Shown: positions 1 through 64,000 of the stretch, piece after piece | Layout of the letters: every line of letters starts with the position of its first letter | Numbering within the stretch: position 1 is the stretch's first letter | Source: a virus | Virus record (IMG/VR): IMGVR_UViG_3300020213_000029 | Location: 5,652-69,651 of that record | Length of the DNA: 64,000 nt | Strand: one strand, 5' to 3' | Notes under the pieces: model-generated | What the model was told of the DNA's origin: nothing | The model's database searches: none | What the model saw: the letters and a program-made list of their open reading frames with translations, nothing else | Position numbers and translations under genes: made by a program

Positions 1-26
1 TGCGTGGCATCGATGTCGCTACTCGC

Positions 27-551
27 TTGCTTAACGAATCCGTCAATCGAGTGCCGACGGATATACAAAAAGAGACCGCCAACCTCAGCGCCGTTGTGTT
101 AGAAAAATTTGTTAGCATAGCCCTGCAGTTCTCAGAACGGGACACTCGCAGTGAACGAGAATCTCGTGACAATAAGGTCGCTGTTGACGCTGCGTTCGCT
201 GCTCAGAAGGAGGCCGCTGCCAAACAAGACGAAGCGAATCAAAAAGCCATCGACAAGTCCGAAAAGGCCACGGCCGAAACTATTACGAAACTCGGCGAAC
301 TGTTCCAGTCGACAACGGATGCGATCAACGGCAAGATCGACGATGTGAAGGTCAGGATGAATGCCCTGGAAATCTCGATGAACAGTATCATCGCTGCGGG
401 TGGCGCAGCTAGAGACACTCGCAGCGAACACCGTCAAGGGATCTCCTCGGCCGGGCATATCATCGGCATTATTACTGGCGTGTTCGGCTTGTTGGTCTTG
501 ATTATCGGGTTGGTGTTGGCCAGTAGAGGTATTACGACTTCTTCAGGCTAG
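27..551 (+). CDS. Coiled-coil protein with C-terminal transmembrane helix (possibly lysis-cassette associated; may start upstream of the window)
   Basis: Ala/Lys/Glu helical body and hydrophobic C-terminus IIGIITGVFGLLVLIIGLVLA. Confidence 0.55.
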   Translation: MLNESVNRVPTDIQKETANLSAVVLEKFVSIALQFSERDTRSERESRDNKVAVDAAFAAQKEAAAKQDEANQKAIDKSEKATAETITKLGELFQSTTDAINGKIDDVKVRMNALEISMNSIIAAGGAARDTRSEHRQGISSAGHIIGIITGVFGLLVLIIGLVLASRGITTSSG

Positions 552-601
552 TATTGCCCACTGTAGTATGCTACAGTGGCATCAACCCAAGGAGTATCAA
601 C

Positions 602-766
602 ATGAAAGAAATGGCTGCTATCACATTGACGGAGCAGGAAGTGGATTGGCTCAACAGGTATGTCGCCGAGGGTGACGACTTCGAGTTTGATAGTAATCTC
701 GATGAATCCATTCTGCACAAACTGTGGGGCTCCTTGCCTGCCACGGCTGGTAAGAATGTCCAGTGA
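602..766 (+). CDS. Small hypothetical protein
   Basis: AAGGAG RBS before ATG 602; acidic 54-aa ORF. Confidence 0.55.
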   Translation: MKEMAAITLTEQEVDWLNRYVAEGDDFEFDSNLDESILHKLWGSLPATAGKNVQ

Positions 767-944
767 GGCGTTTTCTGCGCCTACGGTACGGACATTTTTT
801 GCGGGCGGCTGGATTTTTATCTTCGACGGATGGGCGTCGTTACAGTTCATGCCCGGAAAAAAATTGCTATACGCACCCTATTCAGCCTCGTGGGTAGACA
901 ACAAACAGTCGTTGTCGCTCCCCGAAAACTGGATCGCAGTGTGA
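756..944 (+). CDS. Microprotein with C-terminal LPENWIAV motif
   Basis: ATG 756 is in frame with track ORF 660-944 and overlaps the previous gene; shares terminal motif with other small ORFs. Confidence 0.65.
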   Translation: MSSEAFSAPTVRTFFAGGWIFIFDGWASLQFMPGKKLLYAPYSASWVDNKQSLSLPENWIAV

Positions 945-980
945 CTTCAGTCCGGTCCCAATAGAGTCGTAGTCAATAGT

Positions 981-1202
981 ATGGTCGTACGTATCGATTT
1001 TAAGGACGGAACCTTCTCTTGGCATGTCGGCGACAGTGAGGTCCATTTGAACAGCGGAAACTCTGCCGAACTGGGCGTTCCCATCAAGGGGACTGCTCCC
1101 ACGGAGACCGAAGCGATGAGGGCGGGCGTCGAAGCGATCCGGGAGATAAAGAAACGTCGTGAAATGGCTTCACATTACCCTAAAACCATCGAAGTTATGT
1201 AA
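981..1202 (+). CDS. Hypothetical protein
   Basis: 73-aa ORF in a run of co-oriented small genes. Confidence 0.5.
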   Translation: MVVRIDFKDGTFSWHVGDSEVHLNSGNSAELGVPIKGTAPTETEAMRAGVEAIREIKKRREMASHYPKTIEVM

Positions 1203-1479
1203 GATCATGTATCCCGGAAACTCAGACATGGAAATTGTCGAGTTCGTTGCCTTACTCCCCCCTATTCTCCCCGGCGCTATCATTGCGCTGCGAGTCGACC
1301 CTATTGTTGACCGGCAGCACATGATGCTAAAACATCTTCACGAGGCGATCGAAGTCCAGGTCGGCCACAACGAATTTCTGATCATCATCCTCCCCGACAG
1401 TGGGAAGATCGATGTGGTTGCAGCGACCGAGGCGCTAGCCTGGTTGCAGAACTATTTGGGAGTATGTGACAATGAGTGA
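1159..1479 (+). CDS. Hypothetical protein (true start probably 1207 or 1228)
   Basis: ORF tiles with neighbours. Confidence 0.45.
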   Translation: MKWLHITLKPSKLCKIMYPGNSDMEIVEFVALLPPILPGAIIALRVDPIVDRQHMMLKHLHEAIEVQVGHNEFLIIILPDSGKIDVVAATEALAWLQNYLGVCDNE

Positions 1480-1684
1480 AGCTGCCTTGCGGGAATTCGC
1501 CGAGATGGTCGTAGCACTGTGTGAACCGATGGGGCCTCCCGCCTACTCACCGATCACTGATCCGATTCGGACCATTTTACTGAACGCTGCCAAGAAGGCT
1601 CTCAGGGAGCCCTCCGAGACCCGTGATCTTTTTGGTATCCGTCCATGGTTTCAACTCGTCAATTTTGATCCGCACTACGATTGA
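1466..1684 (+). CDS. Hypothetical protein
   Basis: Overlaps upstream stop, suggesting translational coupling. Confidence 0.45.
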   Translation: MTMSEAALREFAEMVVALCEPMGPPAYSPITDPIRTILLNAAKKALREPSETRDLFGIRPWFQLVNFDPHYD

Positions 1685-1913
1685 GCCGCTTCTTTTTTTC
1701 GCGCTTCGTTTCAGGGCGGTAAAACGGCGCCATCCAACCGGTTTCCGGTAGCCGCTCGGCAACCCATGTAGTCCCGCACTGTTCGCATTCGACGACCGTA
1801 CCTTCCGGCAGGCTTCCCAGTTTCGAACCGAACGGAACGAATCGGTAAACTGTGTCACCGATCGGACGCCCAAGTCCGAGACATACGTGCTCTTGTCGAG
1901 CAATAATTTTCAT
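1659..1913 (-). CDS. Hypothetical protein with CxxC
   Basis: AGGAG RBS on the minus strand upstream of ATG; CEQCG motif. Confidence 0.55.
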   Translation of the reverse strand: MKIIARQEHVCLGLGRPIGDTVYRFVPFGSKLGSLPEGTVVECEQCGTTWVAERLPETGWMAPFYRPETKREKKKRLNRSADQN

Positions 1914-1929
1914 GAATTAGCTCCTACTG

Positions 1930-1958
1930 TTGACGGATTGATTTTTGCGTGCTATCCT
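1930..1958 (+). promoter_or_regulatory. Sigma70/SigA-type promoter
   Basis: TTGACG-17nt-TATCCT with TG extension. Confidence 0.65.
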
Positions 1959-1997
1959 TACATCACTGAGTGACCAAGCAACCTTTGGAGGTATCAA

Positions 1998-2828
1998 GTG
2001 TCAACAGTAACGGGAAGCTTCCCCAATGTAATCTACGTCGACCCTCGGGACGTGATCGTAGACCTGAGTTACCAGAGAATCCTCGATCAGCCACGAGTTG
2101 ATCGGATCGTGAAAGGTTTCGACGAGAGGCTGTTCGGGGTTCCGTTCGTGTCTCGCAGGCGGGGCATACTGTACTGCGTGGATGGACAGCACCGTCTCAC
2201 CGCCGCAGTGCTCAAAGGGATGAACCGGGTTCCGGTGCAGCTCGTCGAGAACCTGGAACTGCCCGAGGAAGCCTGGATGTGGGGAGCGGTCAACAACTAC
2301 CGCAAACTTCACACTTCGGTGGAAGCCTTCAACGGCGCCCTTGTCGCAGGCAGCCAAGTGCACGCACAGATCAACGAGATCATCACCGATCTCGGGCTGA
2401 AAATCTCCAAGACTCGGAGCGATGAGTCGATCGGTGCAACTGGAACGCTTCTGCAAATCGAGAAGCGGGGCGGGGTTCCCTTGGTGCAAGACACCCTGAC
2501 GTTGATCAAGACCGTGTGGTATCCACATAAGCTGGCGTGGGATAAACGGTTCATGGCGGGCGTCGGCATGTTCCTTCATTTCTATGAGCGGATCATCGTA
2601 TGGGACGACATGGTCGATTCGTTCAAGAAGGGTCTAGCGGACAACTACACGCCGCACCTCATCCTCACCAAAGGGGCGGAACTGGACTCCCAATCGGGGA
2701 TCGCATATCAGCGCAACGAAGCGGTGGCTTTCATCCTGAAACAGGAATACAACAAGTACGGACACCACAAGTACGGGTCGGTCAAGAAACGGGATCGGAC
2801 CATAGGGAAATACAAAGGTTTCGCCTAG
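1998..2828 (+). CDS. ParB/Srx-like N-terminal domain protein (DUF6551-like)
   Basis: VDLSYQR...VDGQHRL motifs; GGAGGT RBS. Confidence 0.75.
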   Translation: MSTVTGSFPNVIYVDPRDVIVDLSYQRILDQPRVDRIVKGFDERLFGVPFVSRRRGILYCVDGQHRLTAAVLKGMNRVPVQLVENLELPEEAWMWGAVNNYRKLHTSVEAFNGALVAGSQVHAQINEIITDLGLKISKTRSDESIGATGTLLQIEKRGGVPLVQDTLTLIKTVWYPHKLAWDKRFMAGVGMFLHFYERIIVWDDMVDSFKKGLADNYTPHLILTKGAELDSQSGIAYQRNEAVAFILKQEYNKYGHHKYGSVKKRDRTIGKYKGFA

Positions 2829-2844
2829 CAACAAATAACTCAAC

Positions 2845-2883
2845 AAAAAAGGAGACCCGGGTCGCCCCGGGTCTCCTTTTTTT
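2845..2883. terminator. Bidirectional intrinsic terminator
   Basis: A6-GGAGACCCGGG-tcgc-CCCGGGTCTCC-T7, perfect 11-bp stem. Confidence 0.85.
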
Positions 2884-2905
2884 ATGCCCCTTTCCCGATA
2901 ATTAA

Positions 2906-3142
2906 ATGGTGCTACACTATTTGGTCGTGGGTCATTGGAGTGGATTTAATATTGGGCAACGGAGCCCGGATGTGATCTTCTGTCAGTCGATGCTAGGACA
3001 GCCTGAAACGGGCTTCTGGTCCGCCAATGATGAAGATGCCTTCCTCGACTGCATCGAGGAGAAGGCCAGTAATGAGTGGGAGTGCCTAGCCAGTTTCTTC
3101 CCCAGGAATTGGTTTCACCTTTTCGATTCTGCGATCTATTAG
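2906..3142 (+). CDS. Hypothetical protein, possible divergent PxNW-family member
   Basis: Ends ...FFPRNWFHLFDSAIY. Confidence 0.5.
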   Translation: MVLHYLVVGHWSGFNIGQRSPDVIFCQSMLGQPETGFWSANDEDAFLDCIEEKASNEWECLASFFPRNWFHLFDSAIY

Positions 3143-3161
3143 GGATTTTACAGTGCGTGAT

Positions 3162-3320
3162 ATGCCCCTGTTTGATGAAGAGCCGAGTTGCTTAGAGTGC
3201 GGGGAAATAAAATTTCGAGAATCATCAATACCAGGAGTTTGTTTTGCTTGCTTTAAGTCTGTCCGAGACGAAGATACCGAGGGAGTGGAGTTCTCATATC
3301 ATCGTCAAGGTATGCCCTAG
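3162..3320 (+). CDS. Small Zn-ribbon-like protein (52 aa, not in track)
   Basis: MPLFDEEPSCLECGE...VCFACF with two CxxC. Confidence 0.45.
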   Translation: MPLFDEEPSCLECGEIKFRESSIPGVCFACFKSVRDEDTEGVEFSYHRQGMP

Positions 3321-3448
3321 TCACGGCATCTACGCCCCCCTGCTGGAAGACGATCGGTGTGACTCGTGGTGCAACTCGCTGGCGCTGTTTGCAACGTTCG
3401 CTGAGTTCTATGACGCCATCAAACCCAAGAATGTAGTGCGTTTCTGAA

Positions 3449-4174
3449 ATGAACATCGATGCGTTATGGAAGCGCTACAAACACGACCCCAAAGAGGCTG
3501 ATCGTAATGAGATCGCCATCTACTATATGCCTGCCGTCCGAAAAGTGGCGCAGACGATGGCGTACGGATTGCCGTCCAGTGTCGACGTGGAAGATTTGAA
3601 CTCGTACGGTCTGTTCGGTCTGTTCGATGCCATCGAAAAATTCGATCCCGATAAAGGGTTCAAGTTCGAGACCTATGCGGTGCAGCGAATCCGGGGCGCT
3701 ATCGTTGATTCGCTACGATCCCTCGACTGGGTGCCCCGGTCGGTGAGATCCCGAGGGCGAACCTTGGAGACGGCACTTTCGGAAGATCCGAGACGTTCCA
3801 CTGCCGGTGCCGCCGATCGGCTAGGCTGGACCGCTAAAGAGGCAAATGATACACTAATGAACGTCCACTCCGGAAACGTAGTTTCGCTTGAAGCGAGACT
3901 AGGCGACGAAGAGACTCAGCATGGGACCAGCCTGATGTATTTCATTACTGCACTCGATACGGCAGAGGACTTCGTCAGCATCGAATATGTCGTCAACGAG
4001 GTTGCTGCAGCGATCGAAGGGCTCCCGATGCGGGAAGGCCTGATCGTGGCCCTCTACTACTATGAAGGTTTGACGCTGGCCGAGATCGGTGCTTTACTGC
4101 ACGTTACTGAGAGTCGGGTCTGCCAGATCCATACCAAGATCTGTTATACAGTTCGGCGGGAGTTGTTGAATTGA
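3449..4174 (+). CDS. fliA: FliA/WhiG-family RNA polymerase sigma factor (sigma-28 type)
   Basis: EDLNSYGLFGLFDAIEKFDP..KFETYA..RIRGAI.D.LR.LDWVPRSVR; region 4 LYYYEGLTLAEIG..L.VTESRVCQIH. Confidence 0.93.
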   Translation: MNIDALWKRYKHDPKEADRNEIAIYYMPAVRKVAQTMAYGLPSSVDVEDLNSYGLFGLFDAIEKFDPDKGFKFETYAVQRIRGAIVDSLRSLDWVPRSVRSRGRTLETALSEDPRRSTAGAADRLGWTAKEANDTLMNVHSGNVVSLEARLGDEETQHGTSLMYFITALDTAEDFVSIEYVVNEVAAAIEGLPMREGLIVALYYYEGLTLAEIGALLHVTESRVCQIHTKICYTVRRELLN

Positions 4175-4353
4175 GCCGAAAACGAAGGAGGATGAACGCT
4201 AAGCAGCTCATTTCCATCGACGCCGATGTCAAGACGCTTCGGAAAATGGTCAACGAGATGGAGGAGCTAGCCGAGAGTGTGCAAGGCTTCTCCGTCTTGA
4301 CCCAGATGAAAAACGTGGCCATCGTGGATATTTCAGAGTACGCCCGACAATGA
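4171..4353 (+). CDS. Hypothetical protein
   Basis: Overlaps sigma gene stop and next start. Confidence 0.45.
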   Translation: MSRKRRRMNAKQLISIDADVKTLRKMVNEMEELAESVQGFSVLTQMKNVAIVDISEYARQ

Positions 4354-4589
4354 AAACAAAGTACCAGTCTGCTGGCCTCGGACACATGCGGTTTCCCTGC
4401 AGTACCTGCGGGCGCATCGTCTGGAAAAATCAGGACGAAGCGAAGCGGGAAGCGAAGAGGATCCGTGCCCGCTACGGAATCCGCACTGTTGCCGAAAAAT
4501 GTCGGGGCGCTCGTGCCGCCAACGGGTGGGATTGGGATTGGGGGTGCGGTTGGCATGTGGGAGTGAAGGGCTCAAAAAATAATCCTTGA
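4350..4589 (+). CDS. Small Cys/His protein typical of actinophages
   Basis: CxxC...C..C.GWHVG pattern. Confidence 0.55.
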   Translation: MKTKYQSAGLGHMRFPCSTCGRIVWKNQDEAKREAKRIRARYGIRTVAEKCRGARAANGWDWDWGCGWHVGVKGSKNNP

Positions 4590-4614
4590 CAGCCGATAGA
4601 TCTGGTAGTACAAT
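4586..4614 (+). promoter_or_regulatory. Near-consensus SigA promoter for PTH2 and the tRNA-like array
   Basis: TTGACA-17nt-TACAAT. Confidence 0.8.
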
Positions 4615-4676
4615 AGACAGCATCGACAACCGAAAGGCAGAAAACATTGTAGGGCAAACCTGAACCTCATGAGAAA

Positions 4677-5000
4677 ATGTACATCCTAGCTAGGGCCGAT
4701 ATCGGTCCCGGCCTTCAAGCGGCGCAATCAGCTCATGCCGCTTTTCAAATTTCAGCTGAGTATCCCCAAGTGGTCGAAGACTGGCTGAAAGATTCAAGCA
4801 CAATTGTGCTGCTGTCTGTTGACAGCGAAGATCAGTTGTTGGAATGGGCTGACGTATGCCACAAGGAACGGGTCACCTATCTCCTCGTGAGAGAACCCGA
4901 TCTGGGGGACGAGCACACGGCGCTGATCGTGCCTCCGTCGCATGTCGGCCCAAGATTTTCTGAGCTACCATTGCAAGGCGAGGTGGTTGTAGTGGTATAA
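4677..5000 (+). CDS. Peptidyl-tRNA hydrolase, PTH2 family
   Basis: MYILARADIGPGLQAAQSAHAA, IVLLSV.SE, REPDL..E.TAL motifs. Confidence 0.85.
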   Translation: MYILARADIGPGLQAAQSAHAAFQISAEYPQVVEDWLKDSSTIVLLSVDSEDQLLEWADVCHKERVTYLLVREPDLGDEHTALIVPPSHVGPRFSELPLQGEVVVVV

Positions 5001-5012
5001 TCAGAGAAACAT

Positions 5013-5075
5013 TCCGGGGAGAAGCGGCCAATCGGTTGCAGGCTTGTAGAAGTTCGAATCTTCACCCCGGAGCCA
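5013..5075 (+). ncRNA. tRNA-like element 1 (no canonical anticodon arm)
   Basis: Acceptor TCCGGGG/CCCCGGA, G discriminator, CCA; T-arm GAAG-TTCGAAT-CTTC; only 28 nt between the arms. Confidence 0.7.
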
Positions 5076-5076
5076 G

Positions 5077-5153
5077 CCTCGGCAGGGAATTCGCTATCAA
5101 GGAACGTGTAGCGGAAAGCCCTCTTTGATGTGCAGGTCATCAGCCGAGGACCA
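5077..5153 (+). ncRNA. tRNA-like element 2
   Basis: Acceptor CCTCGGC/GCCGAGG-A-CCA; 5-bp/7-nt T-like arm TGATG-TGCAGGT-CATCA; one long hairpin replaces the D and anticodon arms. Confidence 0.65.
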
Positions 5154-5154
5154 T

Positions 5155-5206
5155 GCCAGGGTCCCCGTACGGCGGGACTAGGAGTTCATTACTCGCCCTG
5201 GCTCCA
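5155..5206 (+). ncRNA. tRNA-like element 3 (52-nt minihelix-like)
   Basis: Acceptor GCCAGGG/CCCTGGC-T-CCA; short TCCC/GGGA hairpin; GAG-TTCATTA-CTC T-like arm. Confidence 0.65.
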
Positions 5207-5207
5207 T

Positions 5208-5280
5208 GCCTGAATAGTGTAGTAGCTGCACGCTCGACTCTAACTCGGGAAGGACCGGAGCGTAACCGGATCAGGCTCAA
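5208..5280 (+). tRNA. Atypical tRNA with CUA (amber) anticodon
   Basis: GCCTGA/TCAGGC acceptor, D stem GTGT/GCAC, anticodon stem CTCGA/TCGGG with loop CT-CTA-AC, T arm CCGG-AGCGTAA-CCGG; ends TCAA. Confidence 0.65.
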
Positions 5281-5283
5281 CAT

Positions 5284-5362
5284 GGCGGGATAGTGTATGG
5301 GCACGCCCTACTCGGCGATCGAGCTTAAGGGAAGAGGTTCCGTTCGATTCGGTCTCCCGCTA
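5284..5362 (+). ncRNA. tRNA-like element 5 with extended anticodon arm
   Basis: GGCGGGA/TCCCGCT acceptor, D stem GTGT/GCAC, CCCT..CTCG-GCGAT-CGAG..AGGG arm, TTCGATT T-loop. Confidence 0.6.
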
Positions 5363-5389
5363 CTCCGATAAGTACCCACGGAGATTGTC

Positions 5390-5974
5390 GTGGAGATGGT
5401 GCTATACGTGGCTGAATGCGAGTTTGATGACCTGGCGGCATTCATGGCCGATCAATCACACGATCCAAGTTTTGCCGACATAGCCGACGATGAGCAAATC
5501 CGTTCGAGGCTGCTTGATGACCTAGCGGCCACGCGAGAAATCGCAGGCATGACGCAGCTCGAAGTCGCGAGTCAGATGGGGACCACCCAGTCCGCAGTGT
5601 CCGAACTCGAAGCTGGTGAGAGCGATCCACGGCTTTCCACCCTGCAGCGCTACTCGCGAGCCGTTGGTGCGAAGTTGCACGTCGCCCCCTCAATGACTAA
5701 TCGAACCAAGGTCCGACAAGCGGTTGGCCGCCTGGTGGCGGGCGCTTGTTTTGCGGATGAAGAAGTTTGTTCTGGCGCGCCCGTCAACAGTGAGGGGCAG
5801 CGTGTCATCATCCCTGTCTCGGAAGATGAGCTGCTCATCGATGTGTGCGGTCTCGTTCGGCAGGCAGGCGGCGCAGCGCTGGTCGTAGCGGTGAACCTCG
5901 AACTGTCAACTCCTCACGATGTTTACCTCATCCACAGGGTGAGCAGTGCGCCAACAAGGCCCCTCAATGACTAA
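5390..5974 (+). CDS. Xre/HigA-like HTH protein with C-terminal extension
   Basis: R..AGMTQ.EVA.QMGTTQSAVSELEAGESDPRLSTLQRY..A.G. Confidence 0.8.
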   Translation: MEMVLYVAECEFDDLAAFMADQSHDPSFADIADDEQIRSRLLDDLAATREIAGMTQLEVASQMGTTQSAVSELEAGESDPRLSTLQRYSRAVGAKLHVAPSMTNRTKVRQAVGRLVAGACFADEEVCSGAPVNSEGQRVIIPVSEDELLIDVCGLVRQAGGAALVVAVNLELSTPHDVYLIHRVSSAPTRPLND

Positions 5975-5988
5975 TCGAACCAAGGTCC
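5686..5988 (+). repeat. 29-bp exact direct repeat (5686-5714 and 5960-5988)
   Basis: CCCCTCAATGACTAATCGAACCAAGGTCC occurs twice, 274 bp apart. Confidence 0.9.
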
Positions 5989-6152
5989 AGGTCGCCACGG
6001 ATGACGACGTTAGATCCGCGGTGCGGGATAGCCTCTCGGGGTTGGGGTTGACGTTCGATGAGTTACAGGCGCAGGCGGAAGCGGATCGTTTCGACAGCGA
6101 CCTCGCGAGGCGGACGTGGTTGGCAATCGCAGACCTTGCCGCTTACGCCTGA
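5967..6152 (+). CDS. Small hypothetical protein (LGLTFDEL..QA...F type)
   Basis: ATG lies inside the second repeat copy and overlaps the HTH gene end. Confidence 0.55.
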   Translation: MTNRTKVQVATDDDVRSAVRDSLSGLGLTFDELQAQAEADRFDSDLARRTWLAIADLAAYA

Positions 6153-6919
6153 CCCACCGACTTTATAATCAACTCTTCAGCTGTGAAGTTCTTCCCGATC
6201 GCTGCAGAATAGGTTGCCTTCAGCGGGCGAATCGAGTCTCGTTTGTATAGTTCGTGTATTTCTGGAGCGTTGTCATAGGACAAAAGCCAATCGTGCCCCT
6301 CATGTAGCAATGCTGCCAAATTCTCGTGATCGCTTTGTGTCAGATAGTGTTGATACATCGTCTTCCCCCGCATATAATACGGTGGGTCGACATAAAAAAA
6401 GGCGTCTTCCATCCTGGCTTTATCGATGACGTCTCGGAAATCGAGCTGCGTTACCGTGAGCCGGTCACGGAAGAGTTCCGTTGTGTCCTGTATTTGCCGG
6501 ACAAGATATTCTTGCCGCCACTCCGCATCGATCTTCCATTTTCCTGTTTGATTCCATCCGCCGACCGGCGACGTGTGAGACTTTCCGCTATAAGCAGTCC
6601 GGTTCAGGTAGATCGCAGCGAAAGCGTCGTCGACCGTAGACAGTTCTCGGAACAAATCGGTAGTAGCGGTCGTGGAGAGGATACGATCACATAAGGCATC
6701 AACGTTGCCGGTAGCAACCAGTTGCCAGAACGCAGCGATCTTCGAATCCAGATCGTTCAACCATATCAAACGATCTGGATCTCGTTGAGCTACGGCGATA
6801 CTGACACTGGCGCCACCGCAAAACGGTTCACAAAAAAGTGGACCCGGGGGGACGTCGTCAAGGAACAGATTGACGAGCTTTGACTTCCCCCCCGGATACC
6901 TGAAAATGTTTAGCTTCAA
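6143..6919 (-). CDS. dam: DNA adenine methyltransferase, Dam (D12) family
   Basis: FRYPGGKS, EPFCGGASV, ND.D, YVDPPY, LSYDN motifs. Confidence 0.92.
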   Translation of the reverse strand: MKLNIFRYPGGKSKLVNLFLDDVPPGPLFCEPFCGGASVSIAVAQRDPDRLIWLNDLDSKIAAFWQLVATGNVDALCDRILSTTATTDLFRELSTVDDAFAAIYLNRTAYSGKSHTSPVGGWNQTGKWKIDAEWRQEYLVRQIQDTTELFRDRLTVTQLDFRDVIDKARMEDAFFYVDPPYYMRGKTMYQHYLTQSDHENLAALLHEGHDWLLSYDNAPEIHELYKRDSIRPLKATYSAAIGKNFTAEELIIKSVGQA

Positions 6920-7236
6920 GGGGTAAGCCAGAAGGGATCGGCTTTTCCTTCAGCGACCAGTTCCAGAGTCTTCAGGTTTGTTTTTTCGGGCCATTGCTCT
7001 CTGAATGGGACACAATGCCCAAAAAAATCCGAGTACCATGCCCGATGTCCACCCCTACTGGCATGGGGACCGTCATGACCGGCTCGGAGGCAGCAGTGCC
7101 ACGACCGAGGTTTCGCCACGGACGCCCTCAAACCGCCGAATGTCAAAGCGATACTCTGACATGCGTTTGGGTGTCCGGGGTCGATAAGGTTATCGATCGG
7201 GATCTTCTCTTTGCGTCCCGATGACTGGTTCTTCAT
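6916..7236 (-). CDS. Hypothetical protein
   Basis: C.L..GH.GPH motif; 4-bp overlap with dam. Confidence 0.55.
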   Translation of the reverse strand: MKNQSSGRKEKIPIDNLIDPGHPNACQSIALTFGGLRASVAKPRSWHCCLRAGHDGPHASRGGHRAWYSDFFGHCVPFREQWPEKTNLKTLELVAEGKADPFWLTP

Positions 7237-7254
7237 GAGCGTTTCCTTTCGTCG

Positions 7255-7578
7255 TTAATCAAGTGGGCACAGCCCCATAGTGGTTACTGTCAGATAACAG
7301 CAGGGACACGAAGGTCGTGTAGGAATTGTCATTATAGCACTCCTGGTGCCCTTCTGTAATACCAAATGAGCACCAGGATAGGCCATATAAAACCCATCAT
7401 TATATGCAAACCGCTCTACGTCATCTGCTTCTCTTAAACAATGCTGTACGTAGGTCAAGTCTGCGCCTAATTCGCTCGCTACATCGTAGCTGCTGATCCA
7501 TTGCGGAGTGTCATACTCTAATGCTGTCCTAATTCTGGTGCGGATGAACGAGACTGTGTCCATGAACGAACTCAACAC
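7255..7578 (-). CDS. Hypothetical protein with C-terminal Cys cluster
   Basis: CPCC...C; co-oriented with neighbours. Confidence 0.5.
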   Translation of the reverse strand: MLSSFMDTVSFIRTRIRTALEYDTPQWISSYDVASELGADLTYVQHCLREADDVERFAYNDGFYMAYPGAHLVLQKGTRSAIMTIPTRPSCPCCYLTVTTMGLCPLD

Positions 7579-7584
7579 TAAAAT

Positions 7585-8355
7585 TTAGAGGGGCGCTACT
7601 GAGAAGTGTTGCGGCTCCGATTTGCGGGACCGAGAATATTTGGTGCAGTCACTGCACGACCACTTTTGGAAGTGGCTGACGTTGGTGTGGTGAAATCCTC
7701 GCTTCATCAGATGTTCGCTGCCGCAGTGGGGACAGACATGCTGTCCATCGAATTCGGGGATCACCAGTCTTGGTGTGCCAGTAACGTAGGGCATGAGCGC
7801 TTCGTATACTTGTTCCAGGAGAACGACGTCCCGTCGATTATATTTTAGCATCTTGTTCAGCGCAGTCTGGTCTCCGTGATAACAAGATTTCCACAATTGG
7901 AAGTCGGTTTTGAGCTTCTTGCCGAGGCCGAGGATTTCGCCCAGATAATCCAACTTGTTGTACGCTAGCCGAAAGTTTCTCTTGGCCAACTTGCATGTAT
8001 CGATCGACCTCTTAGGACCGATCGGCGTCAGACCGAGTACCAGAAGCCGGTTGTTGAGCATAGGTATATCGAATCTGTCGCCATTGTGAGCGACAACGAC
8101 ATCGGCTTCCCGGATCATCTCAGCCAATTCAAATACGATTCTGCTGTCGTTTTGGTCTATCGCCTCTTGCGGTGTGACGCAGCCGGAAGTGATCGTTTTT
8201 TCGCCGAGCCATTTAGCGGACCACGTAAGCAAGAAACTGTCGTGGATGAGACGATCATGCGTAACATACTGGTCGGTGGGATGCCATATGTGTGCCAACA
8301 GAGGCCCACTCTCGATATCGTACAGCAGCACTCTGAGCTTGGTCATTATCGCCAA
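7585..8355 (-). CDS. DEDD/RNase H-like 3'-5' exonuclease with C-terminal Zn ribbon
   Basis: YDIES, AHNGDRFD, IDT, KLDYL, YN..DV; CPHCGS..C.DC. Confidence 0.85.
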   Translation of the reverse strand: MAIMTKLRVLLYDIESGPLLAHIWHPTDQYVTHDRLIHDSFLLTWSAKWLGEKTITSGCVTPQEAIDQNDSRIVFELAEMIREADVVVAHNGDRFDIPMLNNRLLVLGLTPIGPKRSIDTCKLAKRNFRLAYNKLDYLGEILGLGKKLKTDFQLWKSCYHGDQTALNKMLKYNRRDVVLLEQVYEALMPYVTGTPRLVIPEFDGQHVCPHCGSEHLMKRGFHHTNVSHFQKWSCSDCTKYSRSRKSEPQHFSVAPL

Positions 8356-8500
8356 TCAGTCATTATATTATCGTCGCGGGCTCCCGCGTATCAGACTGAT
8401 GTCCTCCATCTTAACACAGGATCTCTGTATAGTCCTTCTGTAGGGAGCCCGTTTATACGGATAAACAGAGGTACCATGTGAGCCCGACCGATCTCTGTCG

Positions 8501-11500
8501 ATGATAGTTAGGTCGCTCAAAGAGGAGCCTTTGCCTGTGTCAGACTACCTTTCTTTCCGGTTGCCCGAGTCTTTTATCGAGACCTACAAGGAGGGCAAGC
8601 CAGATTGGAAGTTTGGGATTGGGGGCGGCAATTCGCTGTCAGAGCTGACCTTTATTGGTAAGTATTCCCGCAAAAAGGGGGATGGGACGAAGGAACAGTG
8701 GTTCGATGTTTGTGAGCGTGTGATCAACGGCATGTACTCCATACTCAAGGATCACTGCACCCACCAGCGCACGCCATGGAATGAGTTCAAAGCACTCAAA
8801 AGTGCGCAGGATGCCTACGAACGAATGTATTCGTTCAAATGGTTGCCCCCTGGCCGGGGTCTGTGGATGATGGGGACGGACCTTGTCCACGGCGAAGGAC
8901 ACTCCAACGGTTTGCAAAATTGCTCCTTCATCAGTACCGCCAAACTGTCCACACACTCAGCGTGGGAAGCAACCGGTCCATTCATCCGAATGATGGAACA
9001 GGCAATGTGGGGCATTGGTTGTCTTGCCGAGGGTTCTATAATTATGACTTCCGATGGTCCTAAACCTATCGAGACTCTCGGTGGGGCTTGTGATGTCATC
9101 GTCGACGGAGTGAAACATCATTCCCCTACGGGGTCATGGTTCACCGGCGAAAAGAACGTTGTAGAGATCCGGACCAATGAAGGCTTTCGCCTTAAGCTGA
9201 CTCCCGACCATCAGGTAAAAACAGTAATCTACCGACGCTCAACAAACAATGTAGTCAGATGTGAATCAATCTGGAAAGAAGCACAAGCACTACTCCCGGG
9301 AGATCTAGTCGCACTGAGTCACGCCGGAGAGTATATCTGGGGAGGCGCAGGCACCTTTGATGAGGGTTATCTGGTCGGAGCCGTACTGGGGGACGGGTGG
9401 CTGGATGATGGGGGACGAGCGTTTGCCGCAGCTTACCGCAAAGATCACAACATGGAAGGGATAAAGCGACAGTGCGAAATCAGCGGTCAGTACGTTCCCC
9501 GACGCAACTGTGCTGGGGGTTGGCGTACTAAAAACAAAGACTGCGACATATACTCGGTAGGATCATGGGTATTTGATTATCTGTCTAAAACTCCTAAAAA
9601 TGTCAAGCCCACTGTCGAAGGGACGGGGGCTGATTTCCATATAGGGTTCCTTCGAGGGCTCTTCGATGCAGACGGATCAGTCATCGACTCCGGCCCCGAG
9701 GGTAGAGTTGTGAAGCTCACTCAAAGCAATCAAAACACATTGGAAGTCGTTCAACGCATGCTGTTAAGATTTGGAATAAGGAGCAACATAACGGTCAAGC
9801 GAGCCGAACAAGTGGAAGCCACAATTCTCGGGAAGGTGACCGTTTCAAATCCAGCCTGGGATCTTCAAATCGGGAAAGACGGAATCTCCAAGTTTGTGGA
9901 GATGATTGGCTTCTCGGAGGGTCCGAAGTCTGAGAGATTACTCGCAATGGGAAAGGATAGGCCATACCGTAGCAAACAGCGTCTTCATGCAGCGGTCACT
10001 GAAGTCCTCGCCTTGGACGAAAAAATGCGAACCTATGACATGTCGGTTCCAGACATCCAGACGTTCGATGCGAACGGCATGCAGGTCCATAATTGTGGCA
10101 GCGACACTCGGGGTGCGGGTCGGCTCATTCTAAACCAACCCATCGACCGCACCGAGATATTTACGGTACCAGACAGCCGAGAAGGGTGGGCCGAATCTGT
10201 CGGCAAACTTCTGGAATCATTTTTCTTTAAGAATCGTCCACGTCTGGAACACAACTATGATCTGATCCGGCCTGCTGGCTCTCCGCTGCAGCGGTTCGGT
10301 GGTTTTGCGTCGGGTCCGCAACCTTTGATCGACTGCCACGAATCGATCCGTGCCCAACTAGAAGATCGGGCGGGCGACCATATCACTAGCCGAGATATCA
10401 CCGACATTATCAACAAGATCGGCAAGGCAGTACAGGCCGGTGGCACTAGGCGTAGCGCTCAGATCATGTTCGGCGACCCCGACGACAAAGACTTCGTGAA
10501 CATCAAAAATTGGGAACTGGAAGAGAACGTCGAGCGAACCGGACCTGATGGTTGGGCGTGGAATTCGAATAATTCGGTCTTCGCGGAGACCGGTATTGAG
10601 TATTCTGATCTTGTTGAAACGATCAAGATTAACGGAGAGCCCGGCCTGTTTTGGTTAGAATTGGCGAGGTCATATGGTAGAATGGTTGACCCTCCAGACG
10701 GGAAAGATTGGCGTACCGTAGGTTCTAATCCTTGCGCTGAGCAGACGCTTGAACACATGGAAGTATGCACATTAGTAGAGATGTTTCCGAACCTTCATAA
10801 CGACTTCGACGATTTCAAACAAACGATTAAAGCGGCCTACCTTTATGGCAAAGCCGTTACACTGTTACCGACAACGTGGCCAGAAACAAACGAGGTCATG
10901 GCCCGCAATCGTCGGATCGGATGCTCGATGTCTGGGCTCGCCCAGTTCGTGGAAGAGCGGGGCTGGATGCAGCTCAAAACGTGGATGGACGACGGTTACA
11001 GTTTTCTGGTTCATCGAGACACAAAATACTCTGAATGGCTGGCGGTACGGGAATCCATCAAGAAGACCAGCATCAAACCGAGCGGCACAGTATCCATTGT
11101 GGCGGGTGTGACGCCGGGAGTGCATTGGCCGGTCAAATCGGGCTACTATATTCGTCGAATCCGCTACACGATATTCGACCCGATCGTAGACGTGCTCAAA
11201 GATGCCGGGTACGATGTCGAGCCGAGCTACGACGACCCAAGCAACACCGTCGTAGTATCCTTCCCCACTCGGGGACCGGTCATGCGGGACGAACGCAATG
11301 TCACCATCTGGGAAAAAGTAGAACTCGCTGTACTGGCGCAGCGATATTGGGCGGACAACCAGGTCAGTGCTACGATCTCATTCATGCCCCACGAAGTTGA
11401 CCAAGTGGCGCACGTGTTGTCCGCCAAAGACGGGCAACTGAAAAGTATTTCGTTCCTGCCGATCACAGACGCAGGGACATCGCATCGGCAAGCGCCCTAT

Positions 11501-11638
11501 GAGCCGATCGAAGCTTTCACTGCAGAGGCGATGATGGCGAAGATCAAACCGATCAGCCTAGATCGGCTCTACGGCCGGGAATCCTTGGAGGCCCAAGGCG
11601 AACGCTTCTGTGATACCGAACGTTGCGAACTACGCTAA
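8501..11638 (+). CDS. nrdJ: Class II (B12-dependent) ribonucleotide reductase with intein (true start probably ~8531-8537)
   Basis: PPGRGLW, NC, GGTRRSA, NPCAE, IKPSGTVS, NQVSAT, C-terminal FCDTERC. Confidence 0.92.
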   Translation: MIVRSLKEEPLPVSDYLSFRLPESFIETYKEGKPDWKFGIGGGNSLSELTFIGKYSRKKGDGTKEQWFDVCERVINGMYSILKDHCTHQRTPWNEFKALKSAQDAYERMYSFKWLPPGRGLWMMGTDLVHGEGHSNGLQNCSFISTAKLSTHSAWEATGPFIRMMEQAMWGIGCLAEGSIIMTSDGPKPIETLGGACDVIVDGVKHHSPTGSWFTGEKNVVEIRTNEGFRLKLTPDHQVKTVIYRRSTNNVVRCESIWKEAQALLPGDLVALSHAGEYIWGGAGTFDEGYLVGAVLGDGWLDDGGRAFAAAYRKDHNMEGIKRQCEISGQYVPRRNCAGGWRTKNKDCDIYSVGSWVFDYLSKTPKNVKPTVEGTGADFHIGFLRGLFDADGSVIDSGPEGRVVKLTQSNQNTLEVVQRMLLRFGIRSNITVKRAEQVEATILGKVTVSNPAWDLQIGKDGISKFVEMIGFSEGPKSERLLAMGKDRPYRSKQRLHAAVTEVLALDEKMRTYDMSVPDIQTFDANGMQVHNCGSDTRGAGRLILNQPIDRTEIFTVPDSREGWAESVGKLLESFFFKNRPRLEHNYDLIRPAGSPLQRFGGFASGPQPLIDCHESIRAQLEDRAGDHITSRDITDIINKIGKAVQAGGTRRSAQIMFGDPDDKDFVNIKNWELEENVERTGPDGWAWNSNNSVFAETGIEYSDLVETIKINGEPGLFWLELARSYGRMVDPPDGKDWRTVGSNPCAEQTLEHMEVCTLVEMFPNLHNDFDDFKQTIKAAYLYGKAVTLLPTTWPETNEVMARNRRIGCSMSGLAQFVEERGWMQLKTWMDDGYSFLVHRDTKYSEWLAVRESIKKTSIKPSGTVSIVAGVTPGVHWPVKSGYYIRRIRYTIFDPIVDVLKDAGYDVEPSYDDPSNTVVVSFPTRGPVMRDERNVTIWEKVELAVLAQRYWADNQVSATISFMPHEVDQVAHVLSAKDGQLKSISFLPITDAGTSHRQAPYEPIEAFTAEAMMAKIKPISLDRLYGRESLEAQGERFCDTERCELR
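9020..10093 (+). mobile_element. Intein with LAGLIDADG endonuclease in nrdJ
   Basis: CLAEGS...TPDH...FLRGLFDADG...YD..V....VHN|C. Confidence 0.9.
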
Positions 11639-11720
11639 ACATCTCCTTTAGCTGTTCGTCTTATATTGCAAGTGTTGCACGAAGCCACGAGGTTATCCGG
11701 AGCAAACTCTCATAAAATAT

Positions 11721-11888
11721 TCATACGATGATCCAGTTCGACGGGAGAGCCTCATGTCTCGGGTCGCCGACGAACTCCGGCGACCTGTCTTCGGAAAAAC
11801 ATGAGACTGTATTCGGAATCCTGGGATCGTTTATCGCATACCGCAATCTCCAGATTCCGTCAACCGAACGCTCTGTAACAACTCTCAT
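11721..11888 (-). CDS. Microprotein (55 aa) ending LPSNWIIV, not in ORF track
   Basis: MRVVTERSVDGIWRLRYAINDPRIPNTVSCFSEDRSPEFVGDPRHEALPSNWIIV*; ATGA overlap with upstream gene. Confidence 0.7.
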   Translation of the reverse strand: MRVVTERSVDGIWRLRYAINDPRIPNTVSCFSEDRSPEFVGDPRHEALPSNWIIV

Positions 11889-12103
11889 TCGACAGAAGGG
11901 TCCGAGTTAAGGCGCCAGTCACGGACACCGCACCGACAATGGCCCACTTGATATGCTCCACTGATAATCACCTTCCATCCGCACGCCTGACACTCGACCT
12001 CAATCAGTGTCGCCTGCAGCGCTCTTTCCTCGCTGTTCCGCACGGGAGGCGTTACCCTCCGCATCCTTGAACCAAGTCCCGCCTTTTTGGTTTCGTCGTC
12101 CAC
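11885..12103 (-). CDS. Small Zn-ribbon protein
   Basis: CQACG...CRCG. Confidence 0.5.
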   Translation of the reverse strand: MDDETKKAGLGSRMRRVTPPVRNSEERALQATLIEVECQACGWKVIISGAYQVGHCRCGVRDWRLNSDPSVE

Positions 12104-12350
12104 CGATGTCCTTCGCTTCCCACAAAAATTTCTCTGGATCCACTACGATATACTTATTTTGGGCGAGCTTCTTGAGCCGCCCTTGCGCCACCATCATTCG
12201 CTGATAACGGTTGGCCGAAAATAATGCCACCCCCAGGTTTTCTGCCAACTCGGACATCCCGACCGACAGATAACCTTCCCGAGTTTTGGTACGCCACATC
12301 CAGATGTGAAGAGCATGGATATCCAGTGGGGCACCCTTCACTCGACTCAA
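12000..12350 (-). CDS. Putative winged-HTH DNA-binding protein
   Basis: MSELAENLGV...ANRY...M...GRLKK. Confidence 0.55.
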   Translation of the reverse strand: MSRVKGAPLDIHALHIWMWRTKTREGYLSVGMSELAENLGVALFSANRYQRMMVAQGRLKKLAQNKYIVVDPEKFLWEAKDIGGRRNQKGGTWFKDAEGNASRAEQRGKSAAGDTD

Positions 12351-12649
12351 TTTGCCGCTCCGTCTCCAGCGCCATTTTCGTTCAATCTTTTGGTCAGATT
12401 GGCCGATGGATGAAAGCTGACGGCGAGCCGTGCGGGCACGGTCAGCACGTCACCAGTTTTTGGATTTCGGCGGCGAGTTTGTTTGCGCTGGATGATCTCA
12501 AATTTCCCGAACCCAGTCAGTCGTACCGGGTTGCCGAGGGTCAGCTCTTCCGCTGCAAGAGCGAGCAGAGCCTGCAGTGTGCAATCAACGGCGTAGGTGT
12601 CGAGCCCGGTATCTGCAACGATTCGGGCCACCATCTCACTTCGGAACAT
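12347..12649 (-). CDS. HU/IHF family DNA-binding protein
   Basis: VRLTGFGKFE...R.RRNPKTG....PAR..VSF.PS. Confidence 0.9.
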   Translation of the reverse strand: MFRSEMVARIVADTGLDTYAVDCTLQALLALAAEELTLGNPVRLTGFGKFEIIQRKQTRRRNPKTGDVLTVPARLAVSFHPSANLTKRLNENGAGDGAAN

Positions 12650-12727
12650 CTCGATCCTCTCTGTCCTCCCGTACTGTAGCACATTTATCGCTGCAGATGC
12701 AAGAAATTCCGGACTCTTATAAAATTA

Positions 12728-12736
12728 TGATATAAT
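12728..12736 (+). promoter_or_regulatory. Extended -10 promoter
   Basis: TGATATAAT. Confidence 0.6.
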
Positions 12737-12831
12737 CCTGCTCGTTTAACAACGTTGGACAACTCGACTGGTGAGCCAGGACTGCCTAACCCGCAAATTT
12801 ACCTGCCACCTGGAAAGCTCAGTCGGCTCAG

Positions 12832-13302
12832 TTGTCCCAACTTTATAAAAAGTTCGAAATCCAGTGGGACCCCCACACCCAAAACCAGGGAGACCAGATG
12901 AAACAACAGCCCAGGTCAAAGCGCTACTCAGTAGTGACAGTGAAGCAAAAATTGCCGGATGGCACCGTCGTTGTTACCGACACGCAATCCCGATACAACC
13001 CCCAACAGATGAAGAAGATCGTTGGCCGGTACCAGAGGATGGAAAATGTTCCGGCAATGCTGCCTGACATGGACACCAGATCAGGTCGGAGGAATATGAC
13101 CTCTGCAGCGATAATCAAAATGGCGCCGCAGGCACAGAGCAACCGTAAGGTTGCGACCTCGGGGGGTTGTAGGGGGGCAGAGCGCTCAGAGCGAAGCGAA
13201 AGCGGAGCCCCCCTACGGAAGGACCGAGCGGCCCTCCGGCACGACATCAACCGGAAGTTCACGTTCTCGGCTTACGGGGTAAAACGGTCATGGCTCAGCT
13301 GA
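12832..13302 (+). CDS. Basic hypothetical protein (start probably 12898)
   Basis: GGGAG RBS before ATG 12898. Confidence 0.4.
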   Translation: MSQLYKKFEIQWDPHTQNQGDQMKQQPRSKRYSVVTVKQKLPDGTVVVTDTQSRYNPQQMKKIVGRYQRMENVPAMLPDMDTRSGRRNMTSAAIIKMAPQAQSNRKVATSGGCRGAERSERSESGAPLRKDRAALRHDINRKFTFSAYGVKRSWLS

Positions 13303-13343
13303 GATAGTGGAGCCGTCACAGGCGGTGTGAAGGGGAATATGGG

Positions 13344-13634
13344 ATGACAAGGATGAACTGGGATCGGGTCCGCATGGAAAATAAGATGCGAACCTATGGA
13401 CCGGTTTCGGCGCCGAGGTATCCTAAGGCAAATAGCCCGAGTAAATCTCCGCCGCTCCGGCCGAAACGGGTTAAGAAGCCAATGAAGCCGGTATTCCGGG
13501 CCAAGTACTTCAGTACCTGTCCGCTGTGTGGTCAAACCATCACCCCGGGAGTACCGATTAAACGGGAAGAAGAGACTACCGTACACAGTTCCTGTCTGCA
13601 GCGAAAGAAGATTGGGTTGCATCCGGCGAAGTGA
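13344..13634 (+). CDS. Hypothetical basic protein with C-terminal CxxC..HxxC
   Basis: FRAKY..TCPLCGQ.I.PG..I......HSSC. Confidence 0.6.
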   Translation: MTRMNWDRVRMENKMRTYGPVSAPRYPKANSPSKSPPLRPKRVKKPMKPVFRAKYFSTCPLCGQTITPGVPIKREEETTVHSSCLQRKKIGLHPAK

Positions 13635-13651
13635 GTGGTCGATGAGTTCGT

Positions 13652-13816
13652 ATGGAACACGACGAACCCTTCGCTATCTTTCTGGCCTCCGCTTACGGGT
13701 TCGGTGCCAATTTCGGCCCGATCGGCATCTGGGTGACCGAACCCTGCGGCGAATTCACTCGACTCACCCATCTGCCCACCCCAAAAAATTGGTGCTACGT
13801 CACAATTGCTGGTTGA
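13652..13816 (+). CDS. Microprotein (54 aa) with PKNWCYV near the C-terminus, not in track
   Basis: MEHDEPFAIFLASAYGFGANFGPIGIWVTEPCGEFTRLTHLPTPKNWCYVTIAG*. Confidence 0.55.
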   Translation: MEHDEPFAIFLASAYGFGANFGPIGIWVTEPCGEFTRLTHLPTPKNWCYVTIAG

Positions 13817-13849
13817 CGCTGCAGCGACAAGAGAGTAAGGTATCGCCCT

Positions 13850-14224
13850 ATGGATGCTGAAATCACAGAGTTGGTCGAGAAACTTCGGGGCCGCACCGAA
13901 AAAATCGGGCTGTACGTAGAGCAGGTCGCAGTGGCCTCCCCCACTATGGTCGACCCGGAAGTGGCAGCGAAACTAGAAGCCGACGAATCGCTAAAAGATA
14001 TGCTATCGTCCGGTGAGGTTTCGTTGATCCTGTTCGCCTCGTTTCGTCCGGGCGATGTAGCCTTTTCGGACCGGGTAATAAACGAGGCACGGTACCGTCA
14101 AGAACGTGAGTTCGATACGATCGTGCCGACTACTAAAGAGTTGAAGTATGACCGGATCATGGATAAAATCAAGGACTCTGACGATGACGATGATCCGCTC
14201 GCTTTCCTAGATGAGGAGTTGTAA
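13850..14224 (+). CDS. Acidic hypothetical protein
   Basis: 124-aa ORF with plausible codon usage. Confidence 0.6.
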   Translation: MDAEITELVEKLRGRTEKIGLYVEQVAVASPTMVDPEVAAKLEADESLKDMLSSGEVSLILFASFRPGDVAFSDRVINEARYRQEREFDTIVPTTKELKYDRIMDKIKDSDDDDDPLAFLDEEL

Positions 14225-14226
14225 AA

Positions 14227-14601
14227 ATGGAATTCACGGCGAAAGCGGTGCGTACCACACCCAGAGAGGTGTGGCTGACCCGCGCCGATTGGCAGGCGGA
14301 CCGAGACAAAGGGGTCGATTCGTGGTCCAACGGACTCTCGGACGTGGAGCGTGCAGCGGTACTGAAATTCGTCAGAATCGGCATGGAACAACTGTACGAC
14401 TCTGTTGAGGAATGGATACCGCACGGATTGCAGATCACTGTCGGCGAAACACTAGAGGTAACCTTCAAAATCTTTTTCACTGAGGTGCGGGATGACATTG
14501 ATCGTTCGGCCATCGCGTCGTCGTTTCGGATACGGGAAGCGATCAACGGGAACGAACGAATGGTGGAAGAACTGCAGGGGTTGCATGACAGCGGAGGATG
14601 A
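14227..14601 (+). CDS. Hypothetical protein
   Basis: Tiles with neighbours. Confidence 0.6.
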   Translation: MEFTAKAVRTTPREVWLTRADWQADRDKGVDSWSNGLSDVERAAVLKFVRIGMEQLYDSVEEWIPHGLQITVGETLEVTFKIFFTEVRDDIDRSAIASSFRIREAINGNERMVEELQGLHDSGG

Positions 14602-14959
14602 TGCAGCTGTCGGCACTGGGGAAGGTGACCGTAACGGCATCGTGATGGACCTTTTCCATGACAACAAGATTTTTTGTACGTCCAGCTCAACTACGTTCCA
14701 ATATGCGTCCTCTAGTACGTTCCCGTACACTTCGGACAACGAGCGGGGTTTCACGTTCCCTAGTTTCACTGGGCGGAAAACTAGTCCGGATCTTGCAGCG
14801 AGAATCCGGGGACTCTACATGGAAATGCTGGATACGCCCCTCACTGCCGACATGCTGATTGAATGGGATAAGCTGCAGGCATCCATTAAAGAAGTCGAGG
14901 CTGTAGCGAAGAAATATACTCGCCTCATCGAAAAAGAAATCGCTTCCAAGCTGGATTGA
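14585..14959 (+). CDS. Hypothetical protein
   Basis: In-frame ATG within track ORF 14492-14959. Confidence 0.5.
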   Translation: MTAEDDAAVGTGEGDRNGIVMDLFHDNKIFCTSSSTTFQYASSSTFPYTSDNERGFTFPSFTGRKTSPDLAARIRGLYMEMLDTPLTADMLIEWDKLQASIKEVEAVAKKYTRLIEKEIASKLD

Positions 14960-14963
14960 GATA

Positions 14964-15134
14964 ATGATTACTTATCAGACAATTATACGAGATGTCTCCG
15001 TTATCTCTGAATCTGACTTTGACCTTGTATATTCTCGGCATCGTAAGTTTGGTCAACTGCGAGCCAAAGTCTTATGGGGCGGTGAGACCGGTGATCATTG
15101 GATTAGCCTGCCCAACAGCTGGGTCGTGGTGTGA
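14964..15134 (+). CDS. Microprotein (56 aa) ending LPNSWVVV, not in track
   Basis: MITYQTIIRDVSVISESDFDLVYSRHRKFGQLRAKVLWGGETGDHWISLPNSWVVV*. Confidence 0.65.
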   Translation: MITYQTIIRDVSVISESDFDLVYSRHRKFGQLRAKVLWGGETGDHWISLPNSWVVV

Positions 15135-15295
15135 TGCTCCTCTTGGGATGGCGGCTTGGTATGCCTGTCATGTCCGAATATCTGGCTGGTACCACCGTTG
15201 AGTTGGTATGGTACCATCTTGGCCCAGAAGTGCGATCAAATGGGCGTAGATCCTATGAATCCGTTTATCTTCCCAACAACTGGATAGCTGTTTAA
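15134..15295 (+). CDS. Microprotein (53 aa) ending LPNNWIAV, not in track
   Basis: MLLLGWRLGMPVMSEYLAGTTVELVWYHLGPEVRSNGRRSYESVYLPNNWIAV*; TGATG coupling to previous ORF. Confidence 0.65.
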   Translation: MLLLGWRLGMPVMSEYLAGTTVELVWYHLGPEVRSNGRRSYESVYLPNNWIAV

Positions 15296-15327
15296 AACAA
15301 TGATGATCAGTCCGATTATGCTACCAA

Positions 15328-15933
15328 ATGGGCCAAACGGGATTCAGAACGCAGCGCACTCGGTCAAAAGGTGGACGCAGAACCGATCTTGGCGACACCT
15401 ACTTCCGCTCCAGCTGGGAGTCGGATTGTGCCCGCTATCTGAACTATTTGATCACTCAGGGTACTGTTCTCTCGTGGGAGTTCGAACCAACAATATTCGA
15501 ATTTCCGGTGAAACGAGGGACGACTCGTTACTTGCCCGATTTCCGCGTTGTCTTCCCTGATGGGCGCCACGAATGGTGGGAAATAAAGGGTTGGATGGAC
15601 CCCGCCTCTAAGACCCGGTTGAGCCGGTTTGCCAAATACTTCCCAGAAGAAACACTCGTCCTTATAGACGCCCCCGCCTTTAAACTTATACAGACGGAAT
15701 ATGGTAACATCCTTCCTGGTTGGGAAAACCGGACAACGAAGAAGGTAGCTGTATGCGACTCCTCGTCGGAGCCCCCTGTGTCCGTAGGGAATGGATCATC
15801 ACTGAGTGGTTCTACCACATCCTCCACGGCGTCAAAGTCCTCAATGAGTTCCAAGAAACCGAAGTCGCCTTCATCCTCCTCGGCGGAGAAACCGATCCCA
15901 CGTTCACAAAAATCCAAGAAATCCTCCAAGTAG
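15328..15933 (+). CDS. PD-(D/E)XK endonuclease (DUF1064/TnsA-like)
   Basis: YFRSSWE..ARYL, WEFEP, YLPDF, EIKGW. Confidence 0.8.
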   Translation: MGQTGFRTQRTRSKGGRRTDLGDTYFRSSWESDCARYLNYLITQGTVLSWEFEPTIFEFPVKRGTTRYLPDFRVVFPDGRHEWWEIKGWMDPASKTRLSRFAKYFPEETLVLIDAPAFKLIQTEYGNILPGWENRTTKKVAVCDSSSEPPVSVGNGSSLSGSTTSSTASKSSMSSKKPKSPSSSSAEKPIPRSQKSKKSSK

Positions 15934-16460
15934 TCGACCTCAATGTCTACGTCGAATACATCGATGAGCCCCGCATAGAGGATAAACGGGATTGGGCTGA
16001 GGATCGCTATCATCGGATGGTGGCGCTGCGTAACCGGCTGTTGGGCAAGGCGAGAGGGATCGGCCCCGACTACTTTTTGAGTGTTGACACCGACGTGTTG
16101 CTGCACCCGAACTGTATAAAAAACTTGGTCGAGTCGGCACAGACGTTTGATGTGGTCGGCGGGCGGTGTTACATGAGTTACCATAACGATGCCCCGTCGA
16201 ATATGATTATCGGTAAGCTGTCCAATCAGCGAATCGATTCCCGGTTCGTGATCCCGGTCGACGTAGTGATGGCGATCAAGCTGATGAGCCCAAAAGCGTA
16301 CGGTTTCGACTACCAGTACAATTATCGGGGCGAGGATCTTGGAATCGCCGAAAAGTGGAGGGAAGCGGGGCTCACGATCGGTTACGATGGACGAGTGGGC
16401 AACAAGCACTGCATGTCTCCGGACGATCTCCACAAGTTCGATGAGCGGATCGGCTGGTAA
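15753..16460 (+). CDS. GT-A fold glycosyltransferase
   Basis: LRN.LL, DYFLSVDTDVLL, GEDLG. Confidence 0.75.
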   Translation: MRLLVGAPCVRREWIITEWFYHILHGVKVLNEFQETEVAFILLGGETDPTFTKIQEILQVVDLNVYVEYIDEPRIEDKRDWAEDRYHRMVALRNRLLGKARGIGPDYFLSVDTDVLLHPNCIKNLVESAQTFDVVGGRCYMSYHNDAPSNMIIGKLSNQRIDSRFVIPVDVVMAIKLMSPKAYGFDYQYNYRGEDLGIAEKWREAGLTIGYDGRVGNKHCMSPDDLHKFDERIGW

Positions 16461-17224
16461 TGATAGCCACTACCGTTGTGGTGGTTAATTATCGGACGCC
16501 GGATCGGTTGCAGACCTTTGTCGACTCCTATCGGGCCACTGCGCCAGACGATACTGAGCTGTTTGTGGTTGATGTGGACCCTGTGAGCCCGTTTGGATGG
16601 GACAACGTGCCCGGAAATTACATTATAATGACCGAGAACGACGGATATGCAGCGGCTTGTAATCTCGCATCGCAAGAAGCCAAAGGTAGCGTGCTAGCCT
16701 TCTTCAACGCCGACGTAGAACTCCTCGACGGGACCATTAGTAGAACCACTGCCGCACTTCTCGACAATCCCGATTGGGGCGTTGCAGGACCGCTGCAGTA
16801 TTCGTCCGCTGGGCGGTTGACTCACGCCGGAATCTTTGGTACTCTGGATGCGCCGAGGCACCGTGCCTGGCAACAACCGGTGAGCGATCAATACCGGGAC
16901 GTCGTCCCGGCTGTAACTGTCGCAGGATCAGCCATCTTCGTTAAAAGAGAATGCTGGCTCGACCTATTGAACTGCGATATTTGGCGTGAACAGTATCCTC
17001 AGACCTTGGGTGCGTTTCCGGACGCATGTTGGCTCTACTACGAGGATACAATGCTCTGCTACCACGCCCATGCTCACGGATGGGGAGTCTTCTACCTTGG
17101 CAGCGCTGAATGTATCCATGAGTGGCATGTATCCATTAACAGATACGGCGACCGTCACTGTGTTGCTGAATCGCAAGCCGAATTTCGAAGATTCTGCGAT
17201 AGGCATGAGATTATACATGATTAG
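16460..17224 (+). CDS. Glycosyltransferase family 2
   Basis: VVVVNY, ENDGYAAACN, FFNADV, LYYEDT.LC. Confidence 0.85.
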   Translation: MIATTVVVVNYRTPDRLQTFVDSYRATAPDDTELFVVDVDPVSPFGWDNVPGNYIIMTENDGYAAACNLASQEAKGSVLAFFNADVELLDGTISRTTAALLDNPDWGVAGPLQYSSAGRLTHAGIFGTLDAPRHRAWQQPVSDQYRDVVPAVTVAGSAIFVKRECWLDLLNCDIWREQYPQTLGAFPDACWLYYEDTMLCYHAHAHGWGVFYLGSAECIHEWHVSINRYGDRHCVAESQAEFRRFCDRHEIIHD

Positions 17225-17250
17225 TTGCAAGTCATCTTTATGGGGGAATT

Positions 17251-17997
17251 ATGGAAGAAGTGTTTGCGCTAATTATCGTAAAAAATGAGGCCCATCGATT
17301 CTTGGATTCAATCTTAGCATGGCACTCGACATTCATTGAGAATGTGTTTATAGTCGACGATGGGTCGACCGACGAAACGGCACGCATCTGTAACAAGTAC
17401 GCCGAGTGGGTGGTGCGGCGACCGGACGACGTACCGTCGTTCCTAGAAGATGAAGCGGCCTTTCGGGGCTGGGCCTGGAAAGCCGTCGGTGACTGTCTGG
17501 AGCTAAAAGAAGACGATTGGCTCCTCCTGCTCGACGCCGACGAATATTACATGCCGCAATGGGGTGTACAGCAAATCGGAGACGACGCCAGAAGTATCGG
17601 GGCGGACGCCATACGGTTCAAGATGCCAGAAGTATGGTTTGCTGATAGCATGGAGAACGGTCGTCATCTCTATGTGAGAAAAGATGGTTTTTGGAACAAG
17701 AACAGGAACATCCGCATGGTGCGATATCATCGCAACGCTACATTTAAGACGGGCGTAATGGGCGGTGGATCTGTGCCTTCAGACTACAATGGTTGCAAGA
17801 TACTTGACACCAACGACGTTATCCTCCACTTCGGCTACCTGTTCCCCGAAGACAGGCTAGAAAAATATGAGCGCTACAAATTGATTGCGAACTCCCATAG
17901 TCAGGCCCATATCGATTCCATCCTGAGAATGGCCGAATTGGAGCTATGGGAAGGGCCGGAGCCGATATGGTGGCGTGGACTGTCGGAGTCGTTGTAG
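17251..17997 (+). CDS. Glycosyltransferase family 2-like
   Basis: VKNE, VDDGSTD.T, LDADE, LHFGY. Confidence 0.85.
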   Translation: MEEVFALIIVKNEAHRFLDSILAWHSTFIENVFIVDDGSTDETARICNKYAEWVVRRPDDVPSFLEDEAAFRGWAWKAVGDCLELKEDDWLLLLDADEYYMPQWGVQQIGDDARSIGADAIRFKMPEVWFADSMENGRHLYVRKDGFWNKNRNIRMVRYHRNATFKTGVMGGGSVPSDYNGCKILDTNDVILHFGYLFPEDRLEKYERYKLIANSHSQAHIDSILRMAELELWEGPEPIWWRGLSESL

Positions 17998-18593
17998 CAA
18001 CGTTCGGATCTCGTGAGTGGAGTATTCGGGGCGACAAGCTGGCGCAAAAAAAGATCGACGAAGGCGTGAACTGCATTCATGTTCACGGCTCGACCCTGTC
18101 GGAAGCCCGCAACATTGGGGCGCTCTACATCGACACCGACTACGTGGTTTTTCTCGACGCCGACGACGACTTGGCCTCAGGCTATACGGAAGCGATGGCG
18201 GCAGCGATCGACCCGAACTGGCCTTTCGACGCCATCCTGCAGCCCTCCACACAGGGCAGGGTTGACGGTGTCCTCGACGATTTCCCGCTGCTGATCCCCC
18301 AAGCAAATCTGTACCAGAGGAACTATTTGGTGATCGGGAGTGCCGTATGTCGTACCGATTTTCTTCATATCGGCGGGTTCCGTGAATTGCCTTGCCTCGA
18401 AGACTGGGACTGCTGGATCCGTTTGATTATAAGTGGCGCTTCTGTAAAACGAGTGCCTGACGCAGTGTATATTGTGAATGTCATGCCCAATGGCCGGAAC
18501 AGTCAGTCGATGTTGCATGGCCAGATTTATCACCAACTACAGCAGGAGTATGCTCAGCATGCCGACACGCTCCGGCAGCACAGATATATCTAA
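17967..18593 (+). CDS. Glycosyltransferase family 2
   Basis: ARN.G, VFLDADD, GGF, EDWD.WIR. Confidence 0.85.
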   Translation: MVAWTVGVVVATFGSREWSIRGDKLAQKKIDEGVNCIHVHGSTLSEARNIGALYIDTDYVVFLDADDDLASGYTEAMAAAIDPNWPFDAILQPSTQGRVDGVLDDFPLLIPQANLYQRNYLVIGSAVCRTDFLHIGGFRELPCLEDWDCWIRLIISGASVKRVPDAVYIVNVMPNGRNSQSMLHGQIYHQLQQEYAQHADTLRQHRYI

Positions 18594-18605
18594 GAGGCGG
18601 GAAAA

Positions 18606-19280
18606 GTGATTCAGTTTACTGTAATGGTTCCCGTCTCTAGCGTCCTTTCGCAGCGACGGAGACAACTCCTGGAGTGGACACTGGACCGATACCTCGGCTT
18701 TTGGGACGAGAACGAGCTGAAGATCGTCATCGGCACCGATGACTCGGAACCGTTCAACCGGGCAAAGGCACGTAATATCGGATTAGCACAGGTTGACACA
18801 GAATATGTCCTGATCGCCGACGGAGACACTGCCTGCGAAGCGATGCCGGTCAACCTGGGGCTCAATCTGCTCGACGGGGGAGCCCCCTGGGTAATCCCGT
18901 ACGGACACACCGACTACTATAACCTTACCGAGGACTGCACCAACAGTATCTTGGACAATCCTATGGACCCAATTATGGATCCGCAATGGGATCACAAAAT
19001 CCATTCCTGGGCCGGGCTTCTCCTGGCAAGGACTGAGGACTGCCGCAAAATCGGTGGCTACGACGAACGATTCGACGGATGGGGATGGGAGGATTTAGCC
19101 TTCATGATTAAAATGGACCACTGTATTGGTCCTCATCGTCGCACTAACGGTCGAGCGTTACATTTGTGGCATCCTCGGGGTGATGATGAATTCGGGACCC
19201 CGCAGGAGTCGAAGAACAGAGCCCTTTTCGATAAGGAGTATCGAATCCCCTACGACTGGCACGATGAGCGCCTTCGATAA
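18606..19280 (+). CDS. Galactosyltransferase-like protein (GT7 C-terminal type)
   Basis: FNRAKARNIG, ADGD, GGYDERFDGWGWED, HLWH. Confidence 0.85.
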   Translation: MIQFTVMVPVSSVLSQRRRQLLEWTLDRYLGFWDENELKIVIGTDDSEPFNRAKARNIGLAQVDTEYVLIADGDTACEAMPVNLGLNLLDGGAPWVIPYGHTDYYNLTEDCTNSILDNPMDPIMDPQWDHKIHSWAGLLLARTEDCRKIGGYDERFDGWGWEDLAFMIKMDHCIGPHRRTNGRALHLWHPRGDDEFGTPQESKNRALFDKEYRIPYDWHDERLR

Positions 19281-19300
19281 AATTATGATATACTGCGGAC

Positions 19301-20533
19301 GTGAAACTAAGTATTATTGGAGCCGGAAAATTGGGACTACCCCTGGGGGGAGTTCTCGCTGAGGCTGGGCATGAAGTAATCGTTACAGACGTTAACGATA
19401 CGCTCATCGAAGCGCTCCGTACCGGCACCTATGCGTCGGTGGAACCCGACTTGGATGATCTCCTGGCCCGCACCAAACTACAATTTACTACCGATGTCGC
19501 TGGCGCAGCCCGAGACACCGAAGTGTCGTTTATTGTCGTCCCTACTCCTTCTAATCAGAATGATGAATTCTCTAACGAGTTCGTGCTCCAAGCGATAGCC
19601 AGCATCGGCGAAGGGATCGCCGGAAAAGTAGCCGAACATACCGTTGTCCTTGTTTCCACCGTAATGCCGGGAGCGTCAACCGACATAATCATTCCCGCCT
19701 TGGAGGCACACTCTGGAAGAGAAATCGGGGTGCACCTCAATTATGCCTACTCACCAGAATTCGTTGCCCTCGGGTCCATCATCGCCAACATGAAGAGCCC
19801 CGATTTCCTGCTGATCGGCGAAGCAAATCGGCGGGCTGGGACAGTACTGAGCTTTATCTACCACACGTACTTGGTGTACCCACAAATTGTTCGGGTATCC
19901 GTAATCGATGCAGAGATCGCAAAACTGTCGATCAACTGCTATTTAACAGTCAAGATTTCGTTCGCCAACATGATCAGCGAACTCTGTGAAGCCTTCAAAG
20001 GTGCCTCGGCCCGAGCGGTATGCGATGCCATCGGACAGGACCGTCGCATCGGTCCTGATCTCCTTCGGGAAGGAACGGCCTCGGCCGGACCCTGCCTTCC
20101 GCGAGATCTGCGAGCCCTGTCACGGGCAATGTTCGTTCGCAACCTCCCTGATGAAATGGTATGGGCAGCGAACAGAGTCAACAAGCGACAGGTTCAACGT
20201 CTTAGAGGTATGGCGCTCTCTTTTGGTCCTAAAAAGGTTGCGGTGCTGGGAATCTCTTACAAACCGAACACATTCGTCACTGATGCTTCGGTTGGTTTAG
20301 CGTTGATGGGCTCTTTGGAGCAGAGGGGGGCGAAGGTCCAGGGTTATGATCCAATGGCCGTGTTTCCTGGTCAAGCAGTGACCATTGGCGCCGCTTTGGC
20401 TCACGCCGATGTTGTTGTGATCACGACTGCATGGCCCGAATTCGCTGCCATCGACTACGGCGAAACGCATGTGATAGATTGCTTTGGCATAGCGAAGTAT
20501 GGACGGAATATACACCGACTGGGGTTCGGATGA
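19301..20533 (+). CDS. UDP-glucose/GDP-mannose 6-dehydrogenase family protein
   Basis: GAGKLG, VPTP, STVMPG, YSPEF, AEIAK..N, GPCLPRD, LGISYKPNT, YDP. Confidence 0.92.
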   Translation: MKLSIIGAGKLGLPLGGVLAEAGHEVIVTDVNDTLIEALRTGTYASVEPDLDDLLARTKLQFTTDVAGAARDTEVSFIVVPTPSNQNDEFSNEFVLQAIASIGEGIAGKVAEHTVVLVSTVMPGASTDIIIPALEAHSGREIGVHLNYAYSPEFVALGSIIANMKSPDFLLIGEANRRAGTVLSFIYHTYLVYPQIVRVSVIDAEIAKLSINCYLTVKISFANMISELCEAFKGASARAVCDAIGQDRRIGPDLLREGTASAGPCLPRDLRALSRAMFVRNLPDEMVWAANRVNKRQVQRLRGMALSFGPKKVAVLGISYKPNTFVTDASVGLALMGSLEQRGAKVQGYDPMAVFPGQAVTIGAALAHADVVVITTAWPEFAAIDYGETHVIDCFGIAKYGRNIHRLGFG

Positions 20534-21333
20534 TCACGTTCCGTCAGCTGGGCCTGGCGGGGAGACTCGGGAATCAGCTGCACCAGATAGCGAGCACTAT
20601 CGGTATCGCAACCGCTCTCGGCGAGTCGTGGTGTTTCCCTCAGTGGGATTATGAACCGTTTTTCTCTATCCCCGAAGACTGGTTTGTTGACGATCCGTAC
20701 GGAGAAGATGCCACCAATTATGTCCCCCATATGGATGAGCGGGCCAAAGTTTATCTTCAGGACTACGGGCTGTGGCGGGACGTGAAAGATATCGTCTTTG
20801 CAGCATTACAGCCGTCAGTGGAAGCTCAGATCGAGGTCCACAAGCATCAAGACTACCTGAATCTCCCCGGGCCGCTTCTGGTCATGCATGTGCGGCGGGG
20901 CGATAATGCGACCTCTTACCTTCGGGGGGAAGAGGGCTTTCATCCCCTGCGCCCCAGTAGTTATTACCGGGAAGCGCTGACGCTGCTAGAACACGAGAGC
21001 CTTGCCATATTCTCCGATGACATTCCTTGGTGCCGACAAGAATTCGCTGATCTCGATGCCTTCTATTTTGTGGGTGGTAGTTCCAGAGCCAAAGAACATG
21101 AACCCGAGTATTTCACGGCACCGATTGAGGATTGGATCGATCTTACGGCTATGGAGCGAGGCGACGCCTTTATTATGTCCAACAGTAGCTACTCTTATTG
21201 GGCGGCGTTTCTGTCTGGTGTTGATGGGCCACAAATCATTTTTCCAGACCCGTTCTTCGGACCTCGTCTGCCGTACATAAATACCGACCTGATGTTCCCG
21301 CCCGACTGGAGAAAACTGCCACATGCTCCTTGA
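20530..21333 (+). CDS. GT11 alpha-1,2-fucosyltransferase-like protein
   Basis: GRLGNQL, HVRRGD, IFSDDI.WC, SNSSYSYWAA. Confidence 0.9.
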   Translation: MITFRQLGLAGRLGNQLHQIASTIGIATALGESWCFPQWDYEPFFSIPEDWFVDDPYGEDATNYVPHMDERAKVYLQDYGLWRDVKDIVFAALQPSVEAQIEVHKHQDYLNLPGPLLVMHVRRGDNATSYLRGEEGFHPLRPSSYYREALTLLEHESLAIFSDDIPWCRQEFADLDAFYFVGGSSRAKEHEPEYFTAPIEDWIDLTAMERGDAFIMSNSSYSYWAAFLSGVDGPQIIFPDPFFGPRLPYINTDLMFPPDWRKLPHAP

Positions 21334-21955
21334 ATTGCCTGATCTCGTCCGAGACTTTAACCTCAATATCACCGGTATTGTCCACGTAGGAGCCCACCTC
21401 GGGGAAGAGGCTGAGGTTTACTCACGATATACCGATAACGTTTGGTGGATCGAAGGGAACCCCGGCGTGATGGGAAAACTACAAGGTCTCCTTGCCCCAT
21501 ATCCGACTCATCATTTGATCAATGCATTAGTAACTAACCAAGATTACGGACAGCGCATCTTTCATGTGAGCAACTATGACGGCATGTCGAGCAGCGTGTT
21601 TCCCTTCGGACAACTTCACCTGGACAGCTCCCCTGACACGATATTTGTTGGCGATTTAAAATTGGAAACTCGCACTCTCGACTCATTAGTGAAAGAGCAT
21701 CACATCACAGGCGTGAACATGCTCTGTATGGATCTGCAAGGCGCTGAGCTTCTAGCCCTCAAAGGAGCATCAAAACTTTTGGGCGGCATCGATTATGTGT
21801 ACACAGAAGTTAACGACGATTTTGTGTATGAGGGATGTGCTTTAGTGGGAGAGTTAGACGAGTTACTTTTTGGTTTTACTAGGGTAGAGACCCGATGGAC
21901 CCCAGCTCGTTGGGGAGATGCTCTTTTTTGCAGGAATCATTCCGGTGAGCTTTAA
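21323..21955 (+). CDS. FkbM-family methyltransferase
   Basis: HVGAHLGEE, MDLQGAEL..LKG, YTEVN...YEG, WGDALF. Confidence 0.9.
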   Translation: MLLELPDLVRDFNLNITGIVHVGAHLGEEAEVYSRYTDNVWWIEGNPGVMGKLQGLLAPYPTHHLINALVTNQDYGQRIFHVSNYDGMSSSVFPFGQLHLDSSPDTIFVGDLKLETRTLDSLVKEHHITGVNMLCMDLQGAELLALKGASKLLGGIDYVYTEVNDDFVYEGCALVGELDELLFGFTRVETRWTPARWGDALFCRNHSGEL

Positions 21956-22700
21956 AATTATATCGGCGGGGTGGCAATGCTCTAACTATCTTGAATGGAC
22001 CTTGGCGTCCGTGGAAGAACAGTCCATCCCCGACTGGGAAATCATGATCATCGACGACGCCTCCACGGACCCCCGTCAGGCTGAGAAAATCGTGAAGTGG
22101 TGCGAAAGTAGAGATAAACGGTGGCATTACCGGATCAACGAGATCAACCTCGGAACCCCCAGAAATCAGTACGAAGGCATTCACATGTTGAGCCCCGCAC
22201 CTGAGGATGTCATCGTCTTTCTCGACCTCGACGGCGACAAGTTGGCCCATCCTAAGGTTTTGGAGCAGCTGCGAAAGTATTATGCTGACGGAACGCTCGT
22301 AACTTACGGATCATATATACCGGTGCCGGATATGGGCACCTCTACCCCCGCCCGACCGTTCCCTGATAAGGTAGTACAGAACCGATCCTACCGGGAAGCG
22401 ATCCGGGGTGGGCATACCGGGTTCAACCACCTTCGGACTATGAAAGCAAAAGTCTTCTACGCCATGCCTGAGTCGAATTTCAAGTGGAGTGACGGATCCT
22501 GGTACCTCCACGGTACTGACTACGTCTTTATGACGGCAGCGTTAGAGTTGGCTGACGGGAAATACAAGTGTATCGAAGAGGTGTTGTTGATCTATAATCA
22601 TGCCAACCCCAACGCCGATTTCCGCACGAAGAGTGTACAATCGCACGCCTGCAACACCGATTATCTGCAACGCTCACCTCTCGCCCCGCTAGGAGAATAG
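21945..22700 (+). CDS. Glycosyltransferase family 2
   Basis: SV..Q, IIDDASTD, FLDLDGD, HLRT.K, YN..NP. Confidence 0.85.
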   Translation: MSFKIISAGWQCSNYLEWTLASVEEQSIPDWEIMIIDDASTDPRQAEKIVKWCESRDKRWHYRINEINLGTPRNQYEGIHMLSPAPEDVIVFLDLDGDKLAHPKVLEQLRKYYADGTLVTYGSYIPVPDMGTSTPARPFPDKVVQNRSYREAIRGGHTGFNHLRTMKAKVFYAMPESNFKWSDGSWYLHGTDYVFMTAALELADGKYKCIEEVLLIYNHANPNADFRTKSVQSHACNTDYLQRSPLAPLGE

Positions 22701-22701
22701 T

Positions 22702-23256
22702 TTGCGCTACATGTCCGCCGAAGAACGACGAGCTGTGCTCTTGGAATACGGCAAAAAGTATCGACTGGAAATTTTCATCGAGACAGGCACGAACACCGGT
22801 GACACTCCGTGGGCTTTGAAAGACCATTTTGTCGACCTGTATACAATCGAGTTGGACGAAAAACTGTATACCGCTGCCTCGGAACGGTTCAAAGATCTTC
22901 CTCAGGTGCGTGTTTTGCCGGGCGACTCGTCCTACGTGCTGCCCAACATTCTCAATATCGTGCGAGGCCCGGCTCTACTGTGGCTCGACGGACATCATAG
23001 CGGCCCCGGGACTGGGCGAGGAGAGTTCGACACGCCTATCGTCAAGGAGCTGGAAGCAATATTCACCGATGATCGGCGGCATGTGATTCTGATCGACGAC
23101 GCCCGAATATTTGATGGGCAACCGGAACATAATGATGAACCGCATTATGCTGATTACCCAAGCTGCGAGTGGATCGAAGATGTGGCCAAGTCTTACGGGT
23201 ATGACTACGAACTGCGAGACGACATTGTGAGGCTGACGCCCCATGCGGTTGACTGA
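22702..23256 (+). CDS. Putative SAM-dependent methyltransferase
   Basis: FIETGT..G, TIEL, GDS, WLDGH.SG, LIDDAR. Confidence 0.8.
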   Translation: MRYMSAEERRAVLLEYGKKYRLEIFIETGTNTGDTPWALKDHFVDLYTIELDEKLYTAASERFKDLPQVRVLPGDSSYVLPNILNIVRGPALLWLDGHHSGPGTGRGEFDTPIVKELEAIFTDDRRHVILIDDARIFDGQPEHNDEPHYADYPSCEWIEDVAKSYGYDYELRDDIVRLTPHAVD

Positions 23257-24259
23257 TTTCGCCAGCGACACTTACTCGCAGTTCGGTGAAGATGGGATGA
23301 TCGAGCATATTTTCGGCATCATAGGGGAAGGCACCCGACGCTGTGTGGAGTTCGGGGCAGCGGATGGATCGTCATGCTCTAATACCCGCAAACTCTGGGA
23401 ACAGGGATGGACGGCGCTTCTGGTAGAAGGGGACACCGATTGTTACGCCGCCCTCAAAGAAACATTGCTCTGGCATCCGAACTGTATTTCTGTCAACACC
23501 TATTTGACACCAACAGGACCGGAGTCTATTGACAATATTTTGGCGCAATATGTATTTGCTGAGGTGGACCTTATCTCGATCGATGTGGACGGTCTGGACT
23601 ACGATATTTGGGCAGCGATGGACATCCGACCCCGGGTAATTTGCATCGAATATAACCAATCGATTCCGCCCCAGTTCTCTGTTAGGCAGAAAAATCCCAG
23701 AGAGTCGTTCGGCGCTTCCGCTTTGGCGCTTGTAGATCTAGCTCATGACAAAGGCTATGAGCTTGTCGGGATGAATAAGGCGAACCTATTCTTTGTGGTT
23801 CAAGACGAAGCACAACCATTTGTCGACTACGGTCATCTCTCGGAACTTTTCCCCTGCGAGGATCTGTGCTATGTCGCTACCGACTATCAGGGTAGACCCC
23901 TTATCCTGGGTGGCCCACCATGGGGACTCTCGGAGACCCCTTTCATCGGAGAAACTTATGGTGGATACAAAACTGTTGGTCCTTACTGGGATCTCATTAA
24001 AGTATTAGAAGCGGAAGTCGGCTCTCATGCTCTCGTCATCGGTCAAGACTGGGAGGTTAGCCCATCGAGGGAGACGGAGGCAGGCGTCGCAGCGTATCGA
24101 CGAGTCTTCGACCTGCGGAGTCCTCTCGTCATCATAGACATAGCGAACCAGGCTGATGTAGAATGTTGTCGCTGGGTGGAAACTGTGTCCAAAGAGTATG
24201 GTTTTAAAATGCGTATAATCGGAAAGGAACTTGTGGTGTTTACAAGGGATACAGTATGA
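23243..24259 (+). CDS. FkbM-like methyltransferase
   Basis: YSQFGEDG, VEFGAADG..SN, SIDVDGLDY, IEYN, KGY.LV...NLFFV. Confidence 0.82.
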   Translation: MRLTDFASDTYSQFGEDGMIEHIFGIIGEGTRRCVEFGAADGSSCSNTRKLWEQGWTALLVEGDTDCYAALKETLLWHPNCISVNTYLTPTGPESIDNILAQYVFAEVDLISIDVDGLDYDIWAAMDIRPRVICIEYNQSIPPQFSVRQKNPRESFGASALALVDLAHDKGYELVGMNKANLFFVVQDEAQPFVDYGHLSELFPCEDLCYVATDYQGRPLILGGPPWGLSETPFIGETYGGYKTVGPYWDLIKVLEAEVGSHALVIGQDWEVSPSRETEAGVAAYRRVFDLRSPLVIIDIANQADVECCRWVETVSKEYGFKMRIIGKELVVFTRDTV

Positions 24260-25008
24260 CGGTTTCGATTATAATTCTCAACTACAATAGTCCCGAAGTA
24301 ATCAACGTTTGTCTCACAACCCTCAAGATTACTGAAGGAGTTGATTACGAAGTCGTCGTCGTAGATAACGGCAGTGACTCAGACTCTGTCGAGGCACTAA
24401 AACAACATCACGCCGAAGGGCGCATCGACACTTTAGTCCTGGAGCCGGTAAACCATTTTTTTTCGGGCGGCAATAATATTGGAGTAAAGAATATCCGAGC
24501 TGATTCAGAATTCATTTTGCTGCTCAACTCTGATGTAGGTTTTCTCCGCCCCGATTGGCTGCAAAAGGCACTGGCTTGGATGGACGGCACAATCGAATAT
24601 AAGCCCACGGTTTGGGGGTTGAAACCAACGATACCGAAGTCTGGACCGAGAGACATTGTTTCCATCGGCTGGAGTCACGACGTCAACATCCAGCCCGGAC
24701 GGGTACGCCCGGAAGGTTGGTGTTGTTTGATACGGCGTCATCTTTGGCAAGACATGAGCCTTGACTTTCCATTCCATTATGGATTCGAGGAAATGATCGC
24801 CAGCGTCGTGCGGGGCGGTGCCAAAATTGGGGCACTTTGTCAATACGCCCCCTATCTGGTCCACCGTGAAGGCGGAAGTGGGCGAGCCCGGACCGAGATC
24901 ATTAATACCCGAGTCCCCGATATTCCTGGTTGGTTCGCCGGGCTAGAAATAGAATCCCTCGACTTCACGCTCGGACCAGACGAGCACGATTCCTATATGA
25001 GTTGGTGA
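24256..25008 (+). CDS. Glycosyltransferase family 2
   Basis: SIIILNYN, VVDNGS, NN.G, LLNSD. Confidence 0.8.
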   Translation: MTVSIIILNYNSPEVINVCLTTLKITEGVDYEVVVVDNGSDSDSVEALKQHHAEGRIDTLVLEPVNHFFSGGNNIGVKNIRADSEFILLLNSDVGFLRPDWLQKALAWMDGTIEYKPTVWGLKPTIPKSGPRDIVSIGWSHDVNIQPGRVRPEGWCCLIRRHLWQDMSLDFPFHYGFEEMIASVVRGGAKIGALCQYAPYLVHREGGSGRARTEIINTRVPDIPGWFAGLEIESLDFTLGPDEHDSYMSW

Positions 25009-25011
25009 CCA

Positions 25012-25617
25012 ATGGACAAGTTAATCCTAGAAGAACGATACCAGAAAGCGTGCCGTGAGCCGAGCGATATTTACGAACATCTCCCCGTGTTCGTCGACGC
25101 CGTACAGGAACTAAAAGCGCAAAAGATCATCGAACTCGGCGTGCGCTACGGGGTCTCTACACTGGCGTGGATGTATGGACTCTCCCAGCAGGGACACGGA
25201 CATCTCTGGGCAGTCGACACCAGTTTTCCATTCTATATTGTTGACGACCATGTTGTGACGAACCTCCTGGATCCACAAGGATATTTAGGGGTAGTGCCGT
25301 ACTGGACTTTCATCCTCGGCAATGACACCGACACCGTGGTTCTCGACGCTCTCCCTCAAGACGTAGATATCATCCTGATCGACACCAATCACGTTTATGA
25401 AGAGACACTCGTCGAGCTAAACCTCTATTATCCTCGGGTGAAAAAAGGCGGGCGGATTTTTTTGCATGATACTGCCCTAGAAGTCACCGGCAACGACCCT
25501 GATAATAAGGTGAAGTTCCCGGTCAGGACAGCAGTGGACGAGTTCTGTGACTCGAACGGGCTCCGTTGGACAAATAATGAGCGCTGTTATGGACTCGGCA
25601 CGATTTATTGTGATTAG
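25012..25617 (+). CDS. Class I SAM methyltransferase (Methyltransf_24-like)
   Basis: IELGVRYGVST, IDTNH.YE, GG.I.LHDT. Confidence 0.85.
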   Translation: MDKLILEERYQKACREPSDIYEHLPVFVDAVQELKAQKIIELGVRYGVSTLAWMYGLSQQGHGHLWAVDTSFPFYIVDDHVVTNLLDPQGYLGVVPYWTFILGNDTDTVVLDALPQDVDIILIDTNHVYEETLVELNLYYPRVKKGGRIFLHDTALEVTGNDPDNKVKFPVRTAVDEFCDSNGLRWTNNERCYGLGTIYCD

Positions 25618-25645
25618 CTGATAAAAATATGCTATAATTAACTGT

Positions 25646-26620
25646 ATGGCGGCAGTAGTAGTTCTTGGTGGGGGTGGCTTCATAGGTGGACACCTAGCCC
25701 TTCGACTCCGAAATGGGCGACACGATGTCACTTGTGTAGACATAAAGCCACTGCCTGAATGGTGTCAGGTTCTCGCTGGTGTCACCAATATAGACGTCTG
25801 TGATCTGTCGACGTATCAACAGGCACGCAAAGTGATGGAGTCTAAAGATTTTGAGGCAGCCTTTCTTCTTGCAGCAAATATGGGCGGCATATCGTGGATA
25901 ACCCATCAGCCTCTTGAGTGTATTCTGTCCGTAGATATTTCGTCCTCCTGCTTAAAGGCGGCTAGAGATACTGGAGTACGGAGGCTTTTCTACAGTTCGT
26001 CTGCATGTGCTTACCCAGTTCGGCTTCAAGCCGATGTAGATAGTCTCAGCTTGTCTGAGGATATGACTTGGCAGGGTCGAGCGGAATTCGGCTACGGCGA
26101 AGAAAAACTATTTACTGAATCGCTGTGCGAAATTTTCAATACATATTCGGACCTAGAGACTAGGGTTGCCCGTTTTCATAACATCTATGGCCCATACACC
26201 AGTTTTGACGGCGGCCGAGAGAAGGCACCTGCTGCGATCTGTCGCAAAGTTATCGAGGCCAAGCTCTCCGGGAACCATACGATCGAAATTTGGGGAGATG
26301 GGGAGCAGACCAGAAGTTTCTGTTATGTCGACGATTGTATAGCAGGCATCATCCGGATTATGAACTCTGATTACACTCAGCCGCTCAATTTGGGAAGCTC
26401 CGAACTGGTCACGGTAAATACACTGGTGTCAATTGTCGAAGAAATTGCCGATATAAAGTTGAAACGTGTTTATAATTTGGATGCCCCTCAAGGCGTACGG
26501 GGCCGAAACTCCGATAATACCTTGATAAACCAGGTACTAAATTGGGAACCTCGCATCAAGTTGTCCGACGGAATGAAAGCTACATATGACTGGATCTGGA
26601 GGGAAATCAACAGTGCCTGA
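25646..26620 (+). CDS. NAD-dependent epimerase, GDP-mannose 3,5-epimerase-like
   Basis: GGGGFIG, AANMGG, YSSSACAYP, YG.EK, RFHNIYGP, GGREKAPAAICRK, WGDGEQTRSF, GVRGRNSDN. Confidence 0.88.
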   Translation: MAAVVVLGGGGFIGGHLALRLRNGRHDVTCVDIKPLPEWCQVLAGVTNIDVCDLSTYQQARKVMESKDFEAAFLLAANMGGISWITHQPLECILSVDISSSCLKAARDTGVRRLFYSSSACAYPVRLQADVDSLSLSEDMTWQGRAEFGYGEEKLFTESLCEIFNTYSDLETRVARFHNIYGPYTSFDGGREKAPAAICRKVIEAKLSGNHTIEIWGDGEQTRSFCYVDDCIAGIIRIMNSDYTQPLNLGSSELVTVNTLVSIVEEIADIKLKRVYNLDAPQGVRGRNSDNTLINQVLNWEPRIKLSDGMKATYDWIWREINSA

Positions 26621-26813
26621 ACTGCTGCAACTGGCCCTCTCAATGGGCTGCAAAATCGATAACTTCACTCTGCTTTGCAAACTAGTGATCGACGGTCGGC
26701 TCAACTGTTTCCTTATAGAAAACAGTATGGCCTGTCTTAATGTAGACGGAGTCCCCTGGGTAATGGTCGGAAGAGATATACCACAAGGTATGTTATACGA
26801 GTTTGTGGACTAA
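26613..26813 (+). CDS. Small hypothetical protein
   Basis: GTG with GGAGG RBS, overlapping the epimerase stop. Confidence 0.4.
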   Translation: MPELLQLALSMGCKIDNFTLLCKLVIDGRLNCFLIENSMACLNVDGVPWVMVGRDIPQGMLYEFVD

Positions 26814-26814
26814 A

Positions 26815-27483
26815 ATGGCTGAAGAGGACGAAATTGGACTTGTCGACCTCGACATTATGTCGGGTGACACGAACCCCGTCGATGCGGGAATCGCCGTTAT
26901 CGCCCCCAGCGGCGTAACCGTGACAGTCATGACCGAAGGGGAACGAGAACTTTTCGAAGGGGCGGCCGAAAAATACCAGGAAGACAACAAACTCACCAAT
27001 GTGACTGACCTCAAGGATCTTGACCGGATCCTGATGATGGAACTAATGATTTATCGGTGGAGTTTCTGGGTTATCCGGGAACAAGACTATTTCGGTGAGG
27101 CCATCGACCTCGACAAGATCCAAAAATCGATTGTGGAGGTCAGCAAGGAGCTGCGGCAAGTCAAGAAGTCCATGGGGATCGACAAGATCTCTCGGGACAG
27201 AGATAAAGGCAACTCGTTGGCAGAGTTTATTGAGAATATACGTCTACGGGCCAAAGAGTTCGGTTATAAACGTAACGAAGAAGCCACGAAGGCCATCACG
27301 CTCTTCAAGGAATTGGAGGCCTTGATTGTGTTTTGGGGGAATTGTACAGATCAGGAGAGAAAAGAGAACCACTGTCAGATGGAAGACATATTTTTGTGGA
27401 TCCAAACCGTAGCGATTCCGGAGTTTGTTGCGATAGACGCTGCCTTTAGAAAACAACAATCTATGTGGATCAGAGATCTTTAG
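26815..27483 (+). CDS. Helical protein, candidate terminase small subunit
   Basis: Position upstream of the large terminase; helical; function inferred from synteny only. Confidence 0.45.
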   Translation: MAEEDEIGLVDLDIMSGDTNPVDAGIAVIAPSGVTVTVMTEGERELFEGAAEKYQEDNKLTNVTDLKDLDRILMMELMIYRWSFWVIREQDYFGEAIDLDKIQKSIVEVSKELRQVKKSMGIDKISRDRDKGNSLAEFIENIRLRAKEFGYKRNEEATKAITLFKELEALIVFWGNCTDQERKENHCQMEDIFLWIQTVAIPEFVAIDAAFRKQQSMWIRDL

Positions 27484-27484
27484 C

Positions 27485-28039
27485 ATGCGGGGCAATTCTG
27501 TAGACAAACTCGACGAAGATTGGGAAGCCAAGGTAGAAACTATCGCCAAACTGTACCCCAAGAGTGTGGCGCTCGACTGGAGCGAAGTGTTCGGCCAGGA
27601 CCCGGCCATTCTAGGACGGGTCATCAACGACGTTATCAAGCTGGACCAACGGAGAGTTGGGCGTCCCGGTAAACGGCCAAGTTTGGCCCCCAATCTCACT
27701 GCACAAAAGCTAAAGGAACTACAAGGAGAGGATCACACCAATCTACCTTTTCCTGAGGCTCTGAAGATCCTCACTATGGGGACTCCTATCAAGGATGTGC
27801 TCGGGCGGCTCCATGTGAGCCGGAGTCATCTTTATAATGTGTTCGAAAGAAAAAGTCTTCCAAGTTTGGACATCATCGAGCAAGCCGCCATCGCCTTCGG
27901 GAAACATCCCAGCTACTTCCTAGAATACAGGGTCGCATATATCGTAGGCATCCTACAATCGAAGCTGACCAGCGTACCGGAATCCTCGATTGTCTTCTAC
28001 CGGAAACTAGCAGGATACGAAGAAAAGCGTAAAAAATGA
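27485..28039 (+). CDS. HTH-domain protein
   Basis: VSRSHLYNV...LPSLD.IE..A.AF...PSYF.EYR. Confidence 0.6.
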   Translation: MRGNSVDKLDEDWEAKVETIAKLYPKSVALDWSEVFGQDPAILGRVINDVIKLDQRRVGRPGKRPSLAPNLTAQKLKELQGEDHTNLPFPEALKILTMGTPIKDVLGRLHVSRSHLYNVFERKSLPSLDIIEQAAIAFGKHPSYFLEYRVAYIVGILQSKLTSVPESSIVFYRKLAGYEEKRKK

Positions 28040-31000
28040 GCGTTATAGAGGATCTGACGGAGGAGGAAGCCTATCTTTGGGCAATAATTTCCGATCCATC
28101 GGGTCTGGATTTAGCGGAGTGGTCATGGACCGACGAAGAGCAGGCAGACGGGTGTTTCCGAGCTTGGCCATTTCAATGGAAATGGTTTAGATGCACTGAT
28201 CAGCGACAGATCGATCAGATGGGTCGAGGGCTCGGGAAGAGTTTATCGATAAAAATGCGGGCCTATGCCTTTCCGTTTTTGCATCCCGGACAAGAGATGG
28301 TTATAACGGCGCCTGAGGGTGTACACCTTGATGCGGTAACAGACAACGTAGAGACAATATTTCTGTCGTCTAGGCTTGGCGACGCCATGGTGGTAAAGGG
28401 TCGTAGTGGCATAAAACATCGCCCCTTCCACATCAACTTTGTCAACGGTTCACGTATTATGGGCCGCATACCTCAACTGTCGGGCAAGGGCTTAAAAGGG
28501 ACGCACCCACTGTGGTTGGAAACTGACGAGGCCAGTGACTTCCCGGCTCAAGGCTGGGTAGAAATTATCGAGACCCTGAAGATGGGCACGCCAGGAGCTG
28601 TCTGGAGGTGTATCGCAGAAGGCCAGCTCGTTCTGACGTTTGAGGGATGGAAACCTATCGAGAAAGTTGAAGTCGGAAACTTGGTTTTGACACACAAACA
28701 AAGGTGGCGTCGTGTCATAAAAACTTGGGAGAATGATATTCAGGAATGTGTATCGACACAAGGAAACGGACATCCTGGATTGATATCAACCGCTGATCAT
28801 AAGTTCTATGTGAGAGGTGTTGCTCCAGGGCATAGGCGAGGAGGCAAGCAACTCCAATCTCCCGGCTGGATCTCAGCAAAGGAATTTAAATCTTCCTGTC
28901 CCTACAGCCATTGGTCTAGTCCCACAAGCGTTCCCTGGGGGGATGGGGAAGTCCCTCCTGTCGTTGCAGAGAAGGGGTGGTACACTTCGATCGCTGATAC
29001 CTCAGATCTGACGTGGCTGTGGTTGTATGGGCTTTACATAGCGGAAGGCTATGGGTGTAACTCTGACAATTCTGGACACAATCACCGACGATTTCATTGG
29101 TGCGTCAACGATGAAGAATGTGATCTCGTGGCCGAGAAGCTGGCCAGTTTGGGTTTGAAATCGCATTTTTATAGGCAAGGCAAAAGTGTTAAGGTTATAG
29201 TGGGATCCTCCGGTTTATATCACTGGCTTACAGACAATGCAGGAGTTCTGGCGCACAATAAGGAAATAGCTAAATGGGTGTTTGGTCTAAATGACATACA
29301 AAGACAGGCTATATTTGATGGTATGACTTACGGGGACGGAAGCTGGTCACATGATAGGACCAGGTGGGAGTACGTTACGGTGTCCAAGAAGCTCGCACTC
29401 GGCATGAAGCTTCTTGGACAGTCATTGGGGTACGTCTGCAATCCACGACACACCGAACCCAGAGAATCAATTATAGAAGGTCGTACCGTACGGTCCAAAG
29501 AGGCGTGGTGTGTCCAAATGACCCATTTGAAGGATTATATTGCGCCTAGAACTAAGTTGTTGGATGACGGGTTGATGTGGTCCCCCATCGAAGATGGTGT
29601 CCACAGTGTCGGACCGAGAAGGGTATATGATCTAGAGGTAGAAGAGGACCATAGTTACATCGTGGAGGGTATTGTTGTATCGAATTGTCACGGCGTTACG
29701 AGAGGAATGCGGGATCACTTCTATAAGTTTACGCAACCTGACTCCGGCTGGACCGTTCACCGAGCAACCGGCATGCATCGCCCTACATGGAATGACGAAG
29801 AACGCCAAGCAAAAATGGACATGTATGGATCAAGGGATCATCCTGACTACCGCAGGAATATTCTAGGGCTCCATGGTGATGCCACTAACCCGCTCTTCGT
29901 TCTCCATCGCCTTATGCAGTGCGTGGATGCTGAACAGACCTCTACTTACAACACTGATGAGTACCAGATCATCAAAATCAATAACGAGATGGTCCTTGAC
30001 AGTGGTGACGATGTTCTCGACCTGCTGGATTATCCAGAAGCGCACATCAAGAAATATAAAACATTCTGGATAGGCATGGATATCGGGCTCACACTCGCCC
30101 CGTCATCGATCATGATCTTCGCCGAGGAGAACGTCAAAGGCGTATCAAAACTGCGACTCCTGTGCCGGGTTATGTTGGAACGTATCTCTAACCCGGCCCA
30201 GGTCCAAGTGATTTTGCACACGATCGCCTTTTATAAGCCGCAGGCCTTCTCTATGGACCGAACGGGTATCGGTCTGCCCATGTTCCAAGATATTCAAAAT
30301 CAAGCTGAAACCGTACCCGGGCTAAAACCGGTTCTAGATATCATTAAAGGTTACAATTTCTCATCTAAGATTTTGGTAGACTTCGACCAAACCATTGATG
30401 TCGATCAGTATACCGGGGACGCCGAGAAAGAAGCGGGCATGCATCGTAACGTGCTTGAATACTGTGTTGATGCCGAGACGGAATGCTTCACTAAAAGTGG
30501 TTGGAAGACTCACGACCAGCTAGAAGCGTCGGAGCTTATTCTCACGCTAGATCCACAGACAAAATTGGCCGAGTGGCAGCCCGTTGAGGCAGTGAATGTT
30601 TTTGATGGAGATAGGAAGGTACTTGACGTCCAAACCAGGAGTTTCTCAAGCGTCTCTACCATGAATCACAACTGGGTAACCTTTCCTGTCTCACCCTACT
30701 CTAAGAAAGAAGCAGTTGTTTGGAATACTACCGCTGACCTGGTCAATAACTCACGAATCATGATAATGGCCCCAGGCGCCGGTGCCACACATAAAACGAT
30801 CGAGGATGCGGTCGTACGAGTTGTGGCTTGGCTCTACACGGAAGGTTGGTGGGGCCACGGGAGAACAGACAAATCGTGTGGTTTTGGTATTGCCCAGTCA
30901 TTCACTGTGTACCCGGAGAAAGTGGACGACATCCGGCAAGACCTGACGGAAGCTATTGGGGTAAAGGGGTTTTCTGAAAGTAAAGTTAACAAGGTCGGGA

Positions 31001-31701
31001 TGATTACGTTCTGGGTAAACGCCGAGGAAGCAAGGAAAATCGAGCGACATATTACATATCCCGAGAAATGTCCTACACCTGCCTTTTTGTCGGCCATGAC
31101 GCAGGAACAGGCGCTTGAGTTTATAAGAGTATCGATAGAGGCTGATGGATGTGGGCGACAATTCATGCAGACAAAACGCTACCATGCAGAAGCCTTCATG
31201 ACTGCGACAGTAATGGCCGGTATCCCGGCCCGAATGTCCGAAACAAAGAAAGGGACCTGGTGCGTGGAGTTATTGAAGAGGGGCTATGTCAAGCCCGTTC
31301 AGGCTGTCCGTTTGAACTCATTGTGCGCCTCGATGGAGATTCGTGAACATACCGGCATTGTCTGGTGCCCTACGACTGCGCACGGAACCTGGCTGGCTAG
31401 ACGACGGGGGACGACGTATTTTACAGGCAACTCTTCGGACAAGTTAAGGCAGATCGTGGACGAGAACCGGATGATTATACCGTGGGACAAAGAGCTGATC
31501 GCTGAATTTCAGGGCTCTACGTGGTCATATGATAAGTCGGTCATCGATATGTATGGTCGTAGAAAGCGCTATAATAAAGGCGACTTACACAACTTGGATG
31601 CTGCCCGGATGGCCGTGCTAGGTTATGTGCAGTACGCCATCGAAGTCCTGATGAAGAAAGAGAAGCAGACCCCTGTCACTGACATCTTTCTCACCTTCTG
31701 A
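28036..31701 (+). CDS. terL: Terminase large subunit with two inteins
   Basis: Walker A-like GRGLGKS, Walker B-like ETDEA, nuclease IGMDIG, DRTGIG, H.LDA; position before portal. Confidence 0.88.
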   Translation: MSVIEDLTEEEAYLWAIISDPSGLDLAEWSWTDEEQADGCFRAWPFQWKWFRCTDQRQIDQMGRGLGKSLSIKMRAYAFPFLHPGQEMVITAPEGVHLDAVTDNVETIFLSSRLGDAMVVKGRSGIKHRPFHINFVNGSRIMGRIPQLSGKGLKGTHPLWLETDEASDFPAQGWVEIIETLKMGTPGAVWRCIAEGQLVLTFEGWKPIEKVEVGNLVLTHKQRWRRVIKTWENDIQECVSTQGNGHPGLISTADHKFYVRGVAPGHRRGGKQLQSPGWISAKEFKSSCPYSHWSSPTSVPWGDGEVPPVVAEKGWYTSIADTSDLTWLWLYGLYIAEGYGCNSDNSGHNHRRFHWCVNDEECDLVAEKLASLGLKSHFYRQGKSVKVIVGSSGLYHWLTDNAGVLAHNKEIAKWVFGLNDIQRQAIFDGMTYGDGSWSHDRTRWEYVTVSKKLALGMKLLGQSLGYVCNPRHTEPRESIIEGRTVRSKEAWCVQMTHLKDYIAPRTKLLDDGLMWSPIEDGVHSVGPRRVYDLEVEEDHSYIVEGIVVSNCHGVTRGMRDHFYKFTQPDSGWTVHRATGMHRPTWNDEERQAKMDMYGSRDHPDYRRNILGLHGDATNPLFVLHRLMQCVDAEQTSTYNTDEYQIIKINNEMVLDSGDDVLDLLDYPEAHIKKYKTFWIGMDIGLTLAPSSIMIFAEENVKGVSKLRLLCRVMLERISNPAQVQVILHTIAFYKPQAFSMDRTGIGLPMFQDIQNQAETVPGLKPVLDIIKGYNFSSKILVDFDQTIDVDQYTGDAEKEAGMHRNVLEYCVDAETECFTKSGWKTHDQLEASELILTLDPQTKLAEWQPVEAVNVFDGDRKVLDVQTRSFSSVSTMNHNWVTFPVSPYSKKEAVVWNTTADLVNNSRIMIMAPGAGATHKTIEDAVVRVVAWLYTEGWWGHGRTDKSCGFGIAQSFTVYPEKVDDIRQDLTEAIGVKGFSESKVNKVGMITFWVNAEEARKIERHITYPEKCPTPAFLSAMTQEQALEFIRVSIEADGCGRQFMQTKRYHAEAFMTATVMAGIPARMSETKKGTWCVELLKRGYVKPVQAVRLNSLCASMEIREHTGIVWCPTTAHGTWLARRRGTTYFTGNSSDKLRQIVDENRMIIPWDKELIAEFQGSTWSYDKSVIDMYGRRKRYNKGDLHNLDAARMAVLGYVQYAIEVLMKKEKQTPVTDIFLTF
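28609..29685 (+). mobile_element. Intein 1 in terminase (LAGLIDADG)
   Basis: CIAEGQ...TADH...GLYIAEG...DG..YGDG...VYDLEV..DHSY...VSN|C. Confidence 0.88.
30463..31431 (+). mobile_element. Intein 2 in terminase
   Basis: CVDAETE..T..GW...T.NH...VWCPTT..GTW.ARR.G..YFTGN|S. Confidence 0.88.
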
Positions 31702-31987
31702 AACTCGGTGCCTGTTCTGCAGGAAGATTACCTCCGCAGTTTTTTCGGCGCCTCTGATCTCTATTCTGATCTGCGACGACTGTCTGATCTGTTCACGAGT
31801 CGCCGTACTATCCCCCTCTGCTGGTGCGTTTTACGTGACCCTGTTGGTCGACGACAACCCGATCTACTTCACACTCCTCGATATGTCCGCTTTCAATGAC
31901 GACGAGGACGAATGGGTGCGGTCTCTAAACAAGATTCGGACCGATCACTTCGATATGGTCAAAGATTGTCGAAAGAAGTCGATTTAG
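31679..31987 (+). CDS. Probable hidden CxxC-containing ORF (start uncertain, CTG?)
   Basis: Open frame ...ETRCLFCRKITS...ICDDCLIC...RKKSI* fills the terminase-portal gap. Confidence 0.4.
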   Translation: MTSFSPSETRCLFCRKITSAVFSAPLISILICDDCLICSRVAVLSPSAGAFYVTLLVDDNPIYFTLLDMSAFNDDEDEWVRSLNKIRTDHFDMVKDCRKKSI

Positions 31988-31994
31988 GCGGATT

Positions 31995-32330
31995 ATGTTT
32001 ACTTTAACCGACGAAAACCCGATTATCCCTAAGAGAGGGAATCTCACGGTACAGGACTTCCGTGACGAACTCGATACTTTCTTCAAAGAGATTGAGAGAT
32101 TTTATCAGATGGATCCGGTGTCGATTCTGCAGCGACTTGCCGCTTACAGTGGCCGGATGTCCTACGTGAGATCCCTTATCATGCGCCAAAAAGAATCACG
32201 GGATCTGACAAATTTCAGGGTCAAAGAACTTGACCCATTTTTGGTTGAGGTCGACCGTCAGTTCCGTATCTGGTCCCGAGTCATCACCATCCAACAAGAT
32301 GAATGGAAACAAGCGGCAGGGGCCTTGTAA
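31995..32330 (+). CDS. Hypothetical helical protein
   Basis: TAATG coupling to portal. Confidence 0.6.
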   Translation: MFTLTDENPIIPKRGNLTVQDFRDELDTFFKEIERFYQMDPVSILQRLAAYSGRMSYVRSLIMRQKESRDLTNFRVKELDPFLVEVDRQFRIWSRVITIQQDEWKQAAGAL

Positions 32331-33943
32331 TGGCACGGCCGAAGAAAATCGTCCTCATCAACGAATCCGATGTCGACGACAACGACATTCTTCAGGCGAT
32401 GCAAGCGAGTCCCGCTTTGGCGGCGATGACGACATGGACCCGGAACGTACAGCGGGGCAGCCGTAGCGGCGGCATCTTTGAGCGGGATCGGTACGTCACA
32501 CCGGGCGTCCTGTTCGATCAGTTCCGTGTAGCGCTCGATGCCGTCGAATCCGATGATGTCTGCAGCGGTGCCCTGGAAACAACCGAATCGTTGATGTTCA
32601 CTTCACTAGAAGTGGTCTGCGATGACGAAGATGAAGAGAATGTTTGGAACCAGATCATTTATGATATCGAATTGGAGATCCGCTTTCGTGAAATGTGGCG
32701 GGAACTCTTTACGGTGTCGCAGTATTACGCAGCGATGCTGTGGACCAAAAAGGATTACAAGGTCCAGGGCGAAACCGACGCCGGAAACCAAAAAAAGAAA
32801 CAGTACCCGGGACTGAACGTACCGTCTGCCCTTACTCTACTCGACCCGCTCAAGGTACTCCCGGTTGGCAATTTCCTTTTTGGGCAGGAACGTCTCGCCT
32901 ATTTGGCTTCGCCCGATGAATCACTCAGCTTCCAGAACGTGTTGGCCGGGGACGTTACCTCCGATTTGATCGTCGCTTCCCTGCTAGAGCGAAAGATGGA
33001 CAAGGACGAATACAACGCTCAGCAACTCTCGGAGGAGACGGGCGCCGTATTTCATGACCTGTATTTGATGAACAAAGACACCGTGTTTCGTCACACGGCG
33101 ACACGGCCGAGCTACGCCAAATTCGCTAGCGTCAGAATGAAATCTGTGTTCGAACTGTTGGACCTTAAGCAGCAGCTCCGACAAATGGACCGTGTGCATC
33201 TCACCGCTGCGACAAATTTCATACTTTTAATAAAGAAGGGGGAAAAGGATTCCCCGGCGCAACAGCCCGAGCTGGCGGCGCTGAATGAGCAGGTCAGGAC
33301 GTTGGCCCGGGTCCCGATTATCGTCGGTGATCACCGTTTGAATATCGAAATCATCACGCCAAAGGTCGATGCGACGCTGCAGCCAGAGCGATACAACAAC
33401 CTGGACTCTCGTATCACGTCACGGTTGTTCCAAATGTTCAGCACGGGCTCATATAGTTCAGGCACAAAGGGCGATGACTCGATCAAATTGGCCCGCATAC
33501 TGGCCCGAGGGATGGAATCTCGTCGAACCGGAATGATCGCATCCATCATGAAGAACATCATTCTTCCCACTATGGCACGGAACCCGCAGCTGAAATCCCC
33601 GCCGGAACTCAATGTGACACCGAAACGTATTGCCCTCGACTTCGATCCGCAGGTCCTCAACTACATCCTTGAAGCCCGCACCCGTGGTGATATCTCTAGG
33701 GAAACGGCGCTCGGCGAAATGGAAATCGACCAGCTCGACGAAGTCCGAAACAGGAAACGGGAAAAGAAATACGACAAAATCTTTGAGCCTCCGGCGCTGC
33801 CTACCGCTCCCATCCCGCCCGGCGGTGCGGTTCCTGCAAAGCCCAGAACATCAGCAACACCGAAAGCCGGAGGTCGCAAAGGTGGGACAAACCCCAACTC
33901 CTTCACCTCCGGACCTGGGCGTGGTCCAGCTAAACCAGGATGA
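32330..33943 (+). CDS. Portal protein
   Basis: About 540 aa; synteny after terminase; ISRET.L motif; Pro/Gly-rich tail. Confidence 0.7.
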   Translation: MARPKKIVLINESDVDDNDILQAMQASPALAAMTTWTRNVQRGSRSGGIFERDRYVTPGVLFDQFRVALDAVESDDVCSGALETTESLMFTSLEVVCDDEDEENVWNQIIYDIELEIRFREMWRELFTVSQYYAAMLWTKKDYKVQGETDAGNQKKKQYPGLNVPSALTLLDPLKVLPVGNFLFGQERLAYLASPDESLSFQNVLAGDVTSDLIVASLLERKMDKDEYNAQQLSEETGAVFHDLYLMNKDTVFRHTATRPSYAKFASVRMKSVFELLDLKQQLRQMDRVHLTAATNFILLIKKGEKDSPAQQPELAALNEQVRTLARVPIIVGDHRLNIEIITPKVDATLQPERYNNLDSRITSRLFQMFSTGSYSSGTKGDDSIKLARILARGMESRRTGMIASIMKNIILPTMARNPQLKSPPELNVTPKRIALDFDPQVLNYILEARTRGDISRETALGEMEIDQLDEVRNRKREKKYDKIFEPPALPTAPIPPGGAVPAKPRTSATPKAGGRKGGTNPNSFTSGPGRGPAKPG

Positions 33944-34076
33944 GAATTGATGCAACTTAACGAAGAACAACTCGCTGAAAAATGGCGTGGTCCATTCACC
34001 GGACAGCTCAATATCTTTGGTGACGAGTATAAGGAACCCTCTACCGAACCGATAGAAACCAGTAGGGGGGAGTCTA

Positions 34077-34904
34077 ATGACTATAGGGATCGAATCTGAA
34101 GGCAAGCTACTTCTAATCACGGGCGATGTACATCTTTATACCGAAGACCGTGACGTGGCATCCAAATGGGCCTCCAAATATATTCACAAAAATCCCGCGC
34201 TGGCTTGGATCATTGGCAGGTACGCCGAAGCCGATCAAGCAAACTCAAATAAACAAATGTGGTCACTGGCTGATGTACAGGCTACCCACGGGTTGATCCA
34301 AAACAGCCCCCTCAACATCTTGCACCGGCCGCACCATATTGTTGGTTCTTTCGTCGGCACCGAAGTGGTCTACCCGACAGTGGACGGTGCGGGCGACGAT
34401 AGCGGTCATCCTTATATCGAAGCCCTCGCCGCCTTCTGGAAATACTATTTCCCGCAAGAATTGAAAGTGGTCGAAGCAGCATACAACGCTGGGCAACTTG
34501 CATACAGTATGGAATGCGTGGCTGAAGCTGTGTCCTGTGATGGACCCGACGGGTGCGGTGTCGAGTTCACTTACGCCGGGCCGCAATCCAAAACTTACTG
34601 CGCCCATCTGAACGATGGAATCTCGGATAAGAAGATGAAAAACCCCCTATGGTTGGGAGGTGCATTGATCATGCCTCCGTCGCAGCCTGGGTGGAAAGAC
34701 GCTAAAGTTTCCGACATGGCGCACGATATTGAACTGGCCGACTTCGTATATGCGTCCCTCCAAGAAGAAGTACCGGCGGGGAATCCGAAGGTTTGGGAGA
34801 TGCAGATGCTGCAGATCCTTGCGCAATATGGCAAGAAGAAAAAGAAAAAGAGCGGCAAGAAAATGATGGACGAAAAGTTCGTCCCACCATGGATGAAAAA
34901 GTGA
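34077..34904 (+). CDS. Putative capsid maturation protease
   Basis: ANSN, LN..H....VG, SMEC, C..C....YCAHL, GGALI..P..P; synteny. Confidence 0.65.
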   Translation: MTIGIESEGKLLLITGDVHLYTEDRDVASKWASKYIHKNPALAWIIGRYAEADQANSNKQMWSLADVQATHGLIQNSPLNILHRPHHIVGSFVGTEVVYPTVDGAGDDSGHPYIEALAAFWKYYFPQELKVVEAAYNAGQLAYSMECVAEAVSCDGPDGCGVEFTYAGPQSKTYCAHLNDGISDKKMKNPLWLGGALIMPPSQPGWKDAKVSDMAHDIELADFVYASLQEEVPAGNPKVWEMQMLQILAQYGKKKKKKSGKKMMDEKFVPPWMKK

Positions 34905-34985
34905 GTCTAAAGTATTTTAAGGTGACGGTCGAGGAAACTATCAACAAATTCTGAGAATCGTTCAATAATTATGAACAGGGGGACG

Positions 34986-35681
34986 ATGATGGAATTAACG
35001 GAACTTAAAGCACAGCACGACAAACTGCTTGCTGAAAAACCGGAAGGCCTCGAACATGATGCCACAACTTGTCCGATATGTACAGAAGACACCGAAGGGG
35101 GTGACATGAGCACGAGTAAGACTTATACCCAGGAGGAACTCGATACGGCGATTGCAGCAGTGGTTGCACCACTACACGCACGAGTCGAAGAGTTGGCAAG
35201 CCTGGAACAGGTCAAGGTCGTTGAAGCCAAGGTGGCGGAAGCAGTCGCTCCTCTGAATGATCAGATTAGTGAACTGCAGAAGACACTCGACGTAGAAACA
35301 GCCCGTGCCGAGGCCGCTGAAAAGAATTACAGCGATCTTACGTCAAAGATGGAAGCCGATCAAGCTGCAGACACAGCGGCGAAAGAGCGTGAGGCCATCA
35401 AGGCTGATCGACTCGCCATTGTCAAAGAAGCGGCTTCTTTTAAAGACGAATACATCGAAAGCAACATTGAGCGCTGGACGGATCTTTCCGAAGAAGCCTT
35501 CACTGCTTGTGTCGATGATTGGAAAGCCGTAGCGGCCCAGGAGCCTGTCACTAAAGATGACAAGGACCTGTTGGCTGTCACCGCCATGAAAGCAGTCCGC
35601 GAAGACAAAAAGGACGGGATGTCCAATATGCGGGCACTCGCCATGATGGCTTTGTCGGGCACAGATATTAAGTCAGCCTGA
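34986..35681 (+). CDS. Scaffolding protein
   Basis: Acidic coiled coil with YTQEELD; precedes capsid genes. Confidence 0.65.
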   Translation: MMELTELKAQHDKLLAEKPEGLEHDATTCPICTEDTEGGDMSTSKTYTQEELDTAIAAVVAPLHARVEELASLEQVKVVEAKVAEAVAPLNDQISELQKTLDVETARAEAAEKNYSDLTSKMEADQAADTAAKEREAIKADRLAIVKEAASFKDEYIESNIERWTDLSEEAFTACVDDWKAVAAQEPVTKDDKDLLAVTAMKAVREDKKDGMSNMRALAMMALSGTDIKSA

Positions 35682-35690
35682 GGAGGGTAA

Positions 35691-36257
35691 ATGAGCAATT
35701 ACGGACGCAATTTTGGGTTCCGGGTCCCGCCTTGGCATGGCGACCGCAGTGGTAAACATTACGCTGTGGCAGCAATTCCTGAGGGCGCCCCGGTTGTTTA
35801 CAACAACGGCGCTGAAAACGCTCTCGGCTTGATGCCGATGGCGCTAGCGTCGGCCGCTGCAGCGAAACCGCTGCCCGGTCTCGGTGGTATCGCAGTGTAC
35901 GAGTTTGCACCGAACGCCTTCGCCGGGGACGACGTGTACTTGACCGATTATTCGGACAAGGGCACGATCCCTCTCGGTGCAGCGATTCAAGTGGTGCGAG
36001 GCATGGCGAACAAGGTGTGGTTCCGTAACACGGCCGCTTCCACGTTCCTCGGCCAGCGGGCTTATGCAGGTCGAGTCATGGTTGCCGGTGTGGGTATCGC
36101 TACCCCGACGGTGGCTGTGGGCGACATGCTTACGCCGGGCACCGGCAACGACAGTGCAGGCTACTGGGCCGAAACGTCCGACACCGCCAAAGCATGGCTC
36201 ATCGTCACCCGGGTAGAAAATGCCCGTGGTGAAGTCGAAGCAAAGCTCAACTTCTGA
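35691..36257 (+). CDS. Capsid decoration/cement protein
   Basis: Gly/Ala-rich beta protein between scaffold and major capsid; strong RBS. Confidence 0.55.
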   Translation: MSNYGRNFGFRVPPWHGDRSGKHYAVAAIPEGAPVVYNNGAENALGLMPMALASAAAAKPLPGLGGIAVYEFAPNAFAGDDVYLTDYSDKGTIPLGAAIQVVRGMANKVWFRNTAASTFLGQRAYAGRVMVAGVGIATPTVAVGDMLTPGTGNDSAGYWAETSDTAKAWLIVTRVENARGEVEAKLNF

Positions 36258-36273
36258 AAGGGGTGACATAACT

Positions 36274-37221
36274 ATGAAAGAAATGATCGATCTCCTCGGA
36301 AGGAATGCCCAAGAGCGAGCAGTCATCAAAGACCTTAAAGCTAAGGTCCAAGCTGAAGCTGAGGCGAACTGGGAAGATCCCAAATGGCGTCGTGACATGG
36401 CTGCGGCTATGACAGAGACCATCTTTTGGGGTTTTGAGCACGAAAACCTTCTGCCTTTGATGTCGAATGTGGAGAACGTGGGTTGGAATGATCGAGTTGC
36501 GATCAAAGAGACTCGTGGACTCCGGGCACACTGGGTTGCTCGTGGCGGTTATATCGAGAGTTCTGAGCTGCACTCAGAGATCTTTGAGCTGCCCCGGGAC
36601 ACCGTCGGTTTTGCTCTATTCGAATTCGAAGACAAGATCCTCGCCAATTTCGGTGAGACGCAGTCGAATATCATCCGCCTTGGTATGCAACGTCTCGACG
36701 CTGCGATCTATCAGCGGTTCTTCGCCACACTGCAAGCCGCTGTACCTTTCGGCAACTCATCGTATATTTCCGGTGCGGGCCTCAGCCTTTCTGCTCTTGT
36801 AGCAGGATTGCGGTCCGTTCGTGACGCCTCCATGGATGGCAACATCACGATCGTCGGTCGGGCCACGATGACAGACCAAATTGTTGACGCAATTATCGGA
36901 GCCAATCAAGGCACCGGTTTCTTGCCGCAAACAAATGAGGATCTGCTTCGTCGGGGCGTGCTCGGAGTTTACCGTGGCGCCAATATCATCACCTTGAAGA
37001 ACTACAAGGACGATGTCGATGTCTCATACTTCCCAGCCAACGAGTTGTGGATTATCGGACAAGACGCATCCAAGTTCGCCTACTTCGGTGACCTTAAGTC
37101 CAAGGAAATGCTTGAAGGCGACAACTGGTACTGGCATTACAGGACGAGGCGAGACTTTGGTGGCGTAGTGCATAGGCCTGACCGGATCCGTAGAATCGTG
37201 GATACCTCGATTGTTCCATAG
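36274..37221 (+). CDS. Major capsid protein
   Basis: 315 aa; HK97-like G.LG.YRGA.I P-domain signature; followed by a terminator. Confidence 0.75.
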   Translation: MKEMIDLLGRNAQERAVIKDLKAKVQAEAEANWEDPKWRRDMAAAMTETIFWGFEHENLLPLMSNVENVGWNDRVAIKETRGLRAHWVARGGYIESSELHSEIFELPRDTVGFALFEFEDKILANFGETQSNIIRLGMQRLDAAIYQRFFATLQAAVPFGNSSYISGAGLSLSALVAGLRSVRDASMDGNITIVGRATMTDQIVDAIIGANQGTGFLPQTNEDLLRRGVLGVYRGANIITLKNYKDDVDVSYFPANELWIIGQDASKFAYFGDLKSKEMLEGDNWYWHYRTRRDFGGVVHRPDRIRRIVDTSIVP

Positions 37222-37285
37222 CGCCTGTACTAAATAACTCAGGACTAGGTACCGATGCACCTAGTATGGAAAATAGTTTAAACAG

Positions 37286-37315
37286 AAAAGGGTCAGCCTT
37301 CGGGTTGGCCTTTTT
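37286..37315 (+). terminator. Intrinsic terminator
   Basis: GGTCAGCC-TTCG-GGTTGGCC-TTTTT. Confidence 0.8.
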
Positions 37316-37392
37316 CATATGCTATATAGTTGTTTCTATGTTTAAAGACAAGGATCGATTATAATCGTGATGATGATCTGCCTGAAAACGCA

Positions 37393-37429
37393 GAAGAAGG
37401 CCAGGCTCGGGGGTGTCCTGGCCTTCTTC
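37393..37429. repeat. 13-bp perfect inverted repeat upstream of TGATATAAT promoter (37443-37451)
   Basis: GAAGAAGGCCAGG-11nt-CCTGGCCTTCTTC. Confidence 0.7.
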
Positions 37430-37474
37430 CTGTGTAAACGCATGATATAATGTCCGGGACGAAAGGATTTTTTA

Positions 37475-37987
37475 ATGGCAGTCGAGCAATGGAAGAATCA
37501 GACACAGAGTACCGCCTTCGTGTTGAAGTTCGACCGGTATCAGAATCTTATCTCAGAGCTGGTTTCCCCCGGTAAAACCGTGACCGTTACAAAAGAGGAA
37601 CGGGAAATCAATCAGGATCGAGCGGCGTTGGACAATTTGGACGTATTCAAGAACGGCATCCTTTTGCCGGTGAAACTCGTGGACCCCGAGGATGAGCGGG
37701 AATTCGCCGAGAACCCGAACCTGATGAGCGAAGACGACTTGCGAAACCTGCTTAAGCTGAGCAAGCCCGCCTTTGTCAAACGTATCAATGAGATCAGTAA
37801 CATTTACCCGTTGCTGCGGCTTGACGAGCTGGCCAAAGAGGACGATACCAAGATCACGGCCGGTGTCTCGCAGGCGCTGGCTGATCGGATCGAAGAGATG
37901 ACCCCGAAATCTCCCCAGATCAAATCGTTCGCCGACGACGGACCTGTCTCCGAGGAGTTGCAGAGGCGCCGAGACGTGCGAGGCTGA
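37475..37987 (+). CDS. Hypothetical virion-region protein
   Basis: 170-aa ORF with RBS. Confidence 0.65.
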   Translation: MAVEQWKNQTQSTAFVLKFDRYQNLISELVSPGKTVTVTKEEREINQDRAALDNLDVFKNGILLPVKLVDPEDEREFAENPNLMSEDDLRNLLKLSKPAFVKRINEISNIYPLLRLDELAKEDDTKITAGVSQALADRIEEMTPKSPQIKSFADDGPVSEELQRRRDVRG

Positions 37988-37992
37988 CCATA

Positions 37993-38184
37993 ATGCCCGT
38001 GCTGCGCCCCCCAATGTCAATAAAAAACACGAATGGGCTCCGTATTATTACCGAATACGTGGTGCCTCACGAGTGGGAGAAACGGTTCGTTCTTGTGCAA
38101 GCGACCGAAGAATCCACGTCTTGTGTGATCTCTTACCCCGGCCCGAGGTACGAACTTTGTCCTCATAACTGGATCATTGTTTAA
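37993..38184 (+). CDS. Microprotein (63 aa) ending CPHNWIIV
   Basis: Shared terminal motif. Confidence 0.6.
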   Translation: MPVLRPPMSIKNTNGLRIITEYVVPHEWEKRFVLVQATEESTSCVISYPGPRYELCPHNWIIV

Positions 38185-38185
38185 A

Positions 38186-38512
38186 ATGGCCCCCGTCATC
38201 CTAAATCCAGAGCGTCATTGGGAATGCCCGTCGTGTGGCTACCAGCATGTGACCCACGACGCCCGGCCTCATATGCCGACTCATCCGTGCCCCAAATATA
38301 ACGGATTCTCGGTGCCCCTCTCCGAAGTAACCGGGGAGAAGCTGAAGAAAAATTCGGTGCGGCATGTTATGAAACATCGAGACGACTATGTCAATAAGGA
38401 ACTGGTTCGTCTCGGCCCTGACGGCAAACCTATTATGGCGTTGCGCACAGAACGTTCCGACGGCAGCAACGATACTAGAATATATGCTCCCACTGCACAG
38501 CCCGAGAGTTAA
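38186..38512 (+). CDS. Zn-binding hypothetical protein
   Basis: W.CPSCG...H.CP. Confidence 0.6.
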   Translation: MAPVILNPERHWECPSCGYQHVTHDARPHMPTHPCPKYNGFSVPLSEVTGEKLKKNSVRHVMKHRDDYVNKELVRLGPDGKPIMALRTERSDGSNDTRIYAPTAQPES

Positions 38513-38542
38513 TTTACGGAACTGATATACCGAGGAGATGTC

Positions 38543-38809
38543 ATGGAATCTGTGGACTTTTTGCAAAGCGTAGTCGACTATCAACAGCGAATGTTGGACG
38601 ATGCCGAGAAGGCACACGCCAAAGTTCTCATGAAGTACGCAAAGCATGCAGCGGTGAAGCTGATTATCGACGAAGAAGTCGCCAACGCAGTCGCCGACGT
38701 AGAGAAGACGAAGCAAGAGCTAAGTGCCGCAAAAGCGCAGCTGCTCGCAGTAAATGATCAACACTCGGCGGCTCGTAACGATCCGGACAGAACAGAAGGT
38801 GACATCTAA
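38543..38809 (+). CDS. Coiled-coil hypothetical protein
   Basis: GAGGAG RBS. Confidence 0.6.
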   Translation: MESVDFLQSVVDYQQRMLDDAEKAHAKVLMKYAKHAAVKLIIDEEVANAVADVEKTKQELSAAKAQLLAVNDQHSAARNDPDRTEGDI

Positions 38810-39279
38810 TGGCATGGGCAAACTCTAAAGTTTTTGCAGTCACAGTCAAGGATTCTTTGGGCGCGAATATCACTTCGTTTGATATCGAATCGAACACGTT
38901 CAAGGCCGCACTATATAATAACACTACGGCTCCTGATAATACGGTTACCGCTGCGAACACTGCGTATGCGGTCGGCCAGTGGGTTACCGGTAATGAGGTT
39001 TCTCAGGCCGGTCAGTGGGCCGTCGGCGGTGTCGCCCTCGCTTCTGTCACTTGGGCTCTAGCCTCCGCTACGGTTACCTTTGATGCGGCGGACACCGCTT
39101 CGGGTGCTGCAGCGACGCTCGCCAACGTGTATGGCGCTCTTGTGTATGACGACACGGTGACTACGCCCGTCGCTGACCAGGGCCTTTGTTACAATTACTT
39201 TGGTGGCGTGAACAGTGTGACATCTGGCACGTTGACTGTAGTGTGGAATGCTTCGGGGATCGCTGCGTTTGTGTGCTGA
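38809..39279 (+). CDS. Virion structural protein (head-fibre-associated type)
   Basis: D...TFKAALY, NEV....GG..L, TFDAAD, GALVYDDT, DFGG-like YFGG, GT.TV.WNA.GI. Confidence 0.7.
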   Translation: MAWANSKVFAVTVKDSLGANITSFDIESNTFKAALYNNTTAPDNTVTAANTAYAVGQWVTGNEVSQAGQWAVGGVALASVTWALASATVTFDAADTASGAAATLANVYGALVYDDTVTTPVADQGLCYNYFGGVNSVTSGTLTVVWNASGIAAFVC

Positions 39280-39500
39280 TCTTGGTTGAAGTCCTTCATT
39301 AAAGCGGGGGAGACCTAAGATTCAAGTAGGCCTCGTCTCTGCCCGATAAGAGGATATGAAAAGGTCTCTTGTCGGGGGCATTTGTGAATAACCGTTTGAA
39401 GGCCGTTTTGGCAGTCGTCGTTGCAGCGACATTGGTCTATATGCCGCTGGCGTTCGGCGCATCGTCGTCTGATGCCGACTTCAATTAAGGAGCGTTCACG

Positions 39501-40511
39501 ATGAAGAAGCGAGTCTTGATTGCAGTTCCAGTAATTATTGCCGCATTCGCTTTCGGTGTTGGCATTGCATCGTCGAGTACACCCGATCCGCTTGGAACAT
39601 GCACCGTGCGGTGGCAACTCGATGCGTCAGTGTCAGGCGATCATTCGACCAAGACCAAAGGCACCGCGCATTTGACCGAATCGCAATGTGCAGCACTCGT
39701 GGGGGGCTCATCGTCGAGCACCACGACAACGACGACGACGAGACCAACCACGACGACGACGACGACGAGATCAACGACGACGACGACGACGACGAGATCA
39801 ACGACGACGACGACGAGACCAACCACCACTTCGTCATCGACAACGGCACCCACGGGGACAAGTCCTTCAAACGTGCTTGACCTGCGCAACTGGAAGCTGA
39901 CATTGCCGGTCAACACATCTCACGAGGGCAACCCTGACGAGATCCGCCAACCGGAACTGACGGGGTACTCCAAGGCAGGCGTCTTCGAAGTCGGTCAGGG
40001 TGGCGTGGTGTTCACAACTCCCACCAATGGTGCCACCACCGGGGGATCGAGTTACCCTCGCACCGAACTGCGGGAGATGGCCAATAACGGCACATCGAAT
40101 GCGTCGTGGTCCTCTACGAGTGGCACGCATTCAATGGCAATTACTCAAGCGATTACCCACATACCTAACGTGAAGCGCCACCTAGTTGCTGGGCAGATTC
40201 ACGATTCTGGTGACGACCTGATCGTGATCCGCCTCGAAGGTACCGACCTTTTTGTTGACCACAACGGTGATCACGGCCCCACGCTCGACACCAACTATCA
40301 ACTCGGCACGTTCTTCAAGATCGAGTTCCGCGTCGCCAACGGCCATGTCCTGGTGTTCTACAACGATGTGCAACGAGACGACCTCTCGGTGTCGAAGTCG
40401 GGCTTGTACTTCAAAGCAGGCGCGTACCCGCAGTCGAACCCCTCCAAGGGCGAACCTGCGTCGGCCTATGGTCAGGTCGTGATCACCAACCTCACCGTCA
40501 CTCACACGTAA
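39501..40511 (+). CDS. Secreted polysaccharide lyase family 7 (alginate lyase 2-like) with Thr-rich linker
   Basis: Signal peptide; LDL.NWKLTLP, YPRTELRE, GQIH, YFKAGAY.Q. Confidence 0.88.
   Translation: MKKRVLIAVPVIIAAFAFGVGIASSSTPDPLGTCTVRWQLDASVSGDHSTKTKGTAHLTESQCAALVGGSSSSTTTTTTTRPTTTTTTTRSTTTTTTTRSTTTTTRPTTTSSSTTAPTGTSPSNVLDLRNWKLTLPVNTSHEGNPDEIRQPELTGYSKAGVFEVGQGGVVFTTPTNGATTGGSSYPRTELREMANNGTSNASWSSTSGTHSMAITQAITHIPNVKRHLVAGQIHDSGDDLIVIRLEGTDLFVDHNGDHGPTLDTNYQLGTFFKIEFRVANGHVLVFYNDVQRDDLSVSKSGLYFKAGAYPQSNPSKGEPASAYGQVVITNLTVTHT
39720..39830 (+). repeat. (ACG)n-based repeat encoding poly-Thr linker
   Basis: Imperfect ACGACGACG...AGA units. Confidence 0.8.
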
Positions 40512-40519
40512 AGTCGCTT

Positions 40520-43500
40520 ATGCCAAGCCGCGGCTATTTTGCTGACAGTGGTGGTGGCGACACCACCACACAATCAGCGACGGTACAGACCGATCACCGG
40601 ACGCTGACATTCACCGGTGACGCAAGCTCGACGTATTTGATCATCGGATACGTCGAGTCGCAGGTCGATATCAACGCGGCCCGTGACACGCAGGTCAGGC
40701 TGTACGACGACACGGCCGCCGTGTCGGTTTACGACACCAACTTTGAGTGTCGCTTGACGACGGGTGTCGAGTGGCGGCCGTTGACGTTCGCTTATCTGTT
40801 CACGACGACCGGCAGCCCGGTGCCGCAGACATTCAAGTTGCAGCACAAGTTGGAGTCGACGCTCACCAACGCCGATTCGGTGTGTCGCAACGGTTCGCTT
40901 ATCGCGTTGAAATTAAACAGCGGGACAGACTTCACTGCGACGTCCGACTCAGCGGCGACGGCGACGTCGAGCCCTGGAACGTGGACTGACTACACGACAT
41001 CGTTGACGTTCACCGCTACGTCCGACGACTACCTGATTATCGCTGTTGCCCGTTGCGCATACTCAGCGACGACGAACGGTGCCCGCATCCGAATGTTGTG
41101 CGAGGACACCACGACCGGCGTCGCTGACACCGAGTGGGTTCCGTCGGATTCCACGACCAAAGTCACCTATGCGGCGATGGTGAAACGCACACTGACGGCA
41201 GGGTCGGTGACGTTCAAGTTGCAGCACTCTCGGGCTGTCGCCGGGTCGGGCACATCGACGCTCGACTTCGTCCGCTACGTGGCGTTGCGGCTCTCCGATT
41301 TCGATTCGACGCAAGTCACGCAAGACACCGGCGCCGACACGACGACGAGCGCGACGTACGCCGACCTCGGCGACACGCACACGCAGACGTTGACGAGCGG
41401 CATCGACTATTTGATGCTCGCCTCGGCGAACTCGACGATCGACACGACTTCGGTCACGTTCGGTCTGAAAGTCACCGACGGCACCACAACGTTCGCGGAA
41501 CCTGCGGTGAGTCCAGGTGTCACCGGCAAAGGCTTCGCTGCGGTCGTCCCGAAGATCATCTCGGGGTCTGGGTCGTCGACGACTCACAAGGTGCAAGGCA
41601 TCTCTAACGGCACTGCGACACTGACGTTGGCTGAGCATCGCATCGCGATGCTGCAAGTCGAAGCCGCGGTCGCCAATGCTGCTGCGCAGCTTGCTACGGC
41701 CACTGCCCTTAATCCCAGTGTCGCTACAACGATTCTCGTTAATGCGGGAGTGGCATCTACGGTAATTACCAGTTCCGACACTACAGTCACAACAGTGGCT
41801 CAGGCTTCCGCTGGTGTGGCTTCCATTTCGGTAGCTGCTTATGATGGGCATGATACTGTTTTCTTTACTACAGTTCTCGCTTCTGGAACTGCTACAGGCA
41901 ATAACACAACCAGTACGGCCTCTACCAATACTAATCTTGCAACAGCCTCTGTAGCTGCTCGGGATGCGACAGCAGCGACGACGGCTGCCACTAACGCCAA
42001 CGCTGGGGTGCCCTCAGGAACGGTCACCGGCAATAATGCTACTGTTCTCATAGCTGTCGTCGCCTCGGCTGGTGTGGCTTCCATTTCGGTAGCTGCTTAT
42101 GATGGGCATGATACTGTTTTCTTTACTACAGTTCTCGCTTCTGGAACTGCTACAGGCAATAACACAACCAGTACGGCCTCTACCAATACTAATCTTGCAA
42201 CAGCCTCTGTAGCTGCTCGGGATGCGACAGCAGCGACGACGGCTGCCACTAACGCCAACGCTGGGGTGCCCTCAGGAACGGTCACCGGCAATAATGCTAC
42301 TGTTCTCATAGCTGTCGTCGCCTCGGCTGGTGTGGCCTCGGTCACTACAGCGGCATATAGTGCTACGTCGACGATTGTTGCGATCGAAACCACTGCCACT
42401 ATCACTGCTACGGCCTTCGACGGTACGACCACTACACTCACGGTTACCAATGTCCCCGCCGGAGTAGCCTCTCTAGCAGTTCAGGCTAGGGATTCAACTA
42501 CGAATGTGGGCGCTGGTCAGAATGTGGCGACCACTACAGCTCTCGCCCACACTCCTAGCGATTCAATCAGGGCGCTAACCGGTCTCAGCTCGGCAAGTCC
42601 GATCGCTTATGATGCTACACAGGTCCCGTCCTCGCATGTCTACGCTGAGGCGACTACCGCCAGCCCGGCAGCCCTTGGTCTCACGGGAAGTTTACAAGTA
42701 AATGCGGAACTGATCTCCGGGACTGGTGTCGCCTACGATGCCACCACGGTTTCCGTTCCCTACGTCTACGCCAATGCCGGACTGGCGACGGCCAATCCTC
42801 TAGGTTATAACGCTTCCGCAAATATTATCGCCGTCGAAGCCGCTTATGTTGTCCCTACGTCCTACAGCCTCTCAGCTGCCGTCCAAACCGCCACTGCAAC
42901 CGCTACTGTCAGCCCCATCGCCAACAACATACGGACTTACGTAGCCACTACGGCATTTGTTCTCCTCGGAACCTACAATGCCACCGTCGACCTTAATACT
43001 AATCCTCTTTTTGGCACTGGCACGGGTAGTGGCATCGACCAAACGGCAGTGGTCTCCACCAGACCTGATTCGATTCCAGTATCAATAACTGCCTATGACG
43101 GTACAACTGACAATAATCTCATTTATTCGTATGCATATGCAGAGGCGGCTAGTCTCACCGCTAGCGCCGCAAATTCCACTACCAGCGTCGCCTCACGCCC
43201 AGATGTAGCGGTCGTTGTTTCGACAGCCTTACCTATCCTGTCTCGCTACGTTTCGGCGGGCGCAGCGAGCGTAACAATTGCCGCTCCTGATGGACGTAAT
43301 GCAATAGCAATGCCCGCCGGACGGGGCACCAGCTCTCCCACGGCCTACACGATCACGGCGGTAAATACCGGCGATCACGTCTCCGCCCTGGCACAACCAG
43401 CAGAAGTCGTGCTCGGGACATTTAATACCACTACACAAGTCGGCGCCGGGATCACTACGGGCCAAGCATCTGTTCAGGCCCGAGATAGTAGAGGAAGTAG

Positions 43501-43843
43501 TGCCGTGACTGGTGCCGTGGCTCAAACCGTCATCACGGGTTACGCCATCGGCTGGGCAGGCGGGCTGAAGCCAGGGACAGGACTGGTCAATCCGCAGCCA
43601 TTTACCCCCAACGTACTGCAAGTCCTGTCCGGCGATATTGCGACGGTTTCAACTATAGCGAACTCCATTAGGGGCTCTGCCGGAGCATCGTCGTATCCGT
43701 CAATAAGTCTCGCTACGAGCTACCAAACCAGAATCGCTGGGGGGCGAAGGATCGTTACTACCCAGTTCATCAGCAGTTTGGAAGTCGTTGAGATCGTCAG
43801 CGTCATCGAGGTCACTGGCGTTATGGCGGCGGTAGAGAATTAA
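40520..43843 (+). CDS. Large Thr/Ala/Ser-rich virion fibre-like protein
   Basis: N-terminal ~385-aa globular beta region, then recurring A.AGVAS....AY..T stalk repeats. Confidence 0.65.
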   Translation: MPSRGYFADSGGGDTTTQSATVQTDHRTLTFTGDASSTYLIIGYVESQVDINAARDTQVRLYDDTAAVSVYDTNFECRLTTGVEWRPLTFAYLFTTTGSPVPQTFKLQHKLESTLTNADSVCRNGSLIALKLNSGTDFTATSDSAATATSSPGTWTDYTTSLTFTATSDDYLIIAVARCAYSATTNGARIRMLCEDTTTGVADTEWVPSDSTTKVTYAAMVKRTLTAGSVTFKLQHSRAVAGSGTSTLDFVRYVALRLSDFDSTQVTQDTGADTTTSATYADLGDTHTQTLTSGIDYLMLASANSTIDTTSVTFGLKVTDGTTTFAEPAVSPGVTGKGFAAVVPKIISGSGSSTTHKVQGISNGTATLTLAEHRIAMLQVEAAVANAAAQLATATALNPSVATTILVNAGVASTVITSSDTTVTTVAQASAGVASISVAAYDGHDTVFFTTVLASGTATGNNTTSTASTNTNLATASVAARDATAATTAATNANAGVPSGTVTGNNATVLIAVVASAGVASISVAAYDGHDTVFFTTVLASGTATGNNTTSTASTNTNLATASVAARDATAATTAATNANAGVPSGTVTGNNATVLIAVVASAGVASVTTAAYSATSTIVAIETTATITATAFDGTTTTLTVTNVPAGVASLAVQARDSTTNVGAGQNVATTTALAHTPSDSIRALTGLSSASPIAYDATQVPSSHVYAEATTASPAALGLTGSLQVNAELISGTGVAYDATTVSVPYVYANAGLATANPLGYNASANIIAVEAAYVVPTSYSLSAAVQTATATATVSPIANNIRTYVATTAFVLLGTYNATVDLNTNPLFGTGTGSGIDQTAVVSTRPDSIPVSITAYDGTTDNNLIYSYAYAEAASLTASAANSTTSVASRPDVAVVVSTALPILSRYVSAGAASVTIAAPDGRNAIAMPAGRGTSSPTAYTITAVNTGDHVSALAQPAEVVLGTFNTTTQVGAGITTGQASVQARDSRGSSAVTGAVAQTVITGYAIGWAGGLKPGTGLVNPQPFTPNVLQVLSGDIATVSTIANSIRGSAGASSYPSISLATSYQTRIAGGRRIVTTQFISSLEVVEIVSVIEVTGVMAAVEN
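41810..42336 (+). repeat. 258-bp in-frame tandem duplication (86 aa)
   Basis: 41810-42067 appears identical to 42068-42325. Confidence 0.9.
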
Positions 43844-43893
43844 TACATTTTTTAGCGGACAAAGGCGAAATTACTATATAGAGAGGAGGGCAA

Positions 43894-44838
43894 ATGTGGG
43901 GCATGCTTGACAAAGGCACAGGACTGAACAACCTACAATCGATACTTTTTGCTGGCTATCTTGATGTTGTTATGGATGGAATCAACGGGATCAACTGCGT
44001 TGTTAGTGGGTGTACGGTCGGCAGCTCGGCCGGAATGACTCCATCTGTTTCCAAAGGCGCCGTCGTGAGTAACGGCACCCTATTCGCCGTTGCGGCAGGG
44101 AACGCTACTATCACTACTGCTGATGGCACGAACCCACGGCTTGATCTGGTGGTAATTACTAGCGCTGGCGCCATCGCCGTGCGTGCTGGTGCTGCGGCAG
44201 CAAGCCCCAAGCCACCGACTCGGACACTGAACGATGTCGTACTCGCCGTCGTATATGTGCCAGCAAACAGCACCGCAATCGCTGCAAACCAGCTTGTTGA
44301 ACTCCGCATGGTCAGAGACCGCAACGTTACACTGAAACGTACTACTGCTGCCGTGACATTCAATACTAACTCAACGATTCAGACCTACTTTACTGTAACA
44401 TTACCGAGTGGATTATTTCTGGCGGGCAAACAAGTGCGAGTGCGGTGTGGTGGGAACTATTTGTCCAACTCTGGTACGCCTACCTGGACCTTGACGATTG
44501 CCTATGGGGGATCGACCTTATTCACGGACGTGACGACAGCGACAACGTCCGATACTGATAGAGGGGCATGGGGGGTTGATTTCGTATTGAACGCCAGCGG
44601 AAATGCGGCACAGCAGGCAGCCGGGCACGTGTTGTTCCAAACCCCCGGAGTAAAAGCGGCTGCGCCCGCAGGCATCGGCGACATGGGAGTGACCACATCC
44701 TTAAGTCTTCCTTTCAGGGGCACTTCGGCGGTGGATAGTGATGCTGGTAATCAAGATTTGACCGTGCAATGGACTATGAGTGGGTCCAATGTGTCAGTTG
44801 AAACCGTTATGGATTACGGCTACGCAGAGCTGATCTGA
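43894..44838 (+). CDS. Virion protein (minor structural)
   Basis: ADGTNPRLDLVV, G..AASP.PP, LAVVYVPA motifs common in phage tail/baseplate proteins. Confidence 0.65.
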   Translation: MWGMLDKGTGLNNLQSILFAGYLDVVMDGINGINCVVSGCTVGSSAGMTPSVSKGAVVSNGTLFAVAAGNATITTADGTNPRLDLVVITSAGAIAVRAGAAAASPKPPTRTLNDVVLAVVYVPANSTAIAANQLVELRMVRDRNVTLKRTTAAVTFNTNSTIQTYFTVTLPSGLFLAGKQVRVRCGGNYLSNSGTPTWTLTIAYGGSTLFTDVTTATTSDTDRGAWGVDFVLNASGNAAQQAAGHVLFQTPGVKAAAPAGIGDMGVTTSLSLPFRGTSAVDSDAGNQDLTVQWTMSGSNVSVETVMDYGYAELI

Positions 44839-44839
44839 C

Positions 44840-45256
44840 ATGGGTGCATTCCGTGACGCCATTACCGCAGCCCTCGCTGTCGGCACACTGACAGAAGAAG
44901 AACGTCGTCTCGCTGTGCGGCGTATTAAGGGACAGGCACTGTTCGATAACCTTCCTGCTCTGCCTTACGTTATCGACCTGTCCGGCAATAATTCCATTAC
45001 GGTCGAGTCGGCATCCTGGAACGATCCCGTCCTGACTGTCGTGTTGTCGGCGATCCGCCGGGGTCAACCGGCAGTACTCGACAATCCGTTCGTGTTTATA
45101 AATCCGCCGATCCATGTACTCGACGCAACAGGTGATTTATCTCGGGAAGTCCGGGACCGTGCCGGAATGCTTCTACGCACCGACGTATATGCGGAACGAC
45201 CGTTGCTGGCACTTCGGCGGGTCATCACTGACGCAGTGAGGCTACAGACCGGATGA
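44840..45256 (+). CDS. Hypothetical protein
   Basis: DNPF.F.NPPI.V.D motif; coupled to neighbours. Confidence 0.6.
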   Translation: MGAFRDAITAALAVGTLTEEERRLAVRRIKGQALFDNLPALPYVIDLSGNNSITVESASWNDPVLTVVLSAIRRGQPAVLDNPFVFINPPIHVLDATGDLSREVRDRAGMLLRTDVYAERPLLALRRVITDAVRLQTG

Positions 45257-48200
45257 CTACGACCACGGTGTTCGGGGACGCCGCCGATTGCGGGATCACA
45301 TCGTACGACGACACCTACTCGGTGGCTCGTGACCATGGCGGGCTCGACGAAGGATTGAGTCCGGCTTCGTTGGACGGCTTCGTCGGACAGAACTTCGCTA
45401 CTCCGACCTACTACTGTAGCCAGGACTTTCAGGGGTTTGATACGTCGAGCATCCCCGACACCGATTCGGTGTCGGCCGCCGTACTTTCGCTCAAGGGGTC
45501 GAACGACAACGATCTTAGCGATCTATTAACCGTTGAGGCACGCTCGTACGACTGGGGCGCCACGGTCGACCTCACCGACTTCCGTACCGGTTCTGAACTG
45601 AATGTGTTGACCTCGTGTGCGACGGCTGGGCCTAGTACCTTCACGACGGGTTACATCGACTTCAGCTCTACCGGGTCGATGCCTGCAGCGATCAACAAGA
45701 CCGGGTTTACCCGGTTCGTGTTGTGTGGGGCTCGCAACGTCGGTACAGGTACCGCTCCCTCAGGTGAAGAGTATTGGCAGTTGATCAGTGCTGACCAGAC
45801 AGGGACAGTCGACGATCCAAAACTGGTGGTCACTCACACAGGTGCCATTCAAGCAAACGCTGAGGTCTCTTCCGTTACTGTCATCGGACGAGATGCGATC
45901 GCCAAGATCAAGCCGTCGTCGTCCAGTTCCAGCACAACCCCCTCGGCGCTGGATGCTACCACACGAGTCAACGTCGTCTACGAAGACGGGTTGACCATCG
46001 GATCATCCTTCTCTCACGTCGGTTCGTCATATATCGGCGCACCTGATTTATTCGCAGCGCTAGCGGGCATGGCCTCAACAGTTATAACGGCAAATCCCTC
46101 TACGGTAGGGGCCAGAGCTTCCATTCAAGTCGCTTCATCGACTGTTGTCTCATACAACTCCACGACAGTTATTCAGAAACTTGTAAACGCCGAAGCTGCC
46201 ATTGTTCTAGGGGTCGGCCGGGATGCAGCGGACTATATAAGCGTTAAACCTACGTTGTCGTCTTTGGCGGCGTCAGCAAGCAATGCCTCTATCAGTACCA
46301 CTTCCCAGACCCAGGCTACCGCTGGTATGGCAACGAGCACGGCTTCGAGCAGTGTTGCGGCACTTCGAATTCAGTTCATCTCAGGCACAAGTCAAACTAC
46401 CATATCTGGGCTGACAGGTAGCGGACGGAGTTCCTTTACAGCGTCCCTCTCCTCGTCGTTGTCCGCCACCACTACAAACGCCACCGGCAGCATCACAGTC
46501 CCAGCGGCCACAGCGTCGACTCTGGTTGTCGCCGGTCCGGGCGCAGCGCTGGCCAACATCTCGATTTCACCGGTGCCGAGTAGTGGCTCGGTCACCGGAA
46601 CGGCATTTGGTATCACGGGATCCAATCGACTCAACACTCCGCTGATTTCGCTCCCTGTCTCTGCGTACACAACCGTAACAACGACGGCCTTCCAGGCGGG
46701 TGTGGCCTCTGTGTCAGCGACGTCCTACAATGTTGCACCGAAAGTCATTGCGAATATAGGGGTAAGCATTGAGACCAGCACCGGCAACAATAGCATCAGT
46801 TCGGTCGTCCCGAAACCGGGCGCTGCTAGCGTAACGTCTTCTTCCTCCAACGGAATTGGGACCAAGGTCAGTGCCCTAGGGGCTTCCATCATCACAGTAT
46901 CTGTCTCCGGAATCGATGCATCTGTCGCTACTGCAGATCGCATTATCGTATCAGCGAGCCTTGCCACTCTTACGATCACCGCTTACAATGAAACTTCCAA
47001 CGTTAATGCCACTCAGGCAACCGCTTCCCTGGCAGGGACTTCCTACAGTGTTCCAATCGGTCTCGGACCCAATACGACGACTGCGGCCGCTAATGGGACG
47101 GCCAGCAGTCTCACCATTAAGGTTTCTCCATCGGCGTCCATAGCGTCCAGTCTTGATACTGCCTATATCCCAGGATGGGCGACCTCGACGTCCGCTCTGG
47201 GTAGCTCTGTCAGTATATCAAGTGGGGCTATAGGAGACAATCTCAGTACTTCAACTGGAAACGGCCAGGTTTCGATATCGGGAGCGAACTCGAAGATCTT
47301 CGTGTCGGTCGCCCCGCCTGTAGCATCGACCACACCGACCGCCTACAATACTACGTCCAAGGGCGTTGCGGTATCAGGAGCAGCTTCTATGTTGTCCACT
47401 GCGGTCAACACTGCCAACGCAGTGCGAACCTCGCCAACGTTGGCGTCCGCAAGTGGCGCAGCAAACAATATCCGTTCGGACAGTATGGCGGGAGCGCAAA
47501 CCGCAACCAGCTCTGTTGTCAGTAACAATCATACGTCCACGACAGGCCCTACAGAAACTGTGGCATCCGCTACAGTCTCTGGTTTGACTATCTCCGCTGG
47601 GATTCGACCAAGCTCCAGTGTGGGGCAGGTATCCAGTTCTGGTAACGATATCAAAGCGGCGGTAGCTCCGGTCCCTGGAGTAGGACTCATCACTGTAACA
47701 GCTTACACCACTTCCAGCGTGTCGGCACAGGCGGGCATCTCGTCGTCCGCCGTGGAAGTGATTGCCCATAGCGGAAACGTTGCCACTGCCGATTATATTG
47801 TCGTGCAGGCACAGGCCGCAGCCCTCTCGGCTGCTGGCAGTGACACGATAGCGAACATCGTTACGTCTCAAACACTCGCTGCCGCAATCGGGGCATCTTA
47901 TGGGTCACCGGTAGCAGTACAAACCAACACTGGGGCCACTACCGTTGTGGTGTCGGCCCAGAATGTGAGCGGGCTCAACCAGAGCCAAATAGCGGCCGGA
48001 ATAGCCTCAGTAGCAGCCGTAGCGCAGGACGCAACGCAGCGGATGGAGACCAACCCGACCAATATATCCGTTCTCGCTGCAGCGGAAAACTCTGAGGCAC
48101 AAAATAGTATCAATGCCGGACTATCTGCCATTACTGCTACGGCACACAACGCTACTATAGCTCTGATAGAGATCACATCACCGGTCTACGCAGATTCTGC

Positions 48201-48480
48201 CATCGGGACAACTAATGCCCACAACATTGGAGCGATCGTTTCATCCGGGATAAACTTTGCCCAGACTACGATCGTCGCCGACCCCATTGTGTGGGCTGTA
48301 GGGGTGCGTATCTATTCGGGGGCGCCCTCGATCTGTACCCCGTTCAGCTACCCGACACGTGTACTCGGTCCCCGCCGTTCTATTGCGGGGCGCCAAATCA
48401 TTACCTCTACCGAGACCGTTGAACTGGTGAGCGTGATCGAGTTCGCCAAAATGTCACCCGTGGTCACTGTTGTTGGATAG
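45253..48480 (+). CDS. Second large Ser/Thr/Ala-rich fibre-like protein
   Basis: N-terminal ~195-aa domain (FDTSSIPD....SAAVLSL...PKLVVT), then stalk repeats; C-terminus resembles that of 40520-43843. Confidence 0.65.
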   Translation: MTTTTVFGDAADCGITSYDDTYSVARDHGGLDEGLSPASLDGFVGQNFATPTYYCSQDFQGFDTSSIPDTDSVSAAVLSLKGSNDNDLSDLLTVEARSYDWGATVDLTDFRTGSELNVLTSCATAGPSTFTTGYIDFSSTGSMPAAINKTGFTRFVLCGARNVGTGTAPSGEEYWQLISADQTGTVDDPKLVVTHTGAIQANAEVSSVTVIGRDAIAKIKPSSSSSSTTPSALDATTRVNVVYEDGLTIGSSFSHVGSSYIGAPDLFAALAGMASTVITANPSTVGARASIQVASSTVVSYNSTTVIQKLVNAEAAIVLGVGRDAADYISVKPTLSSLAASASNASISTTSQTQATAGMATSTASSSVAALRIQFISGTSQTTISGLTGSGRSSFTASLSSSLSATTTNATGSITVPAATASTLVVAGPGAALANISISPVPSSGSVTGTAFGITGSNRLNTPLISLPVSAYTTVTTTAFQAGVASVSATSYNVAPKVIANIGVSIETSTGNNSISSVVPKPGAASVTSSSSNGIGTKVSALGASIITVSVSGIDASVATADRIIVSASLATLTITAYNETSNVNATQATASLAGTSYSVPIGLGPNTTTAAANGTASSLTIKVSPSASIASSLDTAYIPGWATSTSALGSSVSISSGAIGDNLSTSTGNGQVSISGANSKIFVSVAPPVASTTPTAYNTTSKGVAVSGAASMLSTAVNTANAVRTSPTLASASGAANNIRSDSMAGAQTATSSVVSNNHTSTTGPTETVASATVSGLTISAGIRPSSSVGQVSSSGNDIKAAVAPVPGVGLITVTAYTTSSVSAQAGISSSAVEVIAHSGNVATADYIVVQAQAAALSAAGSDTIANIVTSQTLAAAIGASYGSPVAVQTNTGATTVVVSAQNVSGLNQSQIAAGIASVAAVAQDATQRMETNPTNISVLAAAENSEAQNSINAGLSAITATAHNATIALIEITSPVYADSAIGTTNAHNIGAIVSSGINFAQTTIVADPIVWAVGVRIYSGAPSICTPFSYPTRVLGPRRSIAGRQIITSTETVELVSVIEFAKMSPVVTVVG

Positions 48481-48550
48481 GATATTATTCATTTGATGCA
48501 TAACCCCATTTGGGATGACGAAATGATTTACATAGAGGAGGTGTGTTAAA

Positions 48551-48871
48551 ATCGTCCTGTACGTGGGAGAAACCATCTTGATTAAACACACTGCGTTGTT
48601 CGATGACGTGCCCCTCACTGCCGCCGACGTACAGCTTGTGACGATCACCATCTATAATGCCGCCGAACAAGTTGTTGAGCCAGAGATTCCCATGACATGG
48701 AACGCCGCCAAAACAAGATGGGAGTTCGGGTGGGATACGTCTCCGGGTATGTCTCCCGGGGGTGTGCCGTTAGCCCCGGGGCGTTATCGACTAAAGGTTT
48801 ATATATTGAGTGTAGATGGGGCCGAAAATTTCGAGTGGGCCAAGATCCGGTTGAAGGCTAGTCCTATATGA
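48551..48871 (+). CDS. Ig-like (BppU-type) virion protein; probable ATC start
   Basis: AGGAGGT-8nt-ATC in frame; W.F.WDT....GRY. Confidence 0.5.
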   Translation: MVLYVGETILIKHTALFDDVPLTAADVQLVTITIYNAAEQVVEPEIPMTWNAAKTRWEFGWDTSPGMSPGGVPLAPGRYRLKVYILSVDGAENFEWAKIRLKASPI

Positions 48872-48907
48872 AGACAACACTTGACCAGAAATTTGTGGAG
48901 CTGGACG

Positions 48908-49438
48908 ATGGCAGTTGACCTTTCTGATCTTGTCGATCTTCTACGCTCGGAGGTAGACGTCCCGGGCACTGACTCGTTTCCGCTGGCAGTCGAGGATGAT
49001 TGGATAAATCAGCTCAGTTCCGGATTTTGGGAGACGGTGCTCGACGGGATAACGACAGGCTACACCGAACTAGAAGGAATCGTTACCCCCATCACGGGGA
49101 CCACCGATCTCAGTCGTGAACTGCAGCAACTCGTCATCATGTATGCCGGGGTCCGGGTCATTCGGAACAAGATTATGAACCTGAACTCGGTGTTTAAAGC
49201 CAAAGCTGGCCCCGTAGAATTTCAGGTAGAGCATTCAGCTACAGTACTGCGAGGCGTGCTCGACGAACTGGTCCGCAGGCGCAACCTTATCTTGCGGCGC
49301 CTATCGGATGTTGGTGTCACACAATCCTACTACATCGACGCAGTGCTGGCCCGGACTGAATCGTTAAGGCTCGGGGATACAACTTGGGTGGACTACGGTG
49401 GTGGAGGATCTTCCACCAGCTATGACAACGTCTGGTAA
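48908..49438 (+). CDS. Head-to-tail adaptor (putative)
   Basis: Synteny; KAGPVEF..E.SA motif. Confidence 0.55.
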   Translation: MAVDLSDLVDLLRSEVDVPGTDSFPLAVEDDWINQLSSGFWETVLDGITTGYTELEGIVTPITGTTDLSRELQQLVIMYAGVRVIRNKIMNLNSVFKAKAGPVEFQVEHSATVLRGVLDELVRRRNLILRRLSDVGVTQSYYIDAVLARTESLRLGDTTWVDYGGGGSSTSYDNVW

Positions 49439-49443
49439 TCCCT

Positions 49444-49902
49444 GTGGCTGCCGTAAGTGATCCCAGTTTCTCCGGATTCGACCCCGCCGAATTCAGGTCC
49501 AAAATAAAATCCACAATGCGGATGGGTCTTCCAACTGACCCTACCTTGCGCCCCATTTTTAAATGGACCGTCGGCAGAACGTTTACTGCAGCGGACGCCG
49601 GTGGCTCGCCGTGGAACTTTGGCTCCACACCAGTCACGACAACCACTCACGTCGACGTGAGCCCCGATTGCGCCGTTGAGTTCGTTCCCAGAGCGACACT
49701 GGCGGGCGGCACGTCTATCGGGCATTTCGATACGCCACGGGTGATTATCACTATTTTAGATGTGGATTTCCCGTCGATCGAGGGGGCCGATACTGTACTC
49801 CTTGGACAGAATTTGTACCACGTAGATTTTGTGGCCCCGCCCACGGGGCTCTTTTCCGTGACTGTGTTCTCAATTCATTTAAGCGCTGTCGATGAGTCAT
49901 GA
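49444..49902 (+). CDS. Head closure/stopper (putative)
   Basis: Synteny, size. Confidence 0.45.
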   Translation: MAAVSDPSFSGFDPAEFRSKIKSTMRMGLPTDPTLRPIFKWTVGRTFTAADAGGSPWNFGSTPVTTTTHVDVSPDCAVEFVPRATLAGGTSIGHFDTPRVIITILDVDFPSIEGADTVLLGQNLYHVDFVAPPTGLFSVTVFSIHLSAVDES

Positions 49903-50417
49903 GTAATTATGTCGGCGGGCTACGCGATCGTCTCATCCTAGAAAGCCTGCGTTATCACGTTAACGGTGGCTTGAATTACCTCGGCTGGCTAGGTACCGGA
50001 CGTCCCCACCTACCAGTACAGCTCATTACCGAGCCAATCGAACCCCTCACGGAAATCTTACCTAATGTTATCTCAATCTGTGAAGAGGGTGTCGATGAGA
50101 TAGAAGCCGAAACCGGTTCCAACCTCACAGAATTTAGGTGGCAGTATGCCATCGATATCTATGCCGAAAGTTCCGCCGTGGGTCGCCATCTTTGGGGCGA
50201 CGTCAAAAGTATTCTTGAGGGACGTTTCTCAAGCTATTCGGGCCGACCTCAGATCTCCGTTCTTGACTGGTCGGCCGCCACCCCGACTCAGATCTTTGTA
50301 TGCCAAATCGAAAACGTGGTGGGCGGACGGCAAAGGAATTATCAAAAATCTTTTGAGAAATATTGGTGGACTTTGGTTTTTGAGCTGATTGATTTTTATG
50401 CGTCCGACGAAGACTGA
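49899..50417 (+). CDS. Tail terminator (putative)
   Basis: Synteny; IDIYAES motif. Confidence 0.5.
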   Translation: MSNYVGGLRDRLILESLRYHVNGGLNYLGWLGTGRPHLPVQLITEPIEPLTEILPNVISICEEGVDEIEAETGSNLTEFRWQYAIDIYAESSAVGRHLWGDVKSILEGRFSSYSGRPQISVLDWSAATPTQIFVCQIENVVGGRQRNYQKSFEKYWWTLVFELIDFYASDED

Positions 50418-50436
50418 CCTCTGATTAGGGACCCTA

Positions 50437-50706
50437 ATGGAAGAAGTGGTCAGGAGTCTTATAGAAAAACGCTGCCGCCGTACCATCACCGCTATCCTTT
50501 CCGCAAAAGAACGAGATTTAGATGGGTACCTCCCCGACGAAATCAGCCAAAGTTACAGAAAGGTCGTGTTGGATTCAGTTAACGATTTTCACAACTTCGT
50601 TAGCGACATTCTTCGGTCCTATGACAACGGCACGGTAACGCTCAACGAAATTTACCTTAAGAAGATCGACGAAATATACGATCTATTGAGCGATGGCGAC
50701 GAGTAA
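50437..50706 (+). CDS. Hypothetical protein
   Basis: RKVVLD.VNDF helical ORF. Confidence 0.6.
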   Translation: MEEVVRSLIEKRCRRTITAILSAKERDLDGYLPDEISQSYRKVVLDSVNDFHNFVSDILRSYDNGTVTLNEIYLKKIDEIYDLLSDGDE

Positions 50707-51649
50707 CAGTCAGTACCTTTTCAACGTAGCGGCCAAAGACATATTGGCTCAGGCCAATCGTAGCGCGTCGGCTGAGAGTCAGAGGGCGCTTAAGGCGTTC
50801 GTTACTGTGTTCACTAGCGCCGTCGAACGGTCCCAGAAGACTCGGATCACCAGCCTCTACCAGGCGGTCGCTGCGGAAGCGACCACTTCGATCGTGCGGG
50901 CCTATCAGCGCAGACCGTACAAGACACGATCCTCGATCGAAAATATCCCGTACCGTAACGAGCATCGGTATTCGGGCGGCAAGTTGTTGGCGGCACTCGG
51001 ATCACCCGCCATGTACAACGTGACAGCGACCGGCATCAAATTCATCAACACGCAGCACCTGAGATCATCGGCGGCGCAGTGGAAACGGTTGAACTTCGGT
51101 GCTGGATCACGAGGCAGCCAAACCCCACCCGGACGCCACTATAAGATGCGAATTTTCGGGCAAGTACTTCCCGGCGACTTCGGCCTATTCGATATAGGAC
51201 CGGAGCCGTCATTCAAACTGCCGCCAGGATACTGGTCCTCGCAGTTCCCCGGCAAAGCTCCCGTGGGCTGGGATCCATCCCGTCGAGGGCACGACTTCTT
51301 TATCCTCGGGTCGCCGGTTGGACCTGTTAGAGGCGAAACCAGTTCTCAGCGGGGCAGGAAAATCGGTCAGGTCATGCGCCGGGCTCCAACGACCAGTCTC
51401 GGTATCCAGGGATCCCGATTCCTGGACGTCGGCGTCGGGCGCCTCGTGCAGCTATTCCCCGTAGTGTTGGAAGGGCTGCTGCGTGAATGGTTCGCTGAAG
51501 CGAAAGCCGGAGGTGGGCCAGTATTTAAATCGACGGTCGTGCCGTCGGGCAGAACCATAGCGGAAGTGAATCGATTTAGCGCTCAAATCAAACAGCAACG
51601 TGATCAGAACATCCGGATACGAAACTTCTCGGGCGGGCTCTTTAGTTAA
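50693..51649 (+). CDS. Basic neck/tail-completion-like protein
   Basis: Arg-rich; W.RLNFG and GI....FL motifs; synteny. Confidence 0.45.
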   Translation: MATSNSQYLFNVAAKDILAQANRSASAESQRALKAFVTVFTSAVERSQKTRITSLYQAVAAEATTSIVRAYQRRPYKTRSSIENIPYRNEHRYSGGKLLAALGSPAMYNVTATGIKFINTQHLRSSAAQWKRLNFGAGSRGSQTPPGRHYKMRIFGQVLPGDFGLFDIGPEPSFKLPPGYWSSQFPGKAPVGWDPSRRGHDFFILGSPVGPVRGETSSQRGRKIGQVMRRAPTTSLGIQGSRFLDVGVGRLVQLFPVVLEGLLREWFAEAKAGGGPVFKSTVVPSGRTIAEVNRFSAQIKQQRDQNIRIRNFSGGLFS

Positions 51650-51712
51650 CGTAGATCAGGTTCGATATAAATGTAGTAACCTGTGGAGAACACTGCATAG
51701 AAGGCTATCCAT

Positions 51713-52396
51713 TTGACCTACATTTACGCTTTGCGAGATGAAACTGGTATCAGGTATGTTGGCAAGGCCGACGTACCCGTTGAGCGTGCTCGTCAACACT
51801 GGAATGGCAAAAACCAGTACAAGACGATCAAGAATTCGTGGCTCAAATCGCTCGCTGGCCCTCCCACTGTGCAAATTTTGCAAGAGGTTGAGGATCACGA
51901 ATGGCAGGCCGCCGAAACCGACTGGATTCTTCAGCTACGTGATTATGGCTGTCGTCTAACTAATGGGACAAACGGCGGTGATGGCGGGGCAGTTACAGAC
52001 CCGGATGCAAGGGCTCGTACTCGGGCTGCGCACGTTGGTAAGGTGGCCTCAGAAGAAACCCGCCGCAAGATGAGCGAGGCCCAGAAGCGGCGCCTTGAAG
52101 ACCCTGCCGAACGGGAGAAGCTACGCAAGACAGCTCTAAAAATTGGGTTAAAACCACCGCCGCCGTTGACCGGCGAGGCGAGCAACCTAGCCAAGTTCTC
52201 GGATGCTGCAGTTGTCGATATACGTATGCGTCATTGTAACGGCGAAACGCTCAAGCAGTTGGCTGAAAGGTTTGCTACAAGCAAGACCTACATCAGCCTT
52301 GTTGTCACCGGTAAAACCAGGAAGGACGCCGGTGGTCCTACTCGGGAGGCAACTTCCCGTGGTGGATACAAGGGCAATAAACGGAGTCTTTTGTGA
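51713..52396 (+). CDS. Free-standing GIY-YIG homing endonuclease with NUMOD3 and HTH
   Basis: YIYAL....IRYVGKA....R...H, LTN.T.GGDG, SEETRRKMSEAQK. Confidence 0.88.
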   Translation: MTYIYALRDETGIRYVGKADVPVERARQHWNGKNQYKTIKNSWLKSLAGPPTVQILQEVEDHEWQAAETDWILQLRDYGCRLTNGTNGGDGGAVTDPDARARTRAAHVGKVASEETRRKMSEAQKRRLEDPAEREKLRKTALKIGLKPPPPLTGEASNLAKFSDAAVVDIRMRHCNGETLKQLAERFATSKTYISLVVTGKTRKDAGGPTREATSRGGYKGNKRSLL

Positions 52397-52440
52397 GTTT
52401 AATCACTGCGAAAATGCAGTCTGACTAGGAGGTTACTGCC

Positions 52441-53712
52441 ATTTCAACCAAGGGGGGCTCGATCCTGCATGACATTAATGGATATGTGGTCGATAGAATA
52501 CAGAGTGGAGGCGCGGCGAGCATAAATCAGGCGCAGGAAAAGATTTATGAACTCGGTAACTTCAACTCGGTTGCCACTATCCGTGACATTCCCGACTTGA
52601 CGTTTGATGTTGAGTCGTTCGACATGACCTGCGAGTTTGAGGCCCTGTTGACGGGTGCGATTTTCGCCGCCTCGTCTGGTACCGGTACTACTGCCGGTTC
52701 TCTCCCTATGGGGACGGCGTTCGATTTCGCTAACGCATTGCCGATCGATGTCATTTCACCGTTCAAGTCCAACACTGGGGCCTACGACATTGTCGACAGC
52801 GTCGCTATCCCGTATCTCACTTTGGAGCGGGCCACATATCGTTTCGGGGTGCGTCAAAGTTCGACGCAACAGTTCTCCCTTCGTGGTGACTCGATCATGT
52901 ATATCCCGGGTCAGGCTATGTACAAGGAGTACGCCTATACGGGCGCAGCGACGTACGCTTTTGGTCAGACGGCCATCATCTACACCGAGGCTGGTGTGGC
53001 CCTGTACGCTCTTTGCGTTACGGCCCTGAAGCGTTCCACGCACGTCGCGAAGCGTTTGTTTATCGGTGACGATTACACGAATACTACAACCGGTTTCACT
53101 GTTACTGCAGCGGGAGCCCTGGCTGCCCCGACCGCTACGTACGACAAGATCGCCGTGGTTTACGGTACGGCGTCTATTACGGCCCTGTATCCGCAGTCGG
53201 TTCATGCTGGTATTACCGGTGTAGCGCTGACGACGAGTCCGGCCGCCGTCCGAGGCAAGGACATCGATGTGTATATCGGTACCAACGCCGCCACTCCGGT
53301 CTATACCCGGTGGACGTCGGTGCAGTCTATCGAAGTCACCCGATCGGTAAACCTTGAGGCCGACGAAGAGTTGGGCAACCCTCACTATGTCACACAGGAT
53401 TATGTGACTGCGGATGTGGCCGGTACGCTCAACTTGAAGCCCCGTGATGTGGCCGAACTTTTCACGAAGATCGCCACGATCGCCGATGTCGCTACCAACG
53501 TCATCGCCGGTCCGTTCACGTCGGCGACCTTGCCGCTGCAGATCCAAATCTCGGATCCCGATTTGGGTACCGTCCTCAAGACGCTCTACATCCCTGATGC
53601 ACGGTTCACGATGCCCGGTATTCAGGGTCGAGCAAACTCCAAGCTGGAGACCTCTATTCCGTTCACTTCGGACAGTGGACAATTGTTAATCTATAAAGGT
53701 TTGAAACCTTGA
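52441..53712 (+). CDS. Major tail (tube) protein; probable ATT start
   Basis: AGGAGGT-7nt-ATT in frame with track ORF 52486; EKIYELGN and EELGN motifs; synteny. Confidence 0.75.
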   Translation: MSTKGGSILHDINGYVVDRIQSGGAASINQAQEKIYELGNFNSVATIRDIPDLTFDVESFDMTCEFEALLTGAIFAASSGTGTTAGSLPMGTAFDFANALPIDVISPFKSNTGAYDIVDSVAIPYLTLERATYRFGVRQSSTQQFSLRGDSIMYIPGQAMYKEYAYTGAATYAFGQTAIIYTEAGVALYALCVTALKRSTHVAKRLFIGDDYTNTTTGFTVTAAGALAAPTATYDKIAVVYGTASITALYPQSVHAGITGVALTTSPAAVRGKDIDVYIGTNAATPVYTRWTSVQSIEVTRSVNLEADEELGNPHYVTQDYVTADVAGTLNLKPRDVAELFTKIATIADVATNVIAGPFTSATLPLQIQISDPDLGTVLKTLYIPDARFTMPGIQGRANSKLETSIPFTSDSGQLLIYKGLKP

Positions 53713-53893
53713 TGGTTTAACATCCTGGGTGTTTATTAAACAGTAAGGGGATCCGGAACTCTGGGTCAAACCTCAATATGCCTGACAGCGGGTCGATGAT
53801 ATAGTCAGGTTTATTGTGTTACACTACAGGCAATTAGTGGAACACGAATTGGGCAGTACGGGTCCCTGAGGGGGCATTGAAGGGAAGTAGGAA

Positions 53894-54637
53894 ATGGCTA
53901 AACGTCTGACCGACCTGTTTAAGGTCGGCCGCAAAGTCGTATTTGAAGAAGGCGACACTGTTATTGAGATTTGGCTACAGAAGCTGATCCCCTCTGAGAC
54001 TGCGCAAGCGATCGATCGAGCGTCGGCTAAGCGGGCAAAGTTTTTAACAGTGAAGTCTGCGTCCGCCGACGAGGAGGCCGTGGAGTATCAGCGGTCGGAG
54101 TTGCGGCGTATCTACACTACACGGGACGAGCAACTCTCTCTGGCTGCAGCGGAAGACCTTGCCCGTGCCCAAGAATCGGTGGAGGCAGAGATAGCCGCCG
54201 AAGAGGAGTGGAGCACGGACGACTATTTCAACGGCCTTAAGGAGGCGTGGGAGTCCGAGGTCGAGGCCCGTATCCAAGAGGGCTCCGAAAGCCCCGAAGA
54301 TCAACGAGTCTTCGCTGAACTGAAACGGTTCAACGACCAAGTCGAGAAGGCTTACAGTGAGCGGGAAGCGGACATCCTCCGAGATTTCAAGAGTTTGAGC
54401 GAAACTGCGTTGGAGGATAAGGCGTTCTCGGTATTTGTCGACGGTCAGGCGGACGGCGTGTGGCTGCGGGAGTACCGGGATTGTCAGGTGTGGCTCGGGA
54501 CCCGAGACCCTGCCGACCATTCTAAATTGTATTTCCGGGATCGGGTCGAAGTCAGTTCTCTTTCGATGGAAGTGTTGGGCAAGTTGATCAGCGAATATGT
54601 CGAGCTGGAAGTACCACCCCCCGAGGGAAAAGAATAG
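53894..54637 (+). CDS. Tail assembly chaperone (short form)
   Basis: Between tail tube and tape measure; ends at slippery G GGA AAA. Confidence 0.75.
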   Translation: MAKRLTDLFKVGRKVVFEEGDTVIEIWLQKLIPSETAQAIDRASAKRAKFLTVKSASADEEAVEYQRSELRRIYTTRDEQLSLAAAEDLARAQESVEAEIAAEEEWSTDDYFNGLKEAWESEVEARIQEGSESPEDQRVFAELKRFNDQVEKAYSEREADILRDFKSLSETALEDKAFSVFVDGQADGVWLREYRDCQVWLGTRDPADHSKLYFRDRVEVSSLSMEVLGKLISEYVELEVPPPEGKE

Positions 54638-54960
54638 CTGGCAGCCCCACTTTTCTCCGCCAGGTTGGCATAGCAAAAAATATGGGCGGGCTCAGTATTT
54701 TTTGGTCGGGACCAGTGTCTGAGATCCCTACGGATTTATCACTAGCTATCAATCATGCGTTGCGGATTGTTAGTTGGCAGGAGAATTTGATGACCGAAGA
54801 GATGCCGCCGGTGTGGATGTGGCCGTTGGAATGGGAGCTGGACCTTTGGTTTGAGGACGTGCAGCGTCAACGGGAGCTGAGATATAACCCGGACGGGGCG
54901 GATGATCGGGAAGAGCCGGAGATGATGCACAACGAGTTGGCAGATCGCTTCCGGAGATGA
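54625..54960 (+). CDS. Tail assembly chaperone -1 frameshift extension
   Basis: GGGAAAA at 54625-54631; the -1 frame is open through track ORF 54682-54960 (E.PP.WMW...L..WF). Confidence 0.8.
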   Translation, partial: GKRIAGSPTFLRQVGIAKNMGGLSIFWSGPVSEIPTDLSLAINHALRIVSWQENLMTEEMPPVWMWPLEWELDLWFEDVQRQRELRYNPDGADDREEPEMMHNELADRFRR

Positions 54961-55016
54961 ATTGTTTATCTCGATTCGTCGATGAATAACTATAACGGGA
55001 TAAAGGGGGTGTTTGA

Positions 55017-58000
55017 ATGCCGGATGCCAGGTCTACTTATGTAGTCGAGCTTCGGCTTCAGACGACCCAGTTCAACGCTGCGCTGGCGGCACTTCATCAG
55101 AAACTGAATGTTTCCGCTCTCCCTACATTGCGAGGGACTCCGGAGCAAATTGGGTCGCAAGTTGGTGAGCTACGTTCTGTAATAGCGCACCAGGAAGCGG
55201 CAGCCAATAGACTCTATAACCCTACTAGTCCCAAAATCAAAACGGCTGAAAGGCGACGAGCCCAAGAATTTGTCGAGTCCTCTTATGATATCCCCAAGGC
55301 CGTTACCAAGGACCCGAGGTATGCTGAGGCCGTAATTCGATCTCAGACTGATACCACTAGGTCTTTAAACAGGGTGGCTCAGGAAAGAGGCGCCTATAAC
55401 GAGAACGCCCTAAGAGATCTTCAGCTCTTAAGAGCTGCGTCTCAAGAGGCAACAGGCGCTGAACTTCAGACGTTGAAGCTTGTCCAGACGACGTCGCTGA
55501 AAAACCTGAAACTCAACGAGGAGGGTGAGGCTAGAGGCTCGTTGTCGAGCCGAGGGGCGGGGGAATCTCAGCAGACGCTAGCCCGGGCACAAAAATCATT
55601 TTATGATAGGGAATTGGCTCAATACCAGGTTGCCGCCTCTTCTTTGGGTGGGGTACAACAGAGTCTCACACCGGCGCAAGGTAGAGGGCAGGCTTTAAAT
55701 AGCACTACGAGGTTTAACGAACAAGCCGCAGCGGCGGAACGGGTCGCCCGAGCGGCCGAGCTAGAAACATATGGTATTCGGGCCTCTAACGCAGCAACTC
55801 AAAAAGGCGTTCTCCTCGGCGGTGTAGCGAGCGGCAAGCAGCTTGCCACGAGTACCGCCGGATTCGATTCTTCGGTAGCGAAAGCAGCAGCGGCCGCCCG
55901 AGCGGCCGAGCTACAACATTATCAGGTGCGTGTCTCGAACGCGTACACACAAAAAGAAGGTCTAATATCTAACAGCCTCGCCGAGAAGCAAGCCTTGGCG
56001 AGTAGGGTTGCATTTAATGCTCAGGCTGTTAAAGATGACAAGATCGCCGTCGCCGAAGAATCCAAGGCGGCAAGGGCTCGGGTTTTAGCGGCTCGGCAGT
56101 CCTACGGGCAGCCACAAGGTACCTTTAGCCGTTTTATTAATACTGTTCGGGGTGGTCCGGGGGCTGCGACAGGACAACAGGGGGCCGCAGCGTTCTTCGG
56201 TTCCGGTCTCGCAGGCGTGGCCCGCTATGCGTTGCCTTCTGCGGCAGCGTTCGGCACCGCTAGAGCCATTTCGGGTTCCATAAAAGAAGCATCAGAACTC
56301 GAACGACAGTTCACATTGATTCGGGGACAATTCGACGCTACTTTTGGGTCGGAAGGAAAGGCGAAGTTCCAGGCGTTCCGCGCAGAAATTCTTGGGGTCG
56401 CACGGGACACCGGTTTGGCTGCCTCGGAAGTCGCCAACATCGGGTTCCAACTCCAGGGCGCTTTCGGTAAGGGCGTGGAGATTGGCGGCGTAAGTGGCAG
56501 TGAATTGGTCGGAGATCAGTTGCGGGCTTCGGCTGAGATTTCTAGGGTCACGGGGCTAAGTCAAAAAGAGGTCGTCGACAGCCTTACTGCAGCGAGCCTG
56601 AACTTTAACGCTTCGTTCCGAGAGATCGGCGATACAACCCTGTTTCTGCAAGACCGTTTCGGTGTTCTTGCCAAAGAGATCATCCCCTTCCTTGGTGACA
56701 TTGCCCCGGTCGCCCGGGAAGCTGGGTTTAGCCTCAAAGAGTTCGCATCGATCGCTGCGATCACACAGCAGCAGAGCGGTAGGAGCGGCGCTGCACTGGC
56801 GGAGGCGTTCGGTCGTGTTCTTCCTCAGATTAACGAGCAGCGGTTGGCTTTGGTCCAATTCGCCTCTCGCACCCCTCAACTCAACACTCCAGACATAGTT
56901 CAGACCTTTGCAGCGGGTTCGGTGCGGGATATTTTTATAGAGCTTGCCGAAATCTTCCCCAAATTGGATCAGTCTTCGAGAGACTTCCTACTCAACTTGA
57001 TCGGTGGACGCCGTGAAACACAGTCGATCATCGCTGCGTTGGCCGGGGGTAAGCTCGATGAGACGATCGGTTCATTGTCAGGTTCCGCCGGGACATTGGA
57101 CAAGCGCTTTAAAGAGGTCAGCAAATCCTTACAGGAAGTCTTGGCCCGAGCCCAGGAAACGTTCCGGCAATTGGGCGTCGCAGTGTTCGAAGGCGGCCTC
57201 GGCGATGCACTGAAAGAGCTGGCGACCCTTCTTGCTCTCCTGGCTAAAGCTTTGATCGGCGTAGCGAATGTGGTGGGGGAAATCGACCAAGCCTTCGGTG
57301 GGTTCGGTATTGAAATTGCTCTCGCCGCCGTAGCAATGACTAAGCTCGTCAAGATCTATAAAGAATTTATGGCTCTTCGTGCGGCGGGGGCGTTGTCGGG
57401 TGGCATTGCTGGCTTCTCTCTTACTGGCAGTGGGACGTCAGCTCGTCAAACAGCCGCTAATATTAATGCCCCAATTGTTGCAACCGCTGCACCGCTGACG
57501 GGGAGAACTCCTAATGTCGGCAATAAGGGGGGCATTACTCTCGGTGGAATTGGCACAACGCTCGGTATACTTGCAGCGACGCAGGTCTATTCTTACTATA
57601 AGAACAAGGAAGCTCAAGACAAAGCCGACTTTGAGGAAGGATACAAGAAGGAGCTAGAGCGACTACAAGGCAAGAGTACTGAGGAACTTGCACAAGCCGA
57701 CAGAGCACCGATCGATCCGAGCGCTCCAGGTGGGGCAAAGGAGGCGGTTAGGCGTCTCTCAGAAAAAGATAGCGACAAGAAGTACACGACCGATGAACAG
57801 GGACGAGTTTGGAGTACAGAAGAAAGAGCCCTCTTCACCGCTTATAATAAAAGATTGGTCGAAGAGCAGTATAGCGCAATCATTAACGCCATTACCGCCG
57901 ATCCGCAGGCGCTTATCGATTCCATTAAAGCCGATCCTTCTACTCTAAATGCACTAAGAACTGCAACTACAAGCGGGGAAGCTCCCTACAGGCTTCCCAA

Positions 58001-59876
58001 GCAGTTGGATAGCGTTGACGCTCTCAAAGGTGTCCCCGCAAAGGCACTCGCCGGAGACAAAGACGCTCTCGCTTTCTTGGCAAAACTAAAGCCATACTCG
58101 GGCAATATTGGTGCCCTGACGCAAGCTCAAAATAAAGTCGATTTAACGGTTGCTACGGCGCAGTCAGAAAAGCGGGCGGTTGACCTCGCCGCTCTTCAGG
58201 AATCCTACAATGCTGGAGAAATTGGACTAGCACAATTTCTCACACAACTTGATGCCCAAATAAAGGCCGAAACGCTCGCTGTCGATTTTATCACTTCCAG
58301 GGGTGGTGATGCCAGTAAAGAAATAAAGGCACTTAGTAGCGATATCAAACTAAAGAATGCGACCTATTCTAAACAGCTAGACAATTACACTGATCTCGCC
58401 CAAGAGCTGCGTGATTTGGGCGGTGAACTTGGTTCGGGGACACAAGCCGGTGTCGGCGTGTCAATTTCTTCGGAACTCGGGAAGCTCCAGGACCCACAGT
58501 ATGCCGACAAAGGTGCGCAGCTAGCCACCGCAAAGAAACTTGTCGGCCTTCTGCAAAAACAACGTGAGATCGAGGCGAATGCAGCGTCGACCCTGGAGGA
58601 ACGTAATCGGATTCTTGCGGAGGAGCGTCCACTACCTGAAGTGATTGGCCGTATTTTGGCGGCCGGTCTTATTGATCTGACTCCTGCCTGGTCGGCCTTT
58701 ACACAGCTTTTGGCCGGGGCATATGTAGGGATCACCGAAGATGCAATCAAGAACCTTGCTGTAGCGGTGCTACTGAAACAACAGACTGAAGAACAAGCAA
58801 TTGCCGTCCTTAAGGCAGCCGAAGCGAAGATAGCCAATGTGATCAATTCGATTGGCGATATTGGCCTTCTGGAGTCTGGGGGGGTAATAAATGAGTACAC
58901 TGCGGCGATTAAGCAGAGTGAGGGCATCAGTGCTTTACTGGAGAATCTAAGGCCATCCAAGATTAATTTGGGATCCTATACGGGTGATATCGGCAAAATA
59001 CAGAGTGGTGGAGCGGCCGACGAGGGTGAAGACCTAGTAAAGAAAGCCGAAGAAGCACAAAAGGCCTATTTAGAAGCGATGAATGATTACATGAAGGCAC
59101 TGATCGAAGGTGACCTAGTCAAGATAGGACAACATGCTGTCGCTGAGGCCCAGTTCGCTATCGATGTGGCCAGGGATGAGGCGGAAAAACTGAATGGCGA
59201 GGCGGCCAAGATCAGAGCGCAACGAGGATTGGATGATGCGCTGCGAGATCTAGCGGATTCAAGGATTGATATCCTTCTCGCTCAGGCCGAAGTGGCGGGT
59301 GACACTATAGAAATAGCAAAACTTGAGCAGCAAAAAGCCAATGATGCTTTGGCCAGATCACAGGCAGATTATGCTACTGGCGGCGGTGGCGAGGCAGCGG
59401 TCAACCGGGCGACTGCAGAGAAACTTAAGGCCGATGCCAACGTTGTCACGACACAGATCGATACGCAGCGAGAAGACGCCCAGTTCGCGCACGACATGGG
59501 AAAGCTTACTAAACAACAGTTCCTGTCGCTGCTCACGAACCTGCGGAACACGGTCGGTATCCCGGTCAAGCTGCAGCGGGATCTCGACCGTCAAATCAAA
59601 GACCTTCAAGGGTCGCTCAAAAGTGACCTGCAATTCAACCTGCCCACGTTCCTTAAACTGCCCACACTCTATCAGGCCCGCAGGATCGATCAATCTGGCG
59701 GCGGAGAGTCTGGTGTAAATTCACAGGCTGGCGGTTCAAGCGCTGGATACAACGACAACCGCAATGTCAGTGTGGTCCTTTATGTAAACAATGGGACTGA
59801 TCAGGCGCAGATGTTGCAGCTCCTGTCCGATGTTATAGGAACAAATCGTGTGTCTTTCGCAAACAGACGGTATTAA
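55017..59876 (+). CDS. Tape measure protein
   Basis: 1619 aa, Ala-rich helical; TP901-like core (G.ALAEAF.R). Confidence 0.9.
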   Translation: MPDARSTYVVELRLQTTQFNAALAALHQKLNVSALPTLRGTPEQIGSQVGELRSVIAHQEAAANRLYNPTSPKIKTAERRRAQEFVESSYDIPKAVTKDPRYAEAVIRSQTDTTRSLNRVAQERGAYNENALRDLQLLRAASQEATGAELQTLKLVQTTSLKNLKLNEEGEARGSLSSRGAGESQQTLARAQKSFYDRELAQYQVAASSLGGVQQSLTPAQGRGQALNSTTRFNEQAAAAERVARAAELETYGIRASNAATQKGVLLGGVASGKQLATSTAGFDSSVAKAAAAARAAELQHYQVRVSNAYTQKEGLISNSLAEKQALASRVAFNAQAVKDDKIAVAEESKAARARVLAARQSYGQPQGTFSRFINTVRGGPGAATGQQGAAAFFGSGLAGVARYALPSAAAFGTARAISGSIKEASELERQFTLIRGQFDATFGSEGKAKFQAFRAEILGVARDTGLAASEVANIGFQLQGAFGKGVEIGGVSGSELVGDQLRASAEISRVTGLSQKEVVDSLTAASLNFNASFREIGDTTLFLQDRFGVLAKEIIPFLGDIAPVAREAGFSLKEFASIAAITQQQSGRSGAALAEAFGRVLPQINEQRLALVQFASRTPQLNTPDIVQTFAAGSVRDIFIELAEIFPKLDQSSRDFLLNLIGGRRETQSIIAALAGGKLDETIGSLSGSAGTLDKRFKEVSKSLQEVLARAQETFRQLGVAVFEGGLGDALKELATLLALLAKALIGVANVVGEIDQAFGGFGIEIALAAVAMTKLVKIYKEFMALRAAGALSGGIAGFSLTGSGTSARQTAANINAPIVATAAPLTGRTPNVGNKGGITLGGIGTTLGILAATQVYSYYKNKEAQDKADFEEGYKKELERLQGKSTEELAQADRAPIDPSAPGGAKEAVRRLSEKDSDKKYTTDEQGRVWSTEERALFTAYNKRLVEEQYSAIINAITADPQALIDSIKADPSTLNALRTATTSGEAPYRLPKQLDSVDALKGVPAKALAGDKDALAFLAKLKPYSGNIGALTQAQNKVDLTVATAQSEKRAVDLAALQESYNAGEIGLAQFLTQLDAQIKAETLAVDFITSRGGDASKEIKALSSDIKLKNATYSKQLDNYTDLAQELRDLGGELGSGTQAGVGVSISSELGKLQDPQYADKGAQLATAKKLVGLLQKQREIEANAASTLEERNRILAEERPLPEVIGRILAAGLIDLTPAWSAFTQLLAGAYVGITEDAIKNLAVAVLLKQQTEEQAIAVLKAAEAKIANVINSIGDIGLLESGGVINEYTAAIKQSEGISALLENLRPSKINLGSYTGDIGKIQSGGAADEGEDLVKKAEEAQKAYLEAMNDYMKALIEGDLVKIGQHAVAEAQFAIDVARDEAEKLNGEAAKIRAQRGLDDALRDLADSRIDILLAQAEVAGDTIEIAKLEQQKANDALARSQADYATGGGGEAAVNRATAEKLKADANVVTTQIDTQREDAQFAHDMGKLTKQQFLSLLTNLRNTVGIPVKLQRDLDRQIKDLQGSLKSDLQFNLPTFLKLPTLYQARRIDQSGGGESGVNSQAGGSSAGYNDNRNVSVVLYVNNGTDQAQMLQLLSDVIGTNRVSFANRRY

Positions 59877-59890
59877 GAGGTGTTGATCTG

Positions 59891-60277
59891 ATGGCCAAGT
59901 TCAAATTTACTGATCCGATCACCCCATCACTTACATATACGTTCGAGATCAGTCCCGACCAGTTCGAAGGCCCGCCACTGCGTAAACGGTTGACGTATGA
60001 TTTTCCGACGGCGCCCAACTCTAGCTTGATTATTTTTGAGGGACGTGACGAGCCAAGGACGATTCGATTCTCGGGCAAGATTTTATCCTCGGCTCAATAT
60101 GATGCCATGAAAACCTGGTTTAATAAACGCTATAATCTGTGGCTCGACGACGACCGAGGAATCCGTTACACGATATACGTTACGTCATTTGACCCCAAGC
60201 GGGAACGGTCGAGGTCTTATCCCTACAAGTATTCTTACGTCGCTGAGGCTCTTGTCTCAGAAGGTTCGACAGCATGA
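59891..60277 (+). CDS. Distal tail protein-like
   Basis: Directly after tape measure; TI.FSG.I, L.DDRG..Y motifs. Confidence 0.6.
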   Translation: MAKFKFTDPITPSLTYTFEISPDQFEGPPLRKRLTYDFPTAPNSSLIIFEGRDEPRTIRFSGKILSSAQYDAMKTWFNKRYNLWLDDDRGIRYTIYVTSFDPKRERSRSYPYKYSYVAEALVSEGSTA

Positions 60278-60289
60278 AAACTCAAGGGG

Positions 60290-63200
60290 GTGATCTCAGT
60301 TAAGGACAAACCGCAGATCTGGAGCGCTTGGGATATCGGGAAGTTTTTCGGCGATGGGAAAGCTTCCGGGTATGTCACAGTGGAGCCAAACTGGAAACTG
60401 AACCCTGTTACTGCAGAGGGAGCGTTCCCGCCTGCCGGGCAGACCTATCGCTGGTTTCAGTCGCAGTCCGGTGTAGAGCGGATCGAGGTTGAGGTTCCCA
60501 ATATTAAGTCGATCCAGATTGACCGAAGCTTAGATACTGACGCCGCCTCCTGCACAATCGAGATATATAACCAGCTAATGGACAATACTGGGGTGGCTCC
60601 CCGATTGGCTAAGCAATTGGGCAATCCGGGTTGGTATAGCCCCAGCCGAGGTGCTTCTGCGGAAGCGAAGGCTCGATGGAATCAACAGCCTGGTGAATCT
60701 CCATGGTCGATGGTGAACTCTTCCAACTCTGCGTTTGTCCCGGGGCAGGCATTGGCTCCCATGGCCCTCGTTCGCTCCTACGAAGGATTCGGGGCATGGT
60801 CTAATGGCGTGGCACTACCATGGCAGACCGCAGTGTCGTCAGGGAAGGTCGCTATTACTGGGACGTGGATCGTCGACGTGACAACGATCGGGTCAGACGG
60901 GATTTTGGTGCTGAAGTGTCGGGACGCAGCGAAGCTTCTGATCGACCAGTACTGCTATCCTCCTCTTGCCCCGTCCGGTGGACAGAACCCGTACCCAATC
61001 AAATATAATAGGTGGACTTACACTAATTATGATAGTGAATGGGATCCAACGCCGACATCAAACACGGCCACCCTGGAATCGCAGGTCGGGCTTACCTATT
61101 TACAGGCGAGGACCGATTACACAGTCGGCGCCGCAGCGTGGACCCCGACGCCGGGCGTTGTGGGACCCAATTATCCAGTTGACGGTCATTATCCGTCGCA
61201 ATCAGTCGACGGCGACCCGGGTACATTGGCTATGTCTGGTGGGTATGGGGGCAGCGGCGGCGCTCACTGGTGGGAATATACCACTTTCAATCTAGGCGCC
61301 GGACTAAATCAGGTCTATCTCCATTCCTGGGGCGGACCGTACTCGGTTTATATTTCTATACTGGAAGGCAATGTTTGGCAGGGGGATTGGACTATCCCGA
61401 TCGACATTTCCCCTGACACTCGTGGACCGGTTAACATTCCCTACGTTTCAAGTGCTGGACTTGGTTTTGAGACGGACGAATGGATCTTGTTGCCTCGCCT
61501 TTATAATGCTCAGCGTGTACGGATCACTCTGACCGACAGTTACCTGTCGGCTTTTGACTCCTTTCCGTGGCGCAGTGGTTTGCGTCAGGTTGCCGCTCGG
61601 TCCTATGTTGTTGCCACCACAATCACGTCGGGTTCTACTTACGCTATGGCCACCTATCCGGGGGGGGATGGTGCATGGGTCATTTCTAGTACCGGTTCGG
61701 TCTTCCCTGTCGGTGATGCCCCGAATTTGGGAGCGTCTGGGCGAGCCTTGTCTAGAACATATGACGCTTCAGGCGTGGTCGCAGCGGAAGAACTGCCAGT
61801 CAGACACCCCATCTATGGATGGGGTTTCTGGGAGCTACTGGGGTCTGGACATATAAACGCTAACGACGGCGCTCTCCATTACGGAGAGCCTGGCCTGACA
61901 AATCCTGCACAATGGGACTTTGTGGATATGGCCGCCACAAATACAGGGCAAGGGTATTGGCTGTTAGAAAAAAACGGTACCGTTTGGGCCTTCGGCGATG
62001 CTGCGCATCACGGCAACATGACAACAACTGCAGCTTTGACGGCGACTTACTCTAGTCCTACGACTCGTAATGGATTTATCGGGGCAGCGATCGCTGGCGA
62101 TCCTGGAGGGAGTGGGTATTGGATTGTGAATCGGCTGGGGGAGGTTCGTAATTTTGGGACCGCTGATTCTATGCCCAACTTCCCCCAAGCATTGGCGGGT
62201 GGAACAATTCCTACTCAGCCTCCTGGTGCCGCAAATTTCCGTGATGTCGTCGCCACTAATGGAGGCACTGGCTTGTGGGGTTTGTGGGACACGGGGGCAG
62301 TCACAACGGTTGGTGCTGCAGTGAATCGCGGCGATGCGGTAGCTGCATACAACCCCAACGAGTCTTCTACCACGAATTTTTGGGCTATGTCAAAATTGCC
62401 AAACGATGATGGTTACCGACTCCTACAGACCAATGGACGCATCAATTATATTGGAGGGGCGCAAAACTTTGGAGATCTAGGATCGACGAGGGCTCGCACA
62501 GTCGGAAACTATACTGACTATGCCGATATTGTTAAGGACGTTCTTCTCTGGAGTGGGTTCTTGTTGTATGGTACGCAGTTCGTCCACGGTAATATCGAGA
62601 CCACTGGGGCATGGAGTGACGAGGATCTAACGGAAGATATATTCGACAAGAAATCGATTATGGATATTATAACTATGATAAAGGAAATTATCGGCTGGCA
62701 CTTCTGGATCGATGATGAGGGTGGTGTTCGTTTCGAAGCCCCCAATTGGTTAGGGCCAGGGAATGTTTTTGAAAACGGCACCCGAACAAGTTTCGTTCCA
62801 ACAATCGATGAACTTTCCCATCTGACCTCGTATTCGGCACAGCTCGACGATTCGCAGATCCGCTCTGAAGTGGTGATCGCCAACTCTGCTCCGACGAACG
62901 GTAATGCGAACACGATCGTGTCGACGGTGACCCCTCCGGGAGCGTTCTCGTTGCGAGGCATGCAGAAACCGGCCCTTTGGTTTAACGAAGTGTTTCTGAA
63001 GGCCTCAGAGCAGCAAATTATGGCCGAGCTTATCTCTATGCACATTTTCTTTTCAATGCGCCAAGGCTCTGTTCAATGTACCGGGAACCCAGCGATCCAA
63101 TTGAATGATCAGGTTCGCATTTATGAACGGGTAACCGCCGATACTTACGTTCATTATGTGAGAGCCATTTCCACGAGTCATGATTTTGATTCGGGTGTCT

Positions 63201-64000
63201 ACAAGATGACACTGGGGACGAATTGGCTCGGCGACGGTGGAGTGTGGGCCATTACTGGAGGATCCGGCAACGGTCCGATCACTGGCGGTGATCCGGGCGG
63301 TGGTCTCCAGCCGACCGAGCAGAGTTTTGCTTTCGCTGGTGGTTCTCGGACGTTCATCGTCCCGACCGGCGTGACTTCGGTCACGTTTGAAGTGGCAGGA
63401 GCACAAGGTGGCGATAACGCCGTTGGGGCGTCAGGCGGACGAGGTTGCCTAGTCACAGGTGTCCTCGTCGTGGTCCCTGGCGAAACGCTTATGGTTAACG
63501 TCGGTGGTCAGAGTGGTTTCAATGGCGGTGGCATAGCGGGGGCGGTGAACCCACTCGGCGGGCCGGTGCGGGGTTCCAACGGCGGCGGGAAATCCGATAT
63601 TCGGCGCAGTGCATCCAATGCGTGGACGGGCGTCCTCGTCGCTGCAGCGGGCGGTGGCGGAGCCGGTGGCGGAGGCTACTACTTTGGTGCATCGGGCAAT
63701 GGAGGCTATGGTGGATTTGGGGCAGGAATCGCTCCGGTGTTTCATAATGGCACCCCCGGGAATGGGTTCGGTAGTTCTGGAGTTAATACCGGTGGTGTCG
63801 GAGCGACAGCTACGGCCGCCGGGGCAGGCGGCCCTGGTATCGATCAATCTGGCACCGCCATTGTCGCCTATAATGGATCACCCGGCGTTTCACAAACCGG
63901 CGGAAACACGGTCAGTGTCAACTCGACCTCTGACGTGTTGTCGTCGGCTGGCGGCGGCGGTGGCGGTTACTTCGGCGGTGGGGGCGGCGGAGCTGGTCCT
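60290..64000 (+). CDS. Large minor tail (Tal/hub-like) protein with GYWL..GDA repeats and a Gly-rich C-terminal domain; runs off the window, not in track
   Basis: Frame from GTG 60290 reads PNIKSIQIDRSL, GYWLLEKNGTVWAFGDA, GNPAIQLNDQV, FIVPTGVTSV.FEVAGAQGG; no in-frame stop in the segments checked. Confidence 0.8.
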   Translation, partial: MISVKDKPQIWSAWDIGKFFGDGKASGYVTVEPNWKLNPVTAEGAFPPAGQTYRWFQSQSGVERIEVEVPNIKSIQIDRSLDTDAASCTIEIYNQLMDNTGVAPRLAKQLGNPGWYSPSRGASAEAKARWNQQPGESPWSMVNSSNSAFVPGQALAPMALVRSYEGFGAWSNGVALPWQTAVSSGKVAITGTWIVDVTTIGSDGILVLKCRDAAKLLIDQYCYPPLAPSGGQNPYPIKYNRWTYTNYDSEWDPTPTSNTATLESQVGLTYLQARTDYTVGAAAWTPTPGVVGPNYPVDGHYPSQSVDGDPGTLAMSGGYGGSGGAHWWEYTTFNLGAGLNQVYLHSWGGPYSVYISILEGNVWQGDWTIPIDISPDTRGPVNIPYVSSAGLGFETDEWILLPRLYNAQRVRITLTDSYLSAFDSFPWRSGLRQVAARSYVVATTITSGSTYAMATYPGGDGAWVISSTGSVFPVGDAPNLGASGRALSRTYDASGVVAAEELPVRHPIYGWGFWELLGSGHINANDGALHYGEPGLTNPAQWDFVDMAATNTGQGYWLLEKNGTVWAFGDAAHHGNMTTTAALTATYSSPTTRNGFIGAAIAGDPGGSGYWIVNRLGEVRNFGTADSMPNFPQALAGGTIPTQPPGAANFRDVVATNGGTGLWGLWDTGAVTTVGAAVNRGDAVAAYNPNESSTTNFWAMSKLPNDDGYRLLQTNGRINYIGGAQNFGDLGSTRARTVGNYTDYADIVKDVLLWSGFLLYGTQFVHGNIETTGAWSDEDLTEDIFDKKSIMDIITMIKEIIGWHFWIDDEGGVRFEAPNWLGPGNVFENGTRTSFVPTIDELSHLTSYSAQLDDSQIRSEVVIANSAPTNGNANTIVSTVTPPGAFSLRGMQKPALWFNEVFLKASEQQIMAELISMHIFFSMRQGSVQCTGNPAIQLNDQVRIYERVTADTYVHYVRAISTSHDFDSGVYKMTLGTNWLGDGGVWAITGGSGNGPITGGDPGGGLQPTEQSFAFAGGSRTFIVPTGVTSVTFEVAGAQGGDNAVGASGGRGCLVTGVLVVVPGETLMVNVGGQSGFNGGGIAGAVNPLGGPVRGSNGGGKSDIRRSASNAWTGVLVAAAGGGGAGGGGYYFGASGNGGYGGFGAGIAPVFHNGTPGNGFGSSGVNTGGVGATATAAGAGGPGIDQSGTAIVAYNGSPGVSQTGGNTVSVNSTSDVLSSAGGGGGGYFGGGGGGAGP

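What the first reader, a model, noticed from the sequence alone, without database searches (positions are those of the whole stretch)
756..38184. Dispersed family of unrelated microproteins sharing a C-terminal (L)P-x-N-W-I-x-V tag
Seen: six 53-63 aa ORFs with no obvious N-terminal similarity end in nearly the same motif. They are 756-944 SLPENWIAV*, 11721-11888(-) ALPSNWIIV*, 14964-15134 SLPNSWVVV*, 15134-15295 YLPNNWIAV*, 37993-38184 LCPHNWIIV* and 13652-13816 PTPKNWCYVTIAG*. A weaker candidate is 2906-3142 FPRNWFHL. Four fall below the ORF-track cutoff. The codons differ synonymously (CCC/CCG/CCT/CCA, AAC/AAT, GTG/GTA/GTT, TGA/TAA), so conservation appears to be at the peptide level rather than a DNA repeat. 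They occur on both strands, in early and late regions, and several are coupled to neighbours (ATGA, TGATG). Inference: a shared C-terminal docking or sorting signal on diverse small effectors, such as a capsid cargo-loading tag, an adaptor-binding motif, or a protease/PDZ-type ligand. Alternatively it is the conserved end of a very divergent small fold. I know of no described family with this motif.
Basis: partly seen in the sequence, partly recalled or inferred. Interest (0 to 1): 0.88.

Follow-up and report, generated by a model that had tools for sequence, protein, structure and literature searches.

The report
Orphan phage microprotein family, fixed tail
An uncultured phage from microbial mats carries at least a dozen tiny, fast-diverging genes whose proteins all end in the same eight amino acids; the family is real and matches nothing known, but what it does is untested.

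Summary
All seven ORFs exist as described. The strict ending P-x-[N/S]-W-[I/V/C]-x-V-stop occurs 5 times in the window against 0.01 in shuffles. It occurs 12 times in the 69.6-kb contig: seven more copies lie just upstream of the window, five of them chained by overlapping stop and start codons. There are also three looser copies and one decayed relic.

Variation falls at third codon positions, so the peptide is conserved, not a DNA repeat. The carriers are uniformly 49-74 aa. They sit mostly in coupled mini-arrays and show a recent 120-nt duplication or conversion. Three pairs keep weak N-terminal similarity, but there is no family-wide N-terminal signal.

I read them as one birth-and-death paralogue family, not unrelated proteins. 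No relative appeared in Pfam, PHROGs, 1.84 billion protein representatives, or about 160 related phage loci. Structure models are poor.

The nearest sequence analogue is the C-terminus of some GT11 fucosyltransferases, at motif level only. My best reading (0.45) is that the motif is an invariant C-terminal beta-hairpin keystone of a hypervariable mini-fold. A trans docking tag (0.3) remains open. This scan has noted comparable microgene arrays in other phages.

The parts
756..944 (+). M6, 62 aa, ends LPENWIAV-TGA. Single copy; the next gene starts 37 nt downstream.
   Evidence: PSSM 25.7 bits
11721..11888 (-). M12, 55 aa, ends LPSNWIIV-TGA. It lies convergent to the ribonucleotide reductase gene and has no coupled downstream gene.
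   Evidence: N-terminal similarity to M9; AF2 pLDDT 58.6
14964..15134 (+). M7, 56 aa, ends LPNSWVVV-TGA. Its stop overlaps the start of M8 (TGATG).
   Evidence: called as a gene in the public protein collection (P0123)
15134..15295 (+). M8, 53 aa, ends LPNNWIAV-TAA (54 aa from the GTG at 15131).
   Evidence: P0126
37993..38184 (+). M9, 63 aa, ends CPHNWIIV-TAA. It sits in the late structural module; the next gene's ATG follows 2 nt after the stop. There is no gene at this position in the relative L004.
   Evidence: P0124; held letter for letter in the ESM Atlas
13652..13816 (+). L1, loose copy, 54 aa. It ends TPKNWCYV plus a 4-residue extension, TIAG.
   Evidence: PSSM 11.4 bits
2906..3142 (+). 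L3, weakest candidate, 78 aa, ...FFPRNWFHLFDSAIY. Membership is doubtful.
   Evidence: below 10 bits in the PSSM scan

Best explanation
This is one lineage-specific multigene family that gains and loses copies. It has 12 intact copies, 3 loose copies and 1 relic in a 69.6-kb fragment that is estimated to be 36% of the phage genome.

Each protein is 49-74 aa. It has a beta-rich N-terminal part that varies freely, then a polar stretch of about 7 residues, then an invariant C-terminal unit: hydrophobic-x-hydrophobic-P-x-[N/S]-W-[I/V]-x-V-COOH.

I read that unit as a terminal beta-hairpin. One strand leads into a Pro-x-Asn/Ser turn, followed by a last strand anchored by the Trp. Every copy needs this keystone to fold or stay stable, and the rest of the surface is free to change.

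The genes multiply by tandem duplication and by recombination or conversion at the motif-coding DNA. They are mostly expressed as translationally coupled mini-operons in accessory and early regions. They most likely act as fast-evolving proteins that bind host or competitor molecules.

Shown: the genes and the motif are real, conservation is at the peptide level, some copies are paralogous, copies turn over, and the family is an orphan. Inferred: the hairpin, its role within its own protein, and the host-directed function.
For: Real and at the peptide level:
- 12 strict copies, all ending at the stop.
- Entropy at codon positions 1 / 2 / 3 is 0.20 / 0.14 / 1.10 bits.
- Five successive ORFs in changing frames are chained by ATGA or TAATG junctions.
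- 5 of the 12 were called as genes by public pipelines.

One family rather than a tag on unrelated proteins:
- The size range is narrow, 49-74 aa.
- The copies are arranged in arrays.
- A 120-nt, 98% identical repeat starts at the Pro codon of the motif and runs across the gene junction into the next gene's first 32 codons.
- A second repeat family of 37 nt covers the ends of M1, M2 and M5.
- With the motif removed, M2-M10, M9-M12 and M5-M6 rank 1-2 against 294 decoy ORFs and have z-scores of 4.3-5.3.
- A copy without a start codon has decayed at L001 2196-2291(-).

Hairpin or keystone reading:
- Pro and [N/S] are invariant in 12 of 12 copies, as turn-forming residues would be.
- Positions -8, -3, -2 and -1 are hydrophobic in all 12 copies, position -10 is often hydrophobic, and positions -12 to -18 are 58-83% polar.
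- The loose copies keep P-x-[N/S]-W-hydrophobic-hydrophobic but carry 2-7 extra residues, so the free carboxylate is not strictly required.
- In GT11 enzymes a like ending, with W at position -4 and a hydrophobic end, lies inside the curated domain model: the match reaches model position 295 of 298.
- Both AF2 models give beta strands in the N-terminal part.

Accessory role:
- The family is absent from GX15bay.
- It is absent from 80 IMG/VR and 80 metagenome loci around capsid-gene relatives.
- Of 4 whole related records, 3 gave no match and 1 gave a single weak internal match.
- M9 is an insertion relative to L004.
Against: - A leave-one-out HMM built on the motif-less N-terminal parts shows no family-wide homology. 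Ranks were 9 to 279 of 295.
- Member-to-member scores are no higher overall than member-to-decoy scores: median 18 against 18, p = 0.56. A common fold is therefore not shown.
- Both AF2 models are of low confidence (mean pLDDT 61.3 and 58.6) and leave the motif unpacked as coil. That fits a free tail as well as it fits a keystone.
- The codon-usage signal is weak. Members average about 0.04 bits per codon, against 0.20 +/- 0.10 for 60-codon windows of long genes and -0.02 +/- 0.15 for decoys. The members' own frame ranks first in only 4 of 12.
- No expression data and no relatives exist, so selection could not be measured. The four population samples show no variant inside the copies within window 1-16000.
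- The pattern of an invariant 8-mer beside hypervariable sequence is also the classic signature of a short linear docking motif.
Confidence: 0.45

Rival explanations
1. Docking or sorting tag read in trans. The octapeptide with its free C-terminus is a short linear motif recognised by one common partner. That partner could be a phage or host hub, a protease or adaptor, or the capsid interior. The variable N-terminal parts would be different cargoes or heads.
For: Only the last 8 residues are conserved across the whole family. All 12 strict copies stop exactly after the Val. A polar stretch precedes the tail. The AF2 models do not pack the tail (low confidence). W-[I/V]-x-V-COOH has the hydrophobic-x-hydrophobic-COOH form of class II PDZ ligands (recalled knowledge, not tested). 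Three copies and a relic lie upstream of a trypsin-like protease gene on the same strand (L001 869-1852(-), Trypsin_2, E 6.7e-4, below the Pfam cut-off).
Against: No large protein in the contig carries the tag, and all carriers have one size class. The contig encodes no PDZ domain (PF13180 and PF17820: no match). Invariant Pro at -7 and [N/S] at -5 lie outside what a carboxylate-binding pocket usually reads (recalled). The loose copies extend beyond the Val. No partner was identified.
Confidence: 0.3
2. The tail is borrowed from, or mimics, the C-terminus of a GT11 fucosyltransferase. The microproteins would descend from 3' ends of a glycosyltransferase gene, or act on the site where that tail normally packs. 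The phage carries a GT11 gene and a large glycan island.
For: In four IMG/VR pattern scans, at least 8 of the 13 long ORFs (over 110 aa) ending in the strict motif are GT11-like. All 5 that were tested are PF01531. hhalign pairs the family's last 9 columns with the GT11 end at 77% probability, pairwise E 2e-5. The phage's own GT11 is at window 20431-21333.
Against: The alignment covers 9 columns only. With the motif removed, members score no better against GT11 C-termini than decoys do. Only 2 of 120 close GT11 homologues fit the strict motif; the general GT11 end is L-Y-[C/L/P]-[E/D]-x-W-x-hydrophobic-hydrophobic. The GT11 hits were found by searching for the motif itself, so they are selected. 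The Pfam GT11 model finds only the true GT11 gene in the contig.
Confidence: 0.05
3. Precursor peptides with a C-terminal recognition or modification site (RiPP-like), for example modification of the invariant Trp.
For: There are many paralogous small ORFs with one constant short segment and variable remainder, placed in tandem. The Trp is invariant.
Against: No modifying enzyme was recognised among the 39 neighbouring and structural proteins scanned with Pfam. The constant part is C-terminal and the variable part is long, the reverse of most leader-core layouts (recalled). The contig is only about 36% of the genome, so an enzyme could lie elsewhere.
Confidence: 0.05
4. A nucleotide-level signal. 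The conserved stretch would be a ribosome-binding or coupling element for the next gene, or a recombination site, and the peptide would be incidental.
For: Eight of the 12 copies are followed within 5 nt by a start codon. The last Val is GTA in 7 of 12, which builds GTATGA or GTATAATG junctions. The 120-nt repeat starts exactly at the motif.
Against: Variation is concentrated at third codon positions: 1.10 bits against 0.14-0.20. Four copies with no coupled downstream gene (M5, M6, M10, M12) keep the motif fully. The motif is read in one frame only and always in phase with the stop.
Confidence: 0.03

Closest known systems
Lineage-specific expansions and tandem arrays of small ORFan genes in phages. 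Examples: about 35 zinc-ribbon copies in Bacillus phage G (Iyer et al. 2021, PMC7824862; passages read). Tandem arrays of more than 30 genes in phages G and 121Q (Hua et al. 2017, PMC5646251; passages read). Hyperplastic regions of T4-type phages (Arbiol et al. 2010, PMC2839356; abstract and outline read). This scan has also noted several microgene arrays with fixed termini in other uncultured phages.
   Same: Many tiny paralogous genes in one phage, chained by overlapping stops and starts. They diverge quickly, are absent from relatives, have no database homologues and have no known function. Copy turnover by duplication and recombination is visible.
   Different: The copies here are spread over several mini-arrays and single sites, on both strands and in the late module. 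They sit in a 69.6-kb fragment, not in one long array. The conserved element is an 8-residue C-terminal motif not reported in those cases. No promoter-stem-loop cassettes like those of T4-type phages were identified (searches gave only consensus-level matches).
C-terminus of GT11 alpha-1,2-fucosyltransferases (Pfam PF01531)
   Same: The ending has Trp at position -4, a small polar residue at -5 and hydrophobic last residues. A subset ends exactly in [F/I/C/Y]-P-[E/K]-N-W-[I/V]-x-V-stop.
   Different: The similarity is limited to 9 columns. There is no similarity upstream. Only 2 of 120 close GT11 homologues fit the strict motif. The microproteins are about 55 aa and do not match the GT11 model.
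C-terminal docking and targeting peptides: class II PDZ ligands, encapsulin cargo-loading peptides, ssrA-type degrons, and the N-terminal capsid-targeting sequence of T4 internal proteins (all recalled, none tested by a call)
   Same: A short constant peptide at a protein end, attached to otherwise dissimilar sequence. The hydrophobic-x-hydrophobic-COOH form matches.
   Different: No receptor domain is encoded nearby. Only one size class of carrier exists. The motif sequence differs from all of these. The T4 signal is N-terminal and cleaved.

Membership tests
Any described protein family (Pfam-A, PHROGs) | A significant match of the whole protein to a curated profile | tested here: not met
   Seven window ORFs were scanned at E up to 10. 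Pfam gave only two sub-threshold chance hits (E 0.05-0.07, well below the cut-offs) and PHROGs gave none. The L001 copies were not scanned against these libraries. They were covered by the profile search.
Phage lineage-specific microgene family (a kind, not a curated family) | Several paralogous genes under about 100 codons in one phage, with signs of duplication and turnover, absent from related phages | tested here: met
   12 strict copies, 3 loose copies and 1 relic. A 120-nt 98% repeat. Sub-family pairs. Absent from GX15bay and 160 related loci; in 4 whole related records, only one weak internal match.
Phage lineage-specific microgene family (a kind, not a curated family) | All copies descend from one ancestor, shown by full-length homology | tested here: inconclusive
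   Three pairs show N-terminal similarity. The leave-one-out HMM and the member-versus-decoy comparison show no family-wide signal.
GT11 glycosyltransferase (PF01531) | A match to the GT11 domain model beyond the terminal motif | tested here: not met
   hhalign aligns 9 columns only. Motif-less comparison is at decoy level. A six-frame search of the contig with PF01531 finds only the genuine GT11 gene.
PDZ-ligand or other C-terminal docking tag | A cognate peptide-binding domain or partner that recognises the free C-terminus | tested here: inconclusive
   No PDZ_2 or PDZ_6 match in the contig. The contig is about 36% of the genome and the host is unknown. Binding is not testable here.
PDZ-ligand or other C-terminal docking tag | The motif lies at the extreme C-terminus | tested here: met
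   12 of 12 strict copies stop right after the Val. The three loose copies do not.
RiPP precursor family | A co-encoded modifying enzyme and a leader-core layout | tested here: not met
   No such enzyme among the 39 proteins scanned with Pfam. Not all genes were scanned and the genome is incomplete.

The most novel reading that the evidence does not exclude
The octapeptide is a phage-specific address tag. A single hub protein, of phage or host, reads hydrophobic-P-x-N-W-[I/V]-x-V-COOH. Through it the hub recruits, loads or destroys a diversified set of at least a dozen interchangeable microprotein heads. New heads arise by recombination at the tag-coding DNA, as in the 120-nt repeat that starts at the tag. 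That would be an undescribed modular effector-delivery or adaptor system in a phage.
Probability: 0.25. Interest if true: 0.8.

Novelty: new member of a known kind. Interest (0 to 1): 0.5.

Why it matters
Small phage genes are mostly missed by gene callers: only 5 of these 12 were in the public protein set. Together they are a large pool of unexplored host-interaction functions.

This family combines one nearly invariant 8-residue ending with otherwise free sequence, and it shows visible duplication, conversion and decay. That makes it a compact natural test of which residues such a mini-protein cannot change. It also makes it a convenient case for asking whether phages use fixed terminal peptides as structural keystones or as address tags.

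If the tail is a tag, it would define a new recruitment system and a handle for finding its receptor. If it is a keystone, it is a minimal scaffold that tolerates extreme surface variation.

Tried and rejected
Searches for relatives that found nothing:
- A word-index search with M4 found no candidate.
- A profile of all 12 copies against 1.84 billion representatives gave 7 hits. Five were the phage's own copies. Two were repeat proteins matched by chance: P0125 (repeats that I read by eye as fibronectin-III-like) and P0128 (a satellite-like repeat).
- The ESM Atlas gave only scores of 0.87 or below for M9 and no usable hit for M12.
- The scan's own index by sequence found nothing.
- A literature search for the motif strings gave 8 irrelevant papers.

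Related phages:
- GenBank GX15bay (capsid protein 50% identical) has no motif ORF.
- 80 IMG/VR loci (1.15 Mb) and 80 metagenome loci (0.67 Mb) around capsid-gene relatives of 62% identity or less gave one spurious hit each.
- Genome contigs held no relative.
- Four whole related records gave one weak internal match, E 0.0086.
- Closer relatives exist only as protein ids (P0003-P0006, 68-83% identical capsid protein). Their contigs could not be fetched.

Four DNA-pattern scans of IMG/VR returned 290 single hits, and no stretch held two. Of these, 197 lie in frames shorter than 30 codons, as chance would give.

Structure: both AF2 jobs gave low confidence. Foldseek against the PDB gave no match at E 0.001 or better. 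No solved GT11 structure was found by sequence.

Complex prediction (M12, two copies, alignment A4) returned no answer, with a score of 0.00 in both runs. I take nothing from it.

Sequencing runs: no RNA holder was listed. Four DNA runs from microbial mats hold the phage, and two of them may be its source. Their contigs are near-identical, with 17 variable places in 16 kb and none inside a family member. Selection could therefore not be measured.

A codon-usage test discriminates poorly in this genome. Promoter and terminator scans gave only consensus-level matches.

I rejected my by-eye impression that M6 and others resemble about 45 residues of the GT11 C-terminus, because decoy controls did not support it.

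Supplementary files of the papers were not consulted.

Full report
WHAT IS THERE.

The window is bases 5652-69651 of a single 69,651-base linear virus record. CheckV rates the record about 36% complete. It encodes:
- a ribonucleotide reductase, which I take to be class II from the 'triphosphate reductase' labels of its hits, with an inserted segment;
- a sigma factor, a PTH2 hydrolase, a Dam methylase, an HU-like protein and an exonuclease;
- a glycan island that includes a GT11 gene;
- a capsid protein of family PF27364 with 811 relatives in public data.

Four DNA runs from microbial mats hold the phage. Two of them may be its source.

CHANCE.

The regex P.[NS]W[IVC].V followed at once by a stop occurs 5 times in the window. 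In 200 shuffles the mean was 0.01 and the maximum 1. The regex was chosen after the fact. That serves as an independent replication.

The members, in contig coordinates (window coordinate = contig coordinate minus 5651):

| Copy | Contig coordinates |
|---|---|
| M1 | 4482-4685+ |
| M2 | 4682-4873+ |
| M3 | 4870-5094+ |
| M4 | 5094-5261+ |
| M5 | 5261-5410+ |
| M6 | 6407-6595+ |
| M7 | 20615-20785+ |
| M8 | 20785-20946+ |
| M9 | 43644-43835+ |
| M10 | 2386-2577- |
| M11 | 2579-2788- |
| M12 | 17372-17539- |

A position matrix of the last 8 residues separates these 12 copies (24-31 bits) from everything else (14.8 bits or less). It gives 19 hits of 10 bits or more, against 2.5 expected.

The next hits are:
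- a 30-codon relic without a start codon, ending TPKNWVVA-stop, just downstream of M10;
- the loose copy L2 (contig 2785-3063-, ...WLPKSWYCVQL);
- the loose copy L1 (window 13652-13816).

L3 (window 2906-3142) is weaker and doubtful.

PEPTIDE, NOT DNA.

At the five conserved codons the entropy is 0.20, 0.14 and 1.10 bits at codon positions 1, 2 and 3 (11 copies, M4 dropped). Pro and the last Val each use four codons. Four copies without a coupled downstream gene (M5, M6, M10, M12) keep the motif. A ribosome-binding, coupling or recombination signal therefore cannot be the main constraint.

The junction DNA still matters for evolution. A 120-nt repeat, 98% identical (L001 5070-5189 and 5237-5356), begins at the Pro codon of the motif. 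It crosses the stop-start overlap and covers the first 32 codons of the next gene. As a result M4 and M5 share their heads but not their middles.

ARE THEY GENES?

For:
- M1 to M5 form a chain of five ORFs in changing frames. Each ends in the motif and overlaps the next start.
- The motif shows the period-3 pattern above.
- Public pipelines independently called 5 of the 12 as genes.

Against:
- Codon usage is only weakly gene-like. Members average about 0.04 bits per codon, against 0.20 +/- 0.10 for windows of long genes and -0.02 +/- 0.15 for decoy ORFs. The members' own frame is best in only 4 of 12.
- No RNA data were available.

I take them to be real but young or fast-evolving genes.

ONE FAMILY OR A SHARED TAG?

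With the last 9 residues removed, most pairs show nothing. A leave-one-out HMM ranks members 9th to 279th among 295 sequences. Member-to-member scores equal member-to-decoy scores, with medians of 18 and 18 and p = 0.56.

Three pairs stand out: M2-M10, M9-M12 and M5/M4-M6. They rank first or second against 294 decoys and have z-scores of 4.3-5.3. The M9-M12 alignment shares R-[I/V]-[I/V]-T-E, W-x-x-R-[F/Y], S-C and G-x-P-R-[Y/H]-E before the motif.

Other evidence points the same way: the uniform size (49-74 aa), the array layout, the repeat and the relic. Together they favour a paralogous family that diverges very fast outside its tail. I cannot exclude that the tail-coding segment has also been moved onto new heads by recombination.

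ARCHITECTURE.

Counting from the C-terminus:
- Positions -1 to -8 are V, [I/V/M/A], [I/V], W, [N/S], x, P, [C/L/F/I].
- Position -10 is often hydrophobic.
- Positions -12 to -18 are 58-83% polar.
- Further upstream, hydrophobic and polar residues alternate.

AF2 with the 12-row alignment gives beta strands in the N-terminal part of M4 and M12 and leaves the tail as coil. Confidence is low, at 61.3 and 58.6. Foldseek finds nothing.

The hydrophobic-x-hydrophobic-P-x-[N/S]-W-hydrophobic-x-V pattern reads as strand-turn-strand. This is inference from general turn propensities, not a result.

RELATIVES.

No family member was found anywhere else:
- Pfam and PHROGs;
- the word index;
- 1.84 billion representatives;
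- the ESM Atlas;
- GX15bay;
- 160 loci around capsid-gene relatives;
- four whole related records, apart from one weak internal match;
- four IMG/VR pattern scans, in which no contig had two hits.

In the relative L004 the gene after the capsid-adjacent 177-aa protein follows directly. This phage has M9 and a zinc-ribbon gene at that place. M9 therefore looks like an insertion.

THE GT11 LEAD.

The pattern scans turned up real long proteins that end in the strict motif. At least 8 of these 13 are GT11-like, and the 5 that I tested are all PF01531, with the model matched to position 295 of 298. hhalign aligns the family with these GT11 ends over the last 9 columns only, at 77% probability.

Three controls weaken the link:
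- Motif-less comparison is at decoy level.
- Only 2 of 120 close GT11 homologues fit the strict motif, although nearly all end ...W-x-hydrophobic-hydrophobic with the Trp at position -4.
- The hits were selected by the motif itself.

I keep this as a motif-level analogue. It shows that such an ending can be the last structural element of a folded domain. It does not show homology.

MECHANISM.

My best reading (0.45) is that the terminal hairpin is the keystone, within its own protein, of a tiny beta fold whose surface varies freely. The family would then be a gain-and-loss set of accessory proteins that probably bind host molecules.

The main rival (0.3) is a docking tag read in trans. It is favoured by the pattern of an invariant short motif beside variable sequence, and by the exact C-terminal position. 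It is disfavoured by the single size class of carriers, the invariant turn residues, the extended loose copies, and the lack of any receptor domain in the contig.

Minor rivals are GT11 mimicry, RiPP-like precursors and a nucleotide-level signal.

CONTEXT IN THE LITERATURE AND IN THIS SCAN.

Lineage-specific expansions and tandem arrays of small phage genes are known:
- about 35 zinc ribbons in phage G (PMC7824862, passages read);
- arrays of more than 30 genes in phages G and 121Q (PMC5646251, passages read);
- ORFan-rich hyperplastic regions of T4-type phages (PMC2839356, abstract and outline read).

This scan has already noted several arrays of microproteins with fixed ends in other uncultured phages. 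None has this motif.

This finding is therefore a new, well-supported member of a known kind, and its function remains unknown.

Noticed in passing
L001 5070-5189 and 5237-5356 (contig bases upstream of the window): A 120-nt direct repeat, 98% identical, with a period of 167 nt. It starts at the Pro codon of the motif and crosses the stop-start junction, giving M4 and M5 the same first 32 residues but different middles. This points to recombination or conversion at the motif DNA.
   Followed up: partly
L001 2196-2291 (-): A 30-codon frame ending ...AVYTPKNWVVA-stop with no usable start codon. It lies between M10 and the next gene and looks like a decayed family copy.
   Followed up: partly
window 14940-14963 (+): Directly before the ATG of M7, in the same frame, the DNA reads S-L-P-S-W-I-E-I. 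This is motif-like but one residue short and has no stop. It could be a relic of another copy or chance.
   Followed up: no
L001 869-1852 (-): A 327-aa protein with a weak Trypsin_2 match (E 6.7e-4, below the cut-off) and what I read by eye as His/Asp/Ser motifs. It lies on the same strand, downstream of the L2-M11-M10 array and the relic.
   Followed up: partly
window 8501-11638 (+): The 1045-aa ribonucleotide reductase matches phage reductases in two pieces that cover about 71% of it. It holds an inserted segment that I read as an intein, from the flanking residues and the size. Best phage hits are Mycobacterium phage Gaia and an Actinomycetia phage, at about 47-48% identity.
   Followed up: no
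window 37993-38512 (+) compared with L004 11088-12196: M9 and the following gene (111 aa from the listed TTG, 108 aa from the ATG; its cysteine pattern looks zinc-ribbon-like to me) sit between two structural genes that are adjacent in the relative L004. This is an insertion in the late module.
   Followed up: partly
L083, L084, L085, L090 and about 20 further IMG/VR loci: A 41-codon frame ending ...SHLLPQNWIVV-stop recurs almost unchanged in many IMG/VR contigs. It has no obvious start and may be an off-frame of a conserved gene.
   Followed up: no
L156 5292-6185 (+), L108 6497-7354 (-), L399 538-1479 (+), L257 1748-2644 (+), L279 5324-6178 (-): Viral GT11 fucosyltransferases (PF01531) that end exactly in [F/I/C/Y]-P-E-N-W-[I/V]-x-V-stop. 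Among 120 close homologues the usual end is L-Y-[C/L/P]-[E/D]-x-W-x-hydrophobic-hydrophobic, with Trp always at position -4.
   Followed up: yes
L005 14087-14389 (+) (137.5-kb related record): A 100-aa ORF next to a 154-aa ORF that I took by eye for MazG-like (not tested) holds an internal V-I-V-C-P-P-R-N-W-I-A-P. It was the only hit of the family profile in four related records (E 0.0086 per record).
   Followed up: partly
whole contig G000: The record is linear, has no terminal repeat, and is rated about 36% complete. Capsid-gene relatives sit on contigs of 137-163 kb. The phage may therefore be much larger, and the family count is a lower bound.
   Followed up: no

Follow-up and report, generated by a model that had tools for sequence, protein, structure and literature searches.

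A phage cassette with a PTH2-like gene, an in-frame TAG codon, a matching suppressor tRNA and tRNA-shaped units of shortened form

Why should a phage place, directly downstream of a gene for a protein of the peptidyl-tRNA hydrolase (PTH2) fold, a row of tRNA-shaped units several of which have no anticodon arm? This question is raised by positions 4586–5362 of the window, by which we mean the whole stretch of viral DNA analyzed here (64,000 nt; IMG/VR record IMGVR_UViG_3300020213_000029, positions 5,652 to 69,651). On the + strand this region holds, in order, a promoter, a PTH2-fold gene and five head-to-tail tRNA-shaped units (U1–U5), and the predicted placement of the five units 3' of the gene was confirmed by sequence reading, Pfam and fold comparison.

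Layout of the region and anatomy of the units

The features, with the basis of each assignment in brackets, are as follows.

4586–4614, + strand: sigma-70-type promoter, TTGACA, 17 nt, TACAAT (11 of 12 matches)
4647–4652, + strand: candidate upstream start TTG (4647–4649) and in-frame TAG "gate" (4650–4652), nine codons 5' of ATG4677 (sequence reading)
4677–5000, + strand: PTH2-fold gene, 107 aa from ATG4677, or 117 codons from TTG4647 through TAG (Pfam, PDB profile, fold)
5013–5075, + strand: U1, a 63-nt tRNA mimic with 7-bp acceptor stem, internal hairpin, 4-bp T-like stem, TTCGAAT loop, discriminator G and CCA (sequence, folding)
5077–5153, + strand: U2, a 77-nt tRNA mimic with 7-bp acceptor stem, long interrupted hairpin, 5-bp T-like stem, 7-nt loop, discriminator A and CCA (sequence, folding)
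5155–5206, + strand: U3, a 52-nt tRNA mimic with 7–8-bp acceptor stem, short hairpin, 4-bp T-like hairpin, discriminator U and CCA (sequence, folding)
5208–5280, + strand: U4, a tRNA at 5208–5277 with CUA anticodon (amber suppressor), aberrant T loop and discriminator U, followed by CAA, not CCA (ARAGORN, Rfam)
5284–5362, + strand: U5, a tRNA-like unit without CCA, in which an acceptor stem, a hairpin resembling a D arm and a weak T stem with TTCGATT loop are present and a long, irregular hairpin replaces the anticodon arm (sequence, folding)

The consensus promoter claimed in the original prediction is present at this position, against a background of 0.6 sites on average in the shuffled region, and similar hexamers can be read 5' of the PTH2 genes at related loci. 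Assignment of the gene to PTH2 holds on two grounds: the match to Pfam PF01981 (34.6 bits, E 2.4e-8) is above the curated cut-off of 23, and the AlphaFold model (pLDDT 87.9) has the Pth2 fold, with Foldseek TM values of 0.72–0.78 to the archaeal and human Pth2 structures 2zv3, 3erj, 1q7s and 1xty. PDB profiles of archaeal Pth2 and human Bit1 were also matched (2zv3 at E 2.8e-8), and the three closest relatives (P0002–P0004) have 45–68% identity. In Pth2 of S. solfataricus, the Lys of the N-terminal G-K motif and the Asp of the D-x-G motif are reported to be critical. Both the Asp of the P-D-L-G motif and a Leu at the position of the archaeal G-K motif Lys are invariant in the aligned PTH2-like proteins; among the 62 loci with a motif match (69 loci in total), 54 have this Leu and one has Lys, and because of this Leu we regard the hydrolase activity of the PTH2-like protein only as putative.

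U1–U3, separated by spacers of 1 nt, have perfect Watson-Crick 7-bp acceptor stems, the discriminators G, A and U, respectively, and an encoded CCA, and they are devoid of D and anticodon arms; their total lengths of 63, 77 and 52 nt agree with the original description. Its claim of T-arm-like hairpins in the three units needs qualification: the hairpins are present, but the T loops of U2 and U3 are non-canonical, and the tRNA-like fold of U1 lies 1.4 kcal/mol above the minimum of that unit. For U2 and U3, the minimum-energy structure itself consists of the acceptor stem, one hairpin and a T-like hairpin (fold z-scores of -2.55 and -2.93, respectively, with 0.71 of the ensemble for U3), and U3 folds with an 8-bp acceptor stem and a 4-bp T stem. 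When compared with a top-half minihelix, U2 possesses every part (7 bp, 5 bp, a 7-nt loop and ACCA), whereas the T stem has only 4 bp in U1, where it bears the TTCGAAT loop next to a 7-bp acceptor stem, and in U3, where the acceptor stem has 8 bp; because each of them carries an extra internal hairpin, they are extended minihelices.

The low or absent tRNA scores that had been predicted were indeed obtained. ARAGORN found U4 alone in the whole window, and the Rfam search of 4400–5600 with E up to 10 gave no meaningful match beyond the tRNA family (RF00005) on U4, at 26.9 bits and E 0.0042, which is below the gathering score of 29; three other rows (E 1.5–6.9) lay outside the units. Without an ARAGORN call or an Rfam match, U1–U3 and U5 score as non-tRNAs. 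Calls by relaxed and mitochondrial ARAGORN searches were rejected as evidence of structure, since they were low-scoring, overlapping and mutually inconsistent, and one was on the wrong strand.

U5 is the weakest unit, because its tRNA-like fold lies 6.4 kcal/mol above its minimum; the over-long anticodon arm ascribed to it stands as a long irregular hairpin at that place, but not as part of a preferred tRNA-like fold. The D-arm region has sequence in common with that of U4 when inspected by eye, which suggests that U5 likely arose as a paralogue of U4 and has degenerated. We also considered whether U5 has a four-base anticodon and rejected this, as only a weak relaxed ARAGORN call ("cggc") spoke for it and the fold is a long hairpin with a 5-nt loop. 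The glycine-like pattern G1-C72/C2-G71/U73, attributed originally to units 3–5, was found in U3 and U4; in U5 it appears only when the pairing is moved along by one base, the 7-bp register having G1-U72 and A73.

We also estimated how often such units arise by chance. Both strands of the 64 kb contain 17 units with a 7-bp stem and NCCA, three of which fall within 195 nt, giving a Poisson P of ~1.6e-6 for a 195-nt stretch and ~1e-3 after correction for all stretches.

Recurrence of the units and of the TAG gate in other phages

A blastn search for distant matches with 4300–5700 against phage records gave no match, and U1–U3 have no sequence homologues at the other loci; what they have in common with them is architecture alone. 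On this architecture, examined in a comparison set of 69 non-redundant PTH2 loci, we are confident that the window array is a member of a recurring phage cassette. Units with a 7-bp stem, T arm and NCCA that had not been called as tRNAs numbered 56 in the 28,214 nt just 3' of the PTH2 stops vs 69 in 465,784 nt elsewhere, a 13-fold enrichment. At least one such uncalled unit was present in 35 of the 66 loci having at least 100 nt downstream, and where a CUA tRNA lay downstream (34 loci), the spacer contained one or more strict units in 24 cases. The first element begins 4–12 nt past the PTH2 stop codon in 24/41 loci (12 nt in the window), and the next element follows exactly 1 nt after the unit in 21/51 units. 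The arrays comprise 1–5 units with encoded CCA beside the suppressor tRNA, and the size class of U3 corresponds to the 51–56-nt units of other loci. When CCA was not required in the search, NCCA ends were found in 25/44 uncalled units vs 29/142 canonical tRNAs of the same loci. The cassette occurs in phages from soils and mats and also in over 200 sequenced mycobacteriophages, well-studied ones among them, whose laboratory host is harmless; in those of cluster C, the units lie in an unannotated gap, as at 91203–91509 of the Bixzunavirus record NC_021349. At one other locus (L003) a tmRNA lies within the same array. In our literature searches, no published account of either the short units or the gate was found.

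The check proposed originally, covariation downstream of PTH2 homologues, was applied to the 34-nt minihelix class of relatives (14 sequences, alignment A2). In this class all 154 of 154 cells pair and all 11 pairs change on both sides, including four inner pairs that had not been used in picking the sequences; these values were reached by 0 of 500 shuffles. A model (R1) made from the class gave 17 matches at E < 0.001, all on the PTH2 strand, consisting of the 14 seed sequences, one redundant duplicate locus and two new ones. The same model found no match in the window with E up to 1, and the pure 34-nt form is therefore absent there. Pair counts do not include A3, a MAFFT alignment (14 units, 51–56 nt) in which the 5' strands are out of register. 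For U1–U3 themselves, lineage-specific covariation comes from one environmental contig (X5, depth 2.7), in which T5013 is replaced by A and A5071 by T, keeping pair 1:72 of U1; the same contig has a 12-nt insertion in the loop of the internal hairpin of U1 and apparently CTT where U1 has CCA. The view that selection acts on the acceptor/T half, as opposed to random decay, is upheld by the relatives, whose shortened, CCA-ended units differ in stem sequence and yet pair. Related phages carry at this place equally shortened and paired units instead of intact tRNAs, so that the case named in advance against the prediction, in which the window units would be recent deletion derivatives, does not arise.

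The second recurrent element is the gate. U4, whose start is 207 nt past the PTH2 stop codon on the same strand, was aligned with 42 other cassette CUA tRNAs. Reading 5' from the PTH2 frame, the first in-frame stop met is TAG at all 37 loci that have a tRNA(CUA) close by on the + strand, vs 10/30 of the others (Fisher P 5e-10). A start codon lies immediately 5' of this TAG in 16 of the 37 and at most seven codons 5' of it in 35, and in 20 there is no ATG, GTG or TTG from the TAG to the conserved motif. One locus (L031) has a TGA gate matched with a UCA tRNA; across loci, the gate codon matches the suppressor anticodon. In the window, the purine-rich GAAAGG is located 9 nt 5' of TTG4647; ATG4677, directly 5' of the conserved motif, offers an ungated start, so that read-through is not obligatory there and gating may be partial or optional. 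The CUA tRNA and the conserved in-frame TAG, neither of which is named in the original prediction, link the gene for the protein with the array of RNAs as one cassette, and the sole conserved target that we have seen for the suppressor is this one codon, with which the neighbouring PTH2-like gene begins. Recoding of TAG throughout the genome was rejected, because under the standard code 53 non-overlapping ORFs of at least 120 aa cover 81% of the window and TAG terminates 14 of them.

Possible roles of the units

Our best explanation, which as a whole we put forward tentatively, is that 4586–5362 forms a single transcription unit of a conserved phage cassette, in which U1–U3 would be genes for non-decoding "top-half" tRNA mimics and U4 could read the gate TAG. 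RNase P would cleave at the 5' end of every unit, and, as the spacers are 1 nt, the preceding unit would after each cut carry a single base beyond its mature CCA end; the array would thus be diced into small stable non-decoding RNAs presenting a genuine acceptor end. The tRNA-like domain of YrlA of M. smegmatis, as described in the available part of PMC4201824, has a 7-bp acceptor stem, is cut by RNase P and receives CCA. We consider it probable that the units are released as separate CCA-ended RNAs. The mimics may then work in trans: proteins that recognize the acceptor/T half would bind them as ligands or be drawn off by them as decoys. Candidate targets are RelA-type sensors or toxins modifying the CCA end (toxSAS, MenT-type nucleotidyltransferases and GNAT acetylases). 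One toxSAS, FaRel2, uses synthetic minihelices efficiently as substrates according to the available part of a preprint (10.1101/2024.07.05.602228). Decoys of this kind would spare the real tRNAs, including the suppressor needed for the full-length PTH2-like protein. A putative role of the units as decoys or ligands is, taken by itself, possible but somewhat unlikely in our judgement; with caution, we prefer released RNAs that act in trans through their acceptor ends, as ligands or decoys, to signals that serve processing alone. Against our reading, the acceptor stems of U1–U5 did not clearly mimic tRNAs: they had no exact match among 30 of the 41 Rfam-matched tRNAs of a MAG with an identical 2,576-b contig, whose link as host is by binning only. 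In this comparison the best case of mimicry was U3 with tRNA-Thr(CGU) at 7/8 positions, and 3 of these 30 tRNAs have an encoded CCA. Compared with 175 tRNAs of the phages, the units gave no consistent match.

Pure processing signals would work in cis, for processing or insulation: RNase P cuts would fix where the PTH2 mRNA ends and where the suppressor begins, the units would shield folding of the suppressor from terminating ribosomes, and the released pieces would be without a job. One unit would be enough for this purpose, yet three in a row recur with unrelated sequences in the window and in distant phages (L004, L011, L002 and L013). The short distance from the PTH2 stop to the first element in 24/41 loci and the 1-nt spacer by which, in many loci, a unit adjoins the CUA tRNA are well suited to cis processing, but units are also found 3' of the suppressor (U5, and a unit at L028). 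Likewise, the internal parts evolve freely and tolerate insertion, as in the contig X5 (depth 2.7), as cis processing would allow, whereas T-loop-like motifs and recurrent loop sequences have been kept across lineages with covarying stems. Small RNase P substrates need a 3' RCCA, as far as the available part of PMC12710915 states, and this dependence would explain the encoded CCA; plant mitochondrial t-elements provide a precedent in the portion of PMC1920247 available. Weighing these points, we regard an exclusively cis-acting role as rather unlikely.

Another reading, improbable in our estimation, is that a host synthetase charges the mimics through acceptor-stem identity and that a peptide or acyl group is accepted at stalled or A-site-empty ribosomes, or in some other transfer, after which the PTH2-like enzyme clears the product; such rescue would offset read-through by the suppressor. 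Alanine identity was rejected, since the G3-U70 pair occurs in 0/14 minihelices (pair 3:28 types), and no set of identity elements is common to the units, whose discriminators and stems are variable. The tight linkage of the PTH2-like gene, mimics and suppressor fits this reading, as does the tmRNA in the array of L003, and TAG terminates 14/53 window ORFs, so that an active suppressor would create read-through; the tRNA-like domain of tmRNA, an anticodon-less acceptor entering ribosomes, is a precedent in the available part of PMC4201824. No SmpB-like gene is found beside the cassette in the window, however, and the PTH2-like protein is without the archaeal G-K motif lysine.

That the units are functionless remnants of a tRNA array, with D and anticodon arms deleted and now being lost, we consider very unlikely. 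In favour of decay, phage tRNA arrays turn over quickly, U5 resembles a damaged copy of U4, U1–U3 have no sequence homologues elsewhere and ARAGORN finds no other tRNA genes in the window. Against it, the 7-bp stems of U1–U3 are all perfect, each of the three encodes CCA and their spacers are exactly 1 nt; compensatory changes accompany the same shortened architectures where these occur in distant phages; a larger share of the short units (25/44) than of the intact neighbouring tRNAs (29/142) encodes CCA; and an identical copy of the region is present in a second assembly and three other runs.

If the released units were decoys for acceptor-end toxins, they would represent a new counter-defence principle; if the mimics worked with the PTH2-like protein, a new system of translation rescue or control. 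Natural minihelix genes used in trans would in either event amount to a self-contained, undescribed phage module that controls or protects the acceptor end of the tRNA pool, and phages of M. smegmatis allow either reading to be tested directly. The boldest form of our proposal is that these are the first natural genes for free-standing minihelix RNAs, diced by RNase P and serving as trans sponges for CCA-end enzymes or as anticodon-less acceptors together with a PTH2-like protein made under a suppressor switch; we hold this to be conceivable, though doubtful.

Comparison with known systems

Stable non-decoding RNAs of 100–140 nt, namely RNA1 and RNA2 of T5 and species 1 and 2 of T4, occur among phage tRNA genes. 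To our knowledge they are not known as CCA-ended minihelices or as linked to PTH2, and we set them apart here by description. Outside phages, mascRNA of MALAT1 is tRNA-shaped and non-decoding, lies at an mRNA end and is cut by tRNA-processing enzymes. Plant mitochondrial t-elements have the same properties, as described in the available part of PMC1920247. Both differ from the phage arrays in being eukaryotic or organellar, usually single and without encoded CCA, whereas the arrays have 1–5 units with encoded CCA and a suppressor alongside. The tRNA-like domains of YrlA and tmRNA (PMC4201824, available part) are alike in mimicking the acceptor/T arm without an anticodon, but each belongs to a larger RNA whose partners are known (Ro60/Rsr for YrlA; SmpB and AlaRS for tmRNA), whereas the phage units are free-standing and much smaller. 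The 12 bp of U3, an 8-bp acceptor stem plus a 4-bp T stem, recall the 8/4 or 9/3 branches described, in the available part of PMC5389517, for odd bacterial and phage tRNAs; those are complete decoding tRNAs, and U3 is without an anticodon arm.

As to the suppressor, phages with recoded stop codons (TAG or TGA; crAss-like phages) resemble the present case in having a phage-encoded CUA tRNA that reads TAG. Such recoded phages with their own suppressor tRNAs have reportedly been described by Borges et al. They reassign TAG genome-wide, whereas the window phage uses the standard code. For the CUA tRNAs of XacN1, its authors state in the available part of their report that targets could not be found (PMC5852040). 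The cassette gives a conserved target to such puzzling amber-suppressor tRNAs of standard-code phages.

The phage units also resemble the synthetic minihelices and microhelices that serve as model substrates for FaRel2, some synthetases, the CCA-adding enzyme and RNase P. Common to both are a coaxial acceptor and T stem of 12 bp and a T-like loop, together with discriminator and CCA. Among the relatives, the 34-nt units have exactly the synthetic minihelix form, and the window units (52–77 nt) differ from it by the extra internal hairpin. The synthetic minihelices are laboratory constructs, whereas the phage units are natural tandem genes in operons; RNAs of the acceptor/T half, which have served for decades as laboratory tools, are thus found here as conserved natural genes in arrays.

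The PTH2 locus and its row of tRNA-shaped units

The virus record is 69,651 b long with a completeness estimate of 36%, and the cassette examined here lies in an apparent early or replication region, with the following features.

1998-2828: ParB-like DUF6551 protein, cassette neighbour
3449-4174: sigma-70-family factor, cassette neighbour
4586-4614: near-consensus promoter, TTGACA / 17 nt / TACAAT, 11/12 matches
4677-5000: PTH2-family ORF, Pfam PF01981 at 34.6 bits (cut-off 23)
5013-5075: U1, perfect 7-bp Watson-Crick acceptor, discriminator, encoded CCA
5077-5153: U2, the same three features
5155-5206: U3, the same three features
5208-5277: U4, anticodon CUA, called by ARAGORN
5284-5362: U5, last unit of the row
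5390-5974: helix-turn-helix gene, next after the units
6143-6919, minus strand: D12-class adenine methyltransferase, cassette neighbour
7585-8355, minus strand: RNase H-fold protein, cassette neighbour

The promoter, the PTH2 gene, and the acceptors, discriminators and CCA ends of U1-U3 were all borne out as originally noted. The head-to-tail row of five units starts 12 bases past the PTH2 stop codon, and the spacers of U1-U3 are exactly one base. ARAGORN found U4 as the sole tRNA of the whole 64 kb, and Rfam at E up to 10, over 4400-5600, matched U4 alone among the units, at 26.9 bits against a gathering score of 29; U1-U3, for which low or no scores had been expected, fail as tRNAs and fit the definition of an acceptor/T-arm minihelix. 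U5 has a D-arm region in common with U4, of which it seems to be a damaged paralogue. The tRNA-like shape proposed for the units was upheld as the minimum-energy fold for U2 and U3 (acceptor stem, one internal hairpin, and a T-like hairpin beside the 3' acceptor strand; z-scores -2.55 and -2.93) and not for U1 (TTCGAAT loop, 4-bp stem) or U5, whose tRNA-like folds lie 1.4 and 6.4 kcal/mol above the minimum. When perfect 7-bp stems that enclose 30-100 nt and have N-CCA directly behind them were counted on both strands of the window, 17 sites were obtained, three of them the abutting U1-U3; the Poisson probability of this clustering is ~1.6e-6 for the stretch and ~1e-3 when corrected for all stretches.

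A 2,576-b contig corresponds to window 4665-7240 at 99.9% identity, with 3 mismatches, none within the RNAs; its binning in a Planctomycetota MAG gives a weak hint, from binning only, of a Planctomycetota host. Contigs of four microbial-mat runs contain near-identical DNA, two of these runs being possible sources; beside the MAG contig, three microbial-mat runs are identical to the window over the covered part of the stretch. A rhizosphere contig (depth 2.7) carries T5013>A and, after 5070, T in place of A5071, so that the first pair of U1 is kept; it also has an apparent CTT for CCA in U1 and a 12-nt insertion in the U1 internal loop. Covariation evidence within this lineage is thinner than for the 34-nt class of relatives. 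As side observations, an exact 29-nt direct repeat (5686-5714 and 5960-5988) lies once within the helix-turn-helix gene and once across its end into the beginning of the ORF that follows (5946-6152), giving the same short peptide in both reading frames, and a ribonucleotide reductase gene at 8501-11638 is split by an intein that carries a LAGLIDADG endonuclease domain.

A profile of six relatives of the PTH2-like protein matches archaeal Pth2 and human Bit1 chains, and an AlphaFold model (mean pLDDT 87.9) superposes on those Pth2 structures at TM 0.72-0.78. The lysine of the G-K motif and the Asp of the D-x-G motif are reported to be critical catalytic residues of S. solfataricus Pth2. The Asp is retained in the phage proteins; in the alignment of the phage clade, the place of the archaeal lysine is taken by an invariant Leu (among the 62 of 69 loci with a motif match, Leu in 54 and Lys in 1), and the protein is therefore only a putative hydrolase.

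Recurrence and covariation of the units in related loci

Relatives were gathered by PTH2 protein search and then by the alignment of six relatives, giving 16 viral, 69 metagenome and 3 genome-contig loci, or 69 after duplicate removal with the window included. A tblastn search of phage records matched 221, of which 207 were Mycobacterium phages. In Bixzunavirus Astraea and one Myrnavirus record, the interval from 'peptidyl tRNA hydrolase' to 'tRNA (cta)' is left unannotated, and the IMG/VR counterparts of those phages (loci L013, L002 and L004) have 2 or 3 CCA-ended units in that interval. The 28,214 nt directly after PTH2 stops contain 56 uncalled units that combine a 7-bp acceptor, a T arm and NCCA (1.98/kb), versus 69 in the other 465,784 nt, both strands (0.15/kb). 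At least one occurs downstream of PTH2 in 35 of the 66 loci with >=100 nt there, and a strict unit occupies the PTH2-tRNA(CUA) spacer in 24 of the 34 loci where a CUA tRNA lies downstream (30/34 under looser rules). Without the CCA requirement, NCCA ends 25 of 44 uncalled acceptor and T units versus 29 of 142 canonical tRNAs of the same loci. The next element follows exactly 1 nt after the unit in 21/51 units, and the first element lies 4-12 nt past the PTH2 stop in 24/41 loci. The units are of the following size classes.

34 nt: pure minihelix (L004:3335-3458, L011:3330-3452, L005, L033, L036, L045, L056; alignment A2)
51-58 nt: short extra hairpin
62-77 nt: long extra hairpin

Covariation had been proposed as a check downstream of PTH2 homologues, and in the 34-nt class all 11 pairs covary. 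The 14 sequences align without gaps; 154/154 cells of the 11 pairs are standard pairs, every pair varies on both sides, and shuffled and slid controls are nowhere near these values. The sequences had been chosen by the outer 7 pairs only, so the inner 4 test the pairing independently. At E<0.001, the covariance model from this alignment gave 17 matches, every one on the PTH2 strand, comprising the 14 seeds, one redundant duplicate locus (L057) and 2 new matches, which alone are independent. Each minihelix has 11-12 bp, a loop that is mostly G-G-U-C-A-A-A-G, and N-CCA, and a wobble pair between bases U2 and G71 is present in 7/14. The model had no match in the window, which therefore has longer variants only. 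Three units followed by tRNA(CUA) with 1-nt spacers are common to the window, L004 and L011, the sequences being unrelated.

By eye, a 7-nt loop of sequence UGUGAGG or UGUAAGG is shared by distant loci on covarying stems of 4-5 bp, as the internal hairpin in L004, L032, L042 and L058 and in T-arm position in L012, L013 and L054, and fits the U-N-N-R-A T-loop motif. A spacer of 384-531 nt between the PTH2 stop and tRNA-CUA in L016, L030, L044 and L062 appears by eye protein-coding and not RNA-like, and these lineages may have an extra small gene inside the cassette. The Bixzunavirus-like locus L002 has, some 1.5 kb before its PTH2 gene, another two CCA-ended units that went uncalled (1663-1845; 97 and 85 nt, with 1 nt between them); odd units are thus not restricted to the PTH2 spacer.

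An in-frame stop codon and its matching tRNA

The window's PTH2 frame extends upstream by nine sense codons to TAG4650, with TTG4647 immediately before it and a purine-rich stretch 9 nt further upstream of TTG4647. The in-frame stop nearest to the conserved N-terminal motif on its upstream side, which we call the gate, is TAG in 47/67 scorable loci: in 37/37 with a nearby plus-strand CUA tRNA versus 10/30 without one (Fisher P 5e-10). Among these 37 CUA loci, a start codon lies <=7 codons upstream of the TAG in 35 and adjacent in 16, and no ATG, GTG or TTG lies between TAG and motif in 20, so that in those 20 the protein is not makeable without read-through. One locus (L031:800-1110, PTH2 stop 893) has TGA at the gate, four codons after ATG, and a UCA-anticodon tRNA 139-211 nt past the PTH2 stop; judged by its sequence, gate codon and suppressor anticodon have here been swapped together in nature. 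The window, on the standard code, uses TAG to terminate 14/53 ORFs, and since ATG4677 stands directly before the motif, its gate may be leaky or optional. Acceptor stems and discriminators of 43 cassette CUA tRNAs are diverse, suggesting that it matters little which residue goes in at the gate.

Possible roles and known systems

The analysis shows the anatomy, recurrence, covariation, encoded-CCA enrichment, spacing and codon-anticodon match at the gate. RNase P would cleave at the 5' end of every unit and, with 1-nt spacers, would dice the row into CCA-ended RNAs; such cleavage is plausible because the M. smegmatis YrlA tRNA-like domain, with a 7-bp acceptor, is described in a passage of PMC4201824 as an RNase P substrate that receives CCA. 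The released units may then act in trans via the acceptor end, and a decoy or ligand role is our tentative choice. It is favoured by the several different units per phage, the encoded CCA, the T-loop-like motifs retained across lineages, the fast change of unit stems, and a passage of 10.1101/2024.07.05.602228 in which an acceptor-end toxin acts well on synthetic minihelices. Comparison of acceptor stems with tRNAs of the MAG and of phages revealed no clear mimicry that would back the trans readings. The main rival, a purely cis role as t-element-like processing and insulation elements, is itself doubtful. Less likely than both the trans and the cis reading is that the units, once aminoacylated, serve as partners of the PTH2-like protein, which we regard as improbable; plain decay of the units is more improbable still.

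A passage of PMC5966550 goes no further than to mention that the tRNA arrays of cluster C include a PTH2-like gene, and the XacN1 authors, in a passage of PMC5852040, found no targets for that phage's CUA tRNAs. Our search of the main texts of the literature turned up no account of either the short units or the gate. The units are similar to t-elements and to the tRNA-like domains of YrlA and tmRNA but are members of none of these. The same presumably holds for the stable RNAs encoded in the tRNA clusters of T4 and T5, compared by description. Among its relatives, the window is a cassette member with extended unit types only and a gate that may be optional.
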